The notes under the pieces: generated by a model
Seen by the model: only the letters and a program-made list of their open reading frames with translations
What the model was told of the DNA's origin: nothing
Database searches by the model: none
Shown here: positions 1 to 64,000 of the stretch, one piece after another
How the letters are laid out: every line of letters begins with the position of its first letter
How positions within the stretch are numbered: the stretch's first letter is position 1
Made by a program: the position numbers and the translations under genes
Assembly: GCA_963781585.1 (NCBI GenBank)
Contig: CAWAGQ010000005.1
Coordinates: 128,001 to 192,000 of the forward strand
Direction: 5' to 3'
Length of the DNA stretch: 64,000 bases
From: an uncultured Gemmatimonadaceae bacterium
GTDB taxonomy: Bacteria > Gemmatimonadota > Gemmatimonadetes > Gemmatimonadales > Gemmatimonadaceae

Positions 1-1
1 C

Positions 2-220
2 GTGAGCGAGGTCCTCCTCGATGCGGTGCGCGCAACGCCGGACGGGACCAACCTCGACGTGTCGGCGGAGTTCGATGCCGGAGCCATCCGGGTCACGGCC
101 TCGCATGGCGGCCAGGCGGCGCCGATCACGCAGCACGCACTCGCGCGCCGCGTGCTCGAGGCGCACCGTGGCTCCCTCGAGGAGACGCCGGGGCGGACCG
201 TCATCCGATTCGCGCGATAG
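2..220 (+). CDS. 3' end of a gene truncated by the window edge; possibly a degenerate HATPase_c-like C-terminus
   Basis: Open from base 2 to TAG at 218-220; ARRVLEAHRGSLE resembles the end of histidine-kinase ATPase domains. Confidence 0.45.
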   Translation: MSEVLLDAVRATPDGTNLDVSAEFDAGAIRVTASHGGQAAPITQHALARRVLEAHRGSLEETPGRTVIRFAR

Positions 221-461
221 CGCACCCACCGACCGGGACTTTCGGTAACAGACCCGGGTTCCTGACGTTGCCCTGGAGCAACGCGAGCAGCTCTCGCGCT
301 ATCCGCGTTCGTGAGGGGGCTGGCGGGATCGAGGAGGGTGGCGGACGGCTCGATTTCCCCACTTCCTCTGCTCCGGCCGGACGCAGATACTATGGTCGTC
401 ACTCCACGCGCGCCCGGCACATGGCCTGCCGGATCTCCCGCCGCCCACCTGCCCCCCCGTC

Positions 462-2849
462 GTGTCAGATCTCGTCACCGCCTTGCGAGATGCCCTCGCC
501 GGCCGATATACCATCGACCGCGAGATCGGCCATGGTGGCATGGCGAGCGTCCTCCTCGCGCATGACGTGCGGCACGACCGTCCCGTCGCGGTCAAGGTGC
601 TCCACCCCCAGATCGCCGCAGCGGTGGGATCCGAGCGCTTCCTTCGCGAGATCCAGGTAGCGGCTCGGCTGCGACACCCGCACATTCTGCCGCTCTTCGA
701 CTCCGGCGAGGCGGCGGGACTCCTGTTCTACGTGATGCCGTACGTGGCCGGGGAGTCCCTGCGCGAACGACTGCGGCGGGCGGGCGCCCTTCCGTTGGCG
801 GACGCGTTGCGCATCGCCCGCGAGGTGGCAGACGCGCTCGACTACGCGCATAAGCAGGGAGTGGTGCATCGCGATATCAAACCCGACAACATACTGATCG
901 ACGACCGGCACGCGCTGATCGCGGATTTCGGCATCGCGCGCGCCGTCGCGCTCGACGACACGAGCGAGATGCTCACGTCCACGGGTCTGCTCGTGGGCAC
1001 GCCGGCGTACATGAGCCCGGAGCAGGTGAGCGGCGACCGCCTGCTCGACGGCCGGAGCGACCTCTACGCGCTGGGGTGCGTGCTCCATGAAATGCTCACG
1101 GGCGAGCCGCCGTTTTCGGGTCCGACGGCGCAGGCCATCATGGCAAAGCGCTTCGCCGGCGCCGCGCCGGCCATACCGGCTGACATCCCGCCGCCGGTAA
1201 CGGCGATCGTCGCTACGGCAATGCAGGTGGTCCCCGACAAGCGCTATGGCTCCGGGCGGGAGATGGCCGACGCACTCGACGCCGCAGAGAGCGCGAGCCG
1301 GGGTGTCGTGCCGACACCCGCGACGATGGCGACCAGGCCACCATTGCTGCGCCGTCCCGCCGTCGTGCTGGGCACGGCCGGCGCCCTCGTCGCGGTGATC
1401 GTGGCCGCCGTGCTGCTGAGGCAGCACGAACCAGCCGGAGCGGCACCCCCGGTGCAGGCCGCGTCGATCATGCCCTCGGTTGGCGTGCTGCCATTCGCCA
1501 ACCGGAGCGACAGCCGGGAGATGGAGTACTTCAGTGACGGCGTCACCGACGAGCTCATCACCGCGCTTTCGCGGGTGACCGGGATTCAGGTGGCCGGTCG
1601 TACCTCATCATTCTCGCTGAAGGGCAAGGGGCTCACGGCGCAGCAATCGGCCGACACGCTGCACGTGAAACTGCTGATCGACGGCAGCGTGCGGAGCAGC
1701 GGCCCGAGCGTCCGGGTGACGTGGGGTCTGATCGACGGCGCGAGCGGGCGGAGTCTCAACACCGGCGACTTCGACGGTGAGATGCGCAACGTCATCGCCC
1801 TGCAGGATTCGCTCGCCCGCACCATCGTGGCGCAGCTGCAGCCGGCGTTAGGCATCACGGTCACAGCCTCCACGCCCCGCCATACCACCGCGAACTTCGA
1901 GGCGTACAATCTGTATCTGCAGGGGCACTACTACTGGAACCAGCGGACGCCCGCGAGCATGCGGCGCGGCATCGCGTACTTCCGGGACGCCATCGCGCGG
2001 GATTCCGGCTACGCGCTGGCGTGGGCGGAACTGTCGAGCGCCTACACCCTGGAGGCGGGATTCGGCGACATGCGCCCCGGTGAGGTGCGGGACCTCGCGC
2101 GCGCGGCCGCCGAGCGGGCGGTGCGTCTCGACTCCACCCTGTCGGAGGGGTATACGGCGTTAGGCATCTGGCATTCGCTCGCAAACCAGGACTGGGCGAC
2201 GGCGCTGCCATATCTGGATCGGGCGGTGGCACTCGACTCGGCCAACTCGTTTCCGCACCTCTTTCGTACCTGGCCGCTGCTGGCGCTCGGACGCGGAGAG
2301 GAAGCCCTGGCTGAGGTCCGGAAGGCCGTGGCGCTCGATCCGCTGGCACCCACGCAGAATGCGCGGCTGGGCACCGTCCTCACCTGCCTGCGCCGCTACG
2401 ACGAGGCAATCGCCGGATTGCGCCGGGCCATCGAGCTCGATCCGTCAAACGTGCAGGCACGATTCGAGCTGGGGCACGCGTACGCGATGAAGGGTCGATT
2501 CGACGAGGCGTTCAAGGCGTTTCCCGACGCCATCGAATCGCAGGCCGGGTTCTCCACCGGATGGCTGGCCGCTTCCCTTGGCCGGGCCGGGCGGCCGGCG
2601 CAGGCGCGCGCGCTCTACGACCGGTTGCTGGCGCTGTCGAGGCAACGGCACGTCACGCAGGAGGCGCTGGCCCTCGCCGCGCTCGGCGCCGGTGACAAGT
2701 CACTCGCGCTGGACTGGCTGGAACGCGGGGTGCGCGAGCATTCGTTCTATCTCGTCTTTCTGAATGACGATCCGCTGTTCGACCCGCTGCGGAACGAGCC
2801 GCGGTTCCAGGCGATGCTGCGGCAGCTCCGGTTTCCCGGCGTGGGGTAG
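462..2849 (+). CDS. Hanks-type Ser/Thr protein kinase with TM segment, TolB-N-like domain and TPR repeats
   Basis: IGHGGMASV, VAVK, HRDIKPDN, DFG and GTPAYMSPEQ motifs; hydrophobic segment near aa 300-320; SVGVLPFAN..YFSDGVTDELI domain; TPR-like helices. Confidence 0.95.
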   Translation: MSDLVTALRDALAGRYTIDREIGHGGMASVLLAHDVRHDRPVAVKVLHPQIAAAVGSERFLREIQVAARLRHPHILPLFDSGEAAGLLFYVMPYVAGESLRERLRRAGALPLADALRIAREVADALDYAHKQGVVHRDIKPDNILIDDRHALIADFGIARAVALDDTSEMLTSTGLLVGTPAYMSPEQVSGDRLLDGRSDLYALGCVLHEMLTGEPPFSGPTAQAIMAKRFAGAAPAIPADIPPPVTAIVATAMQVVPDKRYGSGREMADALDAAESASRGVVPTPATMATRPPLLRRPAVVLGTAGALVAVIVAAVLLRQHEPAGAAPPVQAASIMPSVGVLPFANRSDSREMEYFSDGVTDELITALSRVTGIQVAGRTSSFSLKGKGLTAQQSADTLHVKLLIDGSVRSSGPSVRVTWGLIDGASGRSLNTGDFDGEMRNVIALQDSLARTIVAQLQPALGITVTASTPRHTTANFEAYNLYLQGHYYWNQRTPASMRRGIAYFRDAIARDSGYALAWAELSSAYTLEAGFGDMRPGEVRDLARAAAERAVRLDSTLSEGYTALGIWHSLANQDWATALPYLDRAVALDSANSFPHLFRTWPLLALGRGEEALAEVRKAVALDPLAPTQNARLGTVLTCLRRYDEAIAGLRRAIELDPSNVQARFELGHAYAMKGRFDEAFKAFPDAIESQAGFSTGWLAASLGRAGRPAQARALYDRLLALSRQRHVTQEALALAALGAGDKSLALDWLERGVREHSFYLVFLNDDPLFDPLRNEPRFQAMLRQLRFPGVG

Positions 2850-3057
2850 TCCATTCCTCTCCTCTCTGCGGCTTCTGCGGTTCACGGACCACCGGAGGCG
2901 CGAAGGACACAGAGCATCCGCTTCATCCGCCAAATCCGTTGCCGTTTCAGCTCCTGGGCATGGGCAGGGCGTGCGAGTCCGACCGGGCCGCAACACCCTC
3001 CCCTCTCCGGCACCAGCATTCAGACTCCCACAAAGGCCGACACAGGACGTCCGCAAC

Positions 3058-4711
3058 ATGACCGTCACGAGATCATCTGTACGCTCACCGCGCCGAAGTA
3101 GTCGGTTTTTCCGGGTCGCGATGCGCGGCGCCGCGATAACACTCGCCAGCGCTGCCGGGTTCGCCCAAGCATCCGCTCAAACGACCGGCGGTGCAGAGGC
3201 CCGCGCCGCGGCCCGGGAGTATCGCGAGGCGAACGAAGCGAAGCTGGTCCGCGACTTCGCGACCCTGCTCGCCATGCCTAACGTGGCGTCGAACCTGGCC
3301 AACGTACGGCGGAACGCGGACTACCTGTCGGTCGCTGCTGCGCGAGCGCGGCATCACGCCTCAGCTGTTGGAGGTGCCGAACGCGCCCCCCGCGGTGTAC
3401 GGCGAGCTCACGACCCCGGGCGCCACGCGCACCGTCGTGCTCTACGCACACTACGACGGCCAGCCGGTGGATCCGACGCAGTGGGCCGGGGCGCCGTGGA
3501 CCCCGGTGCTCCGCGACAAGCCGCTCACCCAGGGCGGTCATGACGTCCCCTTCCCCGCCCCCGGCCAGGCGGTGAACGGCGAGTGGCGCATCTACGCCCG
3601 CTCGGCCGGCGACGACAAGGCGTCGATCATGGCGATGCTCACCGCGCTCGACGCCATGCGCGCGGCGAAGCTCGCCCCGACGGTCAACGTCAAGTTCTTC
3701 TTCGAGGGCGAGGAGGAGGCGGGTTCGGGCCACCTCGAGGCGATCCTGCGCAAGTACAAGGACCTGCTCCGTGCCGACGCCTGGCTCTTCTGCGACGGCC
3801 CCGAGCACCAGACCGGGCGCCAGCAGGTGCTGTTCGGGCAGCGGGGCGTGGTGGATCTCGAACTCACCGTCTACGGGCCCACTCGGCCGCTGCACAGCGG
3901 CCACTACGGCAACTGGGCGCCGAATCCGGCTGCGCTGCTGGCCAACCTGATTGCGTCGATGCGCGACGACGACGGGCATATCCGGATCGCCGGCTACTAC
4001 GACGACGTGCGTCCGATCAGTGCCGCCGAGCGACAGGCGCTGGCCGCGCTGCCGGCGATCGACCCCACACTGCGCGCCTCGTTAGGCCTGGCACGCACCG
4101 AGGCCGGCGACGCACCGCTGGTGGAGCGGATCATGATGCCCGCGCTCAACGTGCGCGGACTGCGGGCGGGCGGGGTGGAGGAGACCTCGGCCAACGTGAT
4201 CTCCACCGAGGCGCTGGCGTCGTTCGATTTCCGGCTGGTGCCCGATCAGACGCCCGAACACGTGAAGCAGCTCGTCGAACGGCACCTCGCGGCGCAGGGA
4301 TACCACATCGTTCGCGACGTGCCCGACTCAGCCACCCGGGTGACGTATCCGAAGATCGCGCGGCTGCGGTGGGGGAGCGGGTATCCGGCGCAGCGAGCGT
4401 CGCTGGACGACCCGTTCGGGCGGGCGCTCATCGCCGCGCTGTCCGACGGCGCGCCGCAGCCGCCGCTCGTGCTGCCCACGTCGGGCGGGAGCGGGCCGAG
4501 CTATCTATTCACCGAGATCCTGGGTGCGCCGGTGGTGGGGCTCCCGATCGCCAACTACGACGACAACCAGCACGTCGCGAACGAGAATCTGCGGCTGCAG
4601 AATCTGTGGGATGGGGTCGAGTTGTACGCGGGGTTGCTGGTGCGGCTGGGACCGGCGTGGAGGAGCGCCGGGGTGACGCCAGACAGCTTCTCGCGGCTTC
4701 GCACTCCTTAG
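3058..4711 (+). CDS. M20/M25/M40 family metallopeptidase with signal peptide; one frameshift near 3330
   Basis: YAHYDGQP, ARSAGDDK, EGEEEAGS, LHSGHYGN and NQHVANEN motifs; the N-terminus (..MPNVASNLANVRRNADYL) is in another frame. Confidence 0.9.
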
Positions 4712-4735
4712 CGTACGGTGAGGCGGATGCGTTTC

Positions 4736-5918
4736 TCACCCACGGTGTAGCCTGTAGAGAGTTACGTGCGGTTCGCCGACGCGATCCTCATACGTACCGA
4801 GAATGTAGTCGTCGGCAATGTCGAATACTGTGAGGCCGGTCGGTATCCGGACGTCACCCACCAAACGACCGTCGTCCGCCAGCGCCAACAGCCGTGTCTC
4901 GACGTCTCCCGGCAAGTAGAGTGACACCCATAGTGTACCGGCCCGATCAGTGAATAGCGCCGTGTACGGGGGCACAGTGGCTGGCATCGGCCCTTCCAAC
5001 TCCAGGTCCTTCATTAGCTGCCGAGTCCGTGCATCCTGCCCGTACATGGCGAGAGCGTCTGCGGATGCTTCGTACTGCGCTCTCGATGGTCTCCGCGGTT
5101 CTACCGGCACGCGGATGGACGCGCGTCGCTGGCCATCCAAGGCGAACACTTCGATCACGGCCGAATCGGCGGGGCCGACGTAGAGACGATCGTCGGATAT
5201 CGCTATCACCGGTGCACGACCCAAGGGTCGTGGGACCGCCGCGCCGATGTGCGTGATGCTGTATTCCGGTCCCGGTACCATTCCAATCACCGCCAAGGTA
5301 CTGTCAGCGCCATTCACGACTCGCAGTTTCGCCCGTTCACGCGCCGACACAACGCCTGGTTTCGGAGGTTGAGAAAAGTTCGGTCGATCGTGCAGCGCGA
5401 ATTGGCCTTTGCGATTGCAGCGGATCAGATAGGGCGCGGGATCGAGCCTTCCGGCCGACGGGATGATGAAGCTGACGTCCCATGCGCCCACTCTTGTCAA
5501 GCGCTGTCAGCCGCTGATGGAAGAAGTCCCAGACGAAGAGACTGTCCGCAGCGCACTGGCCGAGCCAGGAGATGAGGCGGAATTCTCCAGGTCCATCACC
5601 CGAACGCCCAACAGTCCGCAGCAGGTGCCCTCTGGCGTCAAAGAAGCTGATTCTGTCGCCTCGTCCGTCGGCGATCACAATGGTGCCGTCTTGCTGTCGA
5701 ACGCCTGCTACCGGTAGCTCGAGCAACGCGGCCCCGGTCGGAGACAGGCCGTGAATATCGACGCTCGGAACAGAGTCGACGGACCAATGCGTTTGTGCGA
5801 GTGCGCAAGATGCCGTAGCAGCGTGCAGTAGTGCACAGATCACCAGTAGTGATGTTAGGGACGAAGAGCAAGGCGATGACTCGCCCGTGATGGACGAAAA
5901 CTTCGAATACCATCGCAT
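4736..5918 (-). CDS. Exported 6-bladed beta-propeller protein; frameshift near 5473
   Basis: GGAG RBS before ATG 5918; hydrophobic leader ending ALA-Q; VGRSGDGPGEFRLI..DSLFVWD and LFTDRAGTLWV propeller signatures split over ORFs 5337..6734 and 4736..5500. Confidence 0.75.
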
Positions 5919-6059
5919 AGCTGGTGCTCCGTGAAAGCCCCGCTTGAGGCGCGAATCGGCCTGACGCGTCAAGACCAGTGACCCAGCCAGAAATGCTCGG
6001 AATGGCCGTGCTGCACTGCGAGCCACGGTCCCCGGGGAACTGTTTCCGCCAGCCGGAAG

Positions 6060-6731
6060 AGACTCTACCTGATTCCTACGCTGCTTAGTGCCGCGCAGGG
6101 CAACTTCGACCGATCGCCGTAGCTCCGGGGTCAGCCCCGCAAACAACGCTGAATCGACCAGGACCGTAGGCGTAACGAATATTCCCAGGCTGCGGCCTGC
6201 CGCAATATCACGTTCGACCACGCGCATGACCGCCGAATCGCCGATGCAGCTACTGAACCTCATCGTGTCACGAATGCCGGCGCGGACCGCGAGAGAGACC
6301 CATTCCTGTCGAATCAGCGCCGCTGGATTCTCAAAAAGCATATCGTTATAGCGGTCGAACGAGCCAAGCTTGGCAGCACACACAGCGCTGCGGGCTGCGG
6401 GCAGCGCGACCGGGTGTGCTCGAAGGGGGTAATGACGCCAGACCACTTCCAGCTGGTTCTGATGCGTGGGCCGGATCTTTGCGAGATAGTGGTGGAGCGA
6501 TCGGCACCCGGGGCACTCATAGTCCGAGAAGACGGTGACGACAACAGACGGTTGCGACGCACCAAGCTTCTCTCCAGCCGCGGCGATGGAGCGCCATTCC
6601 GGGATGATTAGCGGTGCCACGGCGGCTCGTATTGGTAGCCGCCGCACTTGCCACACGTTGCGTATGGTCAGCGCGCTGGCCAGCCCCACGAGCGCAATTG
6701 CCGCGACGCGCGTGAGCCTCTGCACGGGCAT
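6060..6731 (-). CDS. DsbA-family (Thioredoxin_4/BdbD-like) disulfide oxidoreductase no. 1; 3' end uncertain because the frame stays open into the propeller gene
   Basis: N-terminal TM anchor, FSDYECPGC active site, RHYP, cis-Pro loop VTPT, second Cys pair (AVCAA..FSSCI). Confidence 0.88.
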
Positions 6732-6832
6732 CAATCAGGATCAGGCATCGAAGCTGTGGCCATCCGCGGCACGAGGACGGGGACAGACATCACTTGGTCA
6801 GACTCGTTGCCAGCGCGCGCGTAGCCTGACCC

Positions 6833-7042
6833 TCATTGCTCCTCCATGTTGTAGCACTCCGGCCCTGGGAACGGATAGGGGAAGCAGTAGTTGCAGGTGA
6901 CGGAGAGGTTATCGCAGTCGGCATGCACCTTGCATCGGTAGTCGCTGCAGGTCGTGAAGGTTGTACGGTGTTGACTCGCGTACGCGAGATTTGCAGCCGA
7001 GACGAGGAGACCCGCTGCGGCTAGCAGAATGTTCTTCTTCAT
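6833..7042 (-). CDS. Small secreted cysteine-rich peptide no. 1 (69 aa, 6 Cys)
   Basis: GGAGG RBS; MKKNILLAAAGLLVSAANLAYA signal peptide; mature part C-X4-C-X5-C-X6-C-X2-C-X9-C. Confidence 0.8.
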   Translation of the reverse strand: MKKNILLAAAGLLVSAANLAYASQHRTTFTTCSDYRCKVHADCDNLSVTCNYCFPYPFPGPECYNMEEQ

Positions 7043-7270
7043 CTGACATGCCTCCACATGAGCTGTTCAGCTGAGCGTGAGCGGCGTGGTGATGGATCAC
7101 CCAGCACGAGGACATTTGGTGCCGCGGCAACAGAACGGCTTGGACTTACGTTCAATGACGAAGCGATCGTCTTCTCGCGTGCGGACGCGACCAATCTCTC
7201 TGCTTGGCCCAGGAAGGATCAGTGCCCCCGCACGATGGCCCATGCTACGCTTGGACGTGGGCGTCCCACA

Positions 7271-7287
7271 ATAGATCGGTGATCTAT
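7271..7287. promoter_or_regulatory. Perfect 7-3-7 inverted repeat ATAGATC-GGT-GATCTAT upstream of peptide 1 (candidate operator)
   Basis: Palindrome read directly; near-identical element upstream of peptide 2. Confidence 0.4.
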
Positions 7288-7436
7288 GAAGTGAAGGCCG
7301 TCGCAAGAACAAGACGGCGAGATTCGAAGCAACCAGTAACCACGAGACCGTTGCTGCACACAATTCGAACTGCAGAGCGCGAAGAGCATGTCTCTGCGGT
7401 GATCACGCGAGCCACGGGTCGCGGCCGCAGCACTGC

Positions 7437-8120
7437 TCAAGCCTTCTCCTCGAAGTCTTCCAGCCGCAACATCCACGAGCCGGAGATACCCAGTTTTCCA
7501 TAAATCGCGTGCAGATGGTTGCGCACGGTCCGTTCGCTGATCCCGAGCCTCGCCGCTATTTCCCTGGCCGTACGTCCCGACGCCCTGAGTCCGGCCACGT
7601 CGCGCTGGCGCACCGTCAAGCGCTGTCGCGCTCGGGGCCGCCGATACCGGCCCGCTTCCGCTGCCCGCTGCAGCAGGTCCGACACCAGCTTGGGCCACGG
7701 GGACTGCCCTCGTACCGCCGCCTTCACAACAGCTTGAAGCTGCTGGGCGGTCGGATCACCGAGCACGAATCCACACGCTCCGAGCCGGACGAACTCGAGT
7801 ATCTCCCGCTCATCCTCCTCGTCCACACCGTAGACTACCACGTGAACGCCGGCAGGAATGCGTGGCCCGATCGAGGCGAACGCGCGCGCAGAAATCGACC
7901 CCCCGTCCAGCAGGAGCAACACCGATCCTGCTTCATCCGCCTCGACCGGCGTTGCCGATCGCCGCGAGGCGGGACTCACCGGAACCTGAACGACTGGCGC
8001 GATGACCCGCGCTATGGCCTCTGCATCGAGCAACAGCCCACTCAATACCACCACGCGACTGGCGCGAAATGGCGGAGCCCGGCCGGCGGGTTGCGACGGA
8101 CCGTCCTGGGACGTGACCAT
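7437..8120 (-). CDS. LuxR/NarL-type regulator with degenerate receiver domain
   Basis: C-terminal LTVRQRDV..GRTAREIAARLGISERTVRNHLHAIYGKLG HTH; REC-like GACGFVL; start chosen by analogy with the AAGGAGG-preceded ATG of the copy at 13378. Confidence 0.88.
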   Translation of the reverse strand: MVTSQDGPSQPAGRAPPFRASRVVVLSGLLLDAEAIARVIAPVVQVPVSPASRRSATPVEADEAGSVLLLLDGGSISARAFASIGPRIPAGVHVVVYGVDEEDEREILEFVRLGACGFVLGDPTAQQLQAVVKAAVRGQSPWPKLVSDLLQRAAEAGRYRRPRARQRLTVRQRDVAGLRASGRTAREIAARLGISERTVRNHLHAIYGKLGISGSWMLRLEDFEEKA

Positions 8121-8490
8121 AGGCATCCTTCGGGAGCTCGCCGAAACCCAGACCCATCGCCTTCTGTGGCGTGTCCCCGCGGATCGCAAGGCTCGCTCGA
8201 TCCGTCGGGTACGTCTCTCCCGTACAGCCAAGTTGGGGTGTCTAGGCCGCGCGCACCGACACGCTATGTGCAGTTGCAATACACCATGTTACGTCGGGCC
8301 AGATATCCGGGGCGAGGCGACGCGATCGCGGACGTAGCCGGGCGAGCAGCAGCGAGATTCCGCTCCTCAGCAGGTGGCGATGCTCGCGGCGCTTGTGGAT
8401 CTCGATCGAGCTCACCGTCTCCGCGCCGACGCGTCCACTCCACCGCGGGCATTACGGAACTGGGCGCGTAGTCCGACTACCCTCGCTCAG
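7884..8490. repeat. ~600 bp dispersed direct repeat, copy 1 (5' half of luxR, its leader, M20 remnant)
   Basis: Aligns by eye along its length with 13138-13748. Confidence 0.92.
8345..8475 (+). pseudogene. Decayed fragment of the M20 peptidase gene (copy 1)
   Basis: Translates ..IELTVSAPTRPLHRGHYG.. versus DLELTVYGPTRPLHSGHYGNWAP at 3851-3928. Confidence 0.75.
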
Positions 8491-8778
8491 TGGAGACCGC
8501 TTCGCCAACCCGACTGCATTCCTGCACCCGAGGTGCCAGGATCGCGGGATCTTCGTGGCGCAGCATGGCCGTCTTGTATCCCACCACTTCCATCCCTAGC
8601 GCGCAGGCCTTGGTGAAGTTCGAGCGCGATCACGGGCAGGATGCCGTCGACTGACACAGCGATGGTCGACCGCGGGACATCCTGACCGTACGAACGCGGG
8701 CGTGCTTCCGGCAAGTCGAGCCGCGGTTCTAGCGACTTCCGGCCTTCAAACTCATTGCCCTGACACGGTAGCAAGGGA

Positions 8779-11235
8779 TCAGGGCGCCCGAGTCCACAAT
8801 ACAATCGTCCCGCACGCCGCCCCGGTCCCTCCAAACTGGATGGGCGTATTCGCCGGTCCCGGGTAGATTTCCATCGCCTCGACGCCATTCGGTGCAAAGT
8901 CGTCGATGTTGGGCGGCTTCACCAGCCCGCCCGGTTGAAAAATCACCGCTCCGTCGAGGTAGATCTGGAAATAGCACCGGTTAACGCCATAGGAGCCGTC
9001 CGGAAGCGCCTCTGTTGACAGTCGATCGAGAGTCGACGCGAAAGCTGAGCGGGTGCTCTCGAGAAAGACCGTATTATCAGGCCGGCGCACGAGCCTTACC
9101 CCGGGCACCGAGCGCAGGATGTCGCTCAGGCGCGAGTGCTCGCGTGCGGCGAGTTGCGCCCGGGTGATGAAGTGTCCCCCGGCATTCATCGCGCGCCGCT
9201 CCTCGAACCCCCGCATCTTCGCCGCCACGGCTGTTCCCGTCACCACCACACCGGGCAGTTCCGTCACGTTCGGCGTCAGCACGAACTCGCGCACCGCGTC
9301 CGCCGGCTGCGGCAGCGTCACCCGCGCGAGCACCGGCCGATAACCCACCGCGCGCACCACCACCGTGTATGTCCCCCAGGGCAGCATCGCGAAGGCGAAC
9401 GCGCCGTCGGCCGCCGTCCGCGCCGCACGGGACACGCCGGGCAGCAGCACCTCCGCAGCCACGGCCGGCCGCATGGTAGAGTCGTGCCTCACGACTACCC
9501 GCCCTCGCAGCGTCGTCGCCTTCGCCGCCGTCGCGCTCAACGCCAGCGTCACCTCGACCGCGCTCGCGGTGTCGGCCGCGGCCACGGTGCGGTCCCCGAT
9601 TGCCCCGCCCAGTTCCGCGTGCAGCCGCACGAGGTCCACCCGCGGTGGCCGGCAGAAGGTCACGATCCCGGCCTCGTCGGACTCGGTCTCGATGGTCGAG
9701 TCGCCCACTGACGCACTCACCAGCTCCGTTGCCGCCTGGACGGCGAGCCGCCGCCACGACAGCAACGTTCGCGCCCCGGGGACCGGAGCGTGCGTGAGTG
9801 AGTCGACGACGTACCCGATAATGAGCTGCGGCCGCTCGCCGCGACCGGTCTCGGCACCGCAATAGCGTGCACGTAGCGTCGCCGCACTCGACACCGTCCA
9901 GTTGGCGACCGACTCGCTCCCCCGGGAGAGCACGACCTCCTGCTGCGCTCCGTGCGTACCAAAGCGCACGAGTCGCGGGTCGTCGGTGGCCAGGATGTAG
10001 CGCCCCGCCAGAACACTCCGGAGCCGGTACCGGCCCGCGCTATCGGTCACCGCCTCGGCCACTCCGCCTGCCAGGCTGAGGTGCGCGCTCGACATGGGGA
10101 CCCCGCGCACACTGTCGAACGCCACCCCGGTCAGCGCCGGCAGGTCGGCCGGCGCCTCCCGGCCAGCGGCGAGCGCGGCCCACCCGCCCTCCTCACGGTA
10201 GCCGAGCAGACTGTCGCGGGCAGGCACGGTGAGCGCGCCGACGCGCACCGCGCCCACGCGGCCCAGCCGCGGGAGCCGGATGTACCACTGGCCCACAATC
10301 CACTGGCCGTTAGGCAGGGCTACGAACTCCAGCCGCCCGCCGGCGCGCCCCGCCTCGTTGCGCATGGGCAGGTGCGTGTACGTGTAGTCCAGCCACCGCA
10401 GTTCCGCGCTCGGCTGCTCGACCCAGAGCACCCCGCTCACGTCGCTCACCGTGCGCCCGGGAGCCGGCTCGAAAGCAAGTCCGATCAGCGCGTCGGTCCC
10501 GGCGAGCTCCTTCACGGCGAAGCAGTGGTCCTGCGTGAAGCGGTCCGACAGGAGGAGCCCCGCGTCGGGGGCGAAGAAGGTGAGCGTACCGTCCACGTCG
10601 TGGGCAAAGCCCAGGCGCGAGAGCTCCTCCGGCGGGGCAGTCGCGAACGGCATCCCTCCCGGAATTCCGTGCGAGGAGGTGGTCTCGGCGACCACGCGCA
10701 GCGCCTGGTCGAGGGTGCGCGTGTAGCGCAAGACCTGGATGGGGAGCCCCTGCGGCGCCGAGAGGACCGTGGCGTCGAGCGCCTTGCGCACTTCTGCCCA
10801 CAGCCGGGCCGCCGCCGTGCCCGTCGCCGGATCAAGCCGGCAAGAGCGGCGTGCACGGACGTCAACCTTCTCGAGCGTGAGGGGGCGCGCAACGAGGGCG
10901 AGGCGCACCGCCAGCGGATCGGCCTCCACCACCAGGAGCCCGGAGCTGTCGGCCGCGTAGCCGATGCGCTCGGCGCGGACCCGGACGCGCGCGCCTAACG
11001 TGGCATGCAGCGTGGCGCGTCCCTGTTCGTCGGTGAGCGCGGCGGTGGGCCGCGAGCCGTCGGCGAGCACCAGCGAGGCGATCGCGCCCACGAGTGGCGT
11101 GTCAGACGCCCGGTCCACCACCAGCACGCGAACGCTCTGCGCAAACAGGCCACAGCCCGGTAACCCAACCGTGAGGATGGAGGCGATGAGCCCACATACC
11201 GCGCGGCGCACTAGTCTGACTCGCTGCCGGCGCAT
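8779..11235 (-). CDS. Exported protein with carboxypeptidase-regulatory-like domains and a C-terminal TonB-plug-like domain (no beta-barrel)
   Basis: Signal peptide; TDEQGRA..RIGY, TDSAGRY and ADGAFAF..RAVGY repeats; HFITRAQL..SDILRSVPGV..IYLDG..VEAMEIYPG..CGTIVLWTR end. Confidence 0.82.
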   Translation of the reverse strand: MRRQRVRLVRRAVCGLIASILTVGLPGCGLFAQSVRVLVVDRASDTPLVGAIASLVLADGSRPTAALTDEQGRATLHATLGARVRVRAERIGYAADSSGLLVVEADPLAVRLALVARPLTLEKVDVRARRSCRLDPATGTAAARLWAEVRKALDATVLSAPQGLPIQVLRYTRTLDQALRVVAETTSSHGIPGGMPFATAPPEELSRLGFAHDVDGTLTFFAPDAGLLLSDRFTQDHCFAVKELAGTDALIGLAFEPAPGRTVSDVSGVLWVEQPSAELRWLDYTYTHLPMRNEAGRAGGRLEFVALPNGQWIVGQWYIRLPRLGRVGAVRVGALTVPARDSLLGYREEGGWAALAAGREAPADLPALTGVAFDSVRGVPMSSAHLSLAGGVAEAVTDSAGRYRLRSVLAGRYILATDDPRLVRFGTHGAQQEVVLSRGSESVANWTVSSAATLRARYCGAETGRGERPQLIIGYVVDSLTHAPVPGARTLLSWRRLAVQAATELVSASVGDSTIETESDEAGIVTFCRPPRVDLVRLHAELGGAIGDRTVAAADTASAVEVTLALSATAAKATTLRGRVVVRHDSTMRPAVAAEVLLPGVSRAARTAADGAFAFAMLPWGTYTVVVRAVGYRPVLARVTLPQPADAVREFVLTPNVTELPGVVVTGTAVAAKMRGFEERRAMNAGGHFITRAQLAAREHSRLSDILRSVPGVRLVRRPDNTVFLESTRSAFASTLDRLSTEALPDGSYGVNRCYFQIYLDGAVIFQPGGLVKPPNIDDFAPNGVEAMEIYPGPANTPIQFGGTGAACGTIVLWTRAP

Positions 11236-11323
11236 GGTGAATAGCCCCTCCGTTCGACCGCCTGGCTGTCCCTCATCAGGGCGCGCTGCTTGCTGATGTG
11301 TGCTTCTGACCCCGGCCACCGGC

Positions 11324-12037
11324 TTATGGCCATTCCTTGTGGCGCCGTGCTGGCTGGGTTCCGAACGGCGCCTTCCCCTCGAGGAACTCCGTAATCACAT
11401 GCTCGAGCTCGGTCGAATCCGGAATGGACCAGTAGCGCCAGCCATTCAGCACGATAGTCGGCGTTCCGCGAACGCCGACCTTCTTTCCAAGAGCCAGCCC
11501 TGCAGCGATCCTTGGGACCGCAGCAGTGTCCGCGGCACAGCGTGCAAATTGCACGGTATCCTTAACGCCAGCGGCCGCAGCAAATGATGCCCAGGACTTG
11601 AGTCCGAGAGAATCTTGCTTCTCGTACAGAAGATCATGAAGTGCGCCAAACCTGCCAAACCTCTCAGCACACTCAGCGGCGCGGGCCGCGGGTTTCGCGA
11701 AGCGATGCTGCGGAAGTGGGAAATGTACCAGATAGACTCCGAAGTCTGCACCGAACCGTCGCCGCAAGCCCTTGGTTTGCTGGTAAAACAGCCTGCAGGC
11801 CGGACACTCCAAATCGGCAAACTCAACCAACTTAACCTTGGCACCAGGGCTGTAAACGGGAACCGCAACTCGCAGCATTTCGTCCCACTCTTTCACATAC
11901 TCAGGCGGGCGCTCCGAGTCCTGTAGTGGGTTCCTCGGAGCGCTCCCTCCAAACTCTCTGTGGAGAAGCGCAACCGCTACTGCGACCGCGGCAACGACCA
12001 GTGCGCCTGTCGCGAACGAGTCAAACGCCGATGCCAT
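11324..12037 (-). CDS. DsbA-family disulfide oxidoreductase no. 2
   Basis: TM anchor, FADLECPAC, VHFP, GVRGTPT, second Cys pair (AECAE..FARCA). Confidence 0.92.
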   Translation of the reverse strand: MASAFDSFATGALVVAAVAVAVALLHREFGGSAPRNPLQDSERPPEYVKEWDEMLRVAVPVYSPGAKVKLVEFADLECPACRLFYQQTKGLRRRFGADFGVYLVHFPLPQHRFAKPAARAAECAERFGRFGALHDLLYEKQDSLGLKSWASFAAAAGVKDTVQFARCAADTAAVPRIAAGLALGKKVGVRGTPTIVLNGWRYWSIPDSTELEHVITEFLEGKAPFGTQPARRHKEWP

Positions 12038-12106
12038 GGGACACGATCAGCACTGCATGAGTCTCATTGAATGGTCGCCGAGCGCGCGAATAGCTGATTC
12101 GGCCAG

Positions 12107-12358
12107 TCACGGATATTGACACGAAATGGTCGGACCAGGCGACGAGCACTGGGCGTCGAACGCGCAGCCATCCATCCCGGGACTTCCCAGACACACTTGC
12201 TGGCAGTATGCATCACCCTCCGCCTGCTCAGGGCACATGATCAGGGGCCAGCACCCGAAACAGTTCGAAAATGCCACCGCTGGCTTGGGCGTCAAGAGCC
12301 CGACGGCGCCAACCGCGATGACGGTCGTCGCAATCATCCGAAATGTACGGTGGACCAT
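12107..12358 (-). CDS. Small secreted cysteine-rich peptide no. 2 (83 aa, 8 Cys)
   Basis: AAGGAGGT RBS; signal peptide ending PAVA; mature part C-X2-C-X5-C-X9-C-X3-C-X8-C-X5-C-X8-C. Confidence 0.82.
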   Translation of the reverse strand: MVHRTFRMIATTVIAVGAVGLLTPKPAVAFSNCFGCWPLIMCPEQAEGDAYCQQVCLGSPGMDGCAFDAQCSSPGPTISCQYP

Positions 12359-12489
12359 TGTTACCTCCTTGCGAATTGTGATCCTTTCCATCAGTCGGCG
12401 CATTGCGCATGGGTGCTGGCGGTCACGGCAGAAGGCACGGGCGCATCAGAAAGGATGCTCCATTGTGAGTCACATCACGCTGCTGCGCC

Positions 12490-12506
12490 ATGGATCAATG
12501 ATCTAC
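12490..12506. promoter_or_regulatory. Imperfect inverted repeat ATGGATC-AAT-GATCTAC upstream of peptide 2 (candidate operator)
   Basis: Matches the 7271-7287 palindrome. Confidence 0.38.
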
Positions 12507-12518
12507 GCCGACAGCACG

Positions 12519-12712
12519 ATCCTTCAAAGCACGGCAGTCCCAGAACGCGGTCCGGTCTCTCCGCCAATGCCGCGCGGCTTCCCGTCCGTCGCTCCAACCC
12601 TCCTGTGCGACCAACGCGGTGCTCTCAGCCCGGTCGCACCCACAGGCTATCGGCAGTTGTGTTACACCAGGTTACGCACTGCGCTGTCGCCTGGCACGAG
12701 GCGACGCAAATC
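12519..12712 (-). promoter_or_regulatory. Third, more diverged copy of the cassette leader/promoter region
   Basis: gcagttgtgttacaccaggttacg..cgaggcgacgc aligns with gcagttgcaatacaccatgttacg..cgaggcgacgc (8270-8323) and with 13526-13580. Confidence 0.6.
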
Positions 12713-12761
12713 CGCCCATCACGCGGTCCTGGACGATCACCTCAGTCTCCCTCCTGGCCCT

Positions 12762-13140
12762 CTACTCATCCACCACCGTCTGCCCCTGCCTGCCGAACAC
12801 GAGCATCCCGCCCTGGAACGATGATCATCGCGCCTAACGCTGTGAGGGCCGTGAAGCGCTCGCCGAACAGCAGCACCGCCCAGGCCACCGCGAACACGAT
12901 CTGCAGAATCCCCGCCGTGGTCGCCCGCGCGGTGCGCTCGATCTGCAGTCCGCGCGTCATGTACATCTGCGCCAGCTGAGTCGCGCACCCCGCCCCGATC
13001 AGCAGCGTCCACTCCACCATGCCGGGCATCCGCCAGTGCAGCGCCACAAACGGCAGCGCCATCGGGATCTGCACCAGCGGCAGGTAGAAGACCACCACCA
13101 TGGGGTGCTCGACCTCGAGCCGGCGGATGGTGGCATACGC
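12762..13140 (-). pseudogene. Duplicated 3' portion of the DMT/EamA transporter gene
   Basis: YATIRRLEVEHPMVVVFYLPLVQIPMALPF..; close DNA match to 14476-14857; no 5' half; frameshift near the end. Confidence 0.92.
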
Positions 13141-13378
13141 GCGCAGAAATCGACGCCCCGTCCAGCAGGAGCAACACCGATCCTGCTTCATCCGGCTCGA
13201 CCGGCGTTGCCGATCTGCGCGAGGCGGGACTCACCGGAACCTGAACGACTGGCGCGATGACCCGGGCTATGGCCTCTGCATCGAGCAACAGCCCACTCAG
13301 TACCACCACGCGACTGGCGCGAAATGGCGGAGCCCGGCTGGCGGCTTGCGACGGACCGTCCTGGCCCCTGAGCACCAT
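13138..13378 (-). pseudogene. Truncated 5' part of the luxR-type regulator, fused to the DMT fragment
   Basis: RAPPFRASRVVVLSGLLLDAEAIARVIAP.. is identical to the 7437 gene, then switches to DMT sequence at cgcgcg. Confidence 0.9.
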
Positions 13379-13599
13379 AGGCCTCCTTCGGGAGCTCGCC
13401 GAAACCCAGACCCATGGCGTGCCGCGGCGTGTCCCCGGATCGCAACCCTCGCTCGATCCTTCGGCTACATCTCTCCCGTGCAGCCAAGTTGGGGTGTCCT
13501 GCCCGCACGCACCGACACGCTATGTGCAGTTGCGATACGCCATGTTACATCGAGCCGGATATCCAGGGGCGAGGCGACACGATCGGCCACGCAGCCGAG

Positions 13600-13732
13600 C
13601 GAGCAGCAGCGCGATTCCGCTGCTCAGCTGGTGGCGATGCTCACGGCGCTCGTGGATCTCGATCGGGCTCACCGTCTACGGGCCGACGCCTCCACTGCAC
13701 AGCGGGCAATACACAACTGGGCGCGTAGTCCG
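13600..13732 (+). pseudogene. Decayed fragment of the M20 peptidase gene (copy 2)
   Basis: ggcgatgctcacggcgctcg matches 3631-3650 with one mismatch; LTVYGPTPPLHSGQY..NWA matches 3851-3928. Confidence 0.78.
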
Positions 13733-13733
13733 A

Positions 13734-14174
13734 CTACCCCCCGCTCAGCGGATTGACCACCCGAAGAAACGGGAATTGATGGAAGTCGGTGTCGGCGGTG
13801 CGTACTTCCGAAAGTCCGTGCTCGAGCATCAACGCCGCGGTGTGCAGATCGTGCACGGGATTCCCCGCGAGCCGCGGATGCCGCCCCGCAAGCTCGCGCA
13901 CGACCTCGGGATGACGTTCGGTTTCCGTGAGGATCCGGCAGCTGGGGCTCGCTCGCACGGCTGATACCCATAACCAGGCCTGCTCGAGGGAGAGCGGCCG
14001 GTCGAATACCGCGCGGTGCGTACTGACGCGGAGGAATTCGTAGATCACGCCCCAGGTGAGGAACCACAATACGTTGCCGCGTCGGTAACGCTCCACTTCG
14101 GCCAGCGCGACCTCGTGCTCGGGGGAGTCGGGGTTGATCGCGTAGAGGAGGATGTTCGTATCGACGAGGAACAC
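13734..14174 (-). CDS. vapC: PIN-domain VapC toxin
   Basis: VDTNILLYA, YEFLR, HDLHTAA and TADTDF acidic PIN motifs. Confidence 0.93.
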   Translation of the reverse strand: MFLVDTNILLYAINPDSPEHEVALAEVERYRRGNVLWFLTWGVIYEFLRVSTHRAVFDRPLSLEQAWLWVSAVRASPSCRILTETERHPEVVRELAGRHPRLAGNPVHDLHTAALMLEHGLSEVRTADTDFHQFPFLRVVNPLSGG

Positions 14175-14177
14175 CGG

Positions 14178-14408
14178 CTACCGGCCCTCCATCGCCCGGT
14201 ACAGCACATCCCGGTCGGCGAGGTCCACTCGGGGTGCGCCCATAGAGTAGACGGCGAGGGGCTCCTGCGCCGCTGGCGCCGCGTCTGTCCCGTCCAGTCC
14301 TCTGCGCAGCGTCTCGGCCACAACAGCGGAGAGCGTCTCCCGGCGGCGAGCGGCTCGGCGCTTCAGCTCGCGGAACAGCTGGTCAGGAATGATGAGAGTC
14401 GTCTTCAT
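14178..14408 (-). CDS. vapB: Ribbon-helix-helix antitoxin
   Basis: MKTTLIIPDQLFRELKRRAA..LSAVVAETLRRGL; 3 bp upstream of vapC. Confidence 0.88.
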   Translation of the reverse strand: MKTTLIIPDQLFRELKRRAARRRETLSAVVAETLRRGLDGTDAAPAAQEPLAVYSMGAPRVDLADRDVLYRAMEGR

Positions 14409-14475
14409 AGGAATAATCATACTGTCAGTAGGACTATACGGAAAGCGCCGCGCCTGGTGCGTCTGGGCTCTGTCG

Positions 14476-15387
14476 CTACTCCTCCATCGTCACCGCCTGC
14501 TGCCTGACGAGCACCAGCATGCTCGCGCCGGCCACGATCGTCACCGCGCCGGCCACCGTCCATAGCGTGAACCGCTCGCCGAAGAGCAGCACCGCCCACG
14601 CCGCCGCGAAGACGATCTGCAGATAGCCGGTCGTGGTGGCGCGCGCGGTGCGCTCGATCTGCAGCCCGCGCGTCATGTACATCTGCGCGAGCTGGGTCGC
14701 GCACCCCGGCGCCGATCAGGAGCGCCCACTCCACCAAGCCAGGCATGCGCCAGTGCAGCGCCACGAACGGCAGCGCCATCGGGATCTGCACCAGCGGCAG
14801 GTAGAAGACCACCACCATGGGGTGCTCGACCTCGAGCCGGCGGATGGTCGCGTACGCCGCGCCGCTGCACGCGGCCCCGCCGAGCGCAATGAGGGCCCAG
14901 ACCGGCGGAATGCCGCTCGACGCACCGCCGAACAGCAACGCCGGCCGGGTGACGAGCAGCACCCCGATCAGCGACGTCGCCAGCGCCAGCAACTCGCGCT
15001 TCCCGATGTGTTCGTGGTACCAGAGCGACGCCAGAATGATCGCGAATACCGGATTGGTGTACTGGATCAGCGTTGCCTCGCCTAACGGGAGATGGGTGAG
15101 CGAGAAGATGAAGCAGGCCAGGGCCAGCGACCCCAGATGCCCCGCAGGACGAGCAGCCGCCGCTGGACGCCGAAGATCGCCCGCCCCCGCACCGCCCGGC
15201 GCAGCAGCACCAGGTAACTCAGGCCCAGCGTCACCAGCCCGCGATACAGCACGATGTCCATGCTCGGCACGGTGCGCCCGGCGAGCTTCACCAGCACGCT
15301 CATCACGCTGAACCAGAACGCGCCGATCGCCATGTAGCGGATGCCCGACGGGACGTCGGCGACCGCGTGCGTGATGGTGCGGGTCAT
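14476..15387 (-). CDS. DMT/EamA family transporter; frameshifts near 15137 and 14710
   Basis: Multiple TM helices; LPLGEATLIQYTNPVF and LQIVFAAAWAVLLFGE motifs across three frames. Confidence 0.88.
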
Positions 15388-15580
15388 CGACTCCAGCGGC
15401 GCCACCAGCAACGTCACGCGGCCCACCGCCGGCCGGTCGCGGCGCGGCGTGTCGGCCTCGGGATGTCCGGAGCGGGTTCGGCCATCAAGCGCGCTCGCGC
15501 CACGTCACCGGCGGGTGACCGCGACGCCGACAGTCGTACCGCGGACTTGCTGCCACGGCAAACGGAGCGAACAGTCGATC

Positions 15581-17626
15581 TCACGCATTCGGCTGCTGGT
15601 CTCCCGCATCGGCCGACGCCGCCATCACGCCGCCGGCCGGCGTCGGAACCGGCGCGCGCAGTCGCGCCGCCGCCTTCTCGAGCGACCGCGGCTCACCCAC
15701 CAGCACCACTTCGTCGCGCGGCTGGAGCTGCGTGTCGTCGTCCACGTCGTAGCGCACGACCCCGTCGCGGATGATCGCCACCGCGCTCACGCCCGCCGGG
15801 CGGCGCAGCTCGAGGGCGCCTAGCGATCCACCGGCCGCCTGCGTCCCGGCGGCGACCGGCACCGTCTTCAGCTCGACGCGCGACGCGAACGGCGAGAGGA
15901 AGCCGTCGACCCGCGTGAAGTTCGTCCCCCGCTCGCGCAGCAACTCGTAATGATGGCGCCGCGCCTCCTCGGCCTGCTCGCGGATGCTGCTCTCGGGCAC
16001 GCTGAAGCGGCGGAGCACACGCGCGAAGATCTCGAGCGACGTCTCGAACTCCTCGGGCACCACCTCGTTCGCGCCCAGCGTGTACAGCTCCTCGATGTCG
16101 GCCACATAACGCGTGCGGGCCACGATGTGGACGCGCGGGTTGAGATGCCGCGCCACCACGATCCCCCGCTTCTCGTCCTGGTGCGACGCGATGGCGAAGA
16201 CCAGGACCCGCGCCCGCCGAATCCCCACGCGCTCCAGCACCTCGCCCCGCGTTCCGTCGCCGAAGAAGATCGGCTCGCGGTCCAGCCGCGCCTGCCGCAC
16301 GACCTGCCCGTTCGACTCGAGCACCGCGTATGAGATCCCCGCGCTCCGCAGCGCGCGGGTGAGGTTCCGGCCGTTGAGCCCGTAGCCGATGATCAGCACA
16401 TGGTCCTGAAGCGGACTCGCCGCCGCACCTCGCGGGTGGCGAACTCCATCGTGGGCAACCGGCGGAACGAAAGAATCCACTCGGCGATCGAAGGCGCGGC
16501 ATCCACCAAGAACGGCGCCGCCAGCATGGTCACGACCGCGGCGCCGAGGAAGACCTGATACTCCTCGCTGCCCATCAGTCCGAGCGTGAGGGCCACCGAC
16601 GCCAGCACGAACGAGAACTCGCCCACCTGCGCCAGCCCGAGGCCGGCGATGAGCCCCACGCGCGACGACCGGCGCACGCCGCGCACCACGCCGTAGCCGG
16701 CGGCCGCCTTGAGCACCACCACGCCTGACGCAACTCCGGTCACCAGCAGGGCGTGCGATGCGAAGAAGCGCACGTCGAGCAGCATCCCGACCGAGGTGAA
16801 GAAGATCCCGCTGAACGTGTCGCGGAACGGCAGCACATCGGACAGGGCCTGCAGGCCGTACTCCGACTCGGCGATGATCAGTCCGGCCAGGAACGCACCG
16901 AGGGCCAGGGAGAGGCCGAAGAACGAGGTCAGGAAGGCCGCACCGAGTCCGATGCCGAGCACGCAGAGCGTGAAGATCTCCTGATTGCGCAGCGTCGCGA
17001 CGCGTTCCAGCGCCTTCGGTACCAGCACCCGGCCGGCCAGGACCATGCCGCCGGTGACGGCGATGGTCACCGCGACCGCCCGCACCACGGCGAACCATCC
17101 CTGCTGGGTCCCGGCCAGGAGCGGGAGGAGCACCATCAGCGGCACCACACACAGATCCTGGAAAAGCAGGATCGCCACCACCACGCGCCCGTGCGTGGAG
17201 TCGAGTTCGCCCCGGTCAGCGTAGATCTTGAGGATGATTGCCGTGGACGACAGGGCGATCAGCGCGCCCCAGAGCACCGCGTGATTCACCGGCTCGTGCA
17301 CCGCGACGGCGACCAGCGCGACGATCAGGATGGTCGCGCCCATCTGGATCGCGCCGCCGCGCAGCACGTACTTGCCGAGCCTGACGATGCGCGAGAGCGA
17401 CAGCTCGAGACCGACCGCGAACAGCAGCAGCACCGCTCCGACCTGCGCGAGCTTGTCTACCGTCTCGAGGTCACGGATCAGTCCCAGCGCATGAGGACCG
17501 ATCACGATCCCGGTGAGCAGGAAGCCCACCAGCGTGGGCACCTTCAGCCGGTGCGCGGCGATGACGACCGGGATCGCGACCGCGACCAGGATGACGAGGT
17601 CGCGGAGGAGGGGGATGCTGCTCCAT
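15581..17626 (-). CDS. CPA2 cation:proton antiporter (KefC/YbaL-like) with TrkA-N and TrkA-C domains; frameshifts near 17620 and 16420
   Basis: LFAVGLELS, LSSTAII, LLFQD, LGAFLAG and LAQVGEFSFVL; HVLIIGYGLNG Rossmann motif; EVVPEEFETS. Confidence 0.92.
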
Positions 17627-17633
17627 GCGGGAA

Positions 17634-17735
17634 AGCTATCAGCAGACAGGCCGACAGCTAACAAGTAGAGCGGGCAGCTATCAGCGGACAGACCGACAGC
17701 TGACAAATAGAGCGGTCAGCCACCAGCGGTCAGCA
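17634..17735. repeat. Two ~43 bp direct repeats built largely of GCNRNCA-like heptamers
   Basis: agctatcagcagacaggccgacagctaacaagtagagcgggc and agctatcagcggacagaccgacagctgacaaatagagcggtc. Confidence 0.8.
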
Positions 17736-17768
17736 GGCGGCGGTCTGATAGCTGAGCGCCGTTCCTGT

Positions 17769-17803
17769 ACCGCCCCGGCCCCCGTTGCGGGAACCGGGGC
17801 GGT
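17769..17803. terminator. GC-rich hairpin downstream of the LytTR gene
   Basis: accgccccgg..ccggggcggt stem; no clear U-tract. Confidence 0.45.
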
Positions 17804-17833
17804 CAAGACCCCCGAACGGCAACCGGCCGGCGA

Positions 17834-18376
17834 CTACGACGCCAGCAGCTTCCGAATTTCTGGAACCCGGTTCCGGAAATTCCGCGACAGCGTCAATCGC
17901 TCGCCGTTCCGCGTGATGATCGTGAAATCACCGGTGCGGCGCGAATGCAGCTCGCGCACCACGTCGACGTTCACGATCACCGAGCGATGGATCCGCACGA
18001 ACCGGCTCGGGTCGAGGCGCGCTTCGAACGACGTCAGCGTCCCGCGCACGGTGTGCACGGAGTCGACGCCGACTTCGCCGCTCACCGCCTCGCGAAGGTG
18101 AAAGCGCACGTAGTTCCCGTACGCTTCCAGCCAGGCGACCTCACTGGTGTCGAGAAACAGGATCCGGTTGCGCGAGCGGACCGCGATCCGCTCGATGGGG
18201 GCGCCTTCCCGCTCCGCGGGGGAAGACTCGGGCATTGCCGTGAGCACGGCACCCCGACCATTCGGTTCGTTCACCAGCGACAGCGGCACCCGGACTTCGT
18301 ACTCGCCCGTGACTGTCGCTATCCCACCGGCCCTCACATACGGAGCTCCAGACATCGACCGACCATTCAGGCTCAT
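17834..18376 (-). CDS. Stand-alone LytTR DNA-binding domain protein
   Basis: AGGAGG RBS; WLEAYGNYV, LDPSRFVRIHRSVIVN and LTLSRNFR; no receiver domain. Confidence 0.9.
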   Translation of the reverse strand: MSLNGRSMSGAPYVRAGGIATVTGEYEVRVPLSLVNEPNGRGAVLTAMPESSPAEREGAPIERIAVRSRNRILFLDTSEVAWLEAYGNYVRFHLREAVSGEVGVDSVHTVRGTLTSFEARLDPSRFVRIHRSVIVNVDVVRELHSRRTGDFTIITRNGERLTLSRNFRNRVPEIRKLLAS

Positions 18377-18673
18377 GAGTCCTCCTAACGAGTAGTGGGG
18401 TGCGACGTAGCGGAACGGGCTGTCCCATTCCGGTGATGTACCCTCCCGGCACGGACGCGGGTCCGAGGCCGGTGAGGGCAAAGAGAGGATGTGTGCGCGG
18501 ATGAAAAGTCATGGGCGAACGGTTCGACCCATTCACGATAACTCCAATCAGTCGCGTGGCGAGCGCCGGGGGGGAGGGCGCGCACCGTCACAACCGTCGG
18601 ACGGACTTCGGCTGGGGCGAAACGACGCACCCCTCGTTCGGGACCGAAATCCTGCAGCCGAAGATTGTGCAAT

Positions 18674-21600
18674 CTATCGCAAAATGTCCACCAGTTGACG
18701 CTCCGCCGCCTCCAGCGCCGAGCGCACCTGAGCCAGCTGCGCCCGCTGGGTACTGGTCGGCGGATACAGGCTCCCTTGCTGCTCACCACTCCCGTTGAAG
18801 GCGTTGGCAATGCCGCCGAGCCGCCCCGCTGCACCACCGCGTCCCCCAGCCACTGCCCGGGCCACACTCGTTAGGCGTTGGAGTGCCGAGTCGGCGGCAG
18901 CCCGCTCGGCGCTCCCCTCGGCCGCCGCGTCACGGCGCGCCGCCGCGTCGCGGCTCGCGGTCGCCACCCGTCGGCTGAAGGCCTGCAGCCGCTGCTGCAG
19001 CGCGGCATACATCCAGCAGGAAGGTCTCCCGTTCCTTGTACTGCGCCAGCGTGAGCGGCAGCAGCGGATCGGGCGCCGACCCGCACCGACGTGCGCGCCT
19101 GCGCTCCGTCGGCCGTCAGCGTAATGGTGTACGTCCCGGGCGACACGAAGGGACCGCGGGGACCGATGTCGTGCGGCAGCGCCGCGCGCTGCTCTGCAGC
19201 CAGGCGTGCTGCTTCCGGATCGGCCGCCCCACGCCCGCCCCCGCCCCCGCCCCCGCCACGTCCACCCCGGCCACCACGCCCTCCTCCCACCGCGACGTCG
19301 GCGCCAGCCGCTCCACCCGTCTCTTCTGCCGTAACGAATCCACCGCCGAATCCCGCCGCAGCCGGTGGCTCATGACGCAGATCCCAGTTCACCCGCAGCA
19401 GCGTTCCCGCGACTCCGCGTCCCGTGAGCGTTCGCACCACCTTCCCATTGGCGTCGCTGATCGTCACCGAAACCGACTTCGCCGGCTCCTTGAGTACGTA
19501 CGTGATCAGCGCTCCCTCGGCCGGATTCTCGGCGGCGTACTCGCCCTGCCCCCAGTTGGAATAGTCCGCCCAGTACTGCATGAGCGTGGCGGCACGCACC
19601 GGGAAAAGATGGACCCGTTCCGCGGCCACCGCGTTGGACCAGGCCGCGAGCGGACTCGCGTCGTCAAGAATCCAGATGCTCCGCCCGTGCGTCCCCAGAA
19701 TCAGGTCCTTCGTGCGCGGATGAACCAGGATGTCATCGTAGCGCGTGGTCGGCAGATTGCCCGTGAGCTTCGCCCACGACTTCGCCGTGTCGGTCGACAC
19801 GTACAGGCCGAACTCCGTGCCAGCGAACACCACCCGCGGCTGACCCGGGTATTCGCGAACCGAACGCACCGACTGCGCCTCGGGCAGGCCCGCAATGACT
19901 TTCTTCCACGTGCGCCCGAAGTCCGTGGTGCGGAAGATGTACGGCGCGAAGTCACCCGACCGGTGCCCGTCGAACGACGCATACGCCACGCCGCGACCGG
20001 CCGACGACCCCGCCACGCGGCTCAGGCTCGTCCCGTCAGGCACACCGCTGACGTTGTGCGAGACCTCGGTCCAGGTCGCGCCGCCGTCGCGCGACACCTG
20101 CACGTTGCCATCATCGGTGCCCACCCACACGATCTGCCCATCCAGCGGCGACTCGGCGATCGTCGTGATCTCGCTGAAAGAGGACTCCCCATCGTTCTTC
20201 GACAGCATCGCCTCGCGACCGGACACCCCCATGATGCTGAGCGTATCGCGATTCACGCGCCGCGTGAGGTCCTTCGTTGGCGTCCAGCTGGAACCGTGGT
20301 CGTGTGAGATGAACAACCGGTTGCCACCCGCATACACCACGCCCTTCGTGTGGCGTGAGGCGAGGATCGGCGCCGCCCAGTCGAATCGATAGGCGGAATC
20401 GCCGAGCGCCGGCGTGGGCTTGATGTCGAGACGATCGCCGGTCTCGATGTCGACGCGCTGGAGATTCTGCTCGTCGCTGTTGCTGTACACCCACCGCGGC
20501 ATGAACGGATCGGGCTGCTGATAGACGCCGTCGCTGAATCCGATCTGCTTCCAATCGGTGTTCACGATGCCGAGCCAGTGCCGTGTGGCGCTGGGTCCCA
20601 TCCACGAGTGGTTGTCCTGCATCCCGCCGTACACCCGGTAGGGATCCCGGTCGTCGGCGCCGATCGCGTAGAACTGCCCGATCGGAATGTTGTTCAGCCG
20701 GATGAAGCTGTTGGCCGCATCCCAGGATTCGAACAGGCCGCCGTCGCCTCCGAGGTAGAGGTGCTCCGGGTTCGTCGGATCGATCCACAACGCGTGGTGG
20801 TCGGTCTTGAGCCCCACGTCGTACGTCGGCTGGGTGGGGGAATTCCGGAAGGTGCGGCCGCCATCGTCGCTGATCTGGACGCCGTTGCCGAGGATGTACA
20901 CACGCGCATCGTTGGTCGGGTCGATGAAGATCGCGCTGTAATACATCGGCCGGGGATTGACCCGGCTTACCCGGGTCCAGCTCTCGCCCCCGTTGTCGGT
21001 GCGATACGTGCCCGTCTCGGTGGCGTGCTCGATGGTGGCGAGGATATAGTTGCTGTTGGTCGCCGAGATCGCGAGACCGATGCGCCCCTTGTCACCCGGC
21101 GGGATCCCGTTGGTGAGACGATGCCAGGTGGCGCCGCCGTCGGTGGTCTTGTAGATCCCGCTTCCCGGTCCGCCGCCGTTGAATCCCCACGGTGTGCGCA
21201 ACCGCTGGTAGGTGGCGGCGATGAGCGTGTTGGGATTGTTCGGGTCCATCACCAGATCGGTCACGCCGGTGAGCGTGTCGACGAACAGGGACTTCGTCCA
21301 CGTGCGTCCGCCATCGGTGGTCTTGAAGACACCGCGTTCCGCACTCGGCTTCCAGAGATTTCCCAGCGCCGCGACGTACGCGACGTTGGGATCGGATGGG
21401 TGCAGCCGGATCCGGCCGATCGCACGCGTCTGTTCGAGGCCGACATGCGTCCAGGTGTTGCCGCCGTCGGTGGAGCGGTACACGCCATCGCCCCACGACG
21501 AGCTCTGTCGATTGTTCTGTTCTCCGGTGCCGACCCAGACGACGTTCGGGTCGCGGGGAAAGATCGCCACGACTCCGAACGTGGCCGTTCCCTCATGATC

Positions 21601-21849
21601 GAAGACGGGGGTCCAGGTCGTTCCCTTGTTGGTGGATTTCCATACTCCGCCTGACGCCGCGGCGATGTAGACCGTCGATGGATCCTTCGGGAGTGCCTCG
21701 ATGTCGTGGATGCGGCCGCCGAGTGCCGCGGGGCCGATGGATCGGAAATGGAGCGAGTCGAACAGTGCTTGTGCGCCGGCCTGGCGAGTGCCGGCCAGGC
21801 CGATACTCAGCGCGAGTATTGCGCGGATGCGAAACGTGGCAGGACTCAT
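18674..21849 (-). CDS. VPS10/BNR (Asp-box) repeat beta-propeller, glycosyl-hydrolase-like, exported; frameshifts near 19070 and 19010
   Basis: FRSIGPA..GGRI, many S/T-x-D-G-G-x-T-W boxes, GGMQDN; C-terminus continues in ORF 18674..19012. Confidence 0.92.
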
Positions 21850-21939
21850 CTGTGCGAGAGGAAAAGGAGGGGTGGGGTCCTTGACGCTCGAAGACGTGTC
21901 GGGGGGGGCGGGGCCGTGGTGCCGGAGATAGCACGAATT

Positions 21940-22065
21940 AAGGCCACAGGCCAGAGGTCACAGGCCATAGGCAAAGGCCAAAGGCCAAAGGGCCAGAGGC
22001 CAAAGGGCCAGAGGCCAGAGGCCAGAGGCCAAAGGCCAAAGGCCAAAGGCCAAAGGCCAAAGGCC
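21940..22065. repeat. Degenerate heptamer tandem array (GGCCAAA/GGCCAGA)n
   Basis: Read directly. Confidence 0.95.
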
Positions 22066-22067
22066 GA

Positions 22068-23426
22068 TCAAGGTGCGATCGTCGACGCCGCGCGCCTTAC
22101 CAGCCACCATCCGACCACCCCGGCGATGGTCGACGCCACGATCACGCCCGCCTTGGCGGCATCGAGCATCCGCCCCTCGCCGAAGGCCAGGTCGCCCACG
22201 AACAACGACATCGTGAACCCGATCCCGCCCAGCCACGCCGCCCCGTGCAGCATCGGCCAGCTCACCCTTTCGGGCAGACGGGCCAGACCGGTGCGCGTCG
22301 CCAGCCAGCTGAACGTCAGGATCCCGAGGGGCTTGCCCACCACCAGGCCAAGGCCGGCGCCTAACGTGACACGACTGGTGAGCAGTTCGCCGACCCCCGT
22401 CAGGGCGACACCGGCATTGGCGACCGCGAACAGCGGCATGATCACGTATGACACCACCCCGTACAGCGCATGCTCGAGCCGCAGCAGCGACCCCTGCACG
22501 CTCTCGCTGGCGATGCGCAGGGCGTGAATGGCTTCCTGCTGCCCCTTGCTGGTGAGCACCAGCAGGTCCCCCGTCTCGGAGCGATCGAATCCGTCCATCA
22601 GACGACGCACGCGCGCCGAGAATTCGGCCGCGTTGATCTCGGTGCGGGTCGGGATGGTGAGGGCGAGCAGCACGCCGGCGATGGTGGCGTGCACGCCCGA
22701 CGACAGCAGGGCGAGCCAGAGCCCGACTCCCACCAGCAGGTAGGGAGCCAACGGACGCACCCCGAAGGCATTGAAGGCGACCAGGGCGGCCATCGCCACG
22801 GCGGCGGCGCCGAGGGAGATCCACTGAATGGCCGCTGTGTAGAAGACGGCAATCACCAGCACGGCGCCCATGTCGTCCACGATCGCCAGCGCGGTGAGAA
22901 AGACCTTGAGTCCGACCGGCACCCGCGCCGAGAGAATGGCCAGCACGCCGAGCGCGAAGGCGATATCGGTGGCCATCGGGATGCCCCACCCAGCCGCCCC
23001 CGCTGCCCCCGCGTTGACCAGCGCGTACAGCAGGGCCGGGATCAGCATCCCGCCTAACGCGGCGGCGATCGGCAACGCCGCCTGGCGCCGGGACGACAGC
23101 TCCCCCACCAGGAGTTCGCGCTTGATCTCGAGCCCCATCAGCAGGAAGAAGACGGCCATCAGGCCGTCATTGATCCAGTGACGCAGTGTGCCGGTGAACG
23201 GGTTCCGCACCGGTCCGATCGCAAGCTGCGCGTCCCAGAGGCGGAAGTAGTCGTCACGCCAGGGCGAATTCGCCCACGCCAGGGCCAGCGCGGTGCAGAC
23301 GAGCAGCAGCACGCCGCTGGTAGCCCCGACGCGGGTGAATTCCTGGAACGGTCGCAGGGCATTCATCAGCAGCCGCGCGGGCATGCGCGGCTCGGGCCCT
23401 CTCTCTGGCTCCGCCATGCACGGCAA
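22068..23426 (-). CDS. nhaA: Na+/H+ antiporter NhaA
   Basis: WINDGLMAVFF, GLEIKRE, GWGIPMATDIAF, LAIVDD, GKPLGI and GIGFTMSLF. Confidence 0.96.
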   Translation of the reverse strand: MPCMAEPERGPEPRMPARLLMNALRPFQEFTRVGATSGVLLLVCTALALAWANSPWRDDYFRLWDAQLAIGPVRNPFTGTLRHWINDGLMAVFFLLMGLEIKRELLVGELSSRRQAALPIAAALGGMLIPALLYALVNAGAAGAAGWGIPMATDIAFALGVLAILSARVPVGLKVFLTALAIVDDMGAVLVIAVFYTAAIQWISLGAAAVAMAALVAFNAFGVRPLAPYLLVGVGLWLALLSSGVHATIAGVLLALTIPTRTEINAAEFSARVRRLMDGFDRSETGDLLVLTSKGQQEAIHALRIASESVQGSLLRLEHALYGVVSYVIMPLFAVANAGVALTGVGELLTSRVTLGAGLGLVVGKPLGILTFSWLATRTGLARLPERVSWPMLHGAAWLGGIGFTMSLFVGDLAFGEGRMLDAAKAGVIVASTIAGVVGWWLVRRAASTIAP

Positions 23427-23525
23427 CCTATCGACGCGGCACCGGCGGGTGAATCACGCGACCCGCCGCCGGCGATACACCCACCGGTCAGCCCCGGGTG
23501 AGCCGCCCCATTGCGGCGGGATTGG

Positions 23526-23612
23526 AAATTGGGGTCAGACTCGAATTACGGCCGTTGAAATGGGGGTCAGATTCGAATAGCGGTGCGGTCGCCAACTCGA
23601 ATCTGACCCCCA
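23526..23612. repeat. REP-like cluster: two direct and one inverted copy of AAATTGGGGTCAGAYTCGAAT
   Basis: Copies at 23526, 23558 and inverted 23594-23612; same motif at 47419-47483. Confidence 0.85.
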
Positions 23613-23651
23613 TGCATCCCTCGCGCCGACCGTCGCCGGACTCGCGGCGTG

Positions 23652-24191
23652 TCACGAGTCCTTCGCCGGTTCTCCCCTGGGCGCCTTTGTGCTCGACGCT
23701 GCCCGACGATCAGCGGTCAGAAAGTCGAGGTCGAACACATCGCCCTGATACATCGCTTTCTCGCTCGCGGGGGCGCCGCCGAACCACCGGATCAGTGTCA
23801 CCTCGAATTCCAGCGACGGATGGTCGTGTGGCAGCTTGGGCATCTCGCGGAGGCTGCTGCGGGTGAGCGTAGGGAGGAGCACGATGTCGTCCTTGGCATC
23901 GATTCTTGCTCGTCCCACGGGCACCAGGACATCCCAGGCGATGGTCACGTCCGGGCCGACGGCCTTCGGATCGATCTTCACGTCGATGTAGCGCAGTTCG
24001 TGTGCCGACCGGTCCATGAACAGGCGGTCTACCTTCCCGATCTCCGTCCCGTCGCTCGACCGGACCCTCCAGCCTCGCACATCAGGCGCGTCGTGCAGCC
24101 GAACGTCCTTCATGTCGCGCAGGGGCGCCACATTCGAGGAGGAAGACGATTCGGCCTGAGGGGTGTTCGTCGTTCGGGGGTTCTGGGTCAT
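23652..24191 (-). CDS. PRC-barrel domain protein
   Basis: PDVRGWRVRSSDGTEIGKVDRLFMD..RYIDV..VLVPVG. Confidence 0.85.
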   Translation of the reverse strand: MTQNPRTTNTPQAESSSSSNVAPLRDMKDVRLHDAPDVRGWRVRSSDGTEIGKVDRLFMDRSAHELRYIDVKIDPKAVGPDVTIAWDVLVPVGRARIDAKDDIVLLPTLTRSSLREMPKLPHDHPSLEFEVTLIRWFGGAPASEKAMYQGDVFDLDFLTADRRAASSTKAPRGEPAKDS

Positions 24192-24644
24192 CGCGGATCT
24201 CCTTCCTGGCAAGGTTCGTCAGGGTTGGCCAAAGGCCGAAGGCCAGCGGACGTCTCTCCCTTCCCCTCGGAGAGTGGCAGCGCGTGCTGCGGTGCAGCGA
24301 CCGCGACTCGCGGAGAGCGCTGCGACAGGCCTCCGTCGGGGCCATCGCTCGGATAGGTCTTCTTTGGACAGTACCTCGCTTGCACACCAATGTCAACACA
24401 TTTGCCAACAACGAGTTAGCATGTCATTGACGAGGCCGGCGCGCCAGCGGATGAGCCAGGTGGGAATTCGTTGGCGTCTCTGCAGCCACCGGTGTGGCGC
24501 ACGCCAGTACGCACGCAGGTCCCGCCTGCCTTTGCCAGGTCCTCCGATTGGATCTCATCGATCTTGATGATCGGTGATCCCACCGATAACGTCGCCTTGC
24601 TCGTGACACCCCCGATCCCGTTGAATTCCGTCGGAGACTTCTGC

Positions 24645-26107
24645 ATGCGAAGATCCTCTCTCGCCACGCGGCTGATTGCCGCCGCGCTGACCTCGCTCGC
24701 GCCCCCCGTCCTGCTCGCCCAGAGCATGTCGGTGGACATCGAGAGCGGGACGTGGGCGCTCACCAACGCGCGGATCGAGACCGTCACCAAGGGCACGATC
24801 GCCAAGGGCACCATCGTCATTCGCAACGGCGTGATCGATGCGGTCGGTGCCAACGTCACGCCACCGCCGGACGCGAGGGTCATGGATCTCTCCGGCAAGA
24901 CGGTCTATCCCGGGTTCATCGATCTCACGTCGACGATGGGGCTGACAACGGAGGCGCCGGCCGGTGGACGGGGTGGCCGCGGGGGGGGCGGGTTGAACCT
25001 CCCTCCCGGTGTGACCCCCGAGATGGTGGCGGCCTTTCTCGGCCAGGCACCAACTCAGCAGGAAGGGCCCGCGGAATGTGGGGCTCGAGCCGGGACGCGA
25101 CGTGGCCAGCGAGATCAATCCGTCGGCGACCGACGTGCGCGCGGCCCGTGATCAGGGAGTGACCGCGGTGCTGGTGGCGCCCGGTCGCGGCCTTTTCCGT
25201 GGCCGGTCGGCGCTGGTCCCGATGCGCGACGACACCGCGGCGCACTGGATCGTGAAGTCGCCGGTGTCGCTGAACGTGGGCTACCAGGGCGTACCCGGCC
25301 AGTACCCGGGGACGCTGCTGGGTGTGATCGCCTATCAGCGGCAGGCGCTGTACGACGCCCAGCCGTCACGCGATGGTCGTGGACCGCTACAAGGCGGACC
25401 CGCGCGGGATGCCGAGGGAGGAATACAATCCCGACCTCGACGCGCTGGTACCGGTGGTGCGTGGCGAGCTGCCGATGTTCATCGCGGCGAGCAACGAGAA
25501 CGAGATCCGCCGGGCGCTGGCCCTGGCGAAGGAGTTCGACGTCAAGGTGACGGTGGTGGGTGCCACCGAGGGATTCGAGGCGATCGATGCGCTCAAGTCG
25601 GCGCGGCCGCCGGTGGTCTCGGTGAACTTTCCCGATGCCGCAGCAGGTGACGGGCTGGGACTACGCGTTCGCCACGCGACCGGGCTTCGCGATGGACAGC
25701 GCGGCGCGGGTGGCAGCGGTCCGGAAGGACGTCGAAGGAAACCCCGCGGCCCTCAACGCGGCCGGCATCAGAGTTCGCGCTCGCCTCGGGCGGGCTCGCG
25801 CCTAACGTCTTCATGGCCAACGTGAAGAAGGCGATCGCCGCCGGCCTGCCGCGCCAGACGGCGCTCGAGGCGCTGACCATCCGTGCCGCCGAGATCGCGG
25901 GCGTGGACCAGCAGCTCGGCAGCATCGAGCCCGGCAAGATCGCGGACCTGGTGATCACCGAGGGCGACGCTGACCGACGGCGGGCACGTCCGCACCGTCT
26001 TCGTGGACGGCGACGACTACGCCGTGGTGCCGGCGCCGCCGGCCGGCGGTCGGGGCGGCCGCGCCGGTGGCAATTCCACACCTCCGAATCCACAGGAGAA
26101 GCCATGA
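24645..26107 (+). CDS. Exported amidohydrolase-family protein 1 (no HxH); several frameshifts
   Basis: TIVIRNGVIDAVG, DLSGKTVYPGFID and ALEALTIRAAEIAGV..GSIEPGKIADLVI across ORFs 24471, 25078, 25373 and 25813. Confidence 0.85.
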
Positions 26108-26117
26108 CGCCGATGGC

Positions 26118-27549
26118 ATGACTGACGGCCGGGGCGGCGTCCGTTGGGGGCGGCGCCCGATCGTTTCGTTTCACCGCCGGCGCCCTGGCGGCAGCGTTCC
26201 TCGTTCGGCGCGTCGGTCGGAGGGGCGCAGGATGCGCCACAGGCGACCGGCGGCTTCGATCCGCTGACGCTGCCGGTACCGCCGGCCGGGACGCTGGTGG
26301 CGATCACCCACGCCAACATCATGACGGCGAGCCACGGCAACATCATGAACGGCACGATCCTGATCCGGAACGGCAAGATCGCCGAGGTCGGGACCAACGT
26401 GCAGGTGCCGGCGGGCGCGAAGATCATCGACGCCACGAACAAGTGGGTCACGCCGGGCATCATCGACGAGCACTCGCACAGCGGCCCCGAGGCGATCAAC
26501 GAGGGGACGCAGTCGATCACCGCCGAGGTGCGCATCGGTGACGTGCTCAAGGAGGACGGCATCTCCTTCTACCGCCAGCTGGCCGGCGGCACGACGACCA
26601 TCAACGTGCTCCACGGTTCGGCCAACACCATCGGCGGCCAGAACCAGGTGATCAAGCTGCGGTTCGGGCTCCCGGTGGACAGCATGCGGCTTCCAGGGCG
26701 CGCCCCCGGGCATCAAGTTCGCGTTAGGCGAGAACGTGCGGCAGACCACCGCGCGCCGACACCACGCGCTATCCGCGCTCCCGCATGGGCCAGGAGGACG
26801 TGCTGCGCGAGGCCTTCACCCGCGCCCGCGAGTACCAGCACGAGTGGCAGGCCTACGACAAGGTCAAGGCCGATTACGACAAGAGCAAGAAGGGCGCGGC
26901 GCCCATTCCGCCCCACCGGGACCTCGAGCTCGACGCCCTGGTGGAGGTGCTCGAGGGGAAGCGGCTGGTCCACGCCCACTCCTACCGGGCCGACGAGATC
27001 CTGATGCTGCTCCGGGTCGCCAAGGACTTCGGGTTCCGGGTCGCCTCGCTGCAGCACGTGCTCGAGGGCTACAAGATCGCCGACGAGATCGCGGCCGCCG
27101 GCACCGGCGCGAGCACGTTCGCCGACATGTGGGGCTACAAGGCCGAGGCGTGGGACGCCATTCCGTACAACGCGGCCCTGATGGCCGAGCGTGGCGTGAA
27201 CGTGACCATCAACTCCGACTCCGACGAGCGGGCCCGCCGGCTGTATCAGGAGGCGGCCAAGGCGATGCGGTTCGGCGGCGCGTCGGAAGAGACGGCGCTC
27301 CGCATGATCACCCTCAACGCCGCGATCCAGCTCGGCATCGACAAGATGGTCGGCTCCATCGACGTGGGGAAAGACGCCGACATCGCGATCTTCAACGCGC
27401 ATCCGTTCTCGCCGGTGGCGCGGGTGGACATGACGCTCATCGACGGCCGGGTCTTCTTCGACCGCAACACCGCACCGACCCTCGAGTGGCTGATGCAGCA
27501 GATGAAGGCGAAGGGCAAGATCGCTTCCGACGGGGAGGGGGGGCGATGA
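26118..27549 (+). CDS. Exported amidohydrolase-family protein 2 (metal ligands present); frameshifts near the start and at 26690-26760
   Basis: PGIIDEHSH, HAHSYRADE, QHVLEGYK, INSDS and GSIDVGKDAD. Confidence 0.9.
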
Positions 27550-28935
27550 AGGCCACAGGTCAGAGGTCGCAGGTCAGCGGCCGTAGTCGGGGTGCCGTGG
27601 GGTCCATGCGTCTGGCCGCGCTCCTGCTCGTGGCCTGGTTCGCGTCGCCGGCGGTGCGCACGCAGGGGCCGGTCGTCATTCGCAATGCGACCGTGATCCC
27701 GGTTACCGGACCGCGGATGCAGGACGCGATCGGTGGTGATGCAGGACGGCAAGATCTCCGCGGTGGGGCCAACGTGCAGCGCGCCGGCCGGTGCGCAGGT
27801 CATCGACGCCACCGGGATGTTCGTCTATCCGGGCCTGATCAACGCCGGTACCAATCTGGGATTGGTGGAGATGGGCGGCGTGCCGGGCCCGATGGACACG
27901 CGCGAGCTGGGCGACTTCAATCCGCAGGATCTGGTGATGACGGCGGTGAACGCGCAGTCGGAGCACATCGCCATCACCCGGGCGAACGGCATCACCAGCG
28001 CGGTCGCGGTGGCCGGCGGCTCGGTGATGTCGGGCATCGCCGCCCTGATCAATCTGTACGGCTATACCAACCGCGACATGATCGCGAAGGAGAAGCTCGC
28101 GCTCCTCCTCTCGTGGCCTAACGTCGGCGGCGGCGGCGGGCGCGGACGTGGCGGGCGGGGAGGCCGGTTCGGGGGCTCCGGCGCGGGCGGGAGCGCGGCG
28201 AGCGAATGGCCGCCTACCAGCGATCAGGTGCGCCAGATCTACGACTGGTTCAATGATGCCAAGGCGTATGCCGACGTGAAGTCACGCCTCTCGGCCAACG
28301 GGGCGCAGCTTCCGATCTCGTTCCACGAGAACCTGCAATACGATGCCATGACGCCGGCGATCCGTGGCCAGATGCCGGTCCTGGTGGATGCCAATACCGT
28401 GGAGCAGATGCGCGACGTGATCAGGTTCGCGGACAGCATGAACGTGAAGGTCATCATCCACGGCGCGCGACGAAGGGTGGAAGTATCGCGGACACGCTGG
28501 CCGATGAAGCACATTCCCGTGGTCGTGCCGCCGCTCACGTCCGAGCCGCCGAGTGAGGACCGTATACGACGAGGTGTACGCCAATCCGGGCGTCATGGCG
28601 AAGGCCGGCGTGATGCTCGCCTTCGAGACCGGCGGCGCATCGAGCGCGCGTGACCTGCCTTACGAGGTGGGGCTCGCCGAAGCGTACGGACTCGATCCGG
28701 AAGAGGCGCTGAAGGGGATCACCATCAACCCGGCGAAGATGTTCGGCGTGGACAACGAGTACGGATCGATCGAGGTCGGGAAAGTGGCGAACGTGATCGT
28801 GACGACGGGTGATCCGATCGACATCCGCACGCTGATCAAGCAGATCTTCATTCGCGGGCAGCGCTGCAGTTCGACGACCGGCATACGCTGGAATACGAGA
28901 AGTTCCGGGCGCGGCCGAAGCCGAAGAAGCCGTAA
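27546..28935 (+). CDS. Exported amidohydrolase-family protein 3 (no HxH); several frameshifts
   Basis: ATGA overlap with gene 2; IDATGMFVYPGLIN and ALKGITINPAKMFGV..GSIEVGKVANVIV. Confidence 0.85.
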
Positions 28936-28985
28936 CCGCAGAGACAGCACGCGAAGCACCGAAGCAGGGTTGGTATCGCGTGTTC

Positions 28986-29024
28986 GAGGGCCTTCCGGTT
29001 CGCACGACGAACCGGAGGGCCCTC
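28986..29024. terminator. Strong hairpin after the amidohydrolase operon
   Basis: gagggccttccggttcg-cacga-cgaaccggagggccctc. Confidence 0.65.
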
Positions 29025-29329
29025 ACCGTTGTGGTCCGGAATGAGCTGTGCGCTTGGTGCCTCGGTCCTTGGCGTGATTCGTTTCATCAACCGCGGAGGA
29101 CGCAGCGAGGAAAGGGTGACGGCGTGAGGCGCAGACTCCGTGGTAAGCGGCTCCGCGTGCTTGAGGACCGCTCCCCAGGATCACGGAAGCACCGCGAACG
29201 CCGCCACCAGCCCCCTTCCCAGACACGTGCCCTCCGCCAATTTCCCTGCATCCCGCGGAGCCGCACCACGCCGCTGCTTCCGCGGTCCGGCCGCCCCTCG
29301 TCTTTCCCGCACTTACCGTGGAGCACGGA

Positions 29330-32300
29330 ATGACTCGCCTGACCGCGTCCATCCGCCAGTCCGCCATCATCCGTCGCGCGTTTCTCCCGCGGTATCTCAT
29401 CCGCGCAGGGCACGACCCCGACCCGCATCGCCACCGCCTGCCAGGCAGTCGTCGGATTCCACTTCCGCATACAAGGGCCCGTTCACCAACGACGTCTTCG
29501 CGGGTCTGCACGCGCGGTCGATCGGACCCGCGGTCACTTCGGGACGCATCATGTCCATTGCCGTGCATCCCACGAATCACGCCATCATCTACGTCGGATC
29601 GGCGAGCGGCGGCGTGTGGAAGACCGTGAACGGCGGCGCCAGCTGGCAGCCGCTGTTCGACCGCCAGGGTTCGTACTCCATCGGGTGGGTCACGCTCGAC
29701 CCGACGAACCCGAACGTGGTGTGGGTGGGTACCGGCGAGGGCGACTCGCAGCGCTCGGTGAGCTATGGCGACGGCGTCTACAAGAGCGAAGACGGCGGCA
29801 AGACGTGGAAGAACATGGGGCTGAAGGAGAGTGAGCACATCAGCCGAATCGCCATCAACCCCAAGGATCCGAATATCGTCTACGTGGCGGCACAGGGACC
29901 GCTCTGGGGACCGGGCGGTGACCGCGGCCTCTACAAGACCACCGACGGGGGGAAGACGTGGGAGCAGGTGCTCAAGATCCGCGAGAACACCGGCGTCAGT
30001 GATGTCGTTCTCGACCCGCGCAACCCCGACATCGTGCTCGCCACCGCGTACCAGCGACGCCGCCATCAGTGGACGATGATCGACGGCGGACCGGAGAGCT
30101 CGGTCCAGCGCTCCACCGACGGCGGCAAGACCTGGACGAAGCTCAGCGGCTTCCCTAACGAGGAGCTCGGCCGCATCGGGCTGGCCATCTCGCCGGTGAA
30201 CCCGGACGTCGTCTACGCGATCGTCGAAGCCGCCAATGACAAGGGCGGCATCTACCGCTCGGCCGACAACGGGGTCACCTGGGAACGCCGATCCGACTAC
30301 AACCAGGGCGCCATGTACTACGGCTCCATCTTCGCCGACCCGTTCGACGTGGACCGCATCTATATAATGGATGTGGTCATCCAGATCTCGGACGACGGCG
30401 GGCGGACCCTGCACCCCATCGGCAGCCGCTACATGCACGTCGACATGCACGTCATCTGGGTGGATCCCGCCAACCGCGACCACTACCTGGTCGGCAACGA
30501 CGGCGGCCTGTACCAGTCGTGGGACGGCGCCGCGACCTGGACCTTCTTCCCCAATCTTCCGGTCACGCAGTTCTACGATGTGGACGTGGACAGTGACGCG
30601 CCGTTCTACCACGTCATGGGCGGCACCCAGGACAACTACTCGCTGCGCGGGCCTGCGCGCACACGGTCCGGCCATGGGATCCTCAACCAGGACTGGATCG
30701 TGACGCAGGGCGGCGACGGATTCACGTCGCACCCCGATCCGAAGGATCCCAACATCGTCTACGCCGAATCGCAGGGCGGCGGGATCGTGCGCAACGACCT
30801 GCGCACCGGCGAGCGACTGAGCGTGCAGCCGCGCGAGGACCGGGACGATCCCGCCGGCCCGCTGGAACTGGGACGCGCCGTTCATCGTCTCGTCGCATGA
30901 TAACAATCGGCTGTACATGGGATCGCAGTTCCTCTATCGCAGCGACGACCGCGCCGCCAGCTGGAAGAAGATCTCGCCCGATCTCACGCGAACGATCGAC
31001 ATCAACACGTTGCCGCTCATGGGCAAGCTGTGGGGTCCCGACGCCGTGGCCAAGAACACGTCCACGGCGCTCTACTCGAACATCTCCGCGATCTCCGAAT
31101 CGCCGAAGAACGAACGGCTGCTCTACGTCGGCACCGATGACGGGCTGATCGAAGTGAGCGAGGACGGCGGTACCACGTGGCGCAAGATCGAGAACTTCCC
31201 GGGTGTCACCAGCGACCGGCCGTACGTGAGCCGGATCAGGGCGAGCGTGAACGACGAGCGGCACGGTCTACGCCACGCTGGAGAACCACCAGAGCGCCGA
31301 CTTCGCGCCGTACGTGTTCAAGAGCACCGATGCCGGGCGCACGTGGACGTCGATCGCCGGCGACCTGCCGAAGCAGGGCTCGGTGTACGCGTTCGCCGAG
31401 GATCATGTCGATCCGAACCTGCTGTTCGCGGGAACGGAGTTCGGCGCCTACTTCACCAAGGATGGCGGCGAAGCACTGGGTGAAGATCGCCGGCCTGCCG
31501 ACGATCGCCGTGCGCGATCTCGCCATTCAGCGGCAGCGAGAACGATCTGGCGATGGCCACGTTCGGCCGCGGGTTCTACGTGCTCGACGATTACTCGCCG
31601 CTGCGCGCGACAACGGCCGCGACCGTGGCCAATGCCGCGACTCTCTATCCGGTCCGCGATGCGATGCTGTACGTCCAGACGCAGCAGTACGGAGGCGCCG
31701 GCAATGCGTTCCAGGGCGAGGTGTTGTACTCGGCGAACAATCCGCCGTACGGCGCGGTGATCACCTGGTACATGAAGGACGGATTGAAGACGCTCAAGGA
31801 GAAGCGTGTCGAGGCCGAAAAGGCGGCCGAGAAGGCCGGCAAGCCGATTCAGTACCCGACGGCGGACCAGCTGCGCGCGGAGGAGGAGGAAGAACCGCCG
31901 GCCGTGCTGGTGACGATCATCGACGCGTCGGGGCGGGAGGTCCGGACGGTAACGGGTCCGGTCGGCAAGGGGATGCAGCGCGTGTCGTGGGACCTCCGCG
32001 GGACCGGGGCGAGCATCCCGTTAGGCGCTGCCGGTGGCGGACGCGGAGGTGGCGGAGGTGGCGGCGGGGGCGCGGGACGCGGCGGTGGCCCGCCGGGCCC
32101 GTACGTGGTACCGGGGAAGTACAGCGCGACACTTTCCACGCGCGTGCAAGGGGTGGAGAAGCAGATCGCCGGACCAGTGACGTTCAACGTCGTCGGTGAT
32201 CCGGCGAACCCCGTGACCCTCGCGGACCAGCAGGCCCGGTGGGAGTTTCAGCACAAGGCGATGGCGCTGGGGCGCCAGGTGAACGGGGCGATCGATGTCG

Positions 32301-32692
32301 CCAATCTGAACAACACGAAGCTCGACCAGATGCGCCGAGCCCTCGATGCCACACCGAACGCACCGAAGGGCCTGCGCGACCAGGTGGTGGCCTACGACAA
32401 ACGGCTCTCGGCGATTCTGTTCGCGCTGCGTGGGGACGTGGTGCTTGGAGCACGGAGTGACCCCGATCCGATGTCGATCCAGCAGCGGGCCGGAGCGGCC
32501 GGGGCGTTCGGTTCCTGGTTAGGCAGGCCGACCGGGGCGATGGAGGAGCAGTACGCGATCGCGTCGACGCTGTTCGGCTCGGAGCTGCCGAAGCTCAGGC
32601 AACTCGTGGAGACCGACATCCCCGCCCTGGAGCGCGAGCTGGAGCGGATCGGAGCGCCCTACACCAGCGGGAGGCTGCCGGGCCCGCCGTAG
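29330..32692 (+). CDS. Second VPS10/BNR repeat glycosyl-hydrolase-like protein; frameshifts near 29400, 30855, 31260, 31470 and 31535
   Basis: ARSIGPAVTSGRI, repeated DGGKTW boxes, GGTQDN, ATFGRGFYVLDD; paralogous to 18674-21849. Confidence 0.9.
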
Positions 32693-32851
32693 GGCAGTTG
32701 ACGGCCGCGCGGCGTCCGCGCGGCGTCCCTGGGGGTACGCCCGCATCAAGCAGCACGCGAGCGACCCGCCGTCTCGAATTCGCCGTCTTCACGCCGCGAA
32801 GCGTCAGGCACGGCACGGAGACCAGGGCAGCCGGAAGCTGTGACGATGACG

Positions 32852-35035
32852 CTACTTCCTGAGACAGAACCCCACATCAAAGGTGTTGTGGTTGTGCGAG
32901 CCCGATTGGCTGCCCACGATTGATCGATCCCAGACCCGCAACAGCACCACATATCCGCATGGTTGCATTCCCGTTGTATCGAGCTCCCACTCATCCCCAC
33001 CCGCGACAAACGTGGCCGTTTCGGTCGTGGCCGGCGTCGCGGTCGTCGGGGCATTTGGCGACATGCTCGACGGCAGCGTCGACAAGGTGAACCCGCCGAA
33101 ATGGGCATCCCGCGCGACGAAGTGGCCCTGGATGGTTGTCCCCTTGGTGAAGTCCTTGCAGTCGCCGCCACTGTCGATGTGAATCTCGCAGGTGACTGGC
33201 GGCGGTTCGTACGGCAGCACAGCGGGGCGACGACGGGGCGCCGTGTTGTCGAGCTGGATGCTGTGCCACGGCGTGGTTCCCACCACAATGCCACCTAACG
33301 TGGCCATCTCGAGTCGGATCTCGTGGAGGTCGTCGCCCGGCGGCGTCCAATGCGCGAGCACCTGGTCCATGTTCGCCAGGGTGCTCATGTACGCGGCGTA
33401 GCCGGTGAGCGGATCCGGGGTGATGTTCGAGCCCACGCCGAGCCAGTTCACCACATGGAACGTGCTCTTGACGACCTCTTCGGTCAGGGGGTTGCCGAAA
33501 TTGCGCGCCCACAGGCGGTACTTGAATCCCGGCACCGGCGGTCCCTGGACGATGATGCGTCCCCCGAACGGGCACTCGCGGTTCAGCAACCAGGGATCGG
33601 CAGGATCGCCACCGAACGCGAAGGTCGCCAGGGGCTTGGTCATGCCGTCGCCGAATACGTTGATGTCAGCCACGCCAATGCCGCCAATGATGCTGATCAC
33701 CGGCTGGTCGCCGGGCATCGCGGTGCCGGGCCGGATCTGCACATGGGCGTCGAGGCGATTGCCCCAGTGCGTCAGAGCATCCGGGTCGGTCGTCGAAGGC
33801 GGCGTATTCCACGAGAGGACAGCGCGGATGCGCGCGATCTTCGGCCCGCCCCCTCGCCCTCCGCACGGGCGCCGGATCGCACTCAGGTCCACCGGGAGGA
33901 TCGCGCTGTACGCGAGCCCACCGGGCGGGAGCGCGGCAATGTCGTGAACGTTGACGGTGACGGTGTTGAGGTAGGTCCATTCACACGTGTCGCCCCAGTC
34001 CGCCCAGAGGGCCACGTATTCCAGGCTTCCGTGGGTGCACAGGTCACCCGAGTAGCCGAGTGGTCTCCTGATCCGGAAGGTCGCGATCAGCCGCTCGAGG
34101 TTGTACTCGAGACCCAGGCACTCGAGTTCTTCGTACGACACATCGGCCTTCGTCTTCTCCAGCGCGTTCACCACGACAGAGAGATCCAGGCCGACCGCCT
34201 TCCACTGCTCGGCGGCCACCGACAGCGCGTCTTGATCCGCCGACTTCAGCAGGGGCTGCAGGTGCGCAAAACCGAACCGGTGCGGTTCCACCGCGACGGC
34301 CTTGGACTTTCCCTTCGTCTGGTACAGTTCGGCCAGACTGCTCAACGACATCGGAGGTGGGTCGGGCAACGGAATGGGGAACGGCTTCACCTCGGCGGCC
34401 AGCGCGGGAAGGGTCTTCAGCAGGTCGCTCGGAACCATCTCGACGACGTCACCGAACCACAGAGGCCGGGGCGTGATCTGGATGTGCTCGTCCAGCACGT
34501 TCCCCCAGATCGGCGGCCAGTTCGCATTCCCCGCCGGAGGGATCAGCTGCCAGGAGAGGATGGCGCGGACGTTCGGCAACACCGGATGCCGACAGTTCTG
34601 ACGCTCCGGATCGAGAGGCAGCGTGACAACGTACGTGAGCGGCTTGTCGGGATGCCGGGCGCAGTCGAGCGTGTTGGGAATGTCATGGGCGTTGAATGCC
34701 GCCAGTCCTGCGTCGGTCCAGCCGGTTCCGTAGTCTACGAAAAAGCGGACATACTCCGTGGATCCGGGCGTACACAGCGTGCCGTTGTAGCCACCCGGCC
34801 GCTTGATCTGGATCGTGGCCTCGAGCAGGTCGAGCGCCGGATTGAACCCGACGCAGCTCACCTGCTCGTAGGTCGTATTGCCGAGGATCTTCTTGACCGG
34901 CTCGAACTGGCTCTTCTCGAGGTTCCCGAAGTAGTTGGGGTTGGTGGCGAGGAGCTTTCGGAACTCCAGCCGTTCCCTGGGTGGAACGTGCAGACGCTCG
35001 CGTGTCGCAGCGCTTTTCACGGCTCTGGCAGGCAT
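32852..35035 (-). CDS. Hypothetical 727 aa protein with an internal tandem domain duplication
   Basis: GGAGG RBS; native-looking codon use; two copies of YE..C.G..RP.GY.G.LCT.GS.EYV..HDI..RA.LSW..WGN. Confidence 0.85.
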   Translation of the reverse strand: MPARAVKSAATRERLHVPPRERLEFRKLLATNPNYFGNLEKSQFEPVKKILGNTTYEQVSCVGFNPALDLLEATIQIKRPGGYNGTLCTPGSTEYVRFFVDYGTGWTDAGLAAFNAHDIPNTLDCARHPDKPLTYVVTLPLDPERQNCRHPVLPNVRAILSWQLIPPAGNANWPPIWGNVLDEHIQITPRPLWFGDVVEMVPSDLLKTLPALAAEVKPFPIPLPDPPPMSLSSLAELYQTKGKSKAVAVEPHRFGFAHLQPLLKSADQDALSVAAEQWKAVGLDLSVVVNALEKTKADVSYEELECLGLEYNLERLIATFRIRRPLGYSGDLCTHGSLEYVALWADWGDTCEWTYLNTVTVNVHDIAALPPGGLAYSAILPVDLSAIRRPCGGRGGGPKIARIRAVLSWNTPPSTTDPDALTHWGNRLDAHVQIRPGTAMPGDQPVISIIGGIGVADINVFGDGMTKPLATFAFGGDPADPWLLNRECPFGGRIIVQGPPVPGFKYRLWARNFGNPLTEEVVKSTFHVVNWLGVGSNITPDPLTGYAAYMSTLANMDQVLAHWTPPGDDLHEIRLEMATLGGIVVGTTPWHSIQLDNTAPRRRPAVLPYEPPPVTCEIHIDSGGDCKDFTKGTTIQGHFVARDAHFGGFTLSTLPSSMSPNAPTTATPATTETATFVAGGDEWELDTTGMQPCGYVVLLRVWDRSIVGSQSGSHNHNTFDVGFCLRK

Positions 35036-35361
35036 TCTCCGCACCTCCGCTTCGGGGACCTCACGCCGGCGGCGCCGTGGAGCACCTGCGGCGCATGACT
35101 CCACGCCAACCGCCTGCCTAACGTCCCAGCTTGACCCGCACCACGCCCACGTCGAATGGCGAACCACGCGATCGACGTGGCCTCACACGATGATCTGGCA
35201 GGCAACAGGGCGCCAGTTCGCTTCTGAAAGCGTCGTAACGGATTTGAAAGGTACGAACGCCGGAGACGCTCCCCCGCAGCTCGAGCTCGCTTGGGTGCGG
35301 TTACGCTGTCGCGCGAGCATGGCGTCAGCCGCGCCGGTGCGTGACGCGATGCGGGCGCGCG

Positions 35362-36216
35362 TCAGTCTCCGGCTATCACGCGCCCAGACGACTTCGCCGC
35401 GGCCGATCCCGAATCCAGGAGCGACAGCAGCACCGCCCCACGCGCGCCGTCACGTGCCAGCGTGCGCCGCACACGCGCCCGCTGCATCCGGAGCGCGCCC
35501 GCGCTGGCCACATCGAGCCGGCGCGCGATCTCCTCGCGGGAACGTATTCCCCGGCGCTCCAGCTCGAACGCGTGGTACTGTCGGCCGCACCGCATCAGAA
35601 CACCCGTGGTGGGCAGGCCGATCGTGTGCAGGTGATGATTGACGGTCTGAATGGTCACGCCGAACGAGCGCGCCAGTTCGCGCTCGAGTCCGCGGCGGTG
35701 TCCGTTGCGCAGGCAGTGCAGCGCCAGCGTGCGCTTCGCGCCAACCGGCAGTTCAGCGGCGACCAGATCCAGCTCACTTTCGGGAGGCGGGGCCAGCGTC
35801 CTGGCTCGCACGGTGGCCGCCAGGTCGCGAAAGTCCGACGTCTCAGCCAGCGTCATCAGGTCATCCGCCCCGGCAATGCTGAATTGCCGGAGCAATCGGT
35901 AGGCGCTCTCGGAGGGCGCTGTACAGATGTAGATGGCAGTGCGTGGGTTATGCGACCGGATCCACTCAACGAGGCGGATCGACGAGGTACCGTCGGCGGT
36001 GCGCGGCCCGAGTATCAACACCGGCACCGGGGCCAGCATCGTTCGGTCGCGCTGATGTTGCAATCGACTGACATCGAGCCGAAGAACGCGGTGCGCCTCG
36101 AGGGTCTTCTCGATGCCCGTGCACAGATCGCCACAGCCATCATCGATGATGACCTCGACTTGTCGGCGCAGCGCGGCGCCACCTTGAGGAACCCGCGACT
36201 TCGCGTAGTACAACAT
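35362..36216 (-). CDS. Putative AraC-like HTH regulator with degenerate receiver-like N-terminus
   Basis: ELARSFGVTIQTVNHHL..GLPT and SREEIARRLDVASAGALR twin HTH-like segments. Confidence 0.65.
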   Translation of the reverse strand: MLYYAKSRVPQGGAALRRQVEVIIDDGCGDLCTGIEKTLEAHRVLRLDVSRLQHQRDRTMLAPVPVLILGPRTADGTSSIRLVEWIRSHNPRTAIYICTAPSESAYRLLRQFSIAGADDLMTLAETSDFRDLAATVRARTLAPPPESELDLVAAELPVGAKRTLALHCLRNGHRRGLERELARSFGVTIQTVNHHLHTIGLPTTGVLMRCGRQYHAFELERRGIRSREEIARRLDVASAGALRMQRARVRRTLARDGARGAVLLSLLDSGSAAAKSSGRVIAGD

Positions 36217-36359
36217 TGCTGCTCACGACAGTGGTTCGAAGGCTCGCGCCGCGCAGATCACCGCGGGGGGCGGTCCTGCTATTCAGCCCTTGCGAGGAAT
36301 CGACAAGGGGCCTCGGTGTCGAACGTTCCGGAAGTGATCAGGCTGCCGTTGTCGCTGTC

Positions 36360-36734
36360 CTACGCACTGACGATCGCGAGGATGTTCCCGTCCGGATCCT
36401 TGAACCACGCGGCCTTCATCGTGCCGGCCACGTGCACATCGCCACGGCGCGTCATCTCCGGCAGGTCGTAGTGTTCGAACGCGACACCCTTGTCCCTGAG
36501 GACCTGCACCTCCTTTTCCACGTCACCGACTTCCCAGGTCGCGGCAGTTGCCTTGTTCGTTCCGGCGAACTCGGACTGGTAGACCAGAATGTTCGAGTCC
36601 CCGCTCCGATACGACAGCACGCCGGGCTGCTCGCCACGCGCCCGACTCAGGCCGAGCTTTTCCTCATAGAATTTCCGGGCAACTTCGACATCCTTGACGG
36701 GGATGGTCGCGGTGACTGCTCGTTCTCCAAGCAT
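36360..36734 (-). CDS. VOC/glyoxalase family protein
   Basis: IPVKDVEVARKFYEEKLGL..AAWFKDPDGNILAI. Confidence 0.92.
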   Translation of the reverse strand: MLGERAVTATIPVKDVEVARKFYEEKLGLSRARGEQPGVLSYRSGDSNILVYQSEFAGTNKATAATWEVGDVEKEVQVLRDKGVAFEHYDLPEMTRRGDVHVAGTMKAAWFKDPDGNILAIVSA

Positions 36735-36890
36735 GCGTTCCTCCCTGGTGGTTCCGCGCGCCGGCTTCGTGCGCGCGTTCGTCAGTATAGCATCCACGGG
36801 ACCAATCGGCACATTCCCACCATGCGCGCTATCGCTGGCTCCGTCAGCTCCCTCGCGGCGGACCCAGCCTTGATCAACACTTGATCAACA

Positions 36891-37090
36891 ATGGATACGC
36901 CGCCAGGACCGACAGCCCGAAGGCCGTGGAGTGGCGCACGAAGCTCAGCCCCGAACAGTACCACGTCAGGGCAACCCCGCCGACTCAATGCCCGGCTATT
37001 GACGAGCCCGTACCGGGCGCGCACATCATCTCGTGCCGAGCCGTTTGATCCGCGCTCCGGACTCCGCCGCTATGCGATCACCGGTTCGGT
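36891..37090 (+). pseudogene. msrB: Heavily deleted remnant of methionine sulfoxide reductase B
   Basis: EWRTKLSPEQYHV (MsrB N-terminal signature), CPAIDEPVPGA (cf. WPSF..GA) and SGLRRYAI (cf. GLRYCIN), in order. Confidence 0.55.
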
Positions 37091-37147
37091 GGAAGGTCCG
37101 TGCAGCCCGTCGACGCCGTCTTCACTCACACACCGATCCTCGAAACG

Positions 37148-38914
37148 ATGAAGCGCATCCCGATTCGTTCGCTCGCGGTAGGCATCAGCGCCGTGTTCCT
37201 CGTGCGCTCTCCACTCGTCGCTCAGAACCCACGGCGCACCGCCACTCCCCGCTCGGCGGCTGCACCGGCGTTCTCGGTGGTGGAAGCCACCATCGCCGAC
37301 ATGCGCAGCGCGCTCGAGCAGAAACGGACCACGTCGCACGAGATCGTCGTGCAGTCGCTCACGCGGATCGCGCTCTACGAGGACCACTTGCACGCGGTGA
37401 TCACCGTGAACCCCAGGGCGCTCGCGATCGCCGATTCGCTGGACCGCTTGCGCGCGCAGGGACGGATCCTGGGACCGCTGCACGGCATCCCGGTGGCGCT
37501 CAAGGACAACATCCACACGACGGACATGCGCACCACCGGCGGTGCACTGGCCTTCGCCGACCTGGTGCCGCCTTACGAGGCCACGCTCACGAAGAACCTC
37601 GAGGCCGCCGGCGCCATCATCCTCGCCAAGACGCAATTGACCGAGCTCGCCAACTGGGTGGCGAGCGGCATGCCCGGGAACTACAACGCGCTCAACGGCT
37701 ACGGGATGAACCCCTGGGATCCGCGCCGCGATCCGCGTCCGAATTTCTTCGATGGGCGCCCGGTGCTGTCCACCGGCGGCTCGAGCTCGGGGGTGGGCAC
37801 GAACGTGAGCTTCTGGGCAGCCAATGTCGGGACCGAGACATCGGGTTCCATACTGAGTCCGTCGAATCAGAACATGCTCGTCGGCATCAAGCCCACGGTG
37901 GGCCGCGTGAGCCGTTACGGCGTCATTCCCATCACGGCCGACCAGGACACGCCGGGACCGATGGCCCGTACCGTCTCCGACGCCGCGATCATGCTCGGCG
38001 CCCTCGAAGGCGCCCAGCCGGACCCGAACGACCCGGCAACCACCAAGTGCCCGCCGCCCGCCGGCCGGGACTACACCAGATTTCTCAACGCCAGGGGGCT
38101 CCAGGGAGCACGCATCGGGATCCCCCGGGCATTCTTTTACGAGCGCACGCCGGTGCCGGGGAGCACCAACCCGCGCGGCGGGCTTTCCGACGCACAGCGC
38201 ACCATCATGGACGAGGCGATCGCCGCCCTGAAGGCGCAGGGCGCCGTCCTCGTCGATCCGGCCGACATCCCGAGCGTGATCGACACGAGCGCGGCCAGCA
38301 ACTTTCTCAACTGGAACCCGTGCAGCGGACTCGACGAGGCCAGGGGACTGGACGCCGACTGTTCGATCGCCTTCAAGTACGGGATGAAGCGCGATTTCAA
38401 TGCCTGGCTCAACTCGTTAGGCGATCGGGCGCCGGTCAGGACCCTGACCGAGTTGCGGGAATGGAACATCGCACATCAGCGGGCCGGGGCGATCAAGTAC
38501 GGTCAGGCGGAGCTCGACATCTCGGACGAGATGAACGTGCAGGCCGACCGCGAGCGGTACGAAGCCGACCGGCGCAAGGATGTTCTCCTGTCGGCAACCG
38601 GCGGGATCGACGCCGCCCTCAAGGCCAACCGGCTGGACGCGCTGCTGTTTCCCGGGGTGAGCAGTGCCAACATCGGGGCACGTCCGGGTTATCCCACCGT
38701 CACCGTGCCGTTCGGATTCGTGCCGGTGGGCACCGGCCCCGGAACCGGTCGTGGCGGCGGCGGTGCCGCGTTCCCGCCCGGGTTCGACCCAAAGCCGTCA
38801 CCGTTCAACGTGAGCTTCACCGGGACGGCGTGCAGCGAACCGAAGCTGATCGAGATCGCGTACGCGTTCGAGCAGGCGACGAAGAAGCGAAAAGCGCCGC
38901 CCGGGTTTCCGTGA
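37148..38914 (+). CDS. Exported amidase (amidase-signature family)
   Basis: LHGIPVALKDNI, GGSSSG, GTETSGSILSPS and GIKPTVG. Confidence 0.95.
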   Translation: MKRIPIRSLAVGISAVFLVRSPLVAQNPRRTATPRSAAAPAFSVVEATIADMRSALEQKRTTSHEIVVQSLTRIALYEDHLHAVITVNPRALAIADSLDRLRAQGRILGPLHGIPVALKDNIHTTDMRTTGGALAFADLVPPYEATLTKNLEAAGAIILAKTQLTELANWVASGMPGNYNALNGYGMNPWDPRRDPRPNFFDGRPVLSTGGSSSGVGTNVSFWAANVGTETSGSILSPSNQNMLVGIKPTVGRVSRYGVIPITADQDTPGPMARTVSDAAIMLGALEGAQPDPNDPATTKCPPPAGRDYTRFLNARGLQGARIGIPRAFFYERTPVPGSTNPRGGLSDAQRTIMDEAIAALKAQGAVLVDPADIPSVIDTSAASNFLNWNPCSGLDEARGLDADCSIAFKYGMKRDFNAWLNSLGDRAPVRTLTELREWNIAHQRAGAIKYGQAELDISDEMNVQADRERYEADRRKDVLLSATGGIDAALKANRLDALLFPGVSSANIGARPGYPTVTVPFGFVPVGTGPGTGRGGGGAAFPPGFDPKPSPFNVSFTGTACSEPKLIEIAYAFEQATKKRKAPPGFP

Positions 38915-38931
38915 GGCTGTGAGTCCCCCTC

Positions 38932-39012
38932 GGCCCCGGCCATGGTGCGCGGCGCCTGTCGTGATACAGGCCCCGGCCATGGTGCGCGGCGCCTGTCGCG
39001 ATTCAGGCCCGG
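38932..39012. repeat. 37 bp tandem direct repeat x2 with internal hairpin
   Basis: ggccccggccatggtgcgcggcgcctgtcgtgataca at 38932; near-identical copy at 38969. Confidence 0.9.
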
Positions 39013-39120
39013 GCGGCGGCGGCGCGCCGACTGCCGCAGAGGGGGCTCCGCCCGCTATGTTCCGCTGGCGGCGCGATGTACAGTAACCCGCGCCGTCCAA
39101 CACCAGGGGAGGAATCCCTC

Positions 39121-39288
39121 ATGTCGAAGAGACGAAAGCCGAACATCCCACAGTTTGGCAGATCGAAGGCGCCGGGTGGTCCCGTCAAGCCGGGACAGGC
39201 TATCGCTCCGCCCGGAACCAAGCCGCCCGTTCCTCAGGTCAAGCCTCACTCCAACCCCGTGAAATCGTCGGGTCACCGCGGCGCGTAG
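39121..39288 (+). CDS. Small basic Pro/Lys-rich protein (55 aa)
   Basis: GGGGAGG RBS; MSKRRKPNIPQFGRSKAPGGPVKPG.. Confidence 0.6.
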   Translation: MSKRRKPNIPQFGRSKAPGGPVKPGQAIAPPGTKPPVPQVKPHSNPVKSSGHRGA

Positions 39289-39308
39289 GGCCAGTCGCGC
39301 GTCGCGCG

Positions 39309-40097
39309 ATGGCACAGGCAGGTGCTCACGGGCGAGAGGTGAGTGGCCGGTCGTGGGTGCGTGCCTTGGTCTCTTGCCGCAGATCTCGCACGACCAGCGG
39401 TGCAAGAACAGGGTGCCGGCGGCGGATGTGGACGCTGGCCCTCCTTCTCGACCTTGGCTGCATCCATGCCGCGGCGCCCGGCGTGGCCGGCCTGAACGGG
39501 CACCGCCTGGCCCTGCTGCTCGATCCTTCCAGTCCCGAGTGGCGCAGGCCAGCGCCGGCGATCTCACACCTGCGGTTCGAGACGTCCAAGGGTGTCTTCG
39601 TGCTCGAACTGATTCGCGCGTGGGGGCCGGTCGGCGCCGATCGCCTCTACAACCTGGCGCGACTCGGCTACTACGACGACACGCGCTTCCACCGCGTCCG
39701 TGCACACTACATCGCGCAATTCGGACTGCACGGCAATCCCGCTGTGAACGCAGCGTGGAAGGATCAGTACCTCCCCGACGATCCGCCCAGGTCGGATAAC
39801 CGGCGCGGCACGTTTGCGTTCGCATACAAAGCGGAGCCCAACACCCGCAACACCCAGATCTACATCAACCTCGCCGACAATACCGGCAACGACGCGGAGC
39901 CTTTCACCGTCCTCGGCACGGTGATCGAAGGCATGGCGGTGGTCGACAGCCTGTACGCGGGGTACGGCGAGGATTCGGGCAGCGGGATGCGCCAGGGGCG
40001 ACAGGGGCCGCTCGCCCAGGGCGGAAACGCCTACATGGACCGGGAGTTCCCCTTGCTCGATCGCATCCTGCGCGTCACGGTGACCGCGGTGAGGTAG
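39309..40097 (+). CDS. Cyclophilin-type peptidyl-prolyl isomerase (start uncertain, possibly 39426)
   Basis: FETSKGVFVLEL, GYYDDTRFHRV..IAQFG and TRNTQIYINLADN. Confidence 0.9.
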   Translation: MAQAGAHGREVSGRSWVRALVSCRRSRTTSGARTGCRRRMWTLALLLDLGCIHAAAPGVAGLNGHRLALLLDPSSPEWRRPAPAISHLRFETSKGVFVLELIRAWGPVGADRLYNLARLGYYDDTRFHRVRAHYIAQFGLHGNPAVNAAWKDQYLPDDPPRSDNRRGTFAFAYKAEPNTRNTQIYINLADNTGNDAEPFTVLGTVIEGMAVVDSLYAGYGEDSGSGMRQGRQGPLAQGGNAYMDREFPLLDRILRVTVTAVR

Positions 40098-41271
40098 CTC
40101 TTGTCACGCGCCGGAACACTTCCCCGAGCCAAGCCACGTGGCGCCCCACGTCATGACGTTCACGAACCTGCGCCGCACGCTCGTCAGGCACTCCTGCCGC
40201 CAGCTGCCGTCCGGCGGCGACCTCGGCGAGACAGCCCGCCAGCGCGCCGGTATCTCCATTCGGAAAGAGCAGCCCGGTCACGCCGTTCTCCACGCTCTCG
40301 GCCAGCCCTCCGGTCGCGCTCGCAATGACCGGCACGCCGCGGACGATCGCCTCGAGGGCAGTCAGGCCCAGGGGCTCGGCCCATCGCGACGGTGCGACCA
40401 GAGCCCAGGCGTCGGCCAGCTGCGACTCCACCTGCTCGAAGGGAAGCCAACCCGTGAATTCCACCCCGTCACCCAGTCCGAGCGCCGCAGCCAACCCCTC
40501 CAGCGATGGCCGGAGTGGTCCATCACCCACCACGCGCAGCCGTATTCCCTGCACCTGCGCGCTTGCGCGCGACACCGCGTGCAGCAGGGTTTCCACGCCT
40601 TTCTCGCGCGCCAGTCGTCCCGTGAACACGAACAGGGGATCCCGCGCGGGGGCGCGGCGGAAGGTCGCCGACGGAGGCGCGATCGGCATCGGCGACCAGC
40701 TCGACTCGATGCCGGCATCGGCCAGCGCGTGTTGCATCCACCCGCTGCAGGTGACCACGGCTGCCGCTCGGTGCACTTCATGGCGTATGCGCGCATAACG
40801 AGGGCGGTCGCGCAGCCAGTGGGCCAGGGGGAAGCATCCGCCACGCCAGCACACGAGGCCGGCCGGTGACGTGCAGAGCGAGTCGTCAGGCAGGAGCTTG
40901 AGTCCGTTCGGACAGATCGGTTTGTAGTACAGGATACTGAGCACCGTGGGCACGGCGCCGGTCGCGGCCACCACCGACGGCGACAGGTGCATCTCGAACA
41001 TGGTCACGTGCACCACATCGGGCCTGAAGTCGGCCACCGCGCGTCGCATCGCGCGCGCTGCCGCCGGATTCGCGATCTGCAGCACGCTCTGCAGCACCGG
41101 ACTGCGTGAGCCCGGGGCGACGTAGTCGGCCACCGTCGCGCCGCTCCCCACGCTGCTGGTGAGCAGGCGTACCTCGTCGCCGGCAGCCTCCAGCCCTCGC
41201 ATCAGGAGCGTCACGTACGTCTCCACCCCCCCACCTTCGCCGCCCCAGTCGGTCGCGAACAGAATCCGCAT
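40075..41271 (-). CDS. Glycosyltransferase family 4
   Basis: GGVETYV, FTGRLAREKG and PSRWAEPLGLTALEA. Confidence 0.93.
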   Translation of the reverse strand: MRILFATDWGGEGGGVETYVTLLMRGLEAAGDEVRLLTSSVGSGATVADYVAPGSRSPVLQSVLQIANPAAARAMRRAVADFRPDVVHVTMFEMHLSPSVVAATGAVPTVLSILYYKPICPNGLKLLPDDSLCTSPAGLVCWRGGCFPLAHWLRDRPRYARIRHEVHRAAAVVTCSGWMQHALADAGIESSWSPMPIAPPSATFRRAPARDPLFVFTGRLAREKGVETLLHAVSRASAQVQGIRLRVVGDGPLRPSLEGLAAALGLGDGVEFTGWLPFEQVESQLADAWALVAPSRWAEPLGLTALEAIVRGVPVIASATGGLAESVENGVTGLLFPNGDTGALAGCLAEVAAGRQLAAGVPDERAAQVRERHDVGRHVAWLGEVFRRVTRATSPRSP

Positions 41272-42254
41272 CAATCGACGCCGGCGGCGCGCTCGGCGGC
41301 TGCGACAATCTCCAGGCTGCGCAGCCCGTCCTCGAACGTCGGCACCTCGACGTCCTGACCACGAATCCGGCGCACGAAGGCGTGAAACGCGTACCGCCAC
41401 GAAGGCTCGGTGCGGGGACGAATCAGCGCGCGAGCGCGCCAGGCCAGAATCGGAAGCGTCAGCGTCCGGGCGCGCGGTCCCCGCAGAACAAGCGAACGCG
41501 CGTATCGATCCACCCGCAGCGCGCCGCGGTCGCCGATCAATTCGATCCAGTCGGCGCGATCGGCGCGAAGCGAGACGACCGACGACGCCACACAGCCACC
41601 GTCGAGGTGAAGGCGCACCGATGCCGAATCGTGTTCCGTGATCTCCGAGCGAATCACCGCCTCCGCCCGGCACACTTCCGCACCCACGAGCCAGCGGACC
41701 AGGTCGAAGTGATGCGATCCAAGATCGAGCAGCACGCCACCACCCTGGTCGCGCCGCGCCTTCCACTCGGGAACCGGCGCGGGCTCCGAGAACTCGGAGC
41801 GCGCGGTGTGTACCTCACCGATCACCCCACTCCGGATCAACTCGCGGGCGCGGGCAATCAGCGGCTGGAATCGCCAGTTGAATCCGATCATCGTCACGCT
41901 CTTCGCGGCTCGCGCGGCTGCTGCCACCTGTCGACCCTGATCCAGCGTGGACGCGATCGGTTTCTCGAGATACAGGTGATGTCCACGCTGGAGCGTCGCC
42001 ATCGCGATTCCGGCGTGGAGGCCGCTAGGCGCCGCCACCACCACTGCATCCACGTCGTCGCGAGCCAGGAGACTCTCGGCATCGGCCAGAGCCGCAGCTT
42101 GTGGCACCATCCGCCGCGCGCGGTCGCGTGCATCGGACTCCGGATCGGCGATTGCCGTGACCCGCACGCCCGGCATGCCGCGGAGGACACGGAGATGGAC
42201 CGCGGTGACGATCGCGCCGCAGCCGATCACACCGACACGCAGCCGCGGCTCCAT
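41271..42254 (-). CDS. Gfo/Idh/MocA family oxidoreductase
   Basis: VGVIGCGAI, LEKPIA, GFNWRF and GGVLLDLGSHHFD. Confidence 0.94.
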   Translation of the reverse strand: MEPRLRVGVIGCGAIVTAVHLRVLRGMPGVRVTAIADPESDARDRARRMVPQAAALADAESLLARDDVDAVVVAAPSGLHAGIAMATLQRGHHLYLEKPIASTLDQGRQVAAAARAAKSVTMIGFNWRFQPLIARARELIRSGVIGEVHTARSEFSEPAPVPEWKARRDQGGGVLLDLGSHHFDLVRWLVGAEVCRAEAVIRSEITEHDSASVRLHLDGGCVASSVVSLRADRADWIELIGDRGALRVDRYARSLVLRGPRARTLTLPILAWRARALIRPRTEPSWRYAFHAFVRRIRGQDVEVPTFEDGLRSLEIVAAAERAAGVD

Positions 42255-43186
42255 CAGATATACCGCGATCGGTGCACTTCGTATTCCGCGAGCTGCAGCG
42301 CCGTCTTGCCGCCGCCGGCCAGGTACCCCGTGGCCTCGCCAGCGGCCGTTACCATCGCGCTGAGAAGAATGAGCGCCAGTGTTCCCGCGGGCGCTTGCGA
42401 TTTCTGGTACGCCCACTGGACCGAACGCAGCGGCTTGCCGGCGATCAGGACGGCGGCGATGGGCGTGGCGAGGAAATACAGCAGCCGGCGCGACGCGGAC
42501 CATCCTCGCGAGCGGGCCGTTCCCCAGAATCGCCCCGTCAGAAAGCGTTCCGGCAGCCAGCCGCGGAAAGTTGCAACATTGAGGTGCGCCAGACGTGCCC
42601 CGGGCTCGATGAGAAAGCGCCCGCCGCGGTCGTGAAGGTACGCATCAAGCCCGCTGCCGTAGTCGAGCATCTCTGCCAGGCGCTCCCCGAGATCCACCAG
42701 TGCCTGACGGCGGAAGCATCCGTTGTAGGTGGCGACGGTCTCGATCTCGGTGCGGACCGCCGGATCGATCCAGTGCCGGTAGGTCAACATCAGCAGCGCC
42801 CAGCTCATCGCCTTTGTCGGATTGCCGTTTTCGATCACCGGCATGACCACGGCGTAGTCGCCGCCGGCGTGCGCGGCGAGCAGCGCCTGGAGACAATCGG
42901 GCGCCGGATAGGAGTGGGTCTCACCGATGAAGACCAGAGGACACGAGGCCGCGCGGACACCTGCGGCGCGCGCTGGAGAGAGCGGCATGATCGCATCAAC
43001 CTCGACCACCCGGACTGCGCCCATTCCCGCGGTCTCCCGCGGGTCGAGCTCCAACTCCGATTCCGACCGGCAGACGATGACGAGCTCGATGGCTGGAGAG
43101 ATCGTCTGCGCCCGCACCGCACGCACCACGTCGCGGATCGTGGCGAAGGTGTCGGTCACCACGACGTACGAGACCTCGAGGCTCAC
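42254..43186 (-). CDS. Glycosyltransferase family 2-like protein
   Basis: VSYVVVT..ARAAGVRAASCPLVFIGETH; C-terminal hydrophobic segments. Confidence 0.82.
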   Translation of the reverse strand: MSLEVSYVVVTDTFATIRDVVRAVRAQTISPAIELVIVCRSESELELDPRETAGMGAVRVVEVDAIMPLSPARAAGVRAASCPLVFIGETHSYPAPDCLQALLAAHAGGDYAVVMPVIENGNPTKAMSWALLMLTYRHWIDPAVRTEIETVATYNGCFRRQALVDLGERLAEMLDYGSGLDAYLHDRGGRFLIEPGARLAHLNVATFRGWLPERFLTGRFWGTARSRGWSASRRLLYFLATPIAAVLIAGKPLRSVQWAYQKSQAPAGTLALILLSAMVTAAGEATGYLAGGGKTALQLAEYEVHRSRYI

Positions 43187-44112
43187 GCGTACCGCTCCTT
43201 ATGCAGCTCGTACTCGAGCATCCTCGCCTCGGCGTGGCCCTCTCCGGCCACGTATCCAGCCGCCTCGCCGATCGCCCAGAGGACGCTTCCGCCGGCCACG
43301 GCCACCAGCGTGCCCCTCGGGAGGCGGTTGTCGCTGCCGGCGAGCGTGACCGCCGGACGTGTCCTCGCGAAGCGGACCAGGGGAACGAGCGCCGACCCGC
43401 AGAAGTAGACCACTCTACGGGTGAGCGACCATTCCCGGCTTCGGTGCGACCCGAACAGCCGGCCGCCCCAATAGCGTTCGGCCGCCCACGCGATCCAGGG
43501 CGCGACATTCAGGTGCGCCACACGCGCGTTAGGCACGTGACAGAACCGCGCGCCCCGCGCGGCCAGCGCTGCATCCAGCGGCCCGCCCGGCTCCAGCATG
43601 TGCGCGAGCCCGTCGCCCGCGCTCAGCAGGACGTCGCGCTTCCAGCAGGCGTTGTAGGCCGGAGGCTCGGCAATCCGGCCCGCCGGACGCTCGGCGAGGA
43701 AGCGACCGTAATCCATGACCAGGCCACTCCAGCTGCGTGCGGTCCGCGGATTCCCGTTTGCCATGCCGGGCGCCACCGCGTCCCACGGGCCGTCGTGGGC
43801 CGCAAGCAGCTGCTCGGCCCACGAAGGCGCCGGGAACGCATGCGTCTCGCCGAGGACCACGACTGGCGCGCGCGCCGCGCGAACGCCCGCTGCCCGGGCC
43901 ACGCCCATCGGCACGAGCGGGCTCTCCACCACGGTAATGCCCGAAAGCGCATCTGCCGTGTCAGCCGGCACCTGGCAGTTCGTCGCCGACGGGCACACCG
44001 CCACCAGCTCGATCTCACGCGCCAGCGTCTGGGCGCACAGATGGCTCGTCACGCGACGGATGGTCGCGTAGTCGTCGGTGAGAATGACGATCGAGAGTCG
44101 GGGGGCAGGCAT
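43183..44112 (-). CDS. Glycosyltransferase family 2-like protein (paralogue of the downstream gene)
   Basis: LSIVIL..ARAAGVRAARAPVVVLGETH; shared HLNV and EYE.H motifs. Confidence 0.82.
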   Translation of the reverse strand: MPAPRLSIVILTDDYATIRRVTSHLCAQTLAREIELVAVCPSATNCQVPADTADALSGITVVESPLVPMGVARAAGVRAARAPVVVLGETHAFPAPSWAEQLLAAHDGPWDAVAPGMANGNPRTARSWSGLVMDYGRFLAERPAGRIAEPPAYNACWKRDVLLSAGDGLAHMLEPGGPLDAALAARGARFCHVPNARVAHLNVAPWIAWAAERYWGGRLFGSHRSREWSLTRRVVYFCGSALVPLVRFARTRPAVTLAGSDNRLPRGTLVAVAGGSVLWAIGEAAGYVAGEGHAEARMLEYELHKERYA

Positions 44113-44130
44113 GGGCGAGAGGAGGGCAAA

Positions 44131-44228
44131 GGCCAAAGGCCAAAGGCCAAAGGCCAAAGGCCAAAGGCCAAAGGCCAAAGGCCAAAGGCCAAAGGCCAAA
44201 GGCCAAAGGCCAAAGGCCAAAGGCCAAA
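44131..44228. repeat. Perfect (GGCCAAA)x14 tandem repeat
   Basis: Counted directly; 18 bp upstream of the GT operon start. Confidence 0.98.
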
Positions 44229-44467
44229 GCAGGTCGGAAGATGTGCCAGACTATGGCATTGCCGCCACTTGGCTAGCTACGGAATGCCGCGAAAGGCCAG
44301 GCTTGACGTGCGCCATGGTCATCGCCGGCCCCGCCGGTCCCTTCGGAAACGCAAAGATCGTGCGCACCGTGCCTGACTCGCGGTAGCCGGGCGGTCAGGC
44401 GTCACCTGTTTGCCTTGGGAACTGACTGGGATCGCGCTCCGCACCCCCGACCACGACCTTCCAGGCC

Positions 44468-44872
44468 TTACAGCAGCAACAGGCCGCGCCTCACACCCGT
44501 CGCTACCGCCTCCGCCCGTGACGACACCTCGAGCTTCTCGAAGAGCATCTCCAGGTGCGTCTTCACCGTGTTCGCGGAGATGCCGAGTCGCGCTGCGATC
44601 TGCTTGTTCCCGAGTCCCTCGGCCAGGTAGCCGAGAATCTCGCGCTCCCGATTGGTCAGCACCGTTCCCACGATCGTGTCGGCGCGGGGACGCGCGGTCA
44701 CGAGCCGCTGATCATCGGGCGTGTGCGCCACGAGAACGACATCGGTCGTCTCTGGCACATCCTGCTCGGAGGCGACGGCGTCCACCACGTCAAAGGCGGT
44801 ATCGGCCCGAAGTGCGGCCGCCAGCTGCGCACGCAGCCTGTCGGACGAGGCGACGACCACGACCCGCGTCAC
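44468..44872 (-). CDS. LuxR-family regulator with short vestigial receiver
   Basis: LTNREREIL..GLGNKQIAARLGISANTVKTHL..KLEVSSRAEAV. Confidence 0.92.
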   Translation of the reverse strand: MTRVVVVASSDRLRAQLAAALRADTAFDVVDAVASEQDVPETTDVVLVAHTPDDQRLVTARPRADTIVGTVLTNREREILGYLAEGLGNKQIAARLGISANTVKTHLEMLFEKLEVSSRAEAVATGVRRGLLLL

Positions 44873-44887
44873 GGGCAGGCCCGCTCG

Positions 44888-45487
44888 TTATGCAGCCCGC
44901 CGTGACAGCGCGCGTTCCACGAACCGCCGCACCAGCCCGGCTGGAACGGCCACACCCAGGCCATTGACCACCATGCTGTTGACGCCCACCAGCCGCCCTT
45001 CGGCGTCCACCAGGGGGCCACCGGAGTTGCCCGGCGCCAGACGCACGTCGGCCACCACCCAGCGCGGTTCGTCGGTCCGTGGGTCTCGCGCGACCGCGTG
45101 CACCACGCCCATCGCGAGTGCATCGGGGATCCCGAGCGGATGTCCGTGGGCGAACACCAGCTCGCCCACCCGCAACGAGGCCGGGTCCCGGATCTCGAGC
45201 AGAGGCCCGGCCACCGACGGCGCCGCGAGCAGGGCAAGATCATGATCCGGATGGTACGCGAGCGCGGTGGCGTCGCGCCACGTGGTGCCGGCCCGCACCG
45301 CGAGGCGAGTCCAGCGCGGCACGCAGTGGGCATTCGTCACGACCAGGCCGGCGCCGCCCCAGATGATCCCCGTGCCGCTGCCGGTGTCGCCGCTTCGAAC
45401 CTCCGCCACCGCCTGCCGCAGGAGTTCGCTCAGCCCAACGAGGCCGGAACCCACCGCGCGTGCCGGACCTGCCGGAGACGGGATCAT
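44888..45487 (-). CDS. Trypsin-like (S1C) serine protease without PDZ
   Basis: TNAH, HDLAL and GNSGGPL triad motifs. Confidence 0.92.
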   Translation of the reverse strand: MIPSPAGPARAVGSGLVGLSELLRQAVAEVRSGDTGSGTGIIWGGAGLVVTNAHCVPRWTRLAVRAGTTWRDATALAYHPDHDLALLAAPSVAGPLLEIRDPASLRVGELVFAHGHPLGIPDALAMGVVHAVARDPRTDEPRWVVADVRLAPGNSGGPLVDAEGRLVGVNSMVVNGLGVAVPAGLVRRFVERALSRRAA

Positions 45488-46434
45488 GTCCGCACCCCGC
45501 GGTCCACTGGCGCGATCGACAGCTGCTTCATCGCGCCCCCACGCAGCACCTTGAGCTCCACATCCGTCTCGGGCGTCACACCGGCGAGCACGTCGAGCAG
45601 GTCGGTGGGATGGCGCAAAACGTGTCCATTTGCCTCGAGCAGGGCATCGCCCACGAACAGCCCCCCGCGTTCGGCTGGAGATCCGTCGCCGACCGACAGG
45701 ATCAGCAGGGCGGTGTCGTTCGCGAGCTGATGCTGCCTGACGAGGGCTGACGGAAGCATCACGGGCTGGACCGCGACCCCGATGAACGGGCGCCGTACGT
45801 GCCCCCGCTCGAGGAGTTCGTCGATCACGCTATCGACGGCGACCGCCGGTAACGCCATGGGCATGCCGCGTCCCAGGGCGGAGTTGTCGATGCCGAGCCG
45901 CGCGCCGCCGGCATCCAACAACGGCCCGCCGGAGAATCCGTCGTAGATGGCGAGGTCGAGCCGTAGCACCTTGTCGATCCGGGCACCGCCGCCGCCACCC
46001 TGCCACGTCCGCCACCCTTCGCGAATGGCGCTGATGATGCCGAAGCTCGCCGTGACGTCGCGGCCCGGCCGGCCCGCGGCGATCACCAGCGCGCCCACCC
46101 GTGCGGTGTCATCGCCGGCCGCAGGCGCGGCCAGGGGCTTCGCGCTCCCCGTCGCGATGCGGAGTGCGATCAGGTCAGTCGCAGCGTCCCGGCCGATGAC
46201 CGTCGCCGCGGTGGACTCGCCATCGGGAAGCGTGATGGCGATGTCGTCATCCTTGCGAACCGTATGGCTCGCACTCACGATCACGCCGTCCCGCCAGACG
46301 ATCCCGCTGGAGGGAATGCGGCGGCGTGCATGGATGGCGACGATGGAGCTGGATGCACTCTGTACCGCGTCAGCCAGCTCAGTGGAGAGCTGGCTGAGCG
46401 TGCTCCCGGTCTTTCCGATCTTCGATGGTGTCAT
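45484..46434 (-). CDS. S1C-like serine protease with PDZ domain
   Basis: SASH, TDLIAL and GFSGGPL; GSPAERGGLFVGD PDZ. Confidence 0.9.
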   Translation of the reverse strand: MTPSKIGKTGSTLSQLSTELADAVQSASSSIVAIHARRRIPSSGIVWRDGVIVSASHTVRKDDDIAITLPDGESTAATVIGRDAATDLIALRIATGSAKPLAAPAAGDDTARVGALVIAAGRPGRDVTASFGIISAIREGWRTWQGGGGGARIDKVLRLDLAIYDGFSGGPLLDAGGARLGIDNSALGRGMPMALPAVAVDSVIDELLERGHVRRPFIGVAVQPVMLPSALVRQHQLANDTALLILSVGDGSPAERGGLFVGDALLEANGHVLRHPTDLLDVLAGVTPETDVELKVLRGGAMKQLSIAPVDRGVRT

Positions 46435-46512
46435 GTCTATCCCGCTGTGCAATCGGTGTGCATGCACTCAAGCACACTCGCGGCATCGACACCATCGGAT
46501 AAATGGGGGAGT

Positions 46513-46574
46513 AGAGGTCAGAGGCCAGAGGCCAGAGGTCAGAGGCCAGAGGTCAGAGGCCAGAGGTCAGAGGC
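46513..46574. repeat. Heptamer tandem array (GAGGTCA/GAGGCCA)n
   Basis: Read directly. Confidence 0.93.
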
Positions 46575-46737
46575 AACACGTATCCGGACAGCAGAGATGG
46601 TCCTCTGCGCGCGCTCGGAATCGGCGTGGCGGAGGCCCCGCGGCATTGCTGCGACCGGTTCATTCGCGGTCTCGTCAGGCAATGCGAGGCCGGCGGAGCT
46701 ACTCAACAGAGCGGCACCGCCGGCGTATCCGTTTTCA

Positions 46738-46770
46738 ATCCGCGCGGCCCGTGCAGCGGGCCGACGCGGA
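46738..46770. terminator. Hairpin downstream of the DinB-like gene
   Basis: tccgcgcggcccg-tgcag-cgggccgacgcgga. Confidence 0.45.
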
Positions 46771-46783
46771 ATCCCGGATTCGA

Positions 46784-47308
46784 CTACGGCTTCTTCGCCG
46801 TTGGCGGGAGCTCGCCGTTCAGCCGCAGGTAGATTGCGGCCTGGCTGTAGTGGTCGGCCCAGTCGGCGGTGACCATCGTCATGACCGCCGCGCGCGACAT
46901 CGTCCTGCCGAACATCGGCAGCTCCTCGGCGAGTTTGGAGTCGTCCAGCTTCGACAGCGCCTGATCGCAGAACTGGAACGTCTCCTTCAACCGGGCCACG
47001 AGGACGTCCTTGCTGTCAGTCGGCGCGACCTTCGTGCGCGTCGGCGGCTTCATGCCCGTGAGCGTTCCGCAGAAGAGGTCGTTGCCTCCAGCCAGGTGTG
47101 CCACTACCTCGCCAAAGGTCATCTGGGCTTCGGTCGGTTTGAATCCGTACTTGTCGGCCGGCATGGTTTCGGCCGCCGCGACAAGCTTCTTCTCGTTTTG
47201 CATGGCGTCGTTGCGGAACGCCTGCGCTACGGGCGAGGATGGCTGGGCTAGGGTGAGCGAGGGGATGAGGGCCGTGGCGAGCACGGCGGTGTAGACGCGA
47301 ATGTGCAT
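46784..47308 (-). CDS. Exported DinB/YfiT-like protein
   Basis: Signal peptide; AETMPADKYGFKPT..TFGEVVAHLA..DHYSQAAIYLRLNG..PP. Confidence 0.88.
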   Translation of the reverse strand: MHIRVYTAVLATALIPSLTLAQPSSPVAQAFRNDAMQNEKKLVAAAETMPADKYGFKPTEAQMTFGEVVAHLAGGNDLFCGTLTGMKPPTRTKVAPTDSKDVLVARLKETFQFCDQALSKLDDSKLAEELPMFGRTMSRAAVMTMVTADWADHYSQAAIYLRLNGELPPTAKKP

Positions 47309-47418
47309 GGGAGTGCTCGGGGTTAGTGATGCATGCATACTGTATTTGATTGGGCCCGGAGTCCAGACCGGCGTCGGCCGGCCAGTAGTGGGCGACCAGC
47401 GGAAATCAGGGTCTCAGG

Positions 47419-47483
47419 AAATTGGGGTTAGACTCGAATTTCCGACCTTACTGCAGAAAATTGGGGTCAGACTCGAATTTCCG
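47419..47483. repeat. Two direct REP-like copies of AAATTGGGGTYAGACTCGAATTTCCG
   Basis: Copies at 47419 and 47458. Confidence 0.85.
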
Positions 47484-47486
47484 AGC

Positions 47487-49190
47487 TTACTGCTTGACTC
47501 GCATGAACGGCATGTCGCGCATCCGTGATGCGCCGACGTGCAGCGTTGTCACGCGTCCCGAGGCGTCGCGGGTGAACCAGATCACGCGCCCGCCACCCTG
47601 GCGCGGACCGAAGTGATCGCGATACAGGGGGCGCAGCGGCAGCTTCGTGTCGGGACGCTGTTCGATCTCGAGTCCCCCATCCACGACGGCGACGGTGAAC
47701 GTCGCGTCGGCCTCGTCACTATGCCAGATGCCGGCGAACTCGGGCAGCTGCGACGCCGTCGGCGTCCACGGCGTCTCCGCCACGTAGTGATCGTCGCCAT
47801 CAGGGCGGTAACGCGTTGCGCGGGCCGGCTGGCCGCCGACGGCGGGCTCAAATCGCCACCGGATCGGTCCCTGTGCGGCGACGAACTGACCGTCGCGGAG
47901 GGGATGCAGCGGGGCACCGGCGCGGAGCGACCCGCTTTCCATTGTGATCTGGATGGGCATGTGGGTGGCGACATCCTGCCACAGGCCCACCCACTTCTGA
48001 AGGTCCTGCGCCGGCAGCGACACGGTGTCGGGCGCCGGTGGTGCCGGCAACGGACCCGCGATTTCATCGACCAGTCGCATGGCGAGTTGTCCCGGATTCG
48101 GCGAGGGGGCGTTGCACATCACGGCGATCGACAGGGCGCGCCCCGGAAATCGGGTGAGAAACGTCGTGTATCCCGCGGTCGAGCCGCTGTGCGCTACCTG
48201 ACGCAGACCTTTGTAGGTCGTGACCGCCAGTCCCAGCGCGTAGGCGATCTGGCGTCCGTCGTTCAGCCGGCCCTGCCGCTCCAGCGAATCCACCAGCGCG
48301 CCGACGTTCTTGCCGCCCAGGCTGCGCGTGTCGAGCATGGCGTTCCACTTCAACCAGTCGCCCACCGTGGTGAGCAGACCGCCGTTGCCGTAGACGTTCA
48401 TGAACGGCATGTCGAGCTTCCACGCGCCCTGCCCGGCGCGCGTGTACGCCTGTGAACGTCCGGGGACCAGGGTCGTATAGTCCGTGCGCCATTGCGAGTG
48501 CGTCATGCCTAACGGCTTGAGGAACCGTTCGGCAGTGAATGCCGGCAGGCTCTGCTTCGAGACGCGTTCGACGATGGTTGACAGCAGCGTAAAGCCGCTG
48601 TTGGAGTACGAGTACTCGGCGCCGGGGGTGAAATCGAGCCCGCGCTGGTGCACGATCACGTCGAACGCCAGCGCCTGCGAGACCAGCCGGTCGCCACGCC
48701 CGTAGCCCGTGAGCGCGAGTACCGAGCCCCAGTCACGGATCCCGCTCGTGTGGTTGAGGAGATGACGGATGGTGAGCGGCGCGCCGTAGTCGGGAAGCTC
48801 GGGAATGTACTTCTTCACCGGATCGTCGAGCCGGAGCTTTCCCTCGAGCGCCAGGAGCACGATCGAAGCGGCCGTAAATTGCTTGGCCACCGATCCCGAC
48901 TCGAAGATCGTCTGCGGCGTGTTGGCGATGCCGAACTCGAGATCGGCCATCCCGAATGCCCGTTCATAGACCGGCCGATTGTCGTGCGCGATACCTACCG
49001 CGCACCCGGGGGCAGGCGCGGTCCCCGACGCCGAAGTGACCGCCGAGAGCACGTGATCGGCCCGAGCGGCGATCGTGGCGGAGTCGGGCATCTGCGACGT
49101 GGCCCGTCGCGACGGGATGCACGTGAACGTGATGGCCGCGACGGCCCCTATCGCGCGCGCGGTCCCTATTCTGTGTCTGGCAATTCGCAT
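47487..49190 (-). CDS. Serine hydrolase, class C beta-lactamase/PBP-like family
   Basis: SVAK (SxxK), LLNHTSG, YSYSN and HSGSTAG. Confidence 0.93.
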   Translation of the reverse strand: MRIARHRIGTARAIGAVAAITFTCIPSRRATSQMPDSATIAARADHVLSAVTSASGTAPAPGCAVGIAHDNRPVYERAFGMADLEFGIANTPQTIFESGSVAKQFTAASIVLLALEGKLRLDDPVKKYIPELPDYGAPLTIRHLLNHTSGIRDWGSVLALTGYGRGDRLVSQALAFDVIVHQRGLDFTPGAEYSYSNSGFTLLSTIVERVSKQSLPAFTAERFLKPLGMTHSQWRTDYTTLVPGRSQAYTRAGQGAWKLDMPFMNVYGNGGLLTTVGDWLKWNAMLDTRSLGGKNVGALVDSLERQGRLNDGRQIAYALGLAVTTYKGLRQVAHSGSTAGYTTFLTRFPGRALSIAVMCNAPSPNPGQLAMRLVDEIAGPLPAPPAPDTVSLPAQDLQKWVGLWQDVATHMPIQITMESGSLRAGAPLHPLRDGQFVAAQGPIRWRFEPAVGGQPARATRYRPDGDDHYVAETPWTPTASQLPEFAGIWHSDEADATFTVAVVDGGLEIEQRPDTKLPLRPLYRDHFGPRQGGGRVIWFTRDASGRVTTLHVGASRMRDMPFMRVKQ

Positions 49191-49773
49191 TTCACTCCCG
49201 TCGGTCCGTTCGGGGAAGTCAGAGGTGGCTCATTCAGATCCGGGACAGCCGTTCTCGCCTCGCAGTGGGCACGCCCATGCCGGCGTTCCGAGGCGACCCC
49301 AGCACTGACGCACTCGGAACTTAGGTGCCCGGCGCAACGGCGAAAGGAGGCGGCCCCCGGTACGAGCGTTCCGCGCGCGCCCGTGCCACGGAGCCCCGAC
49401 GCCAAGCCGCGATTCCAGCCGCGCAGGTGGTAGCCTGGCTCCGCGGCCCCTGACGTCGTGCGCGTTAGGCGAGCCGCCGCGTCCCATTGCCACGCCCGAG
49501 ACGCCCGAGCCTGCATGAATTTCGTGCAACCGGGCCCAGGGACATCCGGCTCCGCTGAGGCCGCGTAATCGCAGGCGACACGGGCACCTTCGCTCACGGG
49601 GCTGGCACGAATACCCGCTTGCCACGGCTCAGTGAAGACCGGGGATCATCCGGGTACTAGTTCCTGCGAGACACGGTGGTCACGCCGGCAGCCTGGCGGA
49701 CTTGTCATTGAGGGTTCGCTTCGCCCTGCGCGAAGCACCGGTCCCGAATTCCGACGCAAATCACGGAGGCACT

Positions 49774-50544
49774 ATGTGGCGATACCGATGCATGGGCACG
49801 ACGGCCTCGCTTCTCTTTGCCGGCATGCTGCTGGGCGCTGATGCGCAGCCGGCAGTGGCCCAGAATGGCAACAGCCGGCCGCTCTTCGAATGGAGTGGAC
49901 GGGTGGATCGCGAGGTCCAGCTCACGATGCGGGGACGCAACGTGTGGACACGGGCCTACGGTCAGATGGATCAACCCCTGCCGGGTCCGGACATCATGAC
50001 CGCGCTTCCGCAGAATGATGGCGTCGTCCGGGTTCTGCTCGAGCACGGACTGGGCGAGGTCCAGGTGGTCCAGCAACCCACCAGCGAGAACGACTACACG
50101 GCCATTGTCCGCATCCGTGACCGCAGCAACAGTGGGGAGCCCAACCGGATAACGGTGTCGTGGCTCCCGTACGCGTCGAGCGGTGGCGAGGTGGTCGAAC
50201 GGAGTGACGTCGCGGCGCCGCGCGGCCGGTACGCCGGTGAGCGTACGGTGCTGCACTGGACGGGGCGGGTGGACGACGCGATCGAGATCCGTATCCGCGG
50301 GCAGCAGCTGGATTACCGCACGCTGAGCGGTGACGAGCCGGAGGACATCCACTCCAACCTGGCGCCATACGGGCTGCCGATGGACTACGCCAATGTCCGC
50401 ATCCATCAGCTGGAAGGTCGCGGCACCGTGACCCTGGTCCAGCAGCCCAATGCGGAAAACAACTTCATGGCCGTCTTGCGGATCTACGATCCGCAACCCC
50501 GTACCGGCTTCTACGACTTCGACCTGACGGTCCCGAACCGGTAA
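49774..50544 (+). CDS. Exported hypothetical protein with two copies of a ~100 aa domain
   Basis: GGAGG RBS, signal peptide; W.GRVD..RG and G.G.V..VQQP..EN...A..RI.D occur twice. Confidence 0.82.
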   Translation: MWRYRCMGTTASLLFAGMLLGADAQPAVAQNGNSRPLFEWSGRVDREVQLTMRGRNVWTRAYGQMDQPLPGPDIMTALPQNDGVVRVLLEHGLGEVQVVQQPTSENDYTAIVRIRDRSNSGEPNRITVSWLPYASSGGEVVERSDVAAPRGRYAGERTVLHWTGRVDDAIEIRIRGQQLDYRTLSGDEPEDIHSNLAPYGLPMDYANVRIHQLEGRGTVTLVQQPNAENNFMAVLRIYDPQPRTGFYDFDLTVPNR

Positions 50545-50806
50545 CGGGTGGGTGCTCGACTCGCGCAGGTTGAGAGGGCCTGCGTGACCGAGCGAACACG
50601 CGCCGTCGGAGAGCGATCTCCGGCGGCGCGTGCTATCCCGGCCGGTCGTGTTCCCCGCTTCACCGGCGCCGGGGCTTCAGGCTCTTCCACCCGAACCATG
50701 CGGGCGTCGGATCGCATTTCGCAGCCAGGTACTGTCTCCAAGGGGACGGTGACGAGTCGACGTGGCCCGGCTTGACGTGGTGCTCAGGGCGAGCGATAGC
50801 TACCAT

Positions 50807-51380
50807 ATGGCTTCTCGACGCAATTTCCTCGCTGCCGTCACGGCCAGTCTCTGCGCCGCCTGTGCCCCGGCGTCACGCACCGCGCTGCGCGTTGCAGCCA
50901 CAGCGTACGACGCCACCGTCACCACCGATCTGAATCGCCTGCGCGCGGCCACTGACAAGTTTCACTCACTCGACTCCGCCGTCGCCGCCGGGTATGTGCG
51001 CGACGTGCCGGCGTGCCTTGTGCACGAGCATCACGGTGCGATGGGTTACCACCACACCAACGCCGCGTACATGGACGCCAGGGTCGATATCGAGCGTCCG
51101 GAGATTCTGCTGTACGAACGCATGCCCGACGGTGCCTATCGCCTGAACGGCGTGGAGTTCATCGTCCCCTATCGGGCGTGGTCACGCGACTCCGTGGCTC
51201 CGGTTATCATGGGACAGCGCCTCAAGTACGAGGACAACCTCAAACTCTGGTATCTCCACGTGTGGGCGTGGCAGACCAATCCCGACGGCCTGTTCGCCGA
51301 CTTCCACCCGGACGTGCAGTGCCCGGACAGCGCCCGCAAGGTATTCATGCCGTACATGCAGCCGCCGCAGCTGCCCCTAA
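50807..51380 (+). CDS. Hypothetical His/Met-containing exported protein with Tat-like signal; stop probably lost by a 1-nt indel near 51375
   Basis: MASRRNFLAA..LCAAC; AMGYHH, PEILLYE and LHVWAW..NPDGLFADFHP; removing one C in ctgcccctaa gives an in-frame TAA. Confidence 0.75.
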
Positions 51381-52042
51381 AGCAGGTTCTCGCGCACCGC
51401 CCGCGCCACCGCCCCGCTGCGGTTGTTCACGTGCAGCTTGGCGTAGATGTTGCGCACGTGACCGTCGATGGTGTGCGGGCTCAGGCGCAGCTCCCCGGCG
51501 ATGTCGTTCTTGGTGAGCCCGTCCACCAGCCGCTGGAGGATCTGGCGTTCGCGGTCGGAGAGGCCGTAGTCGGTCTGCGGCGTGGCCATGCGCGCGAACA
51601 TCTCGAGCACCCGGCGCGCGATCTGCGCGTCCATCGCCGCGCCGCCATCAAGCACTTTCTCGATCCCGCCCATGATCTCGTCCCGGGGCGACGATTTGAG
51701 CAGGTACCCGGACGCGCCCGCGCACACGGCCTCGAAGATCTTCTCGTTGCTCTGGTGCACGGTGAGCATGACCACCGGGATCGACGGATTGGTCTTCCGG
51801 ATGGATCGAACGCAGTCGGTCCCGCTCATGCCGGGCAGGGCCAGATCCATGAGAATGAGGCGGGGCAGTTCCTTCCCGTCGCCTAACGCATCGAGCGCGG
51901 ACTCGGCATCGGCGAACAGCTCGGTGCAGGTGAACCGGTCACTCTGGTCGAGCAGCTCGCCCAGGGTGCGCCGATACATCGCGCTGTCCTCCACCACCCA
52001 GATGGGCGCCCGATGATTCGCAGTGCGACCGGCCCCGCTCAT
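51377..52042 (-). CDS. NarL/LuxR-family response regulator
   Basis: VVEDS, ILMDLALPG, GASGYLLK and LSDRERQIL..HVRNIYAKLHV. Confidence 0.95.
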   Translation of the reverse strand: MSGAGRTANHRAPIWVVEDSAMYRRTLGELLDQSDRFTCTELFADAESALDALGDGKELPRLILMDLALPGMSGTDCVRSIRKTNPSIPVVMLTVHQSNEKIFEAVCAGASGYLLKSSPRDEIMGGIEKVLDGGAAMDAQIARRVLEMFARMATPQTDYGLSDRERQILQRLVDGLTKNDIAGELRLSPHTIDGHVRNIYAKLHVNNRSGAVARAVRENLL

Positions 52043-52085
52043 GTCGCCCAAGGTAGACACCGGGCCTGACGCGCGCACGACGCGT

Positions 52086-55058
52086 TCACGTCGTCTTCAC
52101 CGTGACCCGCGCCGTCGTCCCCCCGCCCGGCTGGCTGGTCAGTTCCAGATTCCCGCCCAGCCGGGCGGCTCGCTCCCGCACGCTCTTCAGCCCTGTCCCG
52201 CGACGGGAACCGTTCGGACTGAATCCCACGCCATTGTCGGACACCGTCACCTCGATCCCCCGCCCGCGGGGCGCCACCGCGATGTGCACTTCGGTCGCCT
52301 GGGCGTGCCTGACGACGTTGTGCAGGAGCTCCTTGTACAACAGCAGGAGGTCGCGGCGATCCGCCATGCCGACGTGCTCCGGGAGCGCGCCCACCGCCGG
52401 CGCGTCGAACGTCACCCGGATGTCCCGCAGCAGTCCGGTAGCGACGTCCTTCATTCGGGTCACGACGTCATCGAGCCGGTCGGCATCCGGATCGATCGCC
52501 CACACGATGTCGCGCAGGTCGTCCACCATCTCGCGCGCCGACTGGCCGATCCGCTGGAGCTGCACGCGTTCGGGCCCGGCCGCCGAGCCGCCGCGATCCC
52601 GGGAATCGGACAACAGAGCGATGCTGCTCAGGCCCGCGCCGATCTCGTCATGCAGATCGCGGGAAATGCGGAGCCGGAGCCGTTCGGTCGCCACTGCCTG
52701 ACGCAGACGAACCCGGTGCGCCCCCCACAACAACACGGCGAACAGCAGGAGGATCAGGCCACGAAACCACGCCGTGCGCCAGACCGGCGGCACCACCTGA
52801 AGCCGAATTGCGCCGCCTGGCGTGCTCCACCCTCCGTCCGCGCCACCCGCCACCTGTACCTGGAACGTGTACGTTCCGGGCGAAGGCGTGGAGTAGGTCA
52901 CGATGTGGTCGCTGGATTCGATCCACACGTCGCTCAGTCCTTCCAGCCGGTAGCGGTAGCGCGGCGCCGGTCCGGCCGCGAAGGTCAGGGCGGCAAAGTC
53001 GATCGTGAACGCGCGGTCGCCCGGTGCGAGTCGCAGTGGCGAGGCGGCGGCGATCGGCACGTCGGTGATCGCCTGCTGCGCGACCGTGCGCAGGCGCGTG
53101 AAGACGATCGGCGGTGCATCGGGGCCGCCGGTCGCGGCCTCCGGACGGAATCGCGTCAATCCCTCGACCCCGCCGAACACCATCTCGCCGTCCCGCAGCC
53201 GCAGCGCGGCCCGCCGATTGAACTCGCCGCTCAGCACCCCGTCCTGCCGGCGATAGCGACGCGCCTCTCCCGTCGCAGGCGAGTAGTGCACCAGTCCCTG
53301 CGACGTGCCTAACCAGAGCCGGCCGGCGCCATCGTCCTGCACGGAGAAGACGGTCGTGTTCCGAAGTTCGGGGACATCGATCGGCGCGAATCCGCGGCGC
53401 GCCGGGTCCCATCGCTGGAGCCCGTTGTGACTGGCCAGCCACAGCACGCCGTGCGCGTCGCGACGGATATCATAGATGCGCGCAGTCTCGGACGCGACCG
53501 CCTCAACGCGTTCCAGTGCGCCGATCACCCGGCCGCGCGCCACCCGCGCGCGAAACAGCGCGCCGCCGCCGATCCAGAGCGACCCCGAATCGGGATCCGC
53601 GTAGACCGAAACGAGCTTCGCCGACGCCGGCACCGGCGGCCCGGTTGCGCCGCTCGCGGGATCGAAGCTCACCACATCGGACTCGGATACGAGCCAGAAC
53701 CACCCGTCCTGATCCCGCGCAATCCCGAACGCGCCATGAGCCAGAGGGAAGCACGAGAAGCGACCTCCACGGAACATGCACAGCCCGTCGTTGGTCGCGA
53801 CCCACAGGCGCCCAGCGCGATCCTCCTCGAGCCCCCACACCTCATCGGACAGGAGGCTTGTCGACACCCCCTCTTCATGGCGGAATGTCTCCACGCGGCG
53901 TCCATCGGCACTGACGCGCGACACCCCACCCCGCAGGGTTCCGATCCACAGGCTGCCGTCGTCCGGCTCGGCGAGCGCGGTCACGAAATCGCTCGCCAGG
54001 GCGAGCGACGGGCTCGAGCGATGCGACTGCCAGACGAAGGCCGGCGTGCGCGGATCGAGTCGGAGCGCTCCCGACGCCAACGTCGCGAGCCAGATGCCAC
54101 CTTCGCGATCGACCGCGATATCCTGCGCCAGCAGACCGGTACCGAAAATCTCGGGAGAATCCCAGCGCTCGATGACCCGTCCAAGCGCATCGACGCGGGA
54201 GAGCGCGCCATCGGTGGGGACCAGCACCGCGTCCGAATCGCCGAGCGCCAGCGTCCTGACCGTCTGGCTGCGAAATGCCTCAACGCTGCGGAATCGATCA
54301 CGACCCGGTTCGAGCACCTCCACGCCGGCCTCGCCGGCAACCCAGATCGCGCCCGCCCGGTCCTCCAGCATCGCGCGTGGCGTGACGATCGAGGCCAGTG
54401 CATACCGCCTGAGCCCGCCCGTGGAGGGATCCACGCGCACCACGCGGCCCATCGGCCGTCCGCCGCCGGCCAGCCAGACCGCGCCCGCGCGGCTGGTGGC
54501 GAGTACGCCGAAAGTGGCCAACGAACTGTCCGCGGCGACCGCGCGGAGGCGCGGCGCCCCGCCACCCGATTCGATGTCTCGCAACGTGTCGCCGTCAATC
54601 AGCCACAGCCGGCCCTCCGAGTCCGGGGCCCACGCGTCGCCCGGCCGGAGTGGGGTCCCGTGCGGGGCGACAAGAACGAACCGGAGCGATCCGGCGTCGC
54701 GCCTGAACAGCGCTCCCGCGGCCTGCACCCAGAGCGTCCCGCGGGGATCGAGGCGCAAGCCGTCAATCAGTCCGCTGAGCTCCTCCGGTGCGCCCGGATC
54801 GAGCGACGAATATCGGACGAAAGAATAGCCGTCGAATCGCTGCAGACCGCGGTCGCCCCCCAGCCAGATGAAGCCCGCCGCATCCTGCACCACCGCCGTC
54901 AGCAGGTTCTGGGAGAGGCCGTCGTCCACCGTGAAGTGGTCCGCGTGCGGCAGGTGCGGCTGCGCACCGAGCGTCGCTGCCGTGCCGGGCGCCGCAGCCG
55001 TGAACCACGTGAGCAGCAGCGCACGACGCTGTGTGAGGCAACGCGCGAACGGTCGCAT
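52086..55058 (-). CDS. Sensor histidine kinase with beta-propeller (Reg_prop), Y_Y_Y, HisKA_3 and HATPase domains
   Basis: DDGLSQN..QDAAGFIWLG repeats, YRYRLEG, ISRDLHDEIG and DNGVGF..GTGL. Confidence 0.95.
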   Translation of the reverse strand: MRPFARCLTQRRALLLTWFTAAAPGTAATLGAQPHLPHADHFTVDDGLSQNLLTAVVQDAAGFIWLGGDRGLQRFDGYSFVRYSSLDPGAPEELSGLIDGLRLDPRGTLWVQAAGALFRRDAGSLRFVLVAPHGTPLRPGDAWAPDSEGRLWLIDGDTLRDIESGGGAPRLRAVAADSSLATFGVLATSRAGAVWLAGGGRPMGRVVRVDPSTGGLRRYALASIVTPRAMLEDRAGAIWVAGEAGVEVLEPGRDRFRSVEAFRSQTVRTLALGDSDAVLVPTDGALSRVDALGRVIERWDSPEIFGTGLLAQDIAVDREGGIWLATLASGALRLDPRTPAFVWQSHRSSPSLALASDFVTALAEPDDGSLWIGTLRGGVSRVSADGRRVETFRHEEGVSTSLLSDEVWGLEEDRAGRLWVATNDGLCMFRGGRFSCFPLAHGAFGIARDQDGWFWLVSESDVVSFDPASGATGPPVPASAKLVSVYADPDSGSLWIGGGALFRARVARGRVIGALERVEAVASETARIYDIRRDAHGVLWLASHNGLQRWDPARRGFAPIDVPELRNTTVFSVQDDGAGRLWLGTSQGLVHYSPATGEARRYRRQDGVLSGEFNRRAALRLRDGEMVFGGVEGLTRFRPEAATGGPDAPPIVFTRLRTVAQQAITDVPIAAASPLRLAPGDRAFTIDFAALTFAAGPAPRYRYRLEGLSDVWIESSDHIVTYSTPSPGTYTFQVQVAGGADGGWSTPGGAIRLQVVPPVWRTAWFRGLILLLFAVLLWGAHRVRLRQAVATERLRLRISRDLHDEIGAGLSSIALLSDSRDRGGSAAGPERVQLQRIGQSAREMVDDLRDIVWAIDPDADRLDDVVTRMKDVATGLLRDIRVTFDAPAVGALPEHVGMADRRDLLLLYKELLHNVVRHAQATEVHIAVAPRGRGIEVTVSDNGVGFSPNGSRRGTGLKSVRERAARLGGNLELTSQPGGGTTARVTVKTT

Positions 55059-55281
55059 GATGGGCCCGGGCGAAGATGACCGCCGCATCATCCCCCGGCA
55101 AGCATGCCGGCATATCGTCCGGCTGCGGCATCCGAGCAACACCTGCACCGGTCCTCAGCAACGTGAACGCGTCATGCGCCCCGTTCCGGACGCCCACACC
55201 TTAGGCAGACGTGCGACGAGCGGGGAACGAAGGCTCCGGTCGTCGTGGCCGATTTCGTCCGCCCGATGAGGAAAGCGTACC

Positions 55282-57504
55282 ATGACAGCCAGTCGATCCG
55301 TTTCCGTAACGCGATGTCTCCTGCTTGGCCTGGTGGTGGCCGACGGATGCGGCGGGGACAGCGGCGGGCCAGCAGCGCCGGCGACCGTCGCCACCGTGGC
55401 CGTGTCACCGCCCTCGGCGACCCTGCTGCCGGACGACACGCTGCGCCTGACCGCGAGCGCCCTGGATTCCCACGGATCGGCCGTCAGCGGGAAGAATCCG
55501 ACCTGGTCGTCGAGCGCCACGGCTGTGGCGACGGTTTCGTCGTCAGGCACCGTGACGGCCCTCGCGCCCGGAGTGACCTCGATCCGCGCGACCGTCGATG
55601 GCAAGAGCGGCAGTGCGACGATCACGGTGAATGACCCCGGCCCGCGGATTGTCCTGGACGCCGCTTCGGCATCGGAAACCATCGGGTCGGCGGGCGGGTC
55701 CGTGAGCGTCACGTCGGCCGACGGCGTGCACTACACGCTCACCGTTCCACCGGGCGCGCTGCTCACCTCGCAGCAGATCACCATGACGCCCGTTGCGAGC
55801 GTCCGGAAGCTGGGGCTCAGCGGCGGTCTGGTGGGGGGCGTGGACTTTCAGCCCACCGGACTGCACTTCGCGAAGGCGGCGCAGCTGCGCATCGAGATCC
55901 GGCAGCGTCCGGCGGCGGGACTCCGGCTGGTCGGGTTGACCTTCGAGGGAGACGCGAACCCTCCCGATCTCTCACCCGCGGCCGATAGCGGCACGGTCGC
56001 GCTGTTGCCGATCGCCCATTTCAGCGTTGGGGTCGCCGGCTTCGGCACGACCGCTGACGTCCGGGCGATCGCCGCCGGAGCCGGTGCGGTTCCGACGTCA
56101 TCGAGCAAGTTCTACATCGACTCTCTGCTCGTGCTCTCGGGCGACTCGACGACCAGCCAGCAAGCGTACACCGATGTTCTGCGCACATGGTTCACCAACG
56201 TCGTGCTCCCACTCTTCCAGAACGCAACCACCGACGCGCAGCTCGTCCTCGCACTGAGCGAGCTCCACTGGTGGGAAACCGACACGCCGCTCGCACTCGG
56301 AATCACCCCTCCCACGCCGGCTACGTATCCTAACGAATTCGCGCAGCTCCAACCCATCGTTGCCGCGAAGATCGGAGACGCGATCGACGGGAACAACACG
56401 GTCTGTCGCGACAACCAGAGCTTCTCGGCGCTGGCCAACGTCCTCTTCTGGGCCGACCGGGCCGCCGACCTCGGCGTCGCCACCCCCGCTTTCAACCTGG
56501 ATTGGGCATCGATTCGCGCGGGCCTGTGCGTCGACATCGTCCTCGTGGCCGACACCCTGCCCGATCCGCTCGTGGTCGGTACGCCGTACAGCCTGGTCAC
56601 CGTGTTCGGCGTGCAGTTCCTGCAGAACGGCACGCCACAGGACGCCGCGTTCGCGATGTCGCTCCCAACGACGTCCAACGTGCTCGACATCGCGAACCCA
56701 ACCGGCAACACCAACCTGCAGGGGCTCTATACGACCGTGGTCACGCCCCTTGCCGCCGGCGATGCCTCCATCGTGCCCACCGCCTGCCTCATCATGCCGG
56801 GGACCATAACGCCGACCAGCATCTGCGGGTCCCAGCAGCTGACCCACACGTCGGTCGACGAGCTGAAACTTCCGGGGACATTGCCCGACGGCAAGCTCGG
56901 TGTCCCCTACTCGGCGGCGCTCTTTCCCACCGGCGGCAATGGCACCTACGCCTTCAGTCTCGCCTCGGGCCAGCTTCCGCCCGGTGTCAACATTTCGCCG
57001 TCCGGAGTGTTCTCGGGAACGCCGACGCTGCTTGGGCCCTTCCTCTTCACCGTGCGCGTCACGAGCGGTGGCCAGACCATTGAGAAGAGCTTCGCGATCA
57101 CCATCGACTCCCCACCGCCAGCTCCGCTGCACGCGGGCGCCTGGGAGAAGGACTCGCATATCTGGCTCGTGCATTGCTGCGGTGTCGTGGTCCCGCAGAA
57201 CCGGGGCATCCGGCTGGAGATCTATTTCCCCGGTGACGGCACCACGCATCTCCGGGCTTTCCAGCCGCCGGTGAGCCCCGGTGACACTCCAGCCTGGGAC
57301 GTGGAGATCACGTCGACCAACGGCACGGATTTCACTGGAGCGAGCGCTTCCATCCCCGCGCCATTCGTCTGGGAGGGGGCGAGCCTGACGGTGCAGGGGA
57401 CGGAGCTGAGCAACGGCACACTGTCGATATCGTGGACGCTCACGATCCCCGGTGTGGGATTCGCCGAGGGCAGCCCGTCGCCGGACATCATTCCGCCGGG
57501 GTAG
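55282..57504 (+). CDS. Surface/lipoprotein-like protein with Big_2 Ig-like and putative Ig domains
   Basis: GCGGDSGG after a hydrophobic leader; TWSSSATAVATVSSSGTVTA; GGNGTYAFSLASGQLPPGV..SGTPT. Confidence 0.82.
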   Translation: MTASRSVSVTRCLLLGLVVADGCGGDSGGPAAPATVATVAVSPPSATLLPDDTLRLTASALDSHGSAVSGKNPTWSSSATAVATVSSSGTVTALAPGVTSIRATVDGKSGSATITVNDPGPRIVLDAASASETIGSAGGSVSVTSADGVHYTLTVPPGALLTSQQITMTPVASVRKLGLSGGLVGGVDFQPTGLHFAKAAQLRIEIRQRPAAGLRLVGLTFEGDANPPDLSPAADSGTVALLPIAHFSVGVAGFGTTADVRAIAAGAGAVPTSSSKFYIDSLLVLSGDSTTSQQAYTDVLRTWFTNVVLPLFQNATTDAQLVLALSELHWWETDTPLALGITPPTPATYPNEFAQLQPIVAAKIGDAIDGNNTVCRDNQSFSALANVLFWADRAADLGVATPAFNLDWASIRAGLCVDIVLVADTLPDPLVVGTPYSLVTVFGVQFLQNGTPQDAAFAMSLPTTSNVLDIANPTGNTNLQGLYTTVVTPLAAGDASIVPTACLIMPGTITPTSICGSQQLTHTSVDELKLPGTLPDGKLGVPYSAALFPTGGNGTYAFSLASGQLPPGVNISPSGVFSGTPTLLGPFLFTVRVTSGGQTIEKSFAITIDSPPPAPLHAGAWEKDSHIWLVHCCGVVVPQNRGIRLEIYFPGDGTTHLRAFQPPVSPGDTPAWDVEITSTNGTDFTGASASIPAPFVWEGASLTVQGTELSNGTLSISWTLTIPGVGFAEGSPSPDIIPPG

Positions 57505-57674
57505 ACGTCGGCCCGGACTTGCAGCGGACGGCCTGCAATCGAACCAGCACGATCCGAGTGCTGTTCGCTGCGAGCAGCGGACTGCCAGCTTAACTTGTTC
57601 GCTGAAAGCTGATCGACCGTCCGTCCCGGGACGCGTCACACCATGTTCCCCTCGGCCTCGGCGAACACGCCGCA

Positions 57675-60600
57675 TTGCGACTCACTGGCACCGACCTCGT
57701 CCTCTCGGCAACCGATCTCTCCAACTTCCTCGGCTGCCGCCATCGCACCGCGCTCGACATGGCGGCGGCGATGGGAGATCGGAAGCGCCCCTACCGCCAT
57801 GATCCGCTCCTCGACCTCCTGCGCCGGCTCGGTGACGAGCACGAGACCGCGCATCTCCGATCACTCGAGGACGACGGCCTGCCGGTCGTCCAGCTCGCCG
57901 GGGTCCAGGATCGCGACGACCGGATGGCCCGGACGCTCGACGCGATGCACGCCGGTGCGCCGGTCATCGCCCAGGGCGCGTTAGGCGACGGCCGGTGGTT
58001 CGGCTACGCGGACATTCTCCGGCGGGTGGAACGTCGCAGCGACTTTGGCGAGTGGTCGTACGAGGTCGCGGACACCAAGCTGGCGCGCGACACCCGCGCC
58101 GGGACGATTCTGCAGCTCGGCCTCTACTCGGAGATGCTGGCGGCTATCCAGGGATCTCGCCCCGAGTACTTCCACGTCATCACGCCGGACCCGCTCACGC
58201 CGGTCCATTCGTTTCGCGTCGACGACTTCGCTGCCTACTTCCGCCTCGTCCGCCGCCAGATGACCGATGCTGTCGCCGATGAGTACCCGGCGATACTCGC
58301 CGCCAACTACCCCGATCCCGTCGAGCACTGCGAGGTGTGCCCGTGGGATCCGGAGTGCCGGGAAAAGCGTCGCGCCGACGATCATCTCTCGCTCGTAGCC
58401 GGGATCACGCGACTGCAACGGCGGGAACTGGAGGGCAGGAGCGTCTCCACGCTCACGCAGCTCGCCGGGTTGCCGGTGCCGCTCCCGTTCAGGCCGCGTC
58501 GTGGATCGGTGGAGACGTACCACCGCGTACGCGAGCAGGCGAGGGTGCAGCTCGACTCGCGCGGACGGACGCCGCCACTGCACGAACTGCGCGAGGTCAC
58601 GATCGGAGAAGGGCTGTGCCGTCTGCCCGAGCCGTCGCCGCGCGATCTGTTTCTCGACCTCGAAGGCGACCACTTCGCGATCAGCGGCGAATCCGACACT
58701 GGGCCAGATCAACAGCGCGGACGCGAGTACCTCTTCGGTCTGGTCCGTGCCGGCGCCGATGGGAACCCGGACTACCTCAGCTGGTGGGCGTTCGACGAGC
58801 GCGAGGAGCGTGCGGCGTTCGAAGAGGTCATTGACCTGATCATGGAGGCCTTGCGCGACGACCCGTCGATGCACGTTTACCACTACGCGCCCTACGAGCC
58901 ATCGGCGTTCAAGCGCTTGATGGGTCGTTATGCGACGCGCGGGGAGGAACTGGACCGTCTGCTGCGCGGTGGCCGCTTCGTCGATCTCTATGCCGTCGTG
59001 CGACAGGCAATGTGGGCCGGCGTGGAGAGCTACTCCATCAAGCGACTGGAGCCGCTCTACGGTTTCACCCGCGACGTCGACCTCGGCCGCGCCAACGAGA
59101 GCCTTGCGGTGATGGAGCAGGCGCTGTGGCTCGGGCGAGCGACCGATCTCCCTCGTGAGGTGCGCGACGTGGTGGAGGGATACAATCGCGACGACTGCAT
59201 CTCGACGCTTCGCCTTCGCGACTGGCTGGAGCGCGTGCGGGAGGAAGCAGTCGCCGGCGGCGCGGACGTGCCGCGTCCGGTGCCTCCGGCCGATCAGGCG
59301 AGCGCACAGGTCGCCGAGCGCGATGCGCGGGTAACCGAGCTGCGCGCGCGACTGCTCGCGGATGTGCCGGAGACGCCGAGCGAGCTCACGGGCGAGCACC
59401 GTGCGCGCTACATCCTGGCGTACCTGCTCGACTGGCATCGGCGCGAGGACAAGGCGACCTGGTGGGAGTACTTTCGCCTGCGTGATCTGGCGGAAGAGGA
59501 TCTGTTCGACGAGCCGCAGGCCGTGGCCGGGATGCGATTCGTGGAGCGGGTCGAGGTTGTGCGGCGCAAGAAGGGCGGACGGCCGACCGGCTCGGTAATC
59601 GATCGGTACGAGTTTCCGTCACAGGAAATGGAGATACGGCGGGGAGCGGAACTCCATCTGCTGACCGAAGATGCTGGGAGCGCGGCTGAGGACGATGAGG
59701 CCGGCAGTCCGGCTCCGCAGCACCAGGTTTGGCGGGGTCGTCAGAACCGATCGGGCCGCGCGCACGATCGACGTGAAGAAGGGCCCCAAACGGGCGGAGG
59801 ATCATCCATCGGCGGTCTTCGCGCACATGCATATCCCACCCAGGGTACTCGAGGACGCGATCTTCCGCGTTGGCGAGAGCGTCGACGCGGACGGTCGCGT
59901 CGACGCCGGACTGCCATCAGCCGCCCGCGATCTCCTGCTGGCACGCGCCCCGCGAGTCCATACCGGCACTTTCGCGCCACGCGACGGCGAGTCCGTCACC
60001 GACTACGCCGTCCGACTCGTGGGCGATCTCGACCACACGGTGTTGGCCATTCAGGGCCCGCCGGGTTCGGGCAAGACGTACACGGGCGCCCGGATGATCT
60101 GCGCGCTGGTGAAGCAGGGGAAGAAGGTCGGCGTCACGGCGAACAGCCACAAGGTGATTCGCAACCTGCTCGATGCGGTGGCGCACGAGGCGGAGAGGCA
60201 GCGCGAGACGGTGCGGCTCGCGCACAAGGTGCGCGATGGCGACGACGAGGATGACGATGACATCGCCCGCGGGCACGCGACGGTGGTACGCGAGACGAGC
60301 GACAATGGCGAAGCGCGTGGCCTGCTCCAGTCTGGGGAGGCGGACGTGCTCGGCGGCACCGCCTGGCTCTGGGCACCCGAAGACTTCGCGGGGGCGGTGG
60401 AGGTGCTGTTCGTCGATGAGGCCGCACAGATGTCGTTGGCCAACGCCGTCGCGGCCTCGGGCGCCGCGAACAGCCTCGTCCTGCTCGGTGATCCCCAGCA
60501 GCTGGCGCAGCCGATCAAGGGCAGTCATCCCGATGGCGCCGGCGTCTCGGCCCTCGAACACATGCTGGGCGGGCACAAGACCATGCCGCCGGATCGCGGC

Positions 60601-61239
60601 CTCTTCCTGCCGATTACCTGGCGGCTTGCACCGGATATCTGCGCGTTCACGTCCGAGCTGTTCTATGAATCACGCCTGGAGTCCAAGCCCGGACTGGAGC
60701 AACAGCGGCTCATGGGCGCGACCGCGTTCGAGGGCGCGGGCCTCTGGCTGGCGGAGGTGGATCACGACGGCAACCGCAACTCCTCGCAGGAGGAAATCGA
60801 CATCGTCGCTGATCTCGTGCGGCGCCTGACGTCGCCCGGCGTGCAATGGGTGAACGAGAAGGGCGAGGCCGCACAACTGAAAGGCGAGAACATCCTGGTG
60901 GTGGCGCCGTACAACGCACAGGTAAGTCGCCTCGCCGAGCAGCTCGCGGGTACCGGTGCGCGGGTCGGGACCGTGGACAGGTTCCAGGGGCAAGAGGCTC
61001 CGGTCGTCATCTATTCGATGGCCACGTCGCGACCTGAGGATGCCCCACGCGGGATGGAGTTTCTCTACAGCCTCAACCGGCTCAACGTGGCGACGTCACG
61101 GGCGCGGTGCGCGGCCATCCTCGTGGCGAGTCCCCGGTTGTTCGAGCCGGAGTGCGGGACTCCGCGCCAGATGAAGCTGGCGAATGCGCTATGCCGGTTC
61201 CGGGAGCTAGCGCGGCAGGTGCAGGAAGCCGCGACATGA
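57675..61239 (+). CDS. TM0106-family RecB-like nuclease fused to RNase H-like and SF1 (Dna2/Upf1-like) helicase domains; frameshift near 59725
   Basis: LSATDL..C, GYADIL..YEVADTK..QLGLY, CEVC..C, LDLEGD..YNRDDC, QGPPGSGKT, VDEAAQ, GDPQQL, TVDRFQGQE and RLNVATSRA. Confidence 0.92.
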
Positions 61240-61367
61240 TTCGATGGGCCCTTTCCGCCGTCCTGGTTGTGCTCATGATGCTCGCCGCAACGACGATGGC
61301 GCGTGGAGATGGCATAACTGGACGCCCGCGATCGCCGGCCGCCATCAACAGTTGGCCTTCGTCACAG

Positions 61368-63143
61368 CTATGGGTCGTGGGACCGGCCACCGGAGTTGCG
61401 CGACTGGTCCTGTTCGCCAACGCCGAGCGGCAGTTGCACCTCCACCCGCGTCCCCCTTCCCTCGCCACTCTCGATGTGCAGGAATCCGCCGTGCGCGACC
61501 GCAATCTGCCGCGCGATCGGGAGCCCCAGTCCCGTTCCCTCTTCTCTGGTTGAATAGAACGGATCGAGCACGCGATCGATCTGGTCGAGCGGTATGCCAT
61601 GACCGGTGTCCGCGACGACTACGTGGACGAACGACTCGTCCCGATCCACGGTGACCTGTGTTGATCCGCCAGCCGACAACGCCTGGGCGGAATTCAGGAA
61701 CAGGTTCAGGAACAGCTGCTCGAGCGCCAAGGCATCACCACGCACGATCACCGGCGCATCACCCGGGGCGCAATACAGGGCAGTGTCCCGCTCGGCAAAA
61801 GTGCACTCTGCGCCCCGCGCGGCGGCGAGCAGCACGTCGCGGAGATCGAGACGGCGTCGCGTTACTCTTCCTCCACGCGCGAGCCGTAACGAACTCGTCA
61901 CCGCACCGTCCAGCCGCCGCACCGAGGTGAGCGCGCGCTCGATCAACGCTCTGCTCTCGGTGTTGTCGCGCAGCTTCTCGTCCGCACGCTGCAGGTCCAC
62001 CCGAATCGAGGTCAGCGCATTGCGTACCTCATGCGACAGCGACGCCGCGTACTCCCCCACCGCCGCCAGCGCCTGACGCTGCGACAGGTCGCCCAGCGTC
62101 CGCCGCAGGCTCTCGGTCATGCGGTTGAATGCGCCGGCCACACGCCGCACTTCGGTGCTTCCCCGCGCCTCGACTCGGCCTTCCAGCTCGCCACCTGCCA
62201 CCGCATCCGCCGCGTCCGCCAGATTCTCGAGCGACGACGTGAGGCGCGTTGCCAGCCATGCCGTGAGCAGAATCGCCATCAGCGACGCGACCGCGACACT
62301 CATCACCCCGACGCGGGCCGCCGACTGAAATGGTGTCACATACCGCTCGCGCGGCCCGGCAACCACCAGATCGAGCGCCGGCTCCGCCATCACCTGCCGC
62401 ACCGCGATCCAGTCCTGGCCCGCGGCCGTGAATCGCTCGTGCCGGGTCAGCGAATCCGTGAACTCCGACGGCAGCAACCCGGATCCGGTACGACGGTCCA
62501 CCAGCTGCACCACCCCGCCGTTAGGCAGTCGCAGGGCCGTATCGGCCGGCAGGATGGCGCGCACCTGCACCAGCGCCGTCATTTCGCCGAGGGTGACGTG
62601 TTCGGACGATACCACCGGCAGACGCACCTGCATGCCCGCGGGCGCCACACCCGCACCGCTACGGCGCGAGGCATCCGCGGAATCTCCCGGTGTGGCATGC
62701 TGCAGCGTGAACACGACGTGTCCCGCAAGGTCGCGATACTCGGCCAGCGGAATGCCTGCGGACAAGGTAGCGAACAGCCGGCTGAGATACTGCGAGTCCG
62801 CCGTGGCCGGCGCGCCACCGCCTGCTGCGCTCAGGAGCCGCTGCGCCACCACGTTGCTCGCCAGGAGCCCAAGATCGGCGCGCCGGTACCCCCAGCGATC
62901 CTCGATCGCCGCCGCGATCCTCGCCCGTGATTCCTCCAGCTCCGAGCGCAGCAGCGATTCGCCCGCCCGCGAAATCGAGCTGGTCACAAAGAACCCGATC
63001 AGCGCGAGCGGCACCACCGCGGCCCCAAGCACGACCAGGATCACACGACCCCGGAGCGACCCGAACATCGCGCGCGGCGGCATGACGGCCCCGCCACCGG
63101 TCCCTCCTCCTCCGGCGTCAGGCACGCCGCCTGGTCTCGTCAT
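61368..63143 (-). CDS. Membrane sensor histidine kinase (HAMP, HisKA, HATPase)
   Basis: Two TM segments; SHEVRNALT, NLFLNS and DTGHGI..PFYST..GTGLGL. Confidence 0.94.
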   Translation of the reverse strand: MTRPGGVPDAGGGGTGGGAVMPPRAMFGSLRGRVILVVLGAAVVPLALIGFFVTSSISRAGESLLRSELEESRARIAAAIEDRWGYRRADLGLLASNVVAQRLLSAAGGGAPATADSQYLSRLFATLSAGIPLAEYRDLAGHVVFTLQHATPGDSADASRRSGAGVAPAGMQVRLPVVSSEHVTLGEMTALVQVRAILPADTALRLPNGGVVQLVDRRTGSGLLPSEFTDSLTRHERFTAAGQDWIAVRQVMAEPALDLVVAGPRERYVTPFQSAARVGVMSVAVASLMAILLTAWLATRLTSSLENLADAADAVAGGELEGRVEARGSTEVRRVAGAFNRMTESLRRTLGDLSQRQALAAVGEYAASLSHEVRNALTSIRVDLQRADEKLRDNTESRALIERALTSVRRLDGAVTSSLRLARGGRVTRRRLDLRDVLLAAARGAECTFAERDTALYCAPGDAPVIVRGDALALEQLFLNLFLNSAQALSAGGSTQVTVDRDESFVHVVVADTGHGIPLDQIDRVLDPFYSTREEGTGLGLPIARQIAVAHGGFLHIESGEGRGTRVEVQLPLGVGEQDQSRNSGGRSHDP

Positions 63144-63154
63144 GACCCGGATGG

Positions 63155-64000
63155 CTATTCGAGGTCGTACTTCTCGAGAAGCCGGTTGAGCCGCGGACGC
63201 GACACGCCGAGCAGCTCGGCGGCTCGGGCCTTGTGCCCGCCCGTCGCCTCCATCACGCGTCGCACGTGCTCGCGCTCCACCTCGTTCAGCGCCGCGATCG
63301 GCGCCGCCTGCGCCTTGCGCGGCGACGCCATGCTCAGATGCTCGGGCCGGATTACTCCCCCGGACGCCACCACCACCGCGCGCGCCAGGCAGTTCTCCAG
63401 CTCCCGCACGTTGCCGGGCCAGTCGTACTCCATCAGCCGCGCGAGTGCCTCCCGCGACAGCACGGCCGGTGCCGCTGCCGACGCCGCGCTCAGCCGCCGG
63501 ATGAGCTCCTCGGCGAGCTGCGGAATGTCGGTCCGCCGCTCGCGGAGTGGCGGCAACGCGATCTCCACGACCCGCAGTCGGTAATACAGGTCCTCGCGGA
63601 ACGTGCCCTCGTCGAGCATCGCTTCCAGATCGCGATGAGTGGCTGCGATCACGCGCGCGTCGGTGCGCTCGCTCTTCTCCGCGCCTAACGGCTCGAACTC
63701 ATGGTCCTGGATGACCCGCAGCAACTTGGTCTGGAAGTCCGGCGAGGTATCCCCGATCTCGTCCAGGAAAATCGTGCCGCGGCCGGCCAGGGCGAACCGC
63801 CCCTTGCGCGCGTTCACCGCCCCGGTGAACGCGCCGCGGGTGTGACCGAACAGCTCCGACTCCAGCAGCGCGGTGGGAAGCGCGGTGCAATTCACCGGAA
63901 CGAACGGTTCGGCCGCCGCCGCCGAGTTGGCGTGGATGGCACGGGCGACCAGCTCCTTGCCGGTGCCGCTTTCGCCGCGAATCAGCACGGTGGCGCGCGT
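63155..64000 (-). CDS. Sigma-54-dependent (NtrC-family) activator, 5' end outside the window
   Basis: [35 protein letters not shown] and Fis HTH. Confidence 0.96.

Follow-up and report, generated by a model that had tools for sequence, protein, structure and literature searches.

An eight-base DNA word held far above chance in genes of Gemmatimonadaceae, with likeness to the self-DNA tags of naturally transformable bacteria

The window analysed here is a stretch of 64,000 nucleotides from the genome (G000) of a soil-type member of the Gemmatimonadaceae, with called genes ranging from a Ser/Thr kinase at its start to a histidine kinase near its end. In and between these genes lie 24 exact copies of the octamer CGTTAGGC, 12 on each strand (Table 1). 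In 100 dinucleotide shuffles of the window the mean was 1.16 copies and the maximum 5, and 24 copies were reached in none (0/100). An exact-match search retrieved each of the 24 positions listed in a first-pass annotation of this DNA and detected no overlooked copy, and the seven variants sharing the core of the word exist as well. Of the 17 in-gene copies in the window 16 read as TTA-GGC or CCT-AAC, as had been proposed. The exact word is absent from 4087 to 10308 and from 11000 to 12832. The latter interval agrees with the earlier remark that 11.3–12.7 kb holds no exact copy; the segment at 4.7–8.7 kb, previously called AT-rich cassette DNA, is indeed free of copies and lower in GC, but features of integron cassettes were not seen on reading it. 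The copy in the amidase gene has counterparts at the same place in two related genomes, as CGTTAGGC in G015 and as CGTTAGGT in G009.

Table 1. Exact copies and core variants of the word in the 64-kb window. Gene boundaries are those of our own crude gene caller.
Feature	Position	Strand	Context
CGTTAGGC copy	1846..1853	+	sense, xCG-TTA-GGC, gene 462-2846(+), Ser/Thr kinase with TPR
CGTTAGGC copy	2158..2165	+	sense, xCG-TTA-GGC, gene 462-2846(+), Ser/Thr kinase with TPR
CGTTAGGC copy	3276..3283	-	intergenic, called genes 2846 / 3368
CGTTAGGC copy	4080..4087	+	sense, xCG-TTA-GGC, gene 3368-4708(+), M20 peptidase
CGTTAGGC copy	10308..10315	+	antisense to gene 8782-11211(-), there G-CCT-AAC-G
CGTTAGGC copy	10993..11000	-	sense, xCG-TTA-GGC, gene 8782-11211(-)
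CGTTAGGC copy	12832..12839	-	sense, xCG-TTA-GGC, gene 12769-13191(-), EamA-like
CGTTAGGC copy	15080..15087	-	stop codon source for gene 15085-15426(-), CGT-TAG-GC
CGTTAGGC copy	18869..18876	+	stop codon source for gene 18874-21849(-), GCC-TAA-CG
CGTTAGGC copy	22359..22366	-	sense, xCG-TTA-GGC, gene 22071-23384(-), NhaA
CGTTAGGC copy	23052..23059	-	sense, xCG-TTA-GGC, gene 22071-23384(-), NhaA
CGTTAGGC copy	25800..25807	-	antisense to weakly called gene 25373-25822(+), xGC-CTA-ACG
CGTTAGGC copy	26722..26729	+	intergenic (called genes), upstream of 26785
CGTTAGGC copy	28116..28123	-	antisense to gene 27733-28650(+), G-CCT-AAC-G
CGTTAGGC copy	32019..32026	+	sense, xCG-TTA-GGC, gene 31553-32689(+)
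CGTTAGGC copy	35116..35123	-	intergenic, called genes 35020 / 35365
CGTTAGGC copy	38415..38422	+	sense, gene 37100-38911(+), amidase
CGTTAGGC copy	43527..43534	+	antisense to gene 43186-44136(-), G-CCT-AAC-G
CGTTAGGC copy	48507..48514	-	sense, xCG-TTA-GGC, gene 47490-49091(-), beta-lactamase-family fold
CGTTAGGC copy	49463..49470	+	intergenic, called genes 49091 / 49792
CGTTAGGC copy	51881..51888	-	sense, xCG-TTA-GGC, gene 51380-51997(-), response regulator
CGTTAGGC copy	57979..57986	+	stop codon source for gene 57984-59399(-), GCC-TAA-CG
CGTTAGGC copy	62519..62526	+	antisense to gene 61371-63125(-), histidine kinase, G-CCT-AAC-G
CGTTAGGC copy	63683..63690	-	sense, xCG-TTA-GGC, gene 63158-64480(-)
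Core variant	5854		TGTTAGGG on the motif strand
Core variant	18384		CGTTAGGA on the motif strand
Core variant	30154		CGTTAGGG on the motif strand
Core variant	32518		GGTTAGGC on the motif strand
Core variant	33294		CGTTAGGT on the motif strand
Core variant	53308		GGTTAGGC on the motif strand
Core variant	56329		CGTTAGGA on the motif strand

The enrichment is not confined to the window. The genome of 5.715 Mb contains 1442 copies, 724 on one strand and 718 on the other, and CGTTAGGC is its most over-represented 8-mer. The earlier guess of two to three copies per window was sound for a zero-order model, which predicts 216.6 copies genome-wide or, by simple arithmetic, 2.4 per 64 kb. Markov models of order 2 and 3 predict 44–51 copies (about 30x enrichment) and a model with the word masked predicts 19 (76x). 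Nor does the enrichment vanish when codons and dicodons are taken into account. Shuffling synonymous codons inside each gene, by which proteins and codon counts are preserved, yields 18.4 sense and 27.7 antisense copies against 787 and 331 observed (1118 in genes, 24x). Neither of the two refuting outcomes named in the first-pass annotation, restriction to the window and loss under a dicodon-aware null, was thus obtained. To our knowledge, effects of such size are known only for uptake sequences and HIP1. Among variants of the word, CGTTAGGT is tolerated best across the genome (13.9x), while CGTTGGGC (243 observed, 251 expected, 0.97x) and CGTTAGAC (0.77x) are not enriched.

The word is written where the coding sequence permits, mostly as Leu-Gly in the form TTA-GGC after NCG, or as Pro-Asn on the opposite strand in the form CCT-AAC. 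Genome-wide, the 1442 copies divide into 758 xCG-TTA-GGC, 266 G-CCT-AAC-G, 64 xGC-CTA-ACG, 29 C-GTT-AGG-C and 325 intergenic or gene-edge copies, 113 of which supply a stop codon. The share of TTA codons lying within the word, a check proposed in the first-pass annotation, amounts to 758/1339 or 57%; outside the word CTA (1167) is more frequent than TTA (581). NCG precedes 758 of the 833 TTA-GGC dicodons compared with 2462 of the 13441 other Leu-Gly dicodons. Where word positions 2, 5 and 8 coincide with wobble positions, 15.7% and 31.8% of the possible peptide sites are occupied, whereas the alternative phase reaches 0.9% and 2.6%. This strong difference between frames is explained neither by codon rarity nor by the tRNA set; all five leucine tRNAs are present in the genome. 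The predominance of the xCG-TTA-GGC sense frame, whose enrichment relative to codon baseline exceeds that of the remaining three frames several-fold by our own arithmetic, would suit a signal at the level of translation, with the rare TTA in CG-UUA-GGC selected in the mRNA as a pause or for regulation via tRNA-Leu(UAA). Antisense copies (331 versus 28 expected), intergenic copies and stop-codon copies are enriched too, however, antisense copies are conserved between species and the word is strand-symmetric genome-wide, so that such a signal as sole cause is already disfavoured and appears extremely improbable.

The sequence flanking the copies contains almost no information. The strand balance noted earlier for the window, in contrast to Chi or KOPS sites, extends to the whole genome, and replichore polarity is absent: of the intergenic copies, 159 have the word on the strand richer in G and 166 on the opposite one, and four sampled carrier genomes show no polarity either. 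A second copy near an existing one is avoided: gaps below 200 bp number 20, whereas 200 block permutations gave 71 +/- 8 and never fewer than 54. The spacing in G009 (1.2 copies per kb) has a coefficient of variation of 0.76, and gaps below 100 bp number 0 there versus 9.9 expected. Across deciles of gene GC3 the density climbs from 0.057 per kb in the lowest to 0.403 per kb in the highest, even though the AT content of the word exceeds that of the genome. The word is rare in atypical (acquired) DNA and accumulates in long-resident genes.

Between related species whole copies are kept in 85–88% of orthologous comparisons. In genus g9, 40 of 47 comparisons retain the word at DNA identities of 66–83%, and in genus g56 the values are 18/20 and 19/22 versus 27–29% when every 8-mer window in those alignments is counted; antisense copies are likewise conserved. 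In the non-carrier congener G119 of genus g56 none of four sites is kept, and ordinary leucine codons, CG-CTC-GG[C/G] or CT-CTC-GGT, are found instead. With carriers defined by at least 300 copies, a threshold set after the fact, about 64 of 201 sampled Gemmatimonadaceae genomes qualify, with up to 7821 copies. Their distribution among the genera of the family is patchy. Beyond the family, carriers occur in two other Gemmatimonadales genera and, as one weak case, in another phylum (G469). Among carriers the density runs from about 0.06 to 1.3 per kb, a more than 20-fold range.

From these observations CGTTAGGC/GCCTAACG is a strict 8-base word that is actively kept by the lineage and read as DNA, via neither protein nor RNA. 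The lineage-specific DNA signal of the HIP1 or uptake-sequence kind postulated in the first-pass annotation is borne out insofar as the word is the top 8-mer, lacks polarity, is imposed on synonymous sites, is conserved, is depleted in atypical DNA and is patchy among genera; no tested methylase or competence gene tracks it. The genes of this bacterium and of many of its relatives contain one eight-letter word far above chance, in the manner of the self-DNA tags of a few DNA-uptaking bacteria.

By this analogy the word may be of the DUS/USS/HIP1 type and owe its persistence to bias in DNA uptake and recombination, a mechanism that we tentatively regard as quite possible. A sequence-specific step of transformation, either uptake or later processing, would favour own-kind DNA bearing the word, and repeated uptake followed by homologous replacement would fix word-creating synonymous changes and repair decayed copies. 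A single copy per imported fragment would be enough, and the even spacing is proposed to follow from this. Foreign DNA would lack the word. The uptake hardware in the genome of the window comprises ComEC, DprA, two secretins, an HHH_3/ComEA-like protein and a type IV pilus (pilM-N-O-Q, pilins and a minor-pilin operon including a GspH/FimT-like gene). ComEC and PilM are each found in 184 of 201 family genomes; with so nearly universal a distribution they do not account for a word that is restricted to roughly one species in three. The genera without ComEC in any sampled genome (g18, g51 and g70, 11 genomes) consist entirely of non-carriers. The six best matches to the FimT/GspH-like pilin belong to carriers, but G006 (the seventh) and, among the next matches, G120, G044 and G155 are not carriers, and the comparison is confounded by kinship; this pilin is too divergent to be captured by a profile. 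None of the genes compared with carrier status (IntI, RecC, ComEC, PilM, the FimT-like pilin and two methylases) clearly separates carriers from non-carriers. Competence is not known to have been reported for the phylum Gemmatimonadota, and no paper on this phylum was among those listed by a literature search. Also against the uptake reading stand the frame effect described above and, as detailed below, the lack of dialects and the scarcity of inverted-pair terminators. Any other word-specific maintenance process would yield identical statistics.

Several such processes have to be weighed. A recombination hotspot of the Chi kind, recognised in single-stranded form by a helicase-nuclease of the RecBCD/AddAB type, would account for an asymmetric, top-ranking octamer that is absent from foreign DNA and occurs once per 4 kb, about the density of E. 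coli Chi (GCTGGTGG); the likeness in form, density and rank extends to KOPS/AIMS. Unlike these, CGTTAGGC has no replication polarity, and its enrichment and per-site conservation are far above those known for Chi. In a search for RecC alone (PF04257) no match was obtained in the genome of the window or in most carriers (24/201 genomes, 5 of them carriers). This alternative is already disfavoured and very unlikely. The word could also be the site of an abundant, lineage-specific chromosome-organising or nucleoid protein, selected about once per few kilobases, which would fit the retention of whole words between species, the spacing more even than chance, the missing orientation rule and the restriction to native DNA. 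A more than 20-fold range of density among carriers is odd for an architectural need, though, and proteins of this class would be expected to bind more than an asymmetric 8-base site lacking extended flanks. No candidate can be named, and no tie to any chromosomal landmark appeared in the 17 contigs; the proposal is rather improbable. Alternatively, methylation or repair might drive the word without uptake, an asymmetric-site methyltransferase or a very-short-patch-like mismatch repair enzyme recognising it and, through biased correction or protection, slowly converting near-matches. Fully specified asymmetric sites of 6–8 bases are typical of Eco57I/MmeI-type enzymes, and a crude motif-based screen, which some methylases may have escaped, retrieved three large Eco57I/MmeI-like proteins (1000, 1076 and 1076 residues), a TaqI-like N6 methylase and a C5 methylase-Vsr fusion from the genome of the window. 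The frame effect would suit an action mainly at word position 5 (A), where a change can be silent only in the favoured phase, and according to PMC13756078 HIP1 is recognised by two methylases. Against this drive, a 1076-residue Eco57I-like protein is present with 50–54% identity in all five genomes tested (2 carriers, 3 non-carriers), the TaqI-like methylase occurs in 4/20 carriers and 2/21 non-carriers, and the C5-Vsr fusion gene (C7:477213-478673) itself sits in a word-free stretch of 24.6 kb (C7:457886-482458). If a single position were acted upon, the two remaining wobble positions would not be maintained, but it is whole copies that persist between species. Avoidance between neighbouring copies is likewise not expected of a mechanism working site by site, and the precursor CGTTGGGC is not depleted. 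We consider a drive of this kind doubtful.

The identity of the word with a known recombination site had been overlooked in the first-pass annotation. The R′ core of integron attC sites follows the consensus GTTRRRY (canonically GTTAGGC), with RYYYAAC as inverse core; CGTTAGGC equals GTTAGGC letter for letter with a preceding C. In G021 (contig C95), 26 copies of the word lie on one strand of a cassette array spanning about 24 kb; of 25 inspected, 22 complete a textbook attC hairpin that starts with GCCTAAC or GTCTAAC. The genome of the window encodes a true IntI (434.5 bits versus a cut-off of 265), and its own cassette arrays have attC sites starting with GCCTAAC and ending with GTTAGGC, GTTAGAC or GTTGAAC. 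The genomic copies might be the binding or crossover box of the integrase of integrons or of a kindred tyrosine recombinase of the Xer type, serving as attG-like landing sites for cassettes, as decoys titrating the integrase or as half-sites of a domesticated recombinase. IntI is widespread in the family (128/201 genomes at E<=1e-40, 115 above the cut-off), the best tolerated variant CGTTAGGT matches the final Y of the consensus, and the weak carrier G469 would suit a reader that crosses phyla. Integration of cassettes at genomic attG sites is reported in PMC12614218, citing Loot et al. 2024. IntI does not divide carriers from others, however, with IntI-like matches in 47/64 and 81/137, respectively (a hand tally at the post hoc threshold), and the strong carriers G060 (3249 copies, 97% complete), G094 and G118 show none. 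Genome-wide the copies are solitary duplex words, with neither an R′′-L′′-L′-R′ or other attC-like hairpin nor conserved sequence in their flanks, and GCCTAAC is paired with GTTAGGC within 35–140 bases at only 8 loci of the genome of the window. Most copies lie within conserved genes, which an inserted cassette would damage, and are nevertheless kept; the same core also serves in the arrays of non-carriers, G021 among them, and the purines that GTTRRRY leaves free are not interchangeable in the genomic word (CGTTGGGC and CGTTAGAC are not enriched). A post hoc match to some known motif is moreover not rare, TTAGGC being also the telomere unit of nematodes (C. elegans). A role of the copies as integrase sites is on balance unlikely. 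A variant of the uptake reading, in which the tag was borrowed from the integron core, is conceivable but hardly probable: a transformation step would prefer C-GTTAGGC DNA, its bias would have written the word into host genes, and cassettes, with the word on both arms of every attC, would be preferentially harvested from environmental DNA. If true, it would couple natural transformation and integrons mechanistically and account for the weak habit in G469.

Among known systems the DUS of Neisseriaceae comprise 10–12 bases and are bound by the receptor ComP, and the USS of Pasteurellaceae have a 9-base core; inverted-pair terminators are common for both, and dialects exist in Neisseriaceae. The DUS and USS traits compared here are described in part in PMC2817400, PMC3630211, PMC1939737 and PMC7371117. 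CGTTAGGC differs from them in its phylum, its length of 8 bases, its uninformative flanks, its identity with the integron core, the near absence of inverted pairs as terminators (1 clear case in the genome) and the absence of dialects, since no other hyper-abundant word was found in 200 kb each of two non-carriers. It resembles them as a short, non-palindromic, strand-balanced word with hundreds to thousands of copies at 0.06–1.3 per kb, mostly in genes and there in tolerant frames, conserved between orthologues, scarce in acquired DNA and limited to some lineages; genes for the uptake machinery are present in the genome of the window but equally in non-carriers. HIP1 (GCGATCGC) of cyanobacteria, in contrast, is palindromic and the target of methylases, whereas CGTTAGGC is asymmetric, not its own reverse complement, and tracked by none of the methylases tested. 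HIP1 is described in PMC13756078 as conserved, quasi-periodic, enhancing transformation and correlated with pilus and competence genes, and is now proposed there as a transformation or uptake signal; in Gemmatimonadaceae the presence of pilus genes and of ComEC does not follow that of the word. Both are nonetheless strict hyper-abundant octamers, imposed on coding sequence, conserved, quasi-evenly spaced and patchy across their phylum.

The first-pass annotation had claimed 24 copies of the non-palindromic word CGTTAGGC in the window, 12 per strand, together with seven variants of its core. All 24 coordinates are exact (12 plus, 12 minus), none had been overlooked and all seven variants are real, while 100 dinucleotide-preserving shuffles of the window (GC 62-70% in 2-kb steps) contain 1.16 copies on average and five at most. 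Nor is the enrichment confined to the window, a possibility that the annotation had itself raised: the whole assembly of the source genome, G000 (5,715,271 bases in 17 contigs; completeness and contamination estimated by tool at 93.5% and 7.2%), in which the window is C5:128001-192000, holds 1442 copies or about one per 4 kb, 724 of them forward and 718 reverse. Markov models of orders 0, 1, 2 and 3 predict 216.6, 89.4, 44.3 and 50.6 copies, and 19.0 are expected at order 3 after subtraction of the word's own contribution. No other 8-mer reaches its z-score at orders 2 and 3, and the next ranks are taken mostly by overlapping shifts of the word. Since its sub-words are dominated by the word itself, maximal-order Markov z-scores are unsuitable, and models of order 0-3 and word-masked models were used in their place.

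The full octamer is the enriched unit, as 1442 of the 1916 GTTAGG hexamers in G000 lie inside it. Among its one-letter variants, to which CGTTGGGC, CATTAGGC and CGTTAGGT belong, most occur at the number expected from the word-masked model, with six exceptions: CGTTAGGT (13.9x observed/expected), TGTTAGGC (8.9x), CGTTATGC (5.7x), GGTTAGGC (4.3x), CGTTAGGG (4.1x) and CGTCAGGC (3.6x), the last probably reflecting ordinary codon usage. In this profile strictness applies to the inner GTTAGG, and the outer letter on either side is softer. A silent transition from the word in its main frame yields CATTAGGC, which shows no enrichment (1.2x); simple decay therefore does not account for the enriched variants. 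The flanks are nearly uninformative (the two positions next to the word carry 0.2-0.3 bits) and show a periodicity of three bases that aligns positions 2, 5 and 8 of the word with the third positions of codons.

All statements on reading frames rest on our own crude gene calls, in which long ORFs were scored by codon log-odds (4442 genes, 84% of the genome). Within these genes two frames, which have one wobble phase in common, are favoured, and the copies are spread evenly along the genes.

Reading frames of the word in G000 and occupancy of the possible peptide sites
Frame	Copies	Frame as used for occupancy	Sites occupied	Share
xCG-TTA-GGC, sense	758	NCG-TTA-GGC	758/4834	15.7%
G-CCT-AAC-G, antisense	266	nnG-CCT-AAC-Gnn	267/839	31.8%
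xGC-CTA-ACG	64	nGC-CTA-ACG	64/2473	2.6%
C-GTT-AGG-C	29	nnC-GTT-AGG-Cnn	29/3180	0.9%
Intergenic or gene-edge	325

More than half of all TTA codons of the genome (758/1339, 57%) are found within the word. When synonymous codons were shuffled within each gene 20 times, which keeps the proteins and the per-gene codon counts with their inflated TTA, the sense copies numbered 18.4 (maximum 27) and the antisense copies 27.7 (maximum 37), versus 787 and 331 observed. Furthermore, NCG precedes 758 of the 833 TTA-GGC dicodons versus 2462 of the 13441 other Leu-Gly dicodons. The annotation had allowed that the excess might vanish under a dicodon-aware null; it survives both the codon shuffle and the conditioning on dicodons. 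Codon rarity was discarded as the cause of the frame bias, CTA occurring 1167 times outside the word versus 581 for TTA, as was tRNA supply, all five Leu anticodons being present in G000. The 'tRNA-Stop(tta)' that aragorn reports is probably spurious. Some of the 325 intergenic or gene-edge copies supply stop codons, namely TAG (CGT-TAG-GC) in 70 and TAA (GCC-TAA-CG) in 43 cases, three of them in the window. Overall stop use in G000 is TGA 2761, TAG 1336 and TAA 338, the word supplying 5.2% of TAG and 12.7% of TAA; on these crude gene calls the TAG share seems high for a genome of 67% GC.

Replication polarity is absent, with 159 intergenic copies on the G-rich strand and 166 on the opposite one; over all classes summed there is a mild excess, 763 versus 679, which tracks gene orientation. 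Strands are likewise mixed in four other carriers sampled, and apparent one-strand runs in large genomes proved to be an artefact of listing order, the actual DNA having its strands mixed. The word has a higher AT content than the genome, yet its density climbs with regional GC and increases seven-fold between the lowest and the highest GC3 gene decile (0.057 to 0.403 per kb). Stretches free of it reach 38.7 kb, and the longest of them mostly have a lower GC. The word thus marks long-resident DNA. One word-free stretch of the window looks like acquired DNA; it was considered as a set of integron cassettes and rejected, as no attC-like sites were seen on reading the DNA.

Copies avoid each other at short range. 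With positions permuted 200 times within 50-kb blocks, 71 +/- 8 gaps below 200 bp are expected (minimum 54) and 20 are observed; below 400 bp there are 48 versus 139 expected. In G009, a carrier at 1.2 copies per kb, gap lengths have a coefficient of variation of 0.76, with no gap below 100 bp versus 9.9 expected. A process acting independently on each site would not give such avoidance. Eleven pairs in G000 lie closer than 110 bases, one of them forming a hairpin, and no dif-like or paired arrangement was found.

Genomes with at least 300 copies, a cut-off set by hand after the counts were seen, are termed carriers. They make up 64 of the 201 genomes of the family, in which 77 genera were sampled, with a maximum of 7821 copies (G201) and a density range of more than 20-fold, while non-carriers mostly have 1-60 copies, below the count of the reversed word used as control. 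The genomes are mostly metagenome bins, and the tallies include ten unpublished ones (G008, G046, G047, G145, G253, G280, G350, G437, G462 and G565), all below the carrier threshold, and none of the claims depends on any one of these ten. Because kin are not independent, no P values are given across genomes. The trait is largely uniform within genera: all sampled members carry the word in g9, g55, g62, g69, g74, g77, g80 and g84, the exception being g56 with carriers and one non-carrier. Among 251 genomes of the phylum, the word exceeds the control outside the family only in three of five members of g110 (family f2) and in G030 (f3). None of 231 genomes from the phylum of G409, labelled Acidobacteria, lies above the control; one of them, G469, has 299 copies dispersed over both strands versus 314 for the control, and four of seven copies sampled there are in the CG-TTA-GGC phase. 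A search for other words ('dialects') in the non-carriers G063 and G054 found nothing comparable, the best being TGCTCAAG with 29 versus 4.8.

Between species the word is retained as a whole. At 66-83% DNA identity within g9 it is kept in 40 of 47 orthologous comparisons, single-letter departures being CGTTAGGT (twice) and CGTTATGC (once). In the mixed genus g56, copies of the carrier G161 (DATEKK010000020.1) are common to G061 in 18 of 20 cases and to G194 in 19 of 22, against backgrounds of 27.0% and 29.4% identical 8-base windows in these alignments, respectively. The non-carrier of this genus, G119, has 66 copies only and shows CGCTCGGC, CGCTCGGG, CTCTCGGT and CGCTCGGG at four aligned G161 word sites, a small sample, with x-Leu-Gly and an ordinary Leu codon at three of them. 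Across genera, the copy in the amidase gene of the window is present in G015 and reads CGTTAGGT in G009, which has extra copies of its own in this comparison.

The explanation ranked second, which we regard as unlikely, is that a tyrosine recombinase or the integron system accounts for the word. On contig C95 of the non-carrier G021, 26 copies lie on one strand within about 24 kb. TRF found no tandem repeat there, and the run is an integron cassette array: 22 of the 25 copies examined close hairpins of 88-136 bases that start GCCTAAC or GTCTAAC and contain the paired inner boxes and bulged bases of textbook attC sites. The attC core consensus is GTTRRRY/RYYYAAC, and since the word ends these hairpins it equals C plus GTTAGGC, the canonical R' core. 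Strand-lopsided counts in other non-carriers (e.g. 168:6 in G585) probably mark integron arrays as well, the array being confirmed in G021 only. G000 itself encodes an integron integrase, with cassette arrays adjoining it on contig C7 and on C13. Against this explanation, however, a hand tally gives IntI-like matches for 47 of 64 carriers versus 81 of 137 others, so that they fail to separate the two, carriers such as G060 show no IntI, the 1442 genome copies are solitary and most of them lie within conserved genes; the hairpin and the integrase dependence of attC sites are absent from the word. The identity of word and integron core may be a coincidence, or else the first sign that cassette traffic and a genome-wide tag are connected.

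Maintenance by methylation or repair drive appears improbable. Three large Eco57I/MmeI-like proteins are encoded in G000, besides a TaqI-like N6 methylase and a fusion of a C5 methylase with Vsr; yet each of the five genomes tested, both carriers and non-carriers, has the 1076-aa Eco57I-like methylase, and the TaqI-like enzyme is found in 4 of 20 carriers and 2 of 21 non-carriers. As a single 1076-aa ortholog (50-54% identity) occurs in five of five family genomes, it looks like a conserved core gene rather than part of a mobile restriction system. A site for a chromosome protein is rated just as improbable. None of the candidates profiled was identified as the reader of the word. Little weight is left for a Chi-like signal, as the polarity of Chi and KOPS is absent from the word and RecC, found in 24 of 201 genomes and not in G000, does not separate carriers from non-carriers. 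Little weight is given to a translational signal as well.

Judged from the sequence statistics, we tentatively favour a bias of uptake or recombination linked to transformation, which may maintain the word. These statistics match the defining genomic features of DUS/USS and, palindromy excepted, of HIP1. If one copy per DNA stretch suffices, short-range avoidance would result. G000 possesses DprA, two secretins, an HHH_3/ComEA-like protein and pilM-N-O-Q, along with several pilins and a minor-pilin operon that includes a GspH/FimT-like gene at C12:2042-2608; a FimT family member is reportedly a DNA receptor in Legionella. The six best matches of the FimT/GspH-like pilin are carriers, followed by non-carriers, and the protein diverges too much within the family to yield a clean profile. 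ComEC and PilM, each in 184 of 201 genomes, do not separate carriers from non-carriers. The genera without ComEC in any sampled genome (g18, g51 and g70) are all non-carriers, which is compatible with a link to DNA uptake and no proof of it. According to a published report, HIP1 enhances transformation and tracks pilus and competence genes (PMC13756078), which raises the prior that hyper-abundant words generally serve DNA exchange.

Among the matches listed in a literature search, the word was found in primers and unrelated sequences with no report of it as a genomic motif, and none of the papers listed on uptake or abundant words concerned Gemmatimonadota. To our knowledge, words at thousands of copies have been described in very few groups, namely Neisseriaceae, Pasteurellaceae and cyanobacteria; in each they gave insight into how bacteria recognize DNA of their own kind. 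The present word would be such a system in Gemmatimonadota, a phylum widespread in soil that has few cultured members and, as far as we know, no genetics. About one third of the sampled species being carriers, the wide density range and the one mixed genus constitute natural experiments that make the question testable. The word also separates native from acquired DNA, flags mis-binned contigs in metagenome bins, and may be required on DNA constructs for transforming these bacteria.

Coordinates of features in the window and in G000
Feature	Position	Remarks
Stretch without the word	window 4700-8700	62-64% GC; few confident gene calls
LuxR-type regulator gene	window 7440-7922
Copy in amidase gene	window 38415
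(AAAGGCC)n array	window 22026-22060	5 copies
(AAAGGCC)n array	window 44127-44224	14 perfect copies; intergenic
(CAGAGGY)n array	window about 46513-46575
1076-aa Eco57I/MmeI-like protein	C2:157769-160996
1076-aa Eco57I/MmeI-like protein	C6:144472-147699
2.5-kb unit	C7:172173-174746
2.5-kb unit	C7:182755-185345
2.5-kb unit	C13:about 307540-310000
Integron integrase	C7:185861-186859	TIGR02249, 434.5 bits vs cut-off 265
'tRNA-Stop(tta)' of aragorn	C14:156433-156507	poor T arm, odd anticodon loop

Cassette-like units lie 3' of the integrase gene of G000, whose 5' end is directly preceded by a large ordinary gene, a layout that would be unusual if confirmed. Three identical copies of a 2.5-kb unit carry genes for an IS91-like transposase and for a tyrosine recombinase of 303 aa. 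The junction of every copy is at G|TT, behind an attC beginning GCCTAAC, and TTAGGC or TTAGAC follows the copy; as the ends of the unit would rebuild an attC-like GTTCAAC...GTTGAAC, it acts as a gene cassette or an attC-homing element would.

An Rfam search of the window gave no match, and the NhaA encoded there has its best relatives (57-61% identity) in MAGs titled Gemmatimonadaceae or Gemmatimonadales, among other phyla, an assignment with which the gene content agrees. Comparison with G001, of the same genus, revealed no DNA-level synteny with the window beyond a simple-repeat match. Other carriers have strongly repeated short words of their own, TAGGGGATAG (G009:C1), CCCTAGCCCC (G160:C1) and (TTGGTGG)n-like ones (G060:C2). 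The tandem heptamer arrays of the window are intergenic. G000 contains 32 perfect heptamer arrays of at least four units, 13 of AAAGGCC and five of AGAGGCC; such arrays account for the other enriched k-mers AGGCCAAA and AGGCCAGAG and for the many short matches to G001 and G009.

Follow-up and report, generated by a model that had tools for sequence, protein, structure and literature searches.

Two copies of a gene module that is widespread but patchily distributed in Gemmatimonadota lie in the window, the stretch of 64,000 nucleotides analysed here. Each copy pairs a small gene for a putatively secreted, cysteine-rich peptide with a gene for a membrane-anchored DsbA/BdbD-type protein (Table 1), and the third gene of the module is usually that of an NHL-type propeller. 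The pairing of peptide and DsbA is not due to chance. With moderate confidence, we read the module as a dedicated oxidative-folding system for hypervariable, secreted, acidic mini-proteins with 3–5 disulfides, the action of the DsbA being deduced from its linkage to the peptides. A literature search found no description of a peptide–DsbA–propeller module.

Table 1. Features of the two cassettes and of the associated repeat, in window coordinates.
Feature	Position	Strand	Description
Propeller (cassette 1)	4736..5918	−	exported NHL-type six-bladed propeller; motif GRSGDGPGEF
DsbA1 (cassette 1)	6080..6734	−	membrane-anchored DsbA/BdbD-type domain; CPGC; VTPT cis-Pro loop
pep1 (cassette 1)	6833..7042	−	69-aa precursor; putative mature peptide ~47 aa, 6 Cys, net acidic
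LuxR/GerE-type regulator (cassette 1)	7437..8279	−	upstream of pep1; Pfam GerE E 1e-11
Repeat copy A	7883..8482	.	~600 bp; LuxR 5′ part and M20 peptidase gene fragment
Carb (CarboxypepD_reg/Plug) protein (cassette 2)	8779..11319	−	exported, 846 aa; several CarboxypepD_reg domains and C-terminal Plug-like domain
DsbA2 (cassette 2)	11324..12037	−	membrane-anchored DsbA/BdbD-type; CPAC; GTPT cis-Pro loop
pep2 (cassette 2)	12107..12358	−	83-aa precursor; putative mature peptide 54 aa, 8 Cys, net charge −5
Repeat copy B	13138..13739	.	upstream of cassette 2; LuxR N-terminal fragment fused to EamA fragment

As the initial annotation described, the same order occurs twice: an open reading frame (ORF) with a strong ribosome-binding site, a signal peptide and six or eight cysteines, and then an anchored DsbA. 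The pep1 gene has GGAGG 9 nt upstream of its ATG and encodes a Sec-type signal peptide that, as read from the sequence, would be cleaved after NLAYA and before S; its stop codon lies 98 bp from the DsbA1 start (6734). In pep2, AAGGAGG lies 6 nt upstream of the ATG, the cleavable signal peptide would end in PAVA before F, and 69 bp separate the stop codon from the DsbA2 start (12037). DsbA1 and DsbA2 both exceed the Pfam cut-offs for Thioredoxin_4 (54 and 71.1 bits, respectively; cut-off 23.2) and DSBA (37.4 and 34.7 bits; cut-off 25.6), each has an N-terminal hydrophobic anchor and, at 31% identity, they are the distant paralogues that they had been taken for. A PGP that the two peptides share before the last cysteine, also remarked on at that stage, is trivial. 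A scan of the region for promoters and terminators found no sigma-70-like promoter and only terminator-like sites on the wrong strand, and is uninformative for transcription.

Strong Shine–Dalgarno sites, invariant cysteine columns and a pep1 homologue with all six cysteines mark the peptides as real genes, judging from sequence, and the conserved columns and homologues rule out spurious ORFs. pep2 belongs to an 8-Cys family spread across Gemmatimonadota and present in 17 of 301 genomes, with invariant cysteine columns in a 19-sequence alignment; a word search of 5.8 billion proteins gave no candidate for pep2, and an Atlas search reached a best score of 0.82 with unnamed Acidobacteriota clusters, which serves as a lead only. 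pep1 is a near-orphan. It has a single homologue among the 5.8 billion proteins (P0002, E 2e-11), in which all six cysteines and CNYCFPYPFPGP are kept, and is unmatched in 300 other Gemmatimonadota genomes; metagenome scans for a contig carrying P0002 found no locus. Searches of Pfam and NCBIfam gave no family match for any of 21 peptides, in keeping with the original suggestion of an undescribed peptide system.

The linkage between peptide and DsbA was found in this genome, in its relatives and in the reverse direction. First, filtering small ORFs with a signal peptide and an even cysteine count left 25 candidates genome-wide, 8 of them no more than 600 bp from a member of an 11-gene DsbA clade, in zones that make up 0.34% of the genome. 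Counted from the enzymes, 8 of the 14 DsbA paralogues in the genome adjoin a signal-peptide ORF with at least 6 cysteines, and a broken peptide copy sits beside a ninth, on contig C13. Second, the expected linkage extends to homologues: a small cysteine-rich neighbour is present at 11 of 15 close DsbA homologues and at 0 of 19 distant ones, in kin genomes, which are not independent samples. The remaining four close homologues are L115, L116, L117, which is broken, and L112, where a 716-aa protein with 30 cysteines follows the DsbA in place of a small peptide. A search for loci with DsbA2 alone returned mainly generic DsbA genes from other phyla, and only L010 was retained from it. Third, 17 of the 19 peptide-linked rows, with DsbA2 in the peptide-linked clade, fall in one half of a 49-row DsbA tree whose deep split is weakly supported (80/75); the peptide-linkage label changes 7 times on this tree versus a mean of 15.3 after shuffling, and none of 500 shuffles was as low. 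Fourth, a profile built from peptides only matched in 17 of 301 genomes of the phylum and, with our own genome and the training set excluded, a DsbA lies within 1.5 kb at 13 of 18 profile loci; the 5 loci with no DsbA in the 1.5-kb flank are the weakest matches or lie at contig ends. Several unrelated cysteine frameworks adjoin the same DsbA clade, which bears out the earlier view that the architecture is kept and the peptide sequence is not. The case also shows that a marker gene next door can lead to numerous genuine small genes in high-GC genomes.

The third genes had been described as an exported six-bladed propeller and an exported CarboxypepD_reg/Plug protein. Both assignments stand, but the propeller gene is split, DsbA1 lacks a stop codon and the partners differ in standing. 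The regular one is the NHL propeller, which lies within 500 bp of 8 of the 11 clade DsbA genes (a zone of 2.4% of the genome) and of 0 of 4 other DsbA genes, and in one Gemmatimonadales metagenome-assembled genome (MAG) a 602-aa DsbA–propeller fusion shares an operon with a cysteine-rich peptide. The propeller-family profile matches Thin NHL (6d69) at E 2.2e-40 and TRIM2, TRIM3 and TRIM71 at E 2.5e-32 to 5.3e-30 in 3–4 stretches. Pfam NHL and DUF5128 matches of the propellers are weak, yet even where Pfam is blank the gene after the DsbA belongs to the same NHL family (hhalign probability 99.6%, E 7.8e-25); we found no literature on DUF5128 or NVEALA. A PAL-like enzyme was considered and rejected, as the PAL match reaches only E 4.3e-6 and a 9-row alignment has no invariant histidine. 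The family counts 62 ORFs in the genome, most of them away from any DsbA or peptide gene, and must therefore have a role beyond the module. Complex prediction for the L119 propeller and its cognate pep2-family peptide scored 0.07 and 0.10, under the mark, and reads neither way.

CarboxypepD_reg/Plug proteins are frequent but looser neighbours outside the core of the module. The carb protein of cassette 2 is a member of a large phylum-specific family, is placed by the Atlas in Gemmatimonadota families and probably starts at the ATG at 11235; its copy on contig C8 begins MRRQRV. In TonB-dependent receptors, a 22-strand barrel comes after the Plug domain. The carb protein has a Plug match at residues 718–825 of 846 (22.8 bits, under the 23.9 cut-off) and resembles the TonB-linked receptor 9gbc over residues 605–744 only (E 1.4e-6); it was rejected as such a receptor since it has no barrel and stops 21 residues past the Plug-like match.

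Comparison with C8, a syntenic sister contig of ~88% identity, bears on the state of both cassettes. Cassette 1 looks damaged. The DsbA1 ORF, lacking a stop codon, runs on to 5337 and takes in the propeller ATG (5918) without a change of frame. The propeller occupies two frames (5337–5918 and 4736–5500), split by one extra nucleotide near 5476 relative to an intact 444-aa ORF on C8, to which the two parts are 89% and 93% identical. Further genes on the same contig also appear broken, so the frameshift may be an assembly error or may mark a real pseudogene. Positions 5899–8741 of the window, spanning LuxR, pep1 and DsbA1, have no counterpart on C8, and pep2 and most of DsbA2 are gone from it in one deletion. 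The carb and propeller genes are kept on C8, so the partner does not strictly depend on the peptide–DsbA pair. The two repeat copies are 88–95% identical, and copy B marks a rearranged region.

The suggestion that the peptides are defensin- or knottin-like holds in part. For the pep2 family a defensin-like fold is predicted: the best of five AlphaFold2 models, which span pLDDT 54–86.8, is a beta-alpha-beta-beta arrangement at 86.8, and its best VIA structural neighbour is the plant defensin AtD90 (Z 4.5, rmsd 2.4 over 46 residues). The match is weak (Foldseek E 3.6), and structural similarity of this degree could still reflect a common arrangement. C23-QQV-C27 of pep2 forms a CXXXC in the predicted helix (residues 16–26), but the C27 column is not conserved across the family and the canonical CXC of defensins is absent, with one invariant cysteine in the last strand of the 19-row alignment. 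Knottins have a knotted cysteine pairing (I–IV, II–V, III–VI) and a consensus spacing. pep1 has six conserved cysteines, and its AlphaFold2 model, at pLDDT 57, is too poor for use and for reading the cystine pairing.

In the reading that we favour, Sec would export the precursor and the signal peptide would be cut at its AXA site, after which the adjacent membrane-anchored DsbA/BdbD-type paralogue would make the disulfides, a step suggested by the conserved linkage and by CPxC and cis-Pro motifs that are both intact. Of 25 clade DsbA rows, 24 have CxxC. This genome holds 11 of these extra clade paralogues, apart from its VKOR-linked housekeeping DsbA. The only VKOR of the genome (93.5% complete) adjoins a different DsbA, and a search for DsbB gave no hit; the single VKOR presumably re-oxidises the clade DsbA proteins. 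The exported NHL propeller could then work together with the DsbA, either as a platform that binds the substrate or as the partner of the folded peptide, as their adjacency, the natural DsbA–propeller fusion and the analogy to NHLRC2 suggest. Once folded, the mini-protein most probably serves outside the cytoplasm as a ligand that binds a target or as an inhibitor, and less probably as a cationic peptide acting on membranes. Its hypervariability, its multiple copies and its presence in some close genomes but not in others suggest that it takes part in conflict or recognition. A Sec signal by itself leads no further than the periplasm of a diderm cell, which counts against secretion beyond it.

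Given a predicted defensin-like fold whose top structural neighbours are plant defensins, the peptides could be bacteriocin-type weapons, defensin-like antibacterial or antifungal toxins with the DsbA as maturase and the propeller or carb protein as an immunity protein or decoy receptor. Hypervariable, multi-copy and indel-polymorphic peptides, encoded by genes of lower GC3 than those flanking them, would suit such a role; sublancin 168 is a precedent for dedicated thiol-disulfide oxidoreductases, and bacterial cis-defensins with signal peptides are known (PMC11561630). We nevertheless consider weapons rather unlikely. Net acidity in 37 of 38 peptides (median charge −5) argues against classical cationic antimicrobials, the canonical CXXXC...CXC is incomplete, the structural matches have the limit given above, and the ORFs examined between 3 and 15 kb of the window include neither an exporter, ABC or other, nor a C39 peptidase, nor a small membrane gene for immunity. 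A ligand–receptor pair, in which the hypervariable peptide binds the co-encoded and equally divergent NHL propeller for signalling or for cell–cell or self/non-self recognition and the DsbA only makes the ligand, would explain peptides that adjoin a propeller without an intervening DsbA (C9, 128378–128898 and 138611). It is also in line with propeller paralogues that are only 17–28% identical to one another, with one structural neighbour, 5gyy_H (Z 4.0), which is a small chain from a 'plant receptor complex', and with the LuxR regulator of cassette 1. The propellers, however, carry no transmembrane or signalling output domain, no LuxR regulator was found at the other modules of this genome, and the 62 propeller ORFs far exceed the peptides; we regard this pair as improbable. 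The same low probability attaches, in our estimate, to a system of polymorphic extracytoplasmic recognition that joins hypervariable acidic defensin-fold ligands and divergent NHL-propeller receptors to a private anchored DsbA, sometimes fused to the propeller; as a bacterial equivalent of eukaryotic pairs of a Cys-rich ligand and a propeller, it would serve kin or competitor discrimination or the blocking of incoming enzymes.

The extra DsbA proteins might instead serve their large exported neighbours, namely propellers, CarboxypepD_reg proteins and large Cys-rich proteins, with the small ORFs incidental or encoding periplasmic redox or metal-buffering peptides in the style of Scs copper tolerance. 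DsbA2 does resemble 6nen ('copper resistance protein', E 4.1e-6) and 6mhh ('metal resistance protein', E 6.4e-6), both of which we take to be ScsC-type proteins, and large cysteine-containing neighbours exist in the 30-Cys protein of L112 and the carb protein, with 8 cysteines. That reading seems to us very unlikely: a search with peptides alone leads back to DsbA neighbours, C8 has lost pep2 and DsbA2 jointly but kept carb and propeller, most propellers contain few cysteines, and even counts and invariant columns are typical of structural disulfides.

Set beside known systems, the favoured folding module comes close in logic to the sublancin 168 locus of Bacillus subtilis SPbeta. There the peptide has a double-glycine leader, BdbA/BdbB are encoded together with an ABC exporter and a glycosyltransferase, and sublancin depends on the DsbB-type BdbB. 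Gram-positive bacteria offer known cases of dedicated disulfide catalysts for single secreted peptides, in a few bacteriocin loci. Dorenbos and colleagues reportedly found in 2002 that thiol-disulfide oxidoreductases are required for sublancin 168 production. The present module would share with that locus a disulfide-containing secreted peptide encoded beside its own thiol-disulfide oxidoreductase. In the module described here, by contrast, the signal peptides are of Sec type, the only enzyme is an anchored DsbA type, an NHL propeller is present, no ABC transporter occurs among the ORFs examined between 3 and 15 kb of the window, and many hypervariable copies per genome reside in a diderm host. 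The logic would be the same in this diderm phylum, carried by a module that comes in multiple copies, in which the peptide can be swapped and a third part is conserved. If the trio works together, it would make available an extensive natural collection of compact scaffolds locked by disulfides, each with its matched folding enzyme.

Bacterial cis-defensins and actifensins are close known peptides. They are likewise small and cysteine-rich, with a signal peptide and a CXXXC helix on a beta-sheet; the pep2 model is beta-alpha-beta-beta, and its C23-x3-C27 lies within the predicted helix or at its end. In the accessible part of PMC11561630, five classes of bacterial cis-defensins are defined by CX(2,18)CX(3)CX(2,12)CX(4,17)CXC and come from three phyla, none of them Gemmatimonadota, and the word DsbA is absent from that text. 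The pep2 family fails this expression, with no CXC at its last invariant cysteine, and the peptides here are acidic, not cationic. Defensin-like folds would, if the trio works together, extend to acidic, non-canonical bacterial forms missed by motif surveys. A proposed link of bacteroidetocins to redox genes was dropped, since PMC8546649 contains none of the words disulfide, thioredoxin and oxidoreductase.

Among solved structures, DsbA2 is best matched by 4pwp (chain named DsbA, E 3.4e-11), with 4pwo and BdbD (3eu3) down to E 5e-5, and has CPxC and the cis-Pro loop in common with them. Enzymes of this type are general housekeeping oxidases, whereas the 11 clade paralogues here stand apart from the VKOR-linked copy and are tied to specific small putative substrates. 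The third gene ties the module to another protein: in NHLRC2, according to the accessible part of PMC6107167, a thioredoxin-like domain adjoins a six-bladed NHL propeller and the cleft between them is the proposed binding site. DsbA and propeller are likewise adjacent here, and fused in one Gemmatimonadales MAG; as far as that text goes, the thioredoxin-like domain of NHLRC2 carries CCINC, whereas the present enzymes are extracytoplasmic, membrane-anchored Thioredoxin_4 DsbA proteins with CPxC, mostly encoded separately from the propeller and linked to a cysteine-rich peptide gene. The module thereby connects to the unexplained thioredoxin–NHL pairing of NHLRC2-type proteins and, if the trio works together, would provide a tractable bacterial model for the function of a thioredoxin fold joined to an NHL propeller.

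The initial annotation described two parallel cassettes of a secreted Cys-rich peptide and a DsbA, and the window bears out each of their elements. The small ORFs, pep1 and pep2, have strong Shine–Dalgarno sequences (GGAGG and AAGGAGG, respectively), signal peptides with an AXA-type end, and 6 and 8 cysteines. The adjoining DsbA-family genes, DsbA1 and DsbA2, well exceed the Pfam cut-offs and share 31% identity; both encode an N-terminal anchor, a CPGC or CPAC active site and a T-P-T cis-Pro loop. DsbA1 has no stop codon, its frame continuing into the ATG of the NHL propeller gene at 5918, and the propeller gene has a 1-nt insertion near 5476 when compared with an intact 444-aa counterpart on C8, the sister contig of C5, whose positions 128001–192000 make up the window. 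The EamA gene, a gene for a 681-aa transporter and the propeller gene are broken on C5 and intact on C8, so assembly indels are as likely as real decay. Lower GC3 in the peptide, DsbA and propeller genes (0.62–0.74) than in the M20 peptidase gene, a kinase gene and the gene for carb, a CarboxypepD_reg/Plug protein (0.85–0.89), fits accessory DNA.

Duplicated fragments of the M20 peptidase and EamA genes surround the cassettes (repeat families D3, D4 and D6), apparently as marks left by successive recombination events. A putative pair, VapB-like (80 aa) and PIN/VapC-like (146 aa), named from their translations, lies immediately upstream of the rearranged segment; C8 keeps only part of VapC.

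Features of the window (bare positions) and of other loci in the same genome (G000) and in relatives
Feature	Position	Strand	Remark
EamA gene		minus	broken; upstream end of gene series
VapB/VapC	14420-13734	minus	
Repeat copy B	13739-13138		600 bp
EamA fragment		minus	between repeat copy B and pep2
pep2	12358-12107	minus	
DsbA2	12037-11324	minus	
carb	11319-8779	minus	846 aa, CarboxypepD_reg/Plug; start probably ATG at 11235
Repeat copy A	8482-7883		
LuxR/GerE regulator	8279-7437	minus	
pep1	7042-6833	minus	
DsbA1	begins 6734	minus	
Propeller	5918-4736	minus	
M20 peptidase gene		plus	converges on minus-strand series
Duplicated short fragments (D3, D4, D6)	3858-3907, 8406-8455, 13663-13712; 12850-13140 vs 14566-14857		
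CC-rich peptides, 8 Cys	G000:C9:128378-128898		tandem paralogues 3′ of propeller
Three 10-Cys paralogues	G000:C10:276779-278438		CSQHCDP...CC...CC...QCC, around one DsbA
VKOR and other-clade DsbA	G000:C14:104601-105693		likely housekeeping pair
L010 locus			Gemmatimonadales MAG; order: 93-aa Cys-rich signal-peptide ORF, propeller, DsbA–propeller fusion
DsbA–propeller fusion	L010 3905-5713	plus	602 aa; JBJHCE010000011.1; DsbA domain and propeller-like C-terminal half
30-Cys protein	L112 (G002:C104) 2754-4904	minus	716 aa; no Pfam match; after clade DsbA

C5 and C8 show synteny over 358 kb, with a nucleotide identity of about 88%, and the contamination of G000 is estimated at 7.19%, from which we conclude that the bin probably mixes two related genomes. 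In this comparison, positions 5899–8741 of the window (repeat A, the LuxR gene, pep1 and DsbA1) have no counterpart on C8. Also absent are positions 11427–12351, which hold pep2 and some 200 DsbA2 codons; C8 retains roughly 100 nt from the 3′ end of DsbA2, along with what lies upstream of pep2. Pep2 and its DsbA were lost in a single event that spared carb and the propeller gene, which on C8 comes directly after carb. The peptide and its DsbA behave as the unit, with no strict tie to the large ‘partner’.

Across G000, tblastn finds about 15 DsbA paralogues, 11 of them in the peptide-linked clade. A crude whole-genome scan returned 64 signal-peptide ORFs with at least six cysteines, the majority Arg/Ser-rich off-frame artefacts; 11 were flagged near a DsbA gene, one of these lying inside carb and evidently spurious. 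After strict filtering, 8 of 25 candidates fall within 600 bp of the 11 clade DsbA genes, a zone making up 0.34% of the genome, and 11 of 25 lie near a clade DsbA or a propeller gene. Judged from gene positions, peptide and DsbA are paired more than by chance. The peptide is upstream of DsbA in most loci (downstream at C7 and C6:39058), and on C10 a single DsbA is flanked by three peptide paralogues. Peptides without a DsbA sit beside a propeller or carb paralogue at C9 128378-128898, C9 138611, C9 149656 and C6 33666.

The linkage extends to relatives. Among 41 genomes searched, 15 loci hold a close DsbA2 homologue (E below 1e-25), and at 11 of these a Cys-rich signal-peptide ORF adjoins DsbA, compared with 0 of 19 loci with more distant homologues. 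Three close loci are without such an ORF (L115, L116 and the broken L117), and at L112 the small peptide is replaced by the 30-Cys protein. A 49-row DsbA tree, in which the deep split has weak support (80/75) and kin rows are not independent, places 17 of the 19 peptide-linked rows in one half and the VKOR-linked DsbA in the other; the peptide label changes 7 times, against a mean of 15.3 after shuffling (0 of 500 shuffles as low). One peptide-less row, L101, comes from an unpublished genome (G008). In the reverse direction, a profile built from nine pep2-like peptides alone matches 17 of 301 Gemmatimonadota genomes, G000 included. Outside G000 and the training set, DsbA lies within 1.5 kb at 13 of 18 matched loci; the other five are the four weakest matches (E above 1e-4) and one locus at a contig start.

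Of the exported partners originally assigned to the two cassettes, the propeller is the more regular one, being found within 500 bp of 8 of the 11 clade DsbAs (zone, 2.4% of the genome); carb is a looser neighbour, with carb-like loci within 3 kb of 6 of 11 (zone, 4.4%). One or the other is present at 11/11 clade DsbAs versus 0/4 other DsbAs in G000. Several 400–450-aa genes 3′ of DsbA have no Pfam match; by profile–profile comparison they form one family with genes that have weak DUF5128/NHL matches (probability 99.6%, E 7.8e-25), and the motif GRxGxGPGEF is common to both. Among solved NHL domains, the family profile strongly matches Thin (E 2.2e-40) and also TRIM2, TRIM3 and TRIM71. The PAL lyase domain is reached only at E 4.3e-6, and because the alignment contains no invariant His we reject a PAL-like enzyme role for the propeller. 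At L010, DsbA and propeller are fused in one chain, which supports a physical partnership. The 5.7-Mb G000 holds 62 ORFs of the propeller family, which must therefore have wider uses. These and the 34 CarboxypepD_reg-type loci are very large paralogous expansions. The N-terminal 470 residues of carb lie within large Gemmatimonadota-specific CarboxypepD_reg families; we rejected a TonB-dependent receptor, the Plug-like match being sub-threshold, at the extreme C-terminus and without a barrel.

Pfam and NCBIfam contain no match to any of 21 peptides, and we found no description of a peptide–DsbA–propeller module in the open-access papers searched. The architecture is conserved and the peptide sequence is not, as the initial annotation held: unrelated Cys frameworks occur at other loci, the CC-rich peptides of C9 and C10 among them, and pep2 belongs to an 8-Cys family of 18–39% identity whose 19 aligned sequences have five invariant Cys columns and a sixth that is nearly so. 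The Cys count is even in all but one of 38 peptides, the odd one an artefact of a crude cut, and 37 of 38 are net acidic (median charge −5). No match to pep1 turned up in the 300 other Gemmatimonadota genomes, and a set of 5.8 billion proteins yielded a single homologue (65 aa, E 2e-11), which keeps all six cysteines and CNYCFPYPFPGP; on this sequence evidence, pep1 is a real but rare gene.

Of the proposed knottin- and defensin-like folds, the defensin-like one is predicted for pep2; the pep1 model was unusable. For the mature 54-aa part of pep2, AF2 predicts a strand, helix (residues 16–26), strand, strand topology (pLDDT 86.8, pTM 0.65; five models, 54 to 86.8). Foldseek gave no significant match, its top rows being the plant defensin AtD90 and brazzein (E 3.6–3.9). 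An independent structure search also ranked AtD90 first (Z 4.5, rmsd 2.4 over 46 residues), with several other plant defensins among the top 25, a Z so low that it may reflect a common arrangement.

We propose that the peptide precursor would be exported by Sec and cleaved at the AXA site, and that the cognate anchored DsbA would oxidise the peptide. This DsbA would be re-oxidised by the single VKOR of G000, whose gene lies on C14 directly 3′ of a DsbA of the other clade; DsbB was not found in this genome, which is 93.5% complete. The propeller may work together with DsbA, either on the peptide or in concert with it.

The peptides are hypervariable, multi-copy and indel-polymorphic, which suggests that the mini-proteins act in conflict or recognition. 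These properties, together with their acidity and the absence of an exporter or immunity gene among the ORFs at 3–15 kb of the window, lead us to favour a binding ligand or inhibitor. A toxin is our second choice: the acidity and the missing exporter and immunity genes both argue against a classical cationic bacteriocin. On the same grounds, half of a recognition pair is placed third, behind the ligand or inhibitor and the toxin.

In comparison with known systems, the pep2 family has CXXXC at the helix and no CXC, whereas the bacterial cis-defensin regex demands CXC, and the family therefore fails it; its fold is predicted to be defensin-like but non-canonical. A survey of cis-defensins reports them from three phyla, to which Gemmatimonadota does not belong, and in the portion available makes no mention of DsbA (PMC11561630). 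The DsbA–propeller fusion of L010 resembles the build of NHLRC2, in which Trx-like and NHL domains are reported to form a putative binding cleft (PMC6107167).
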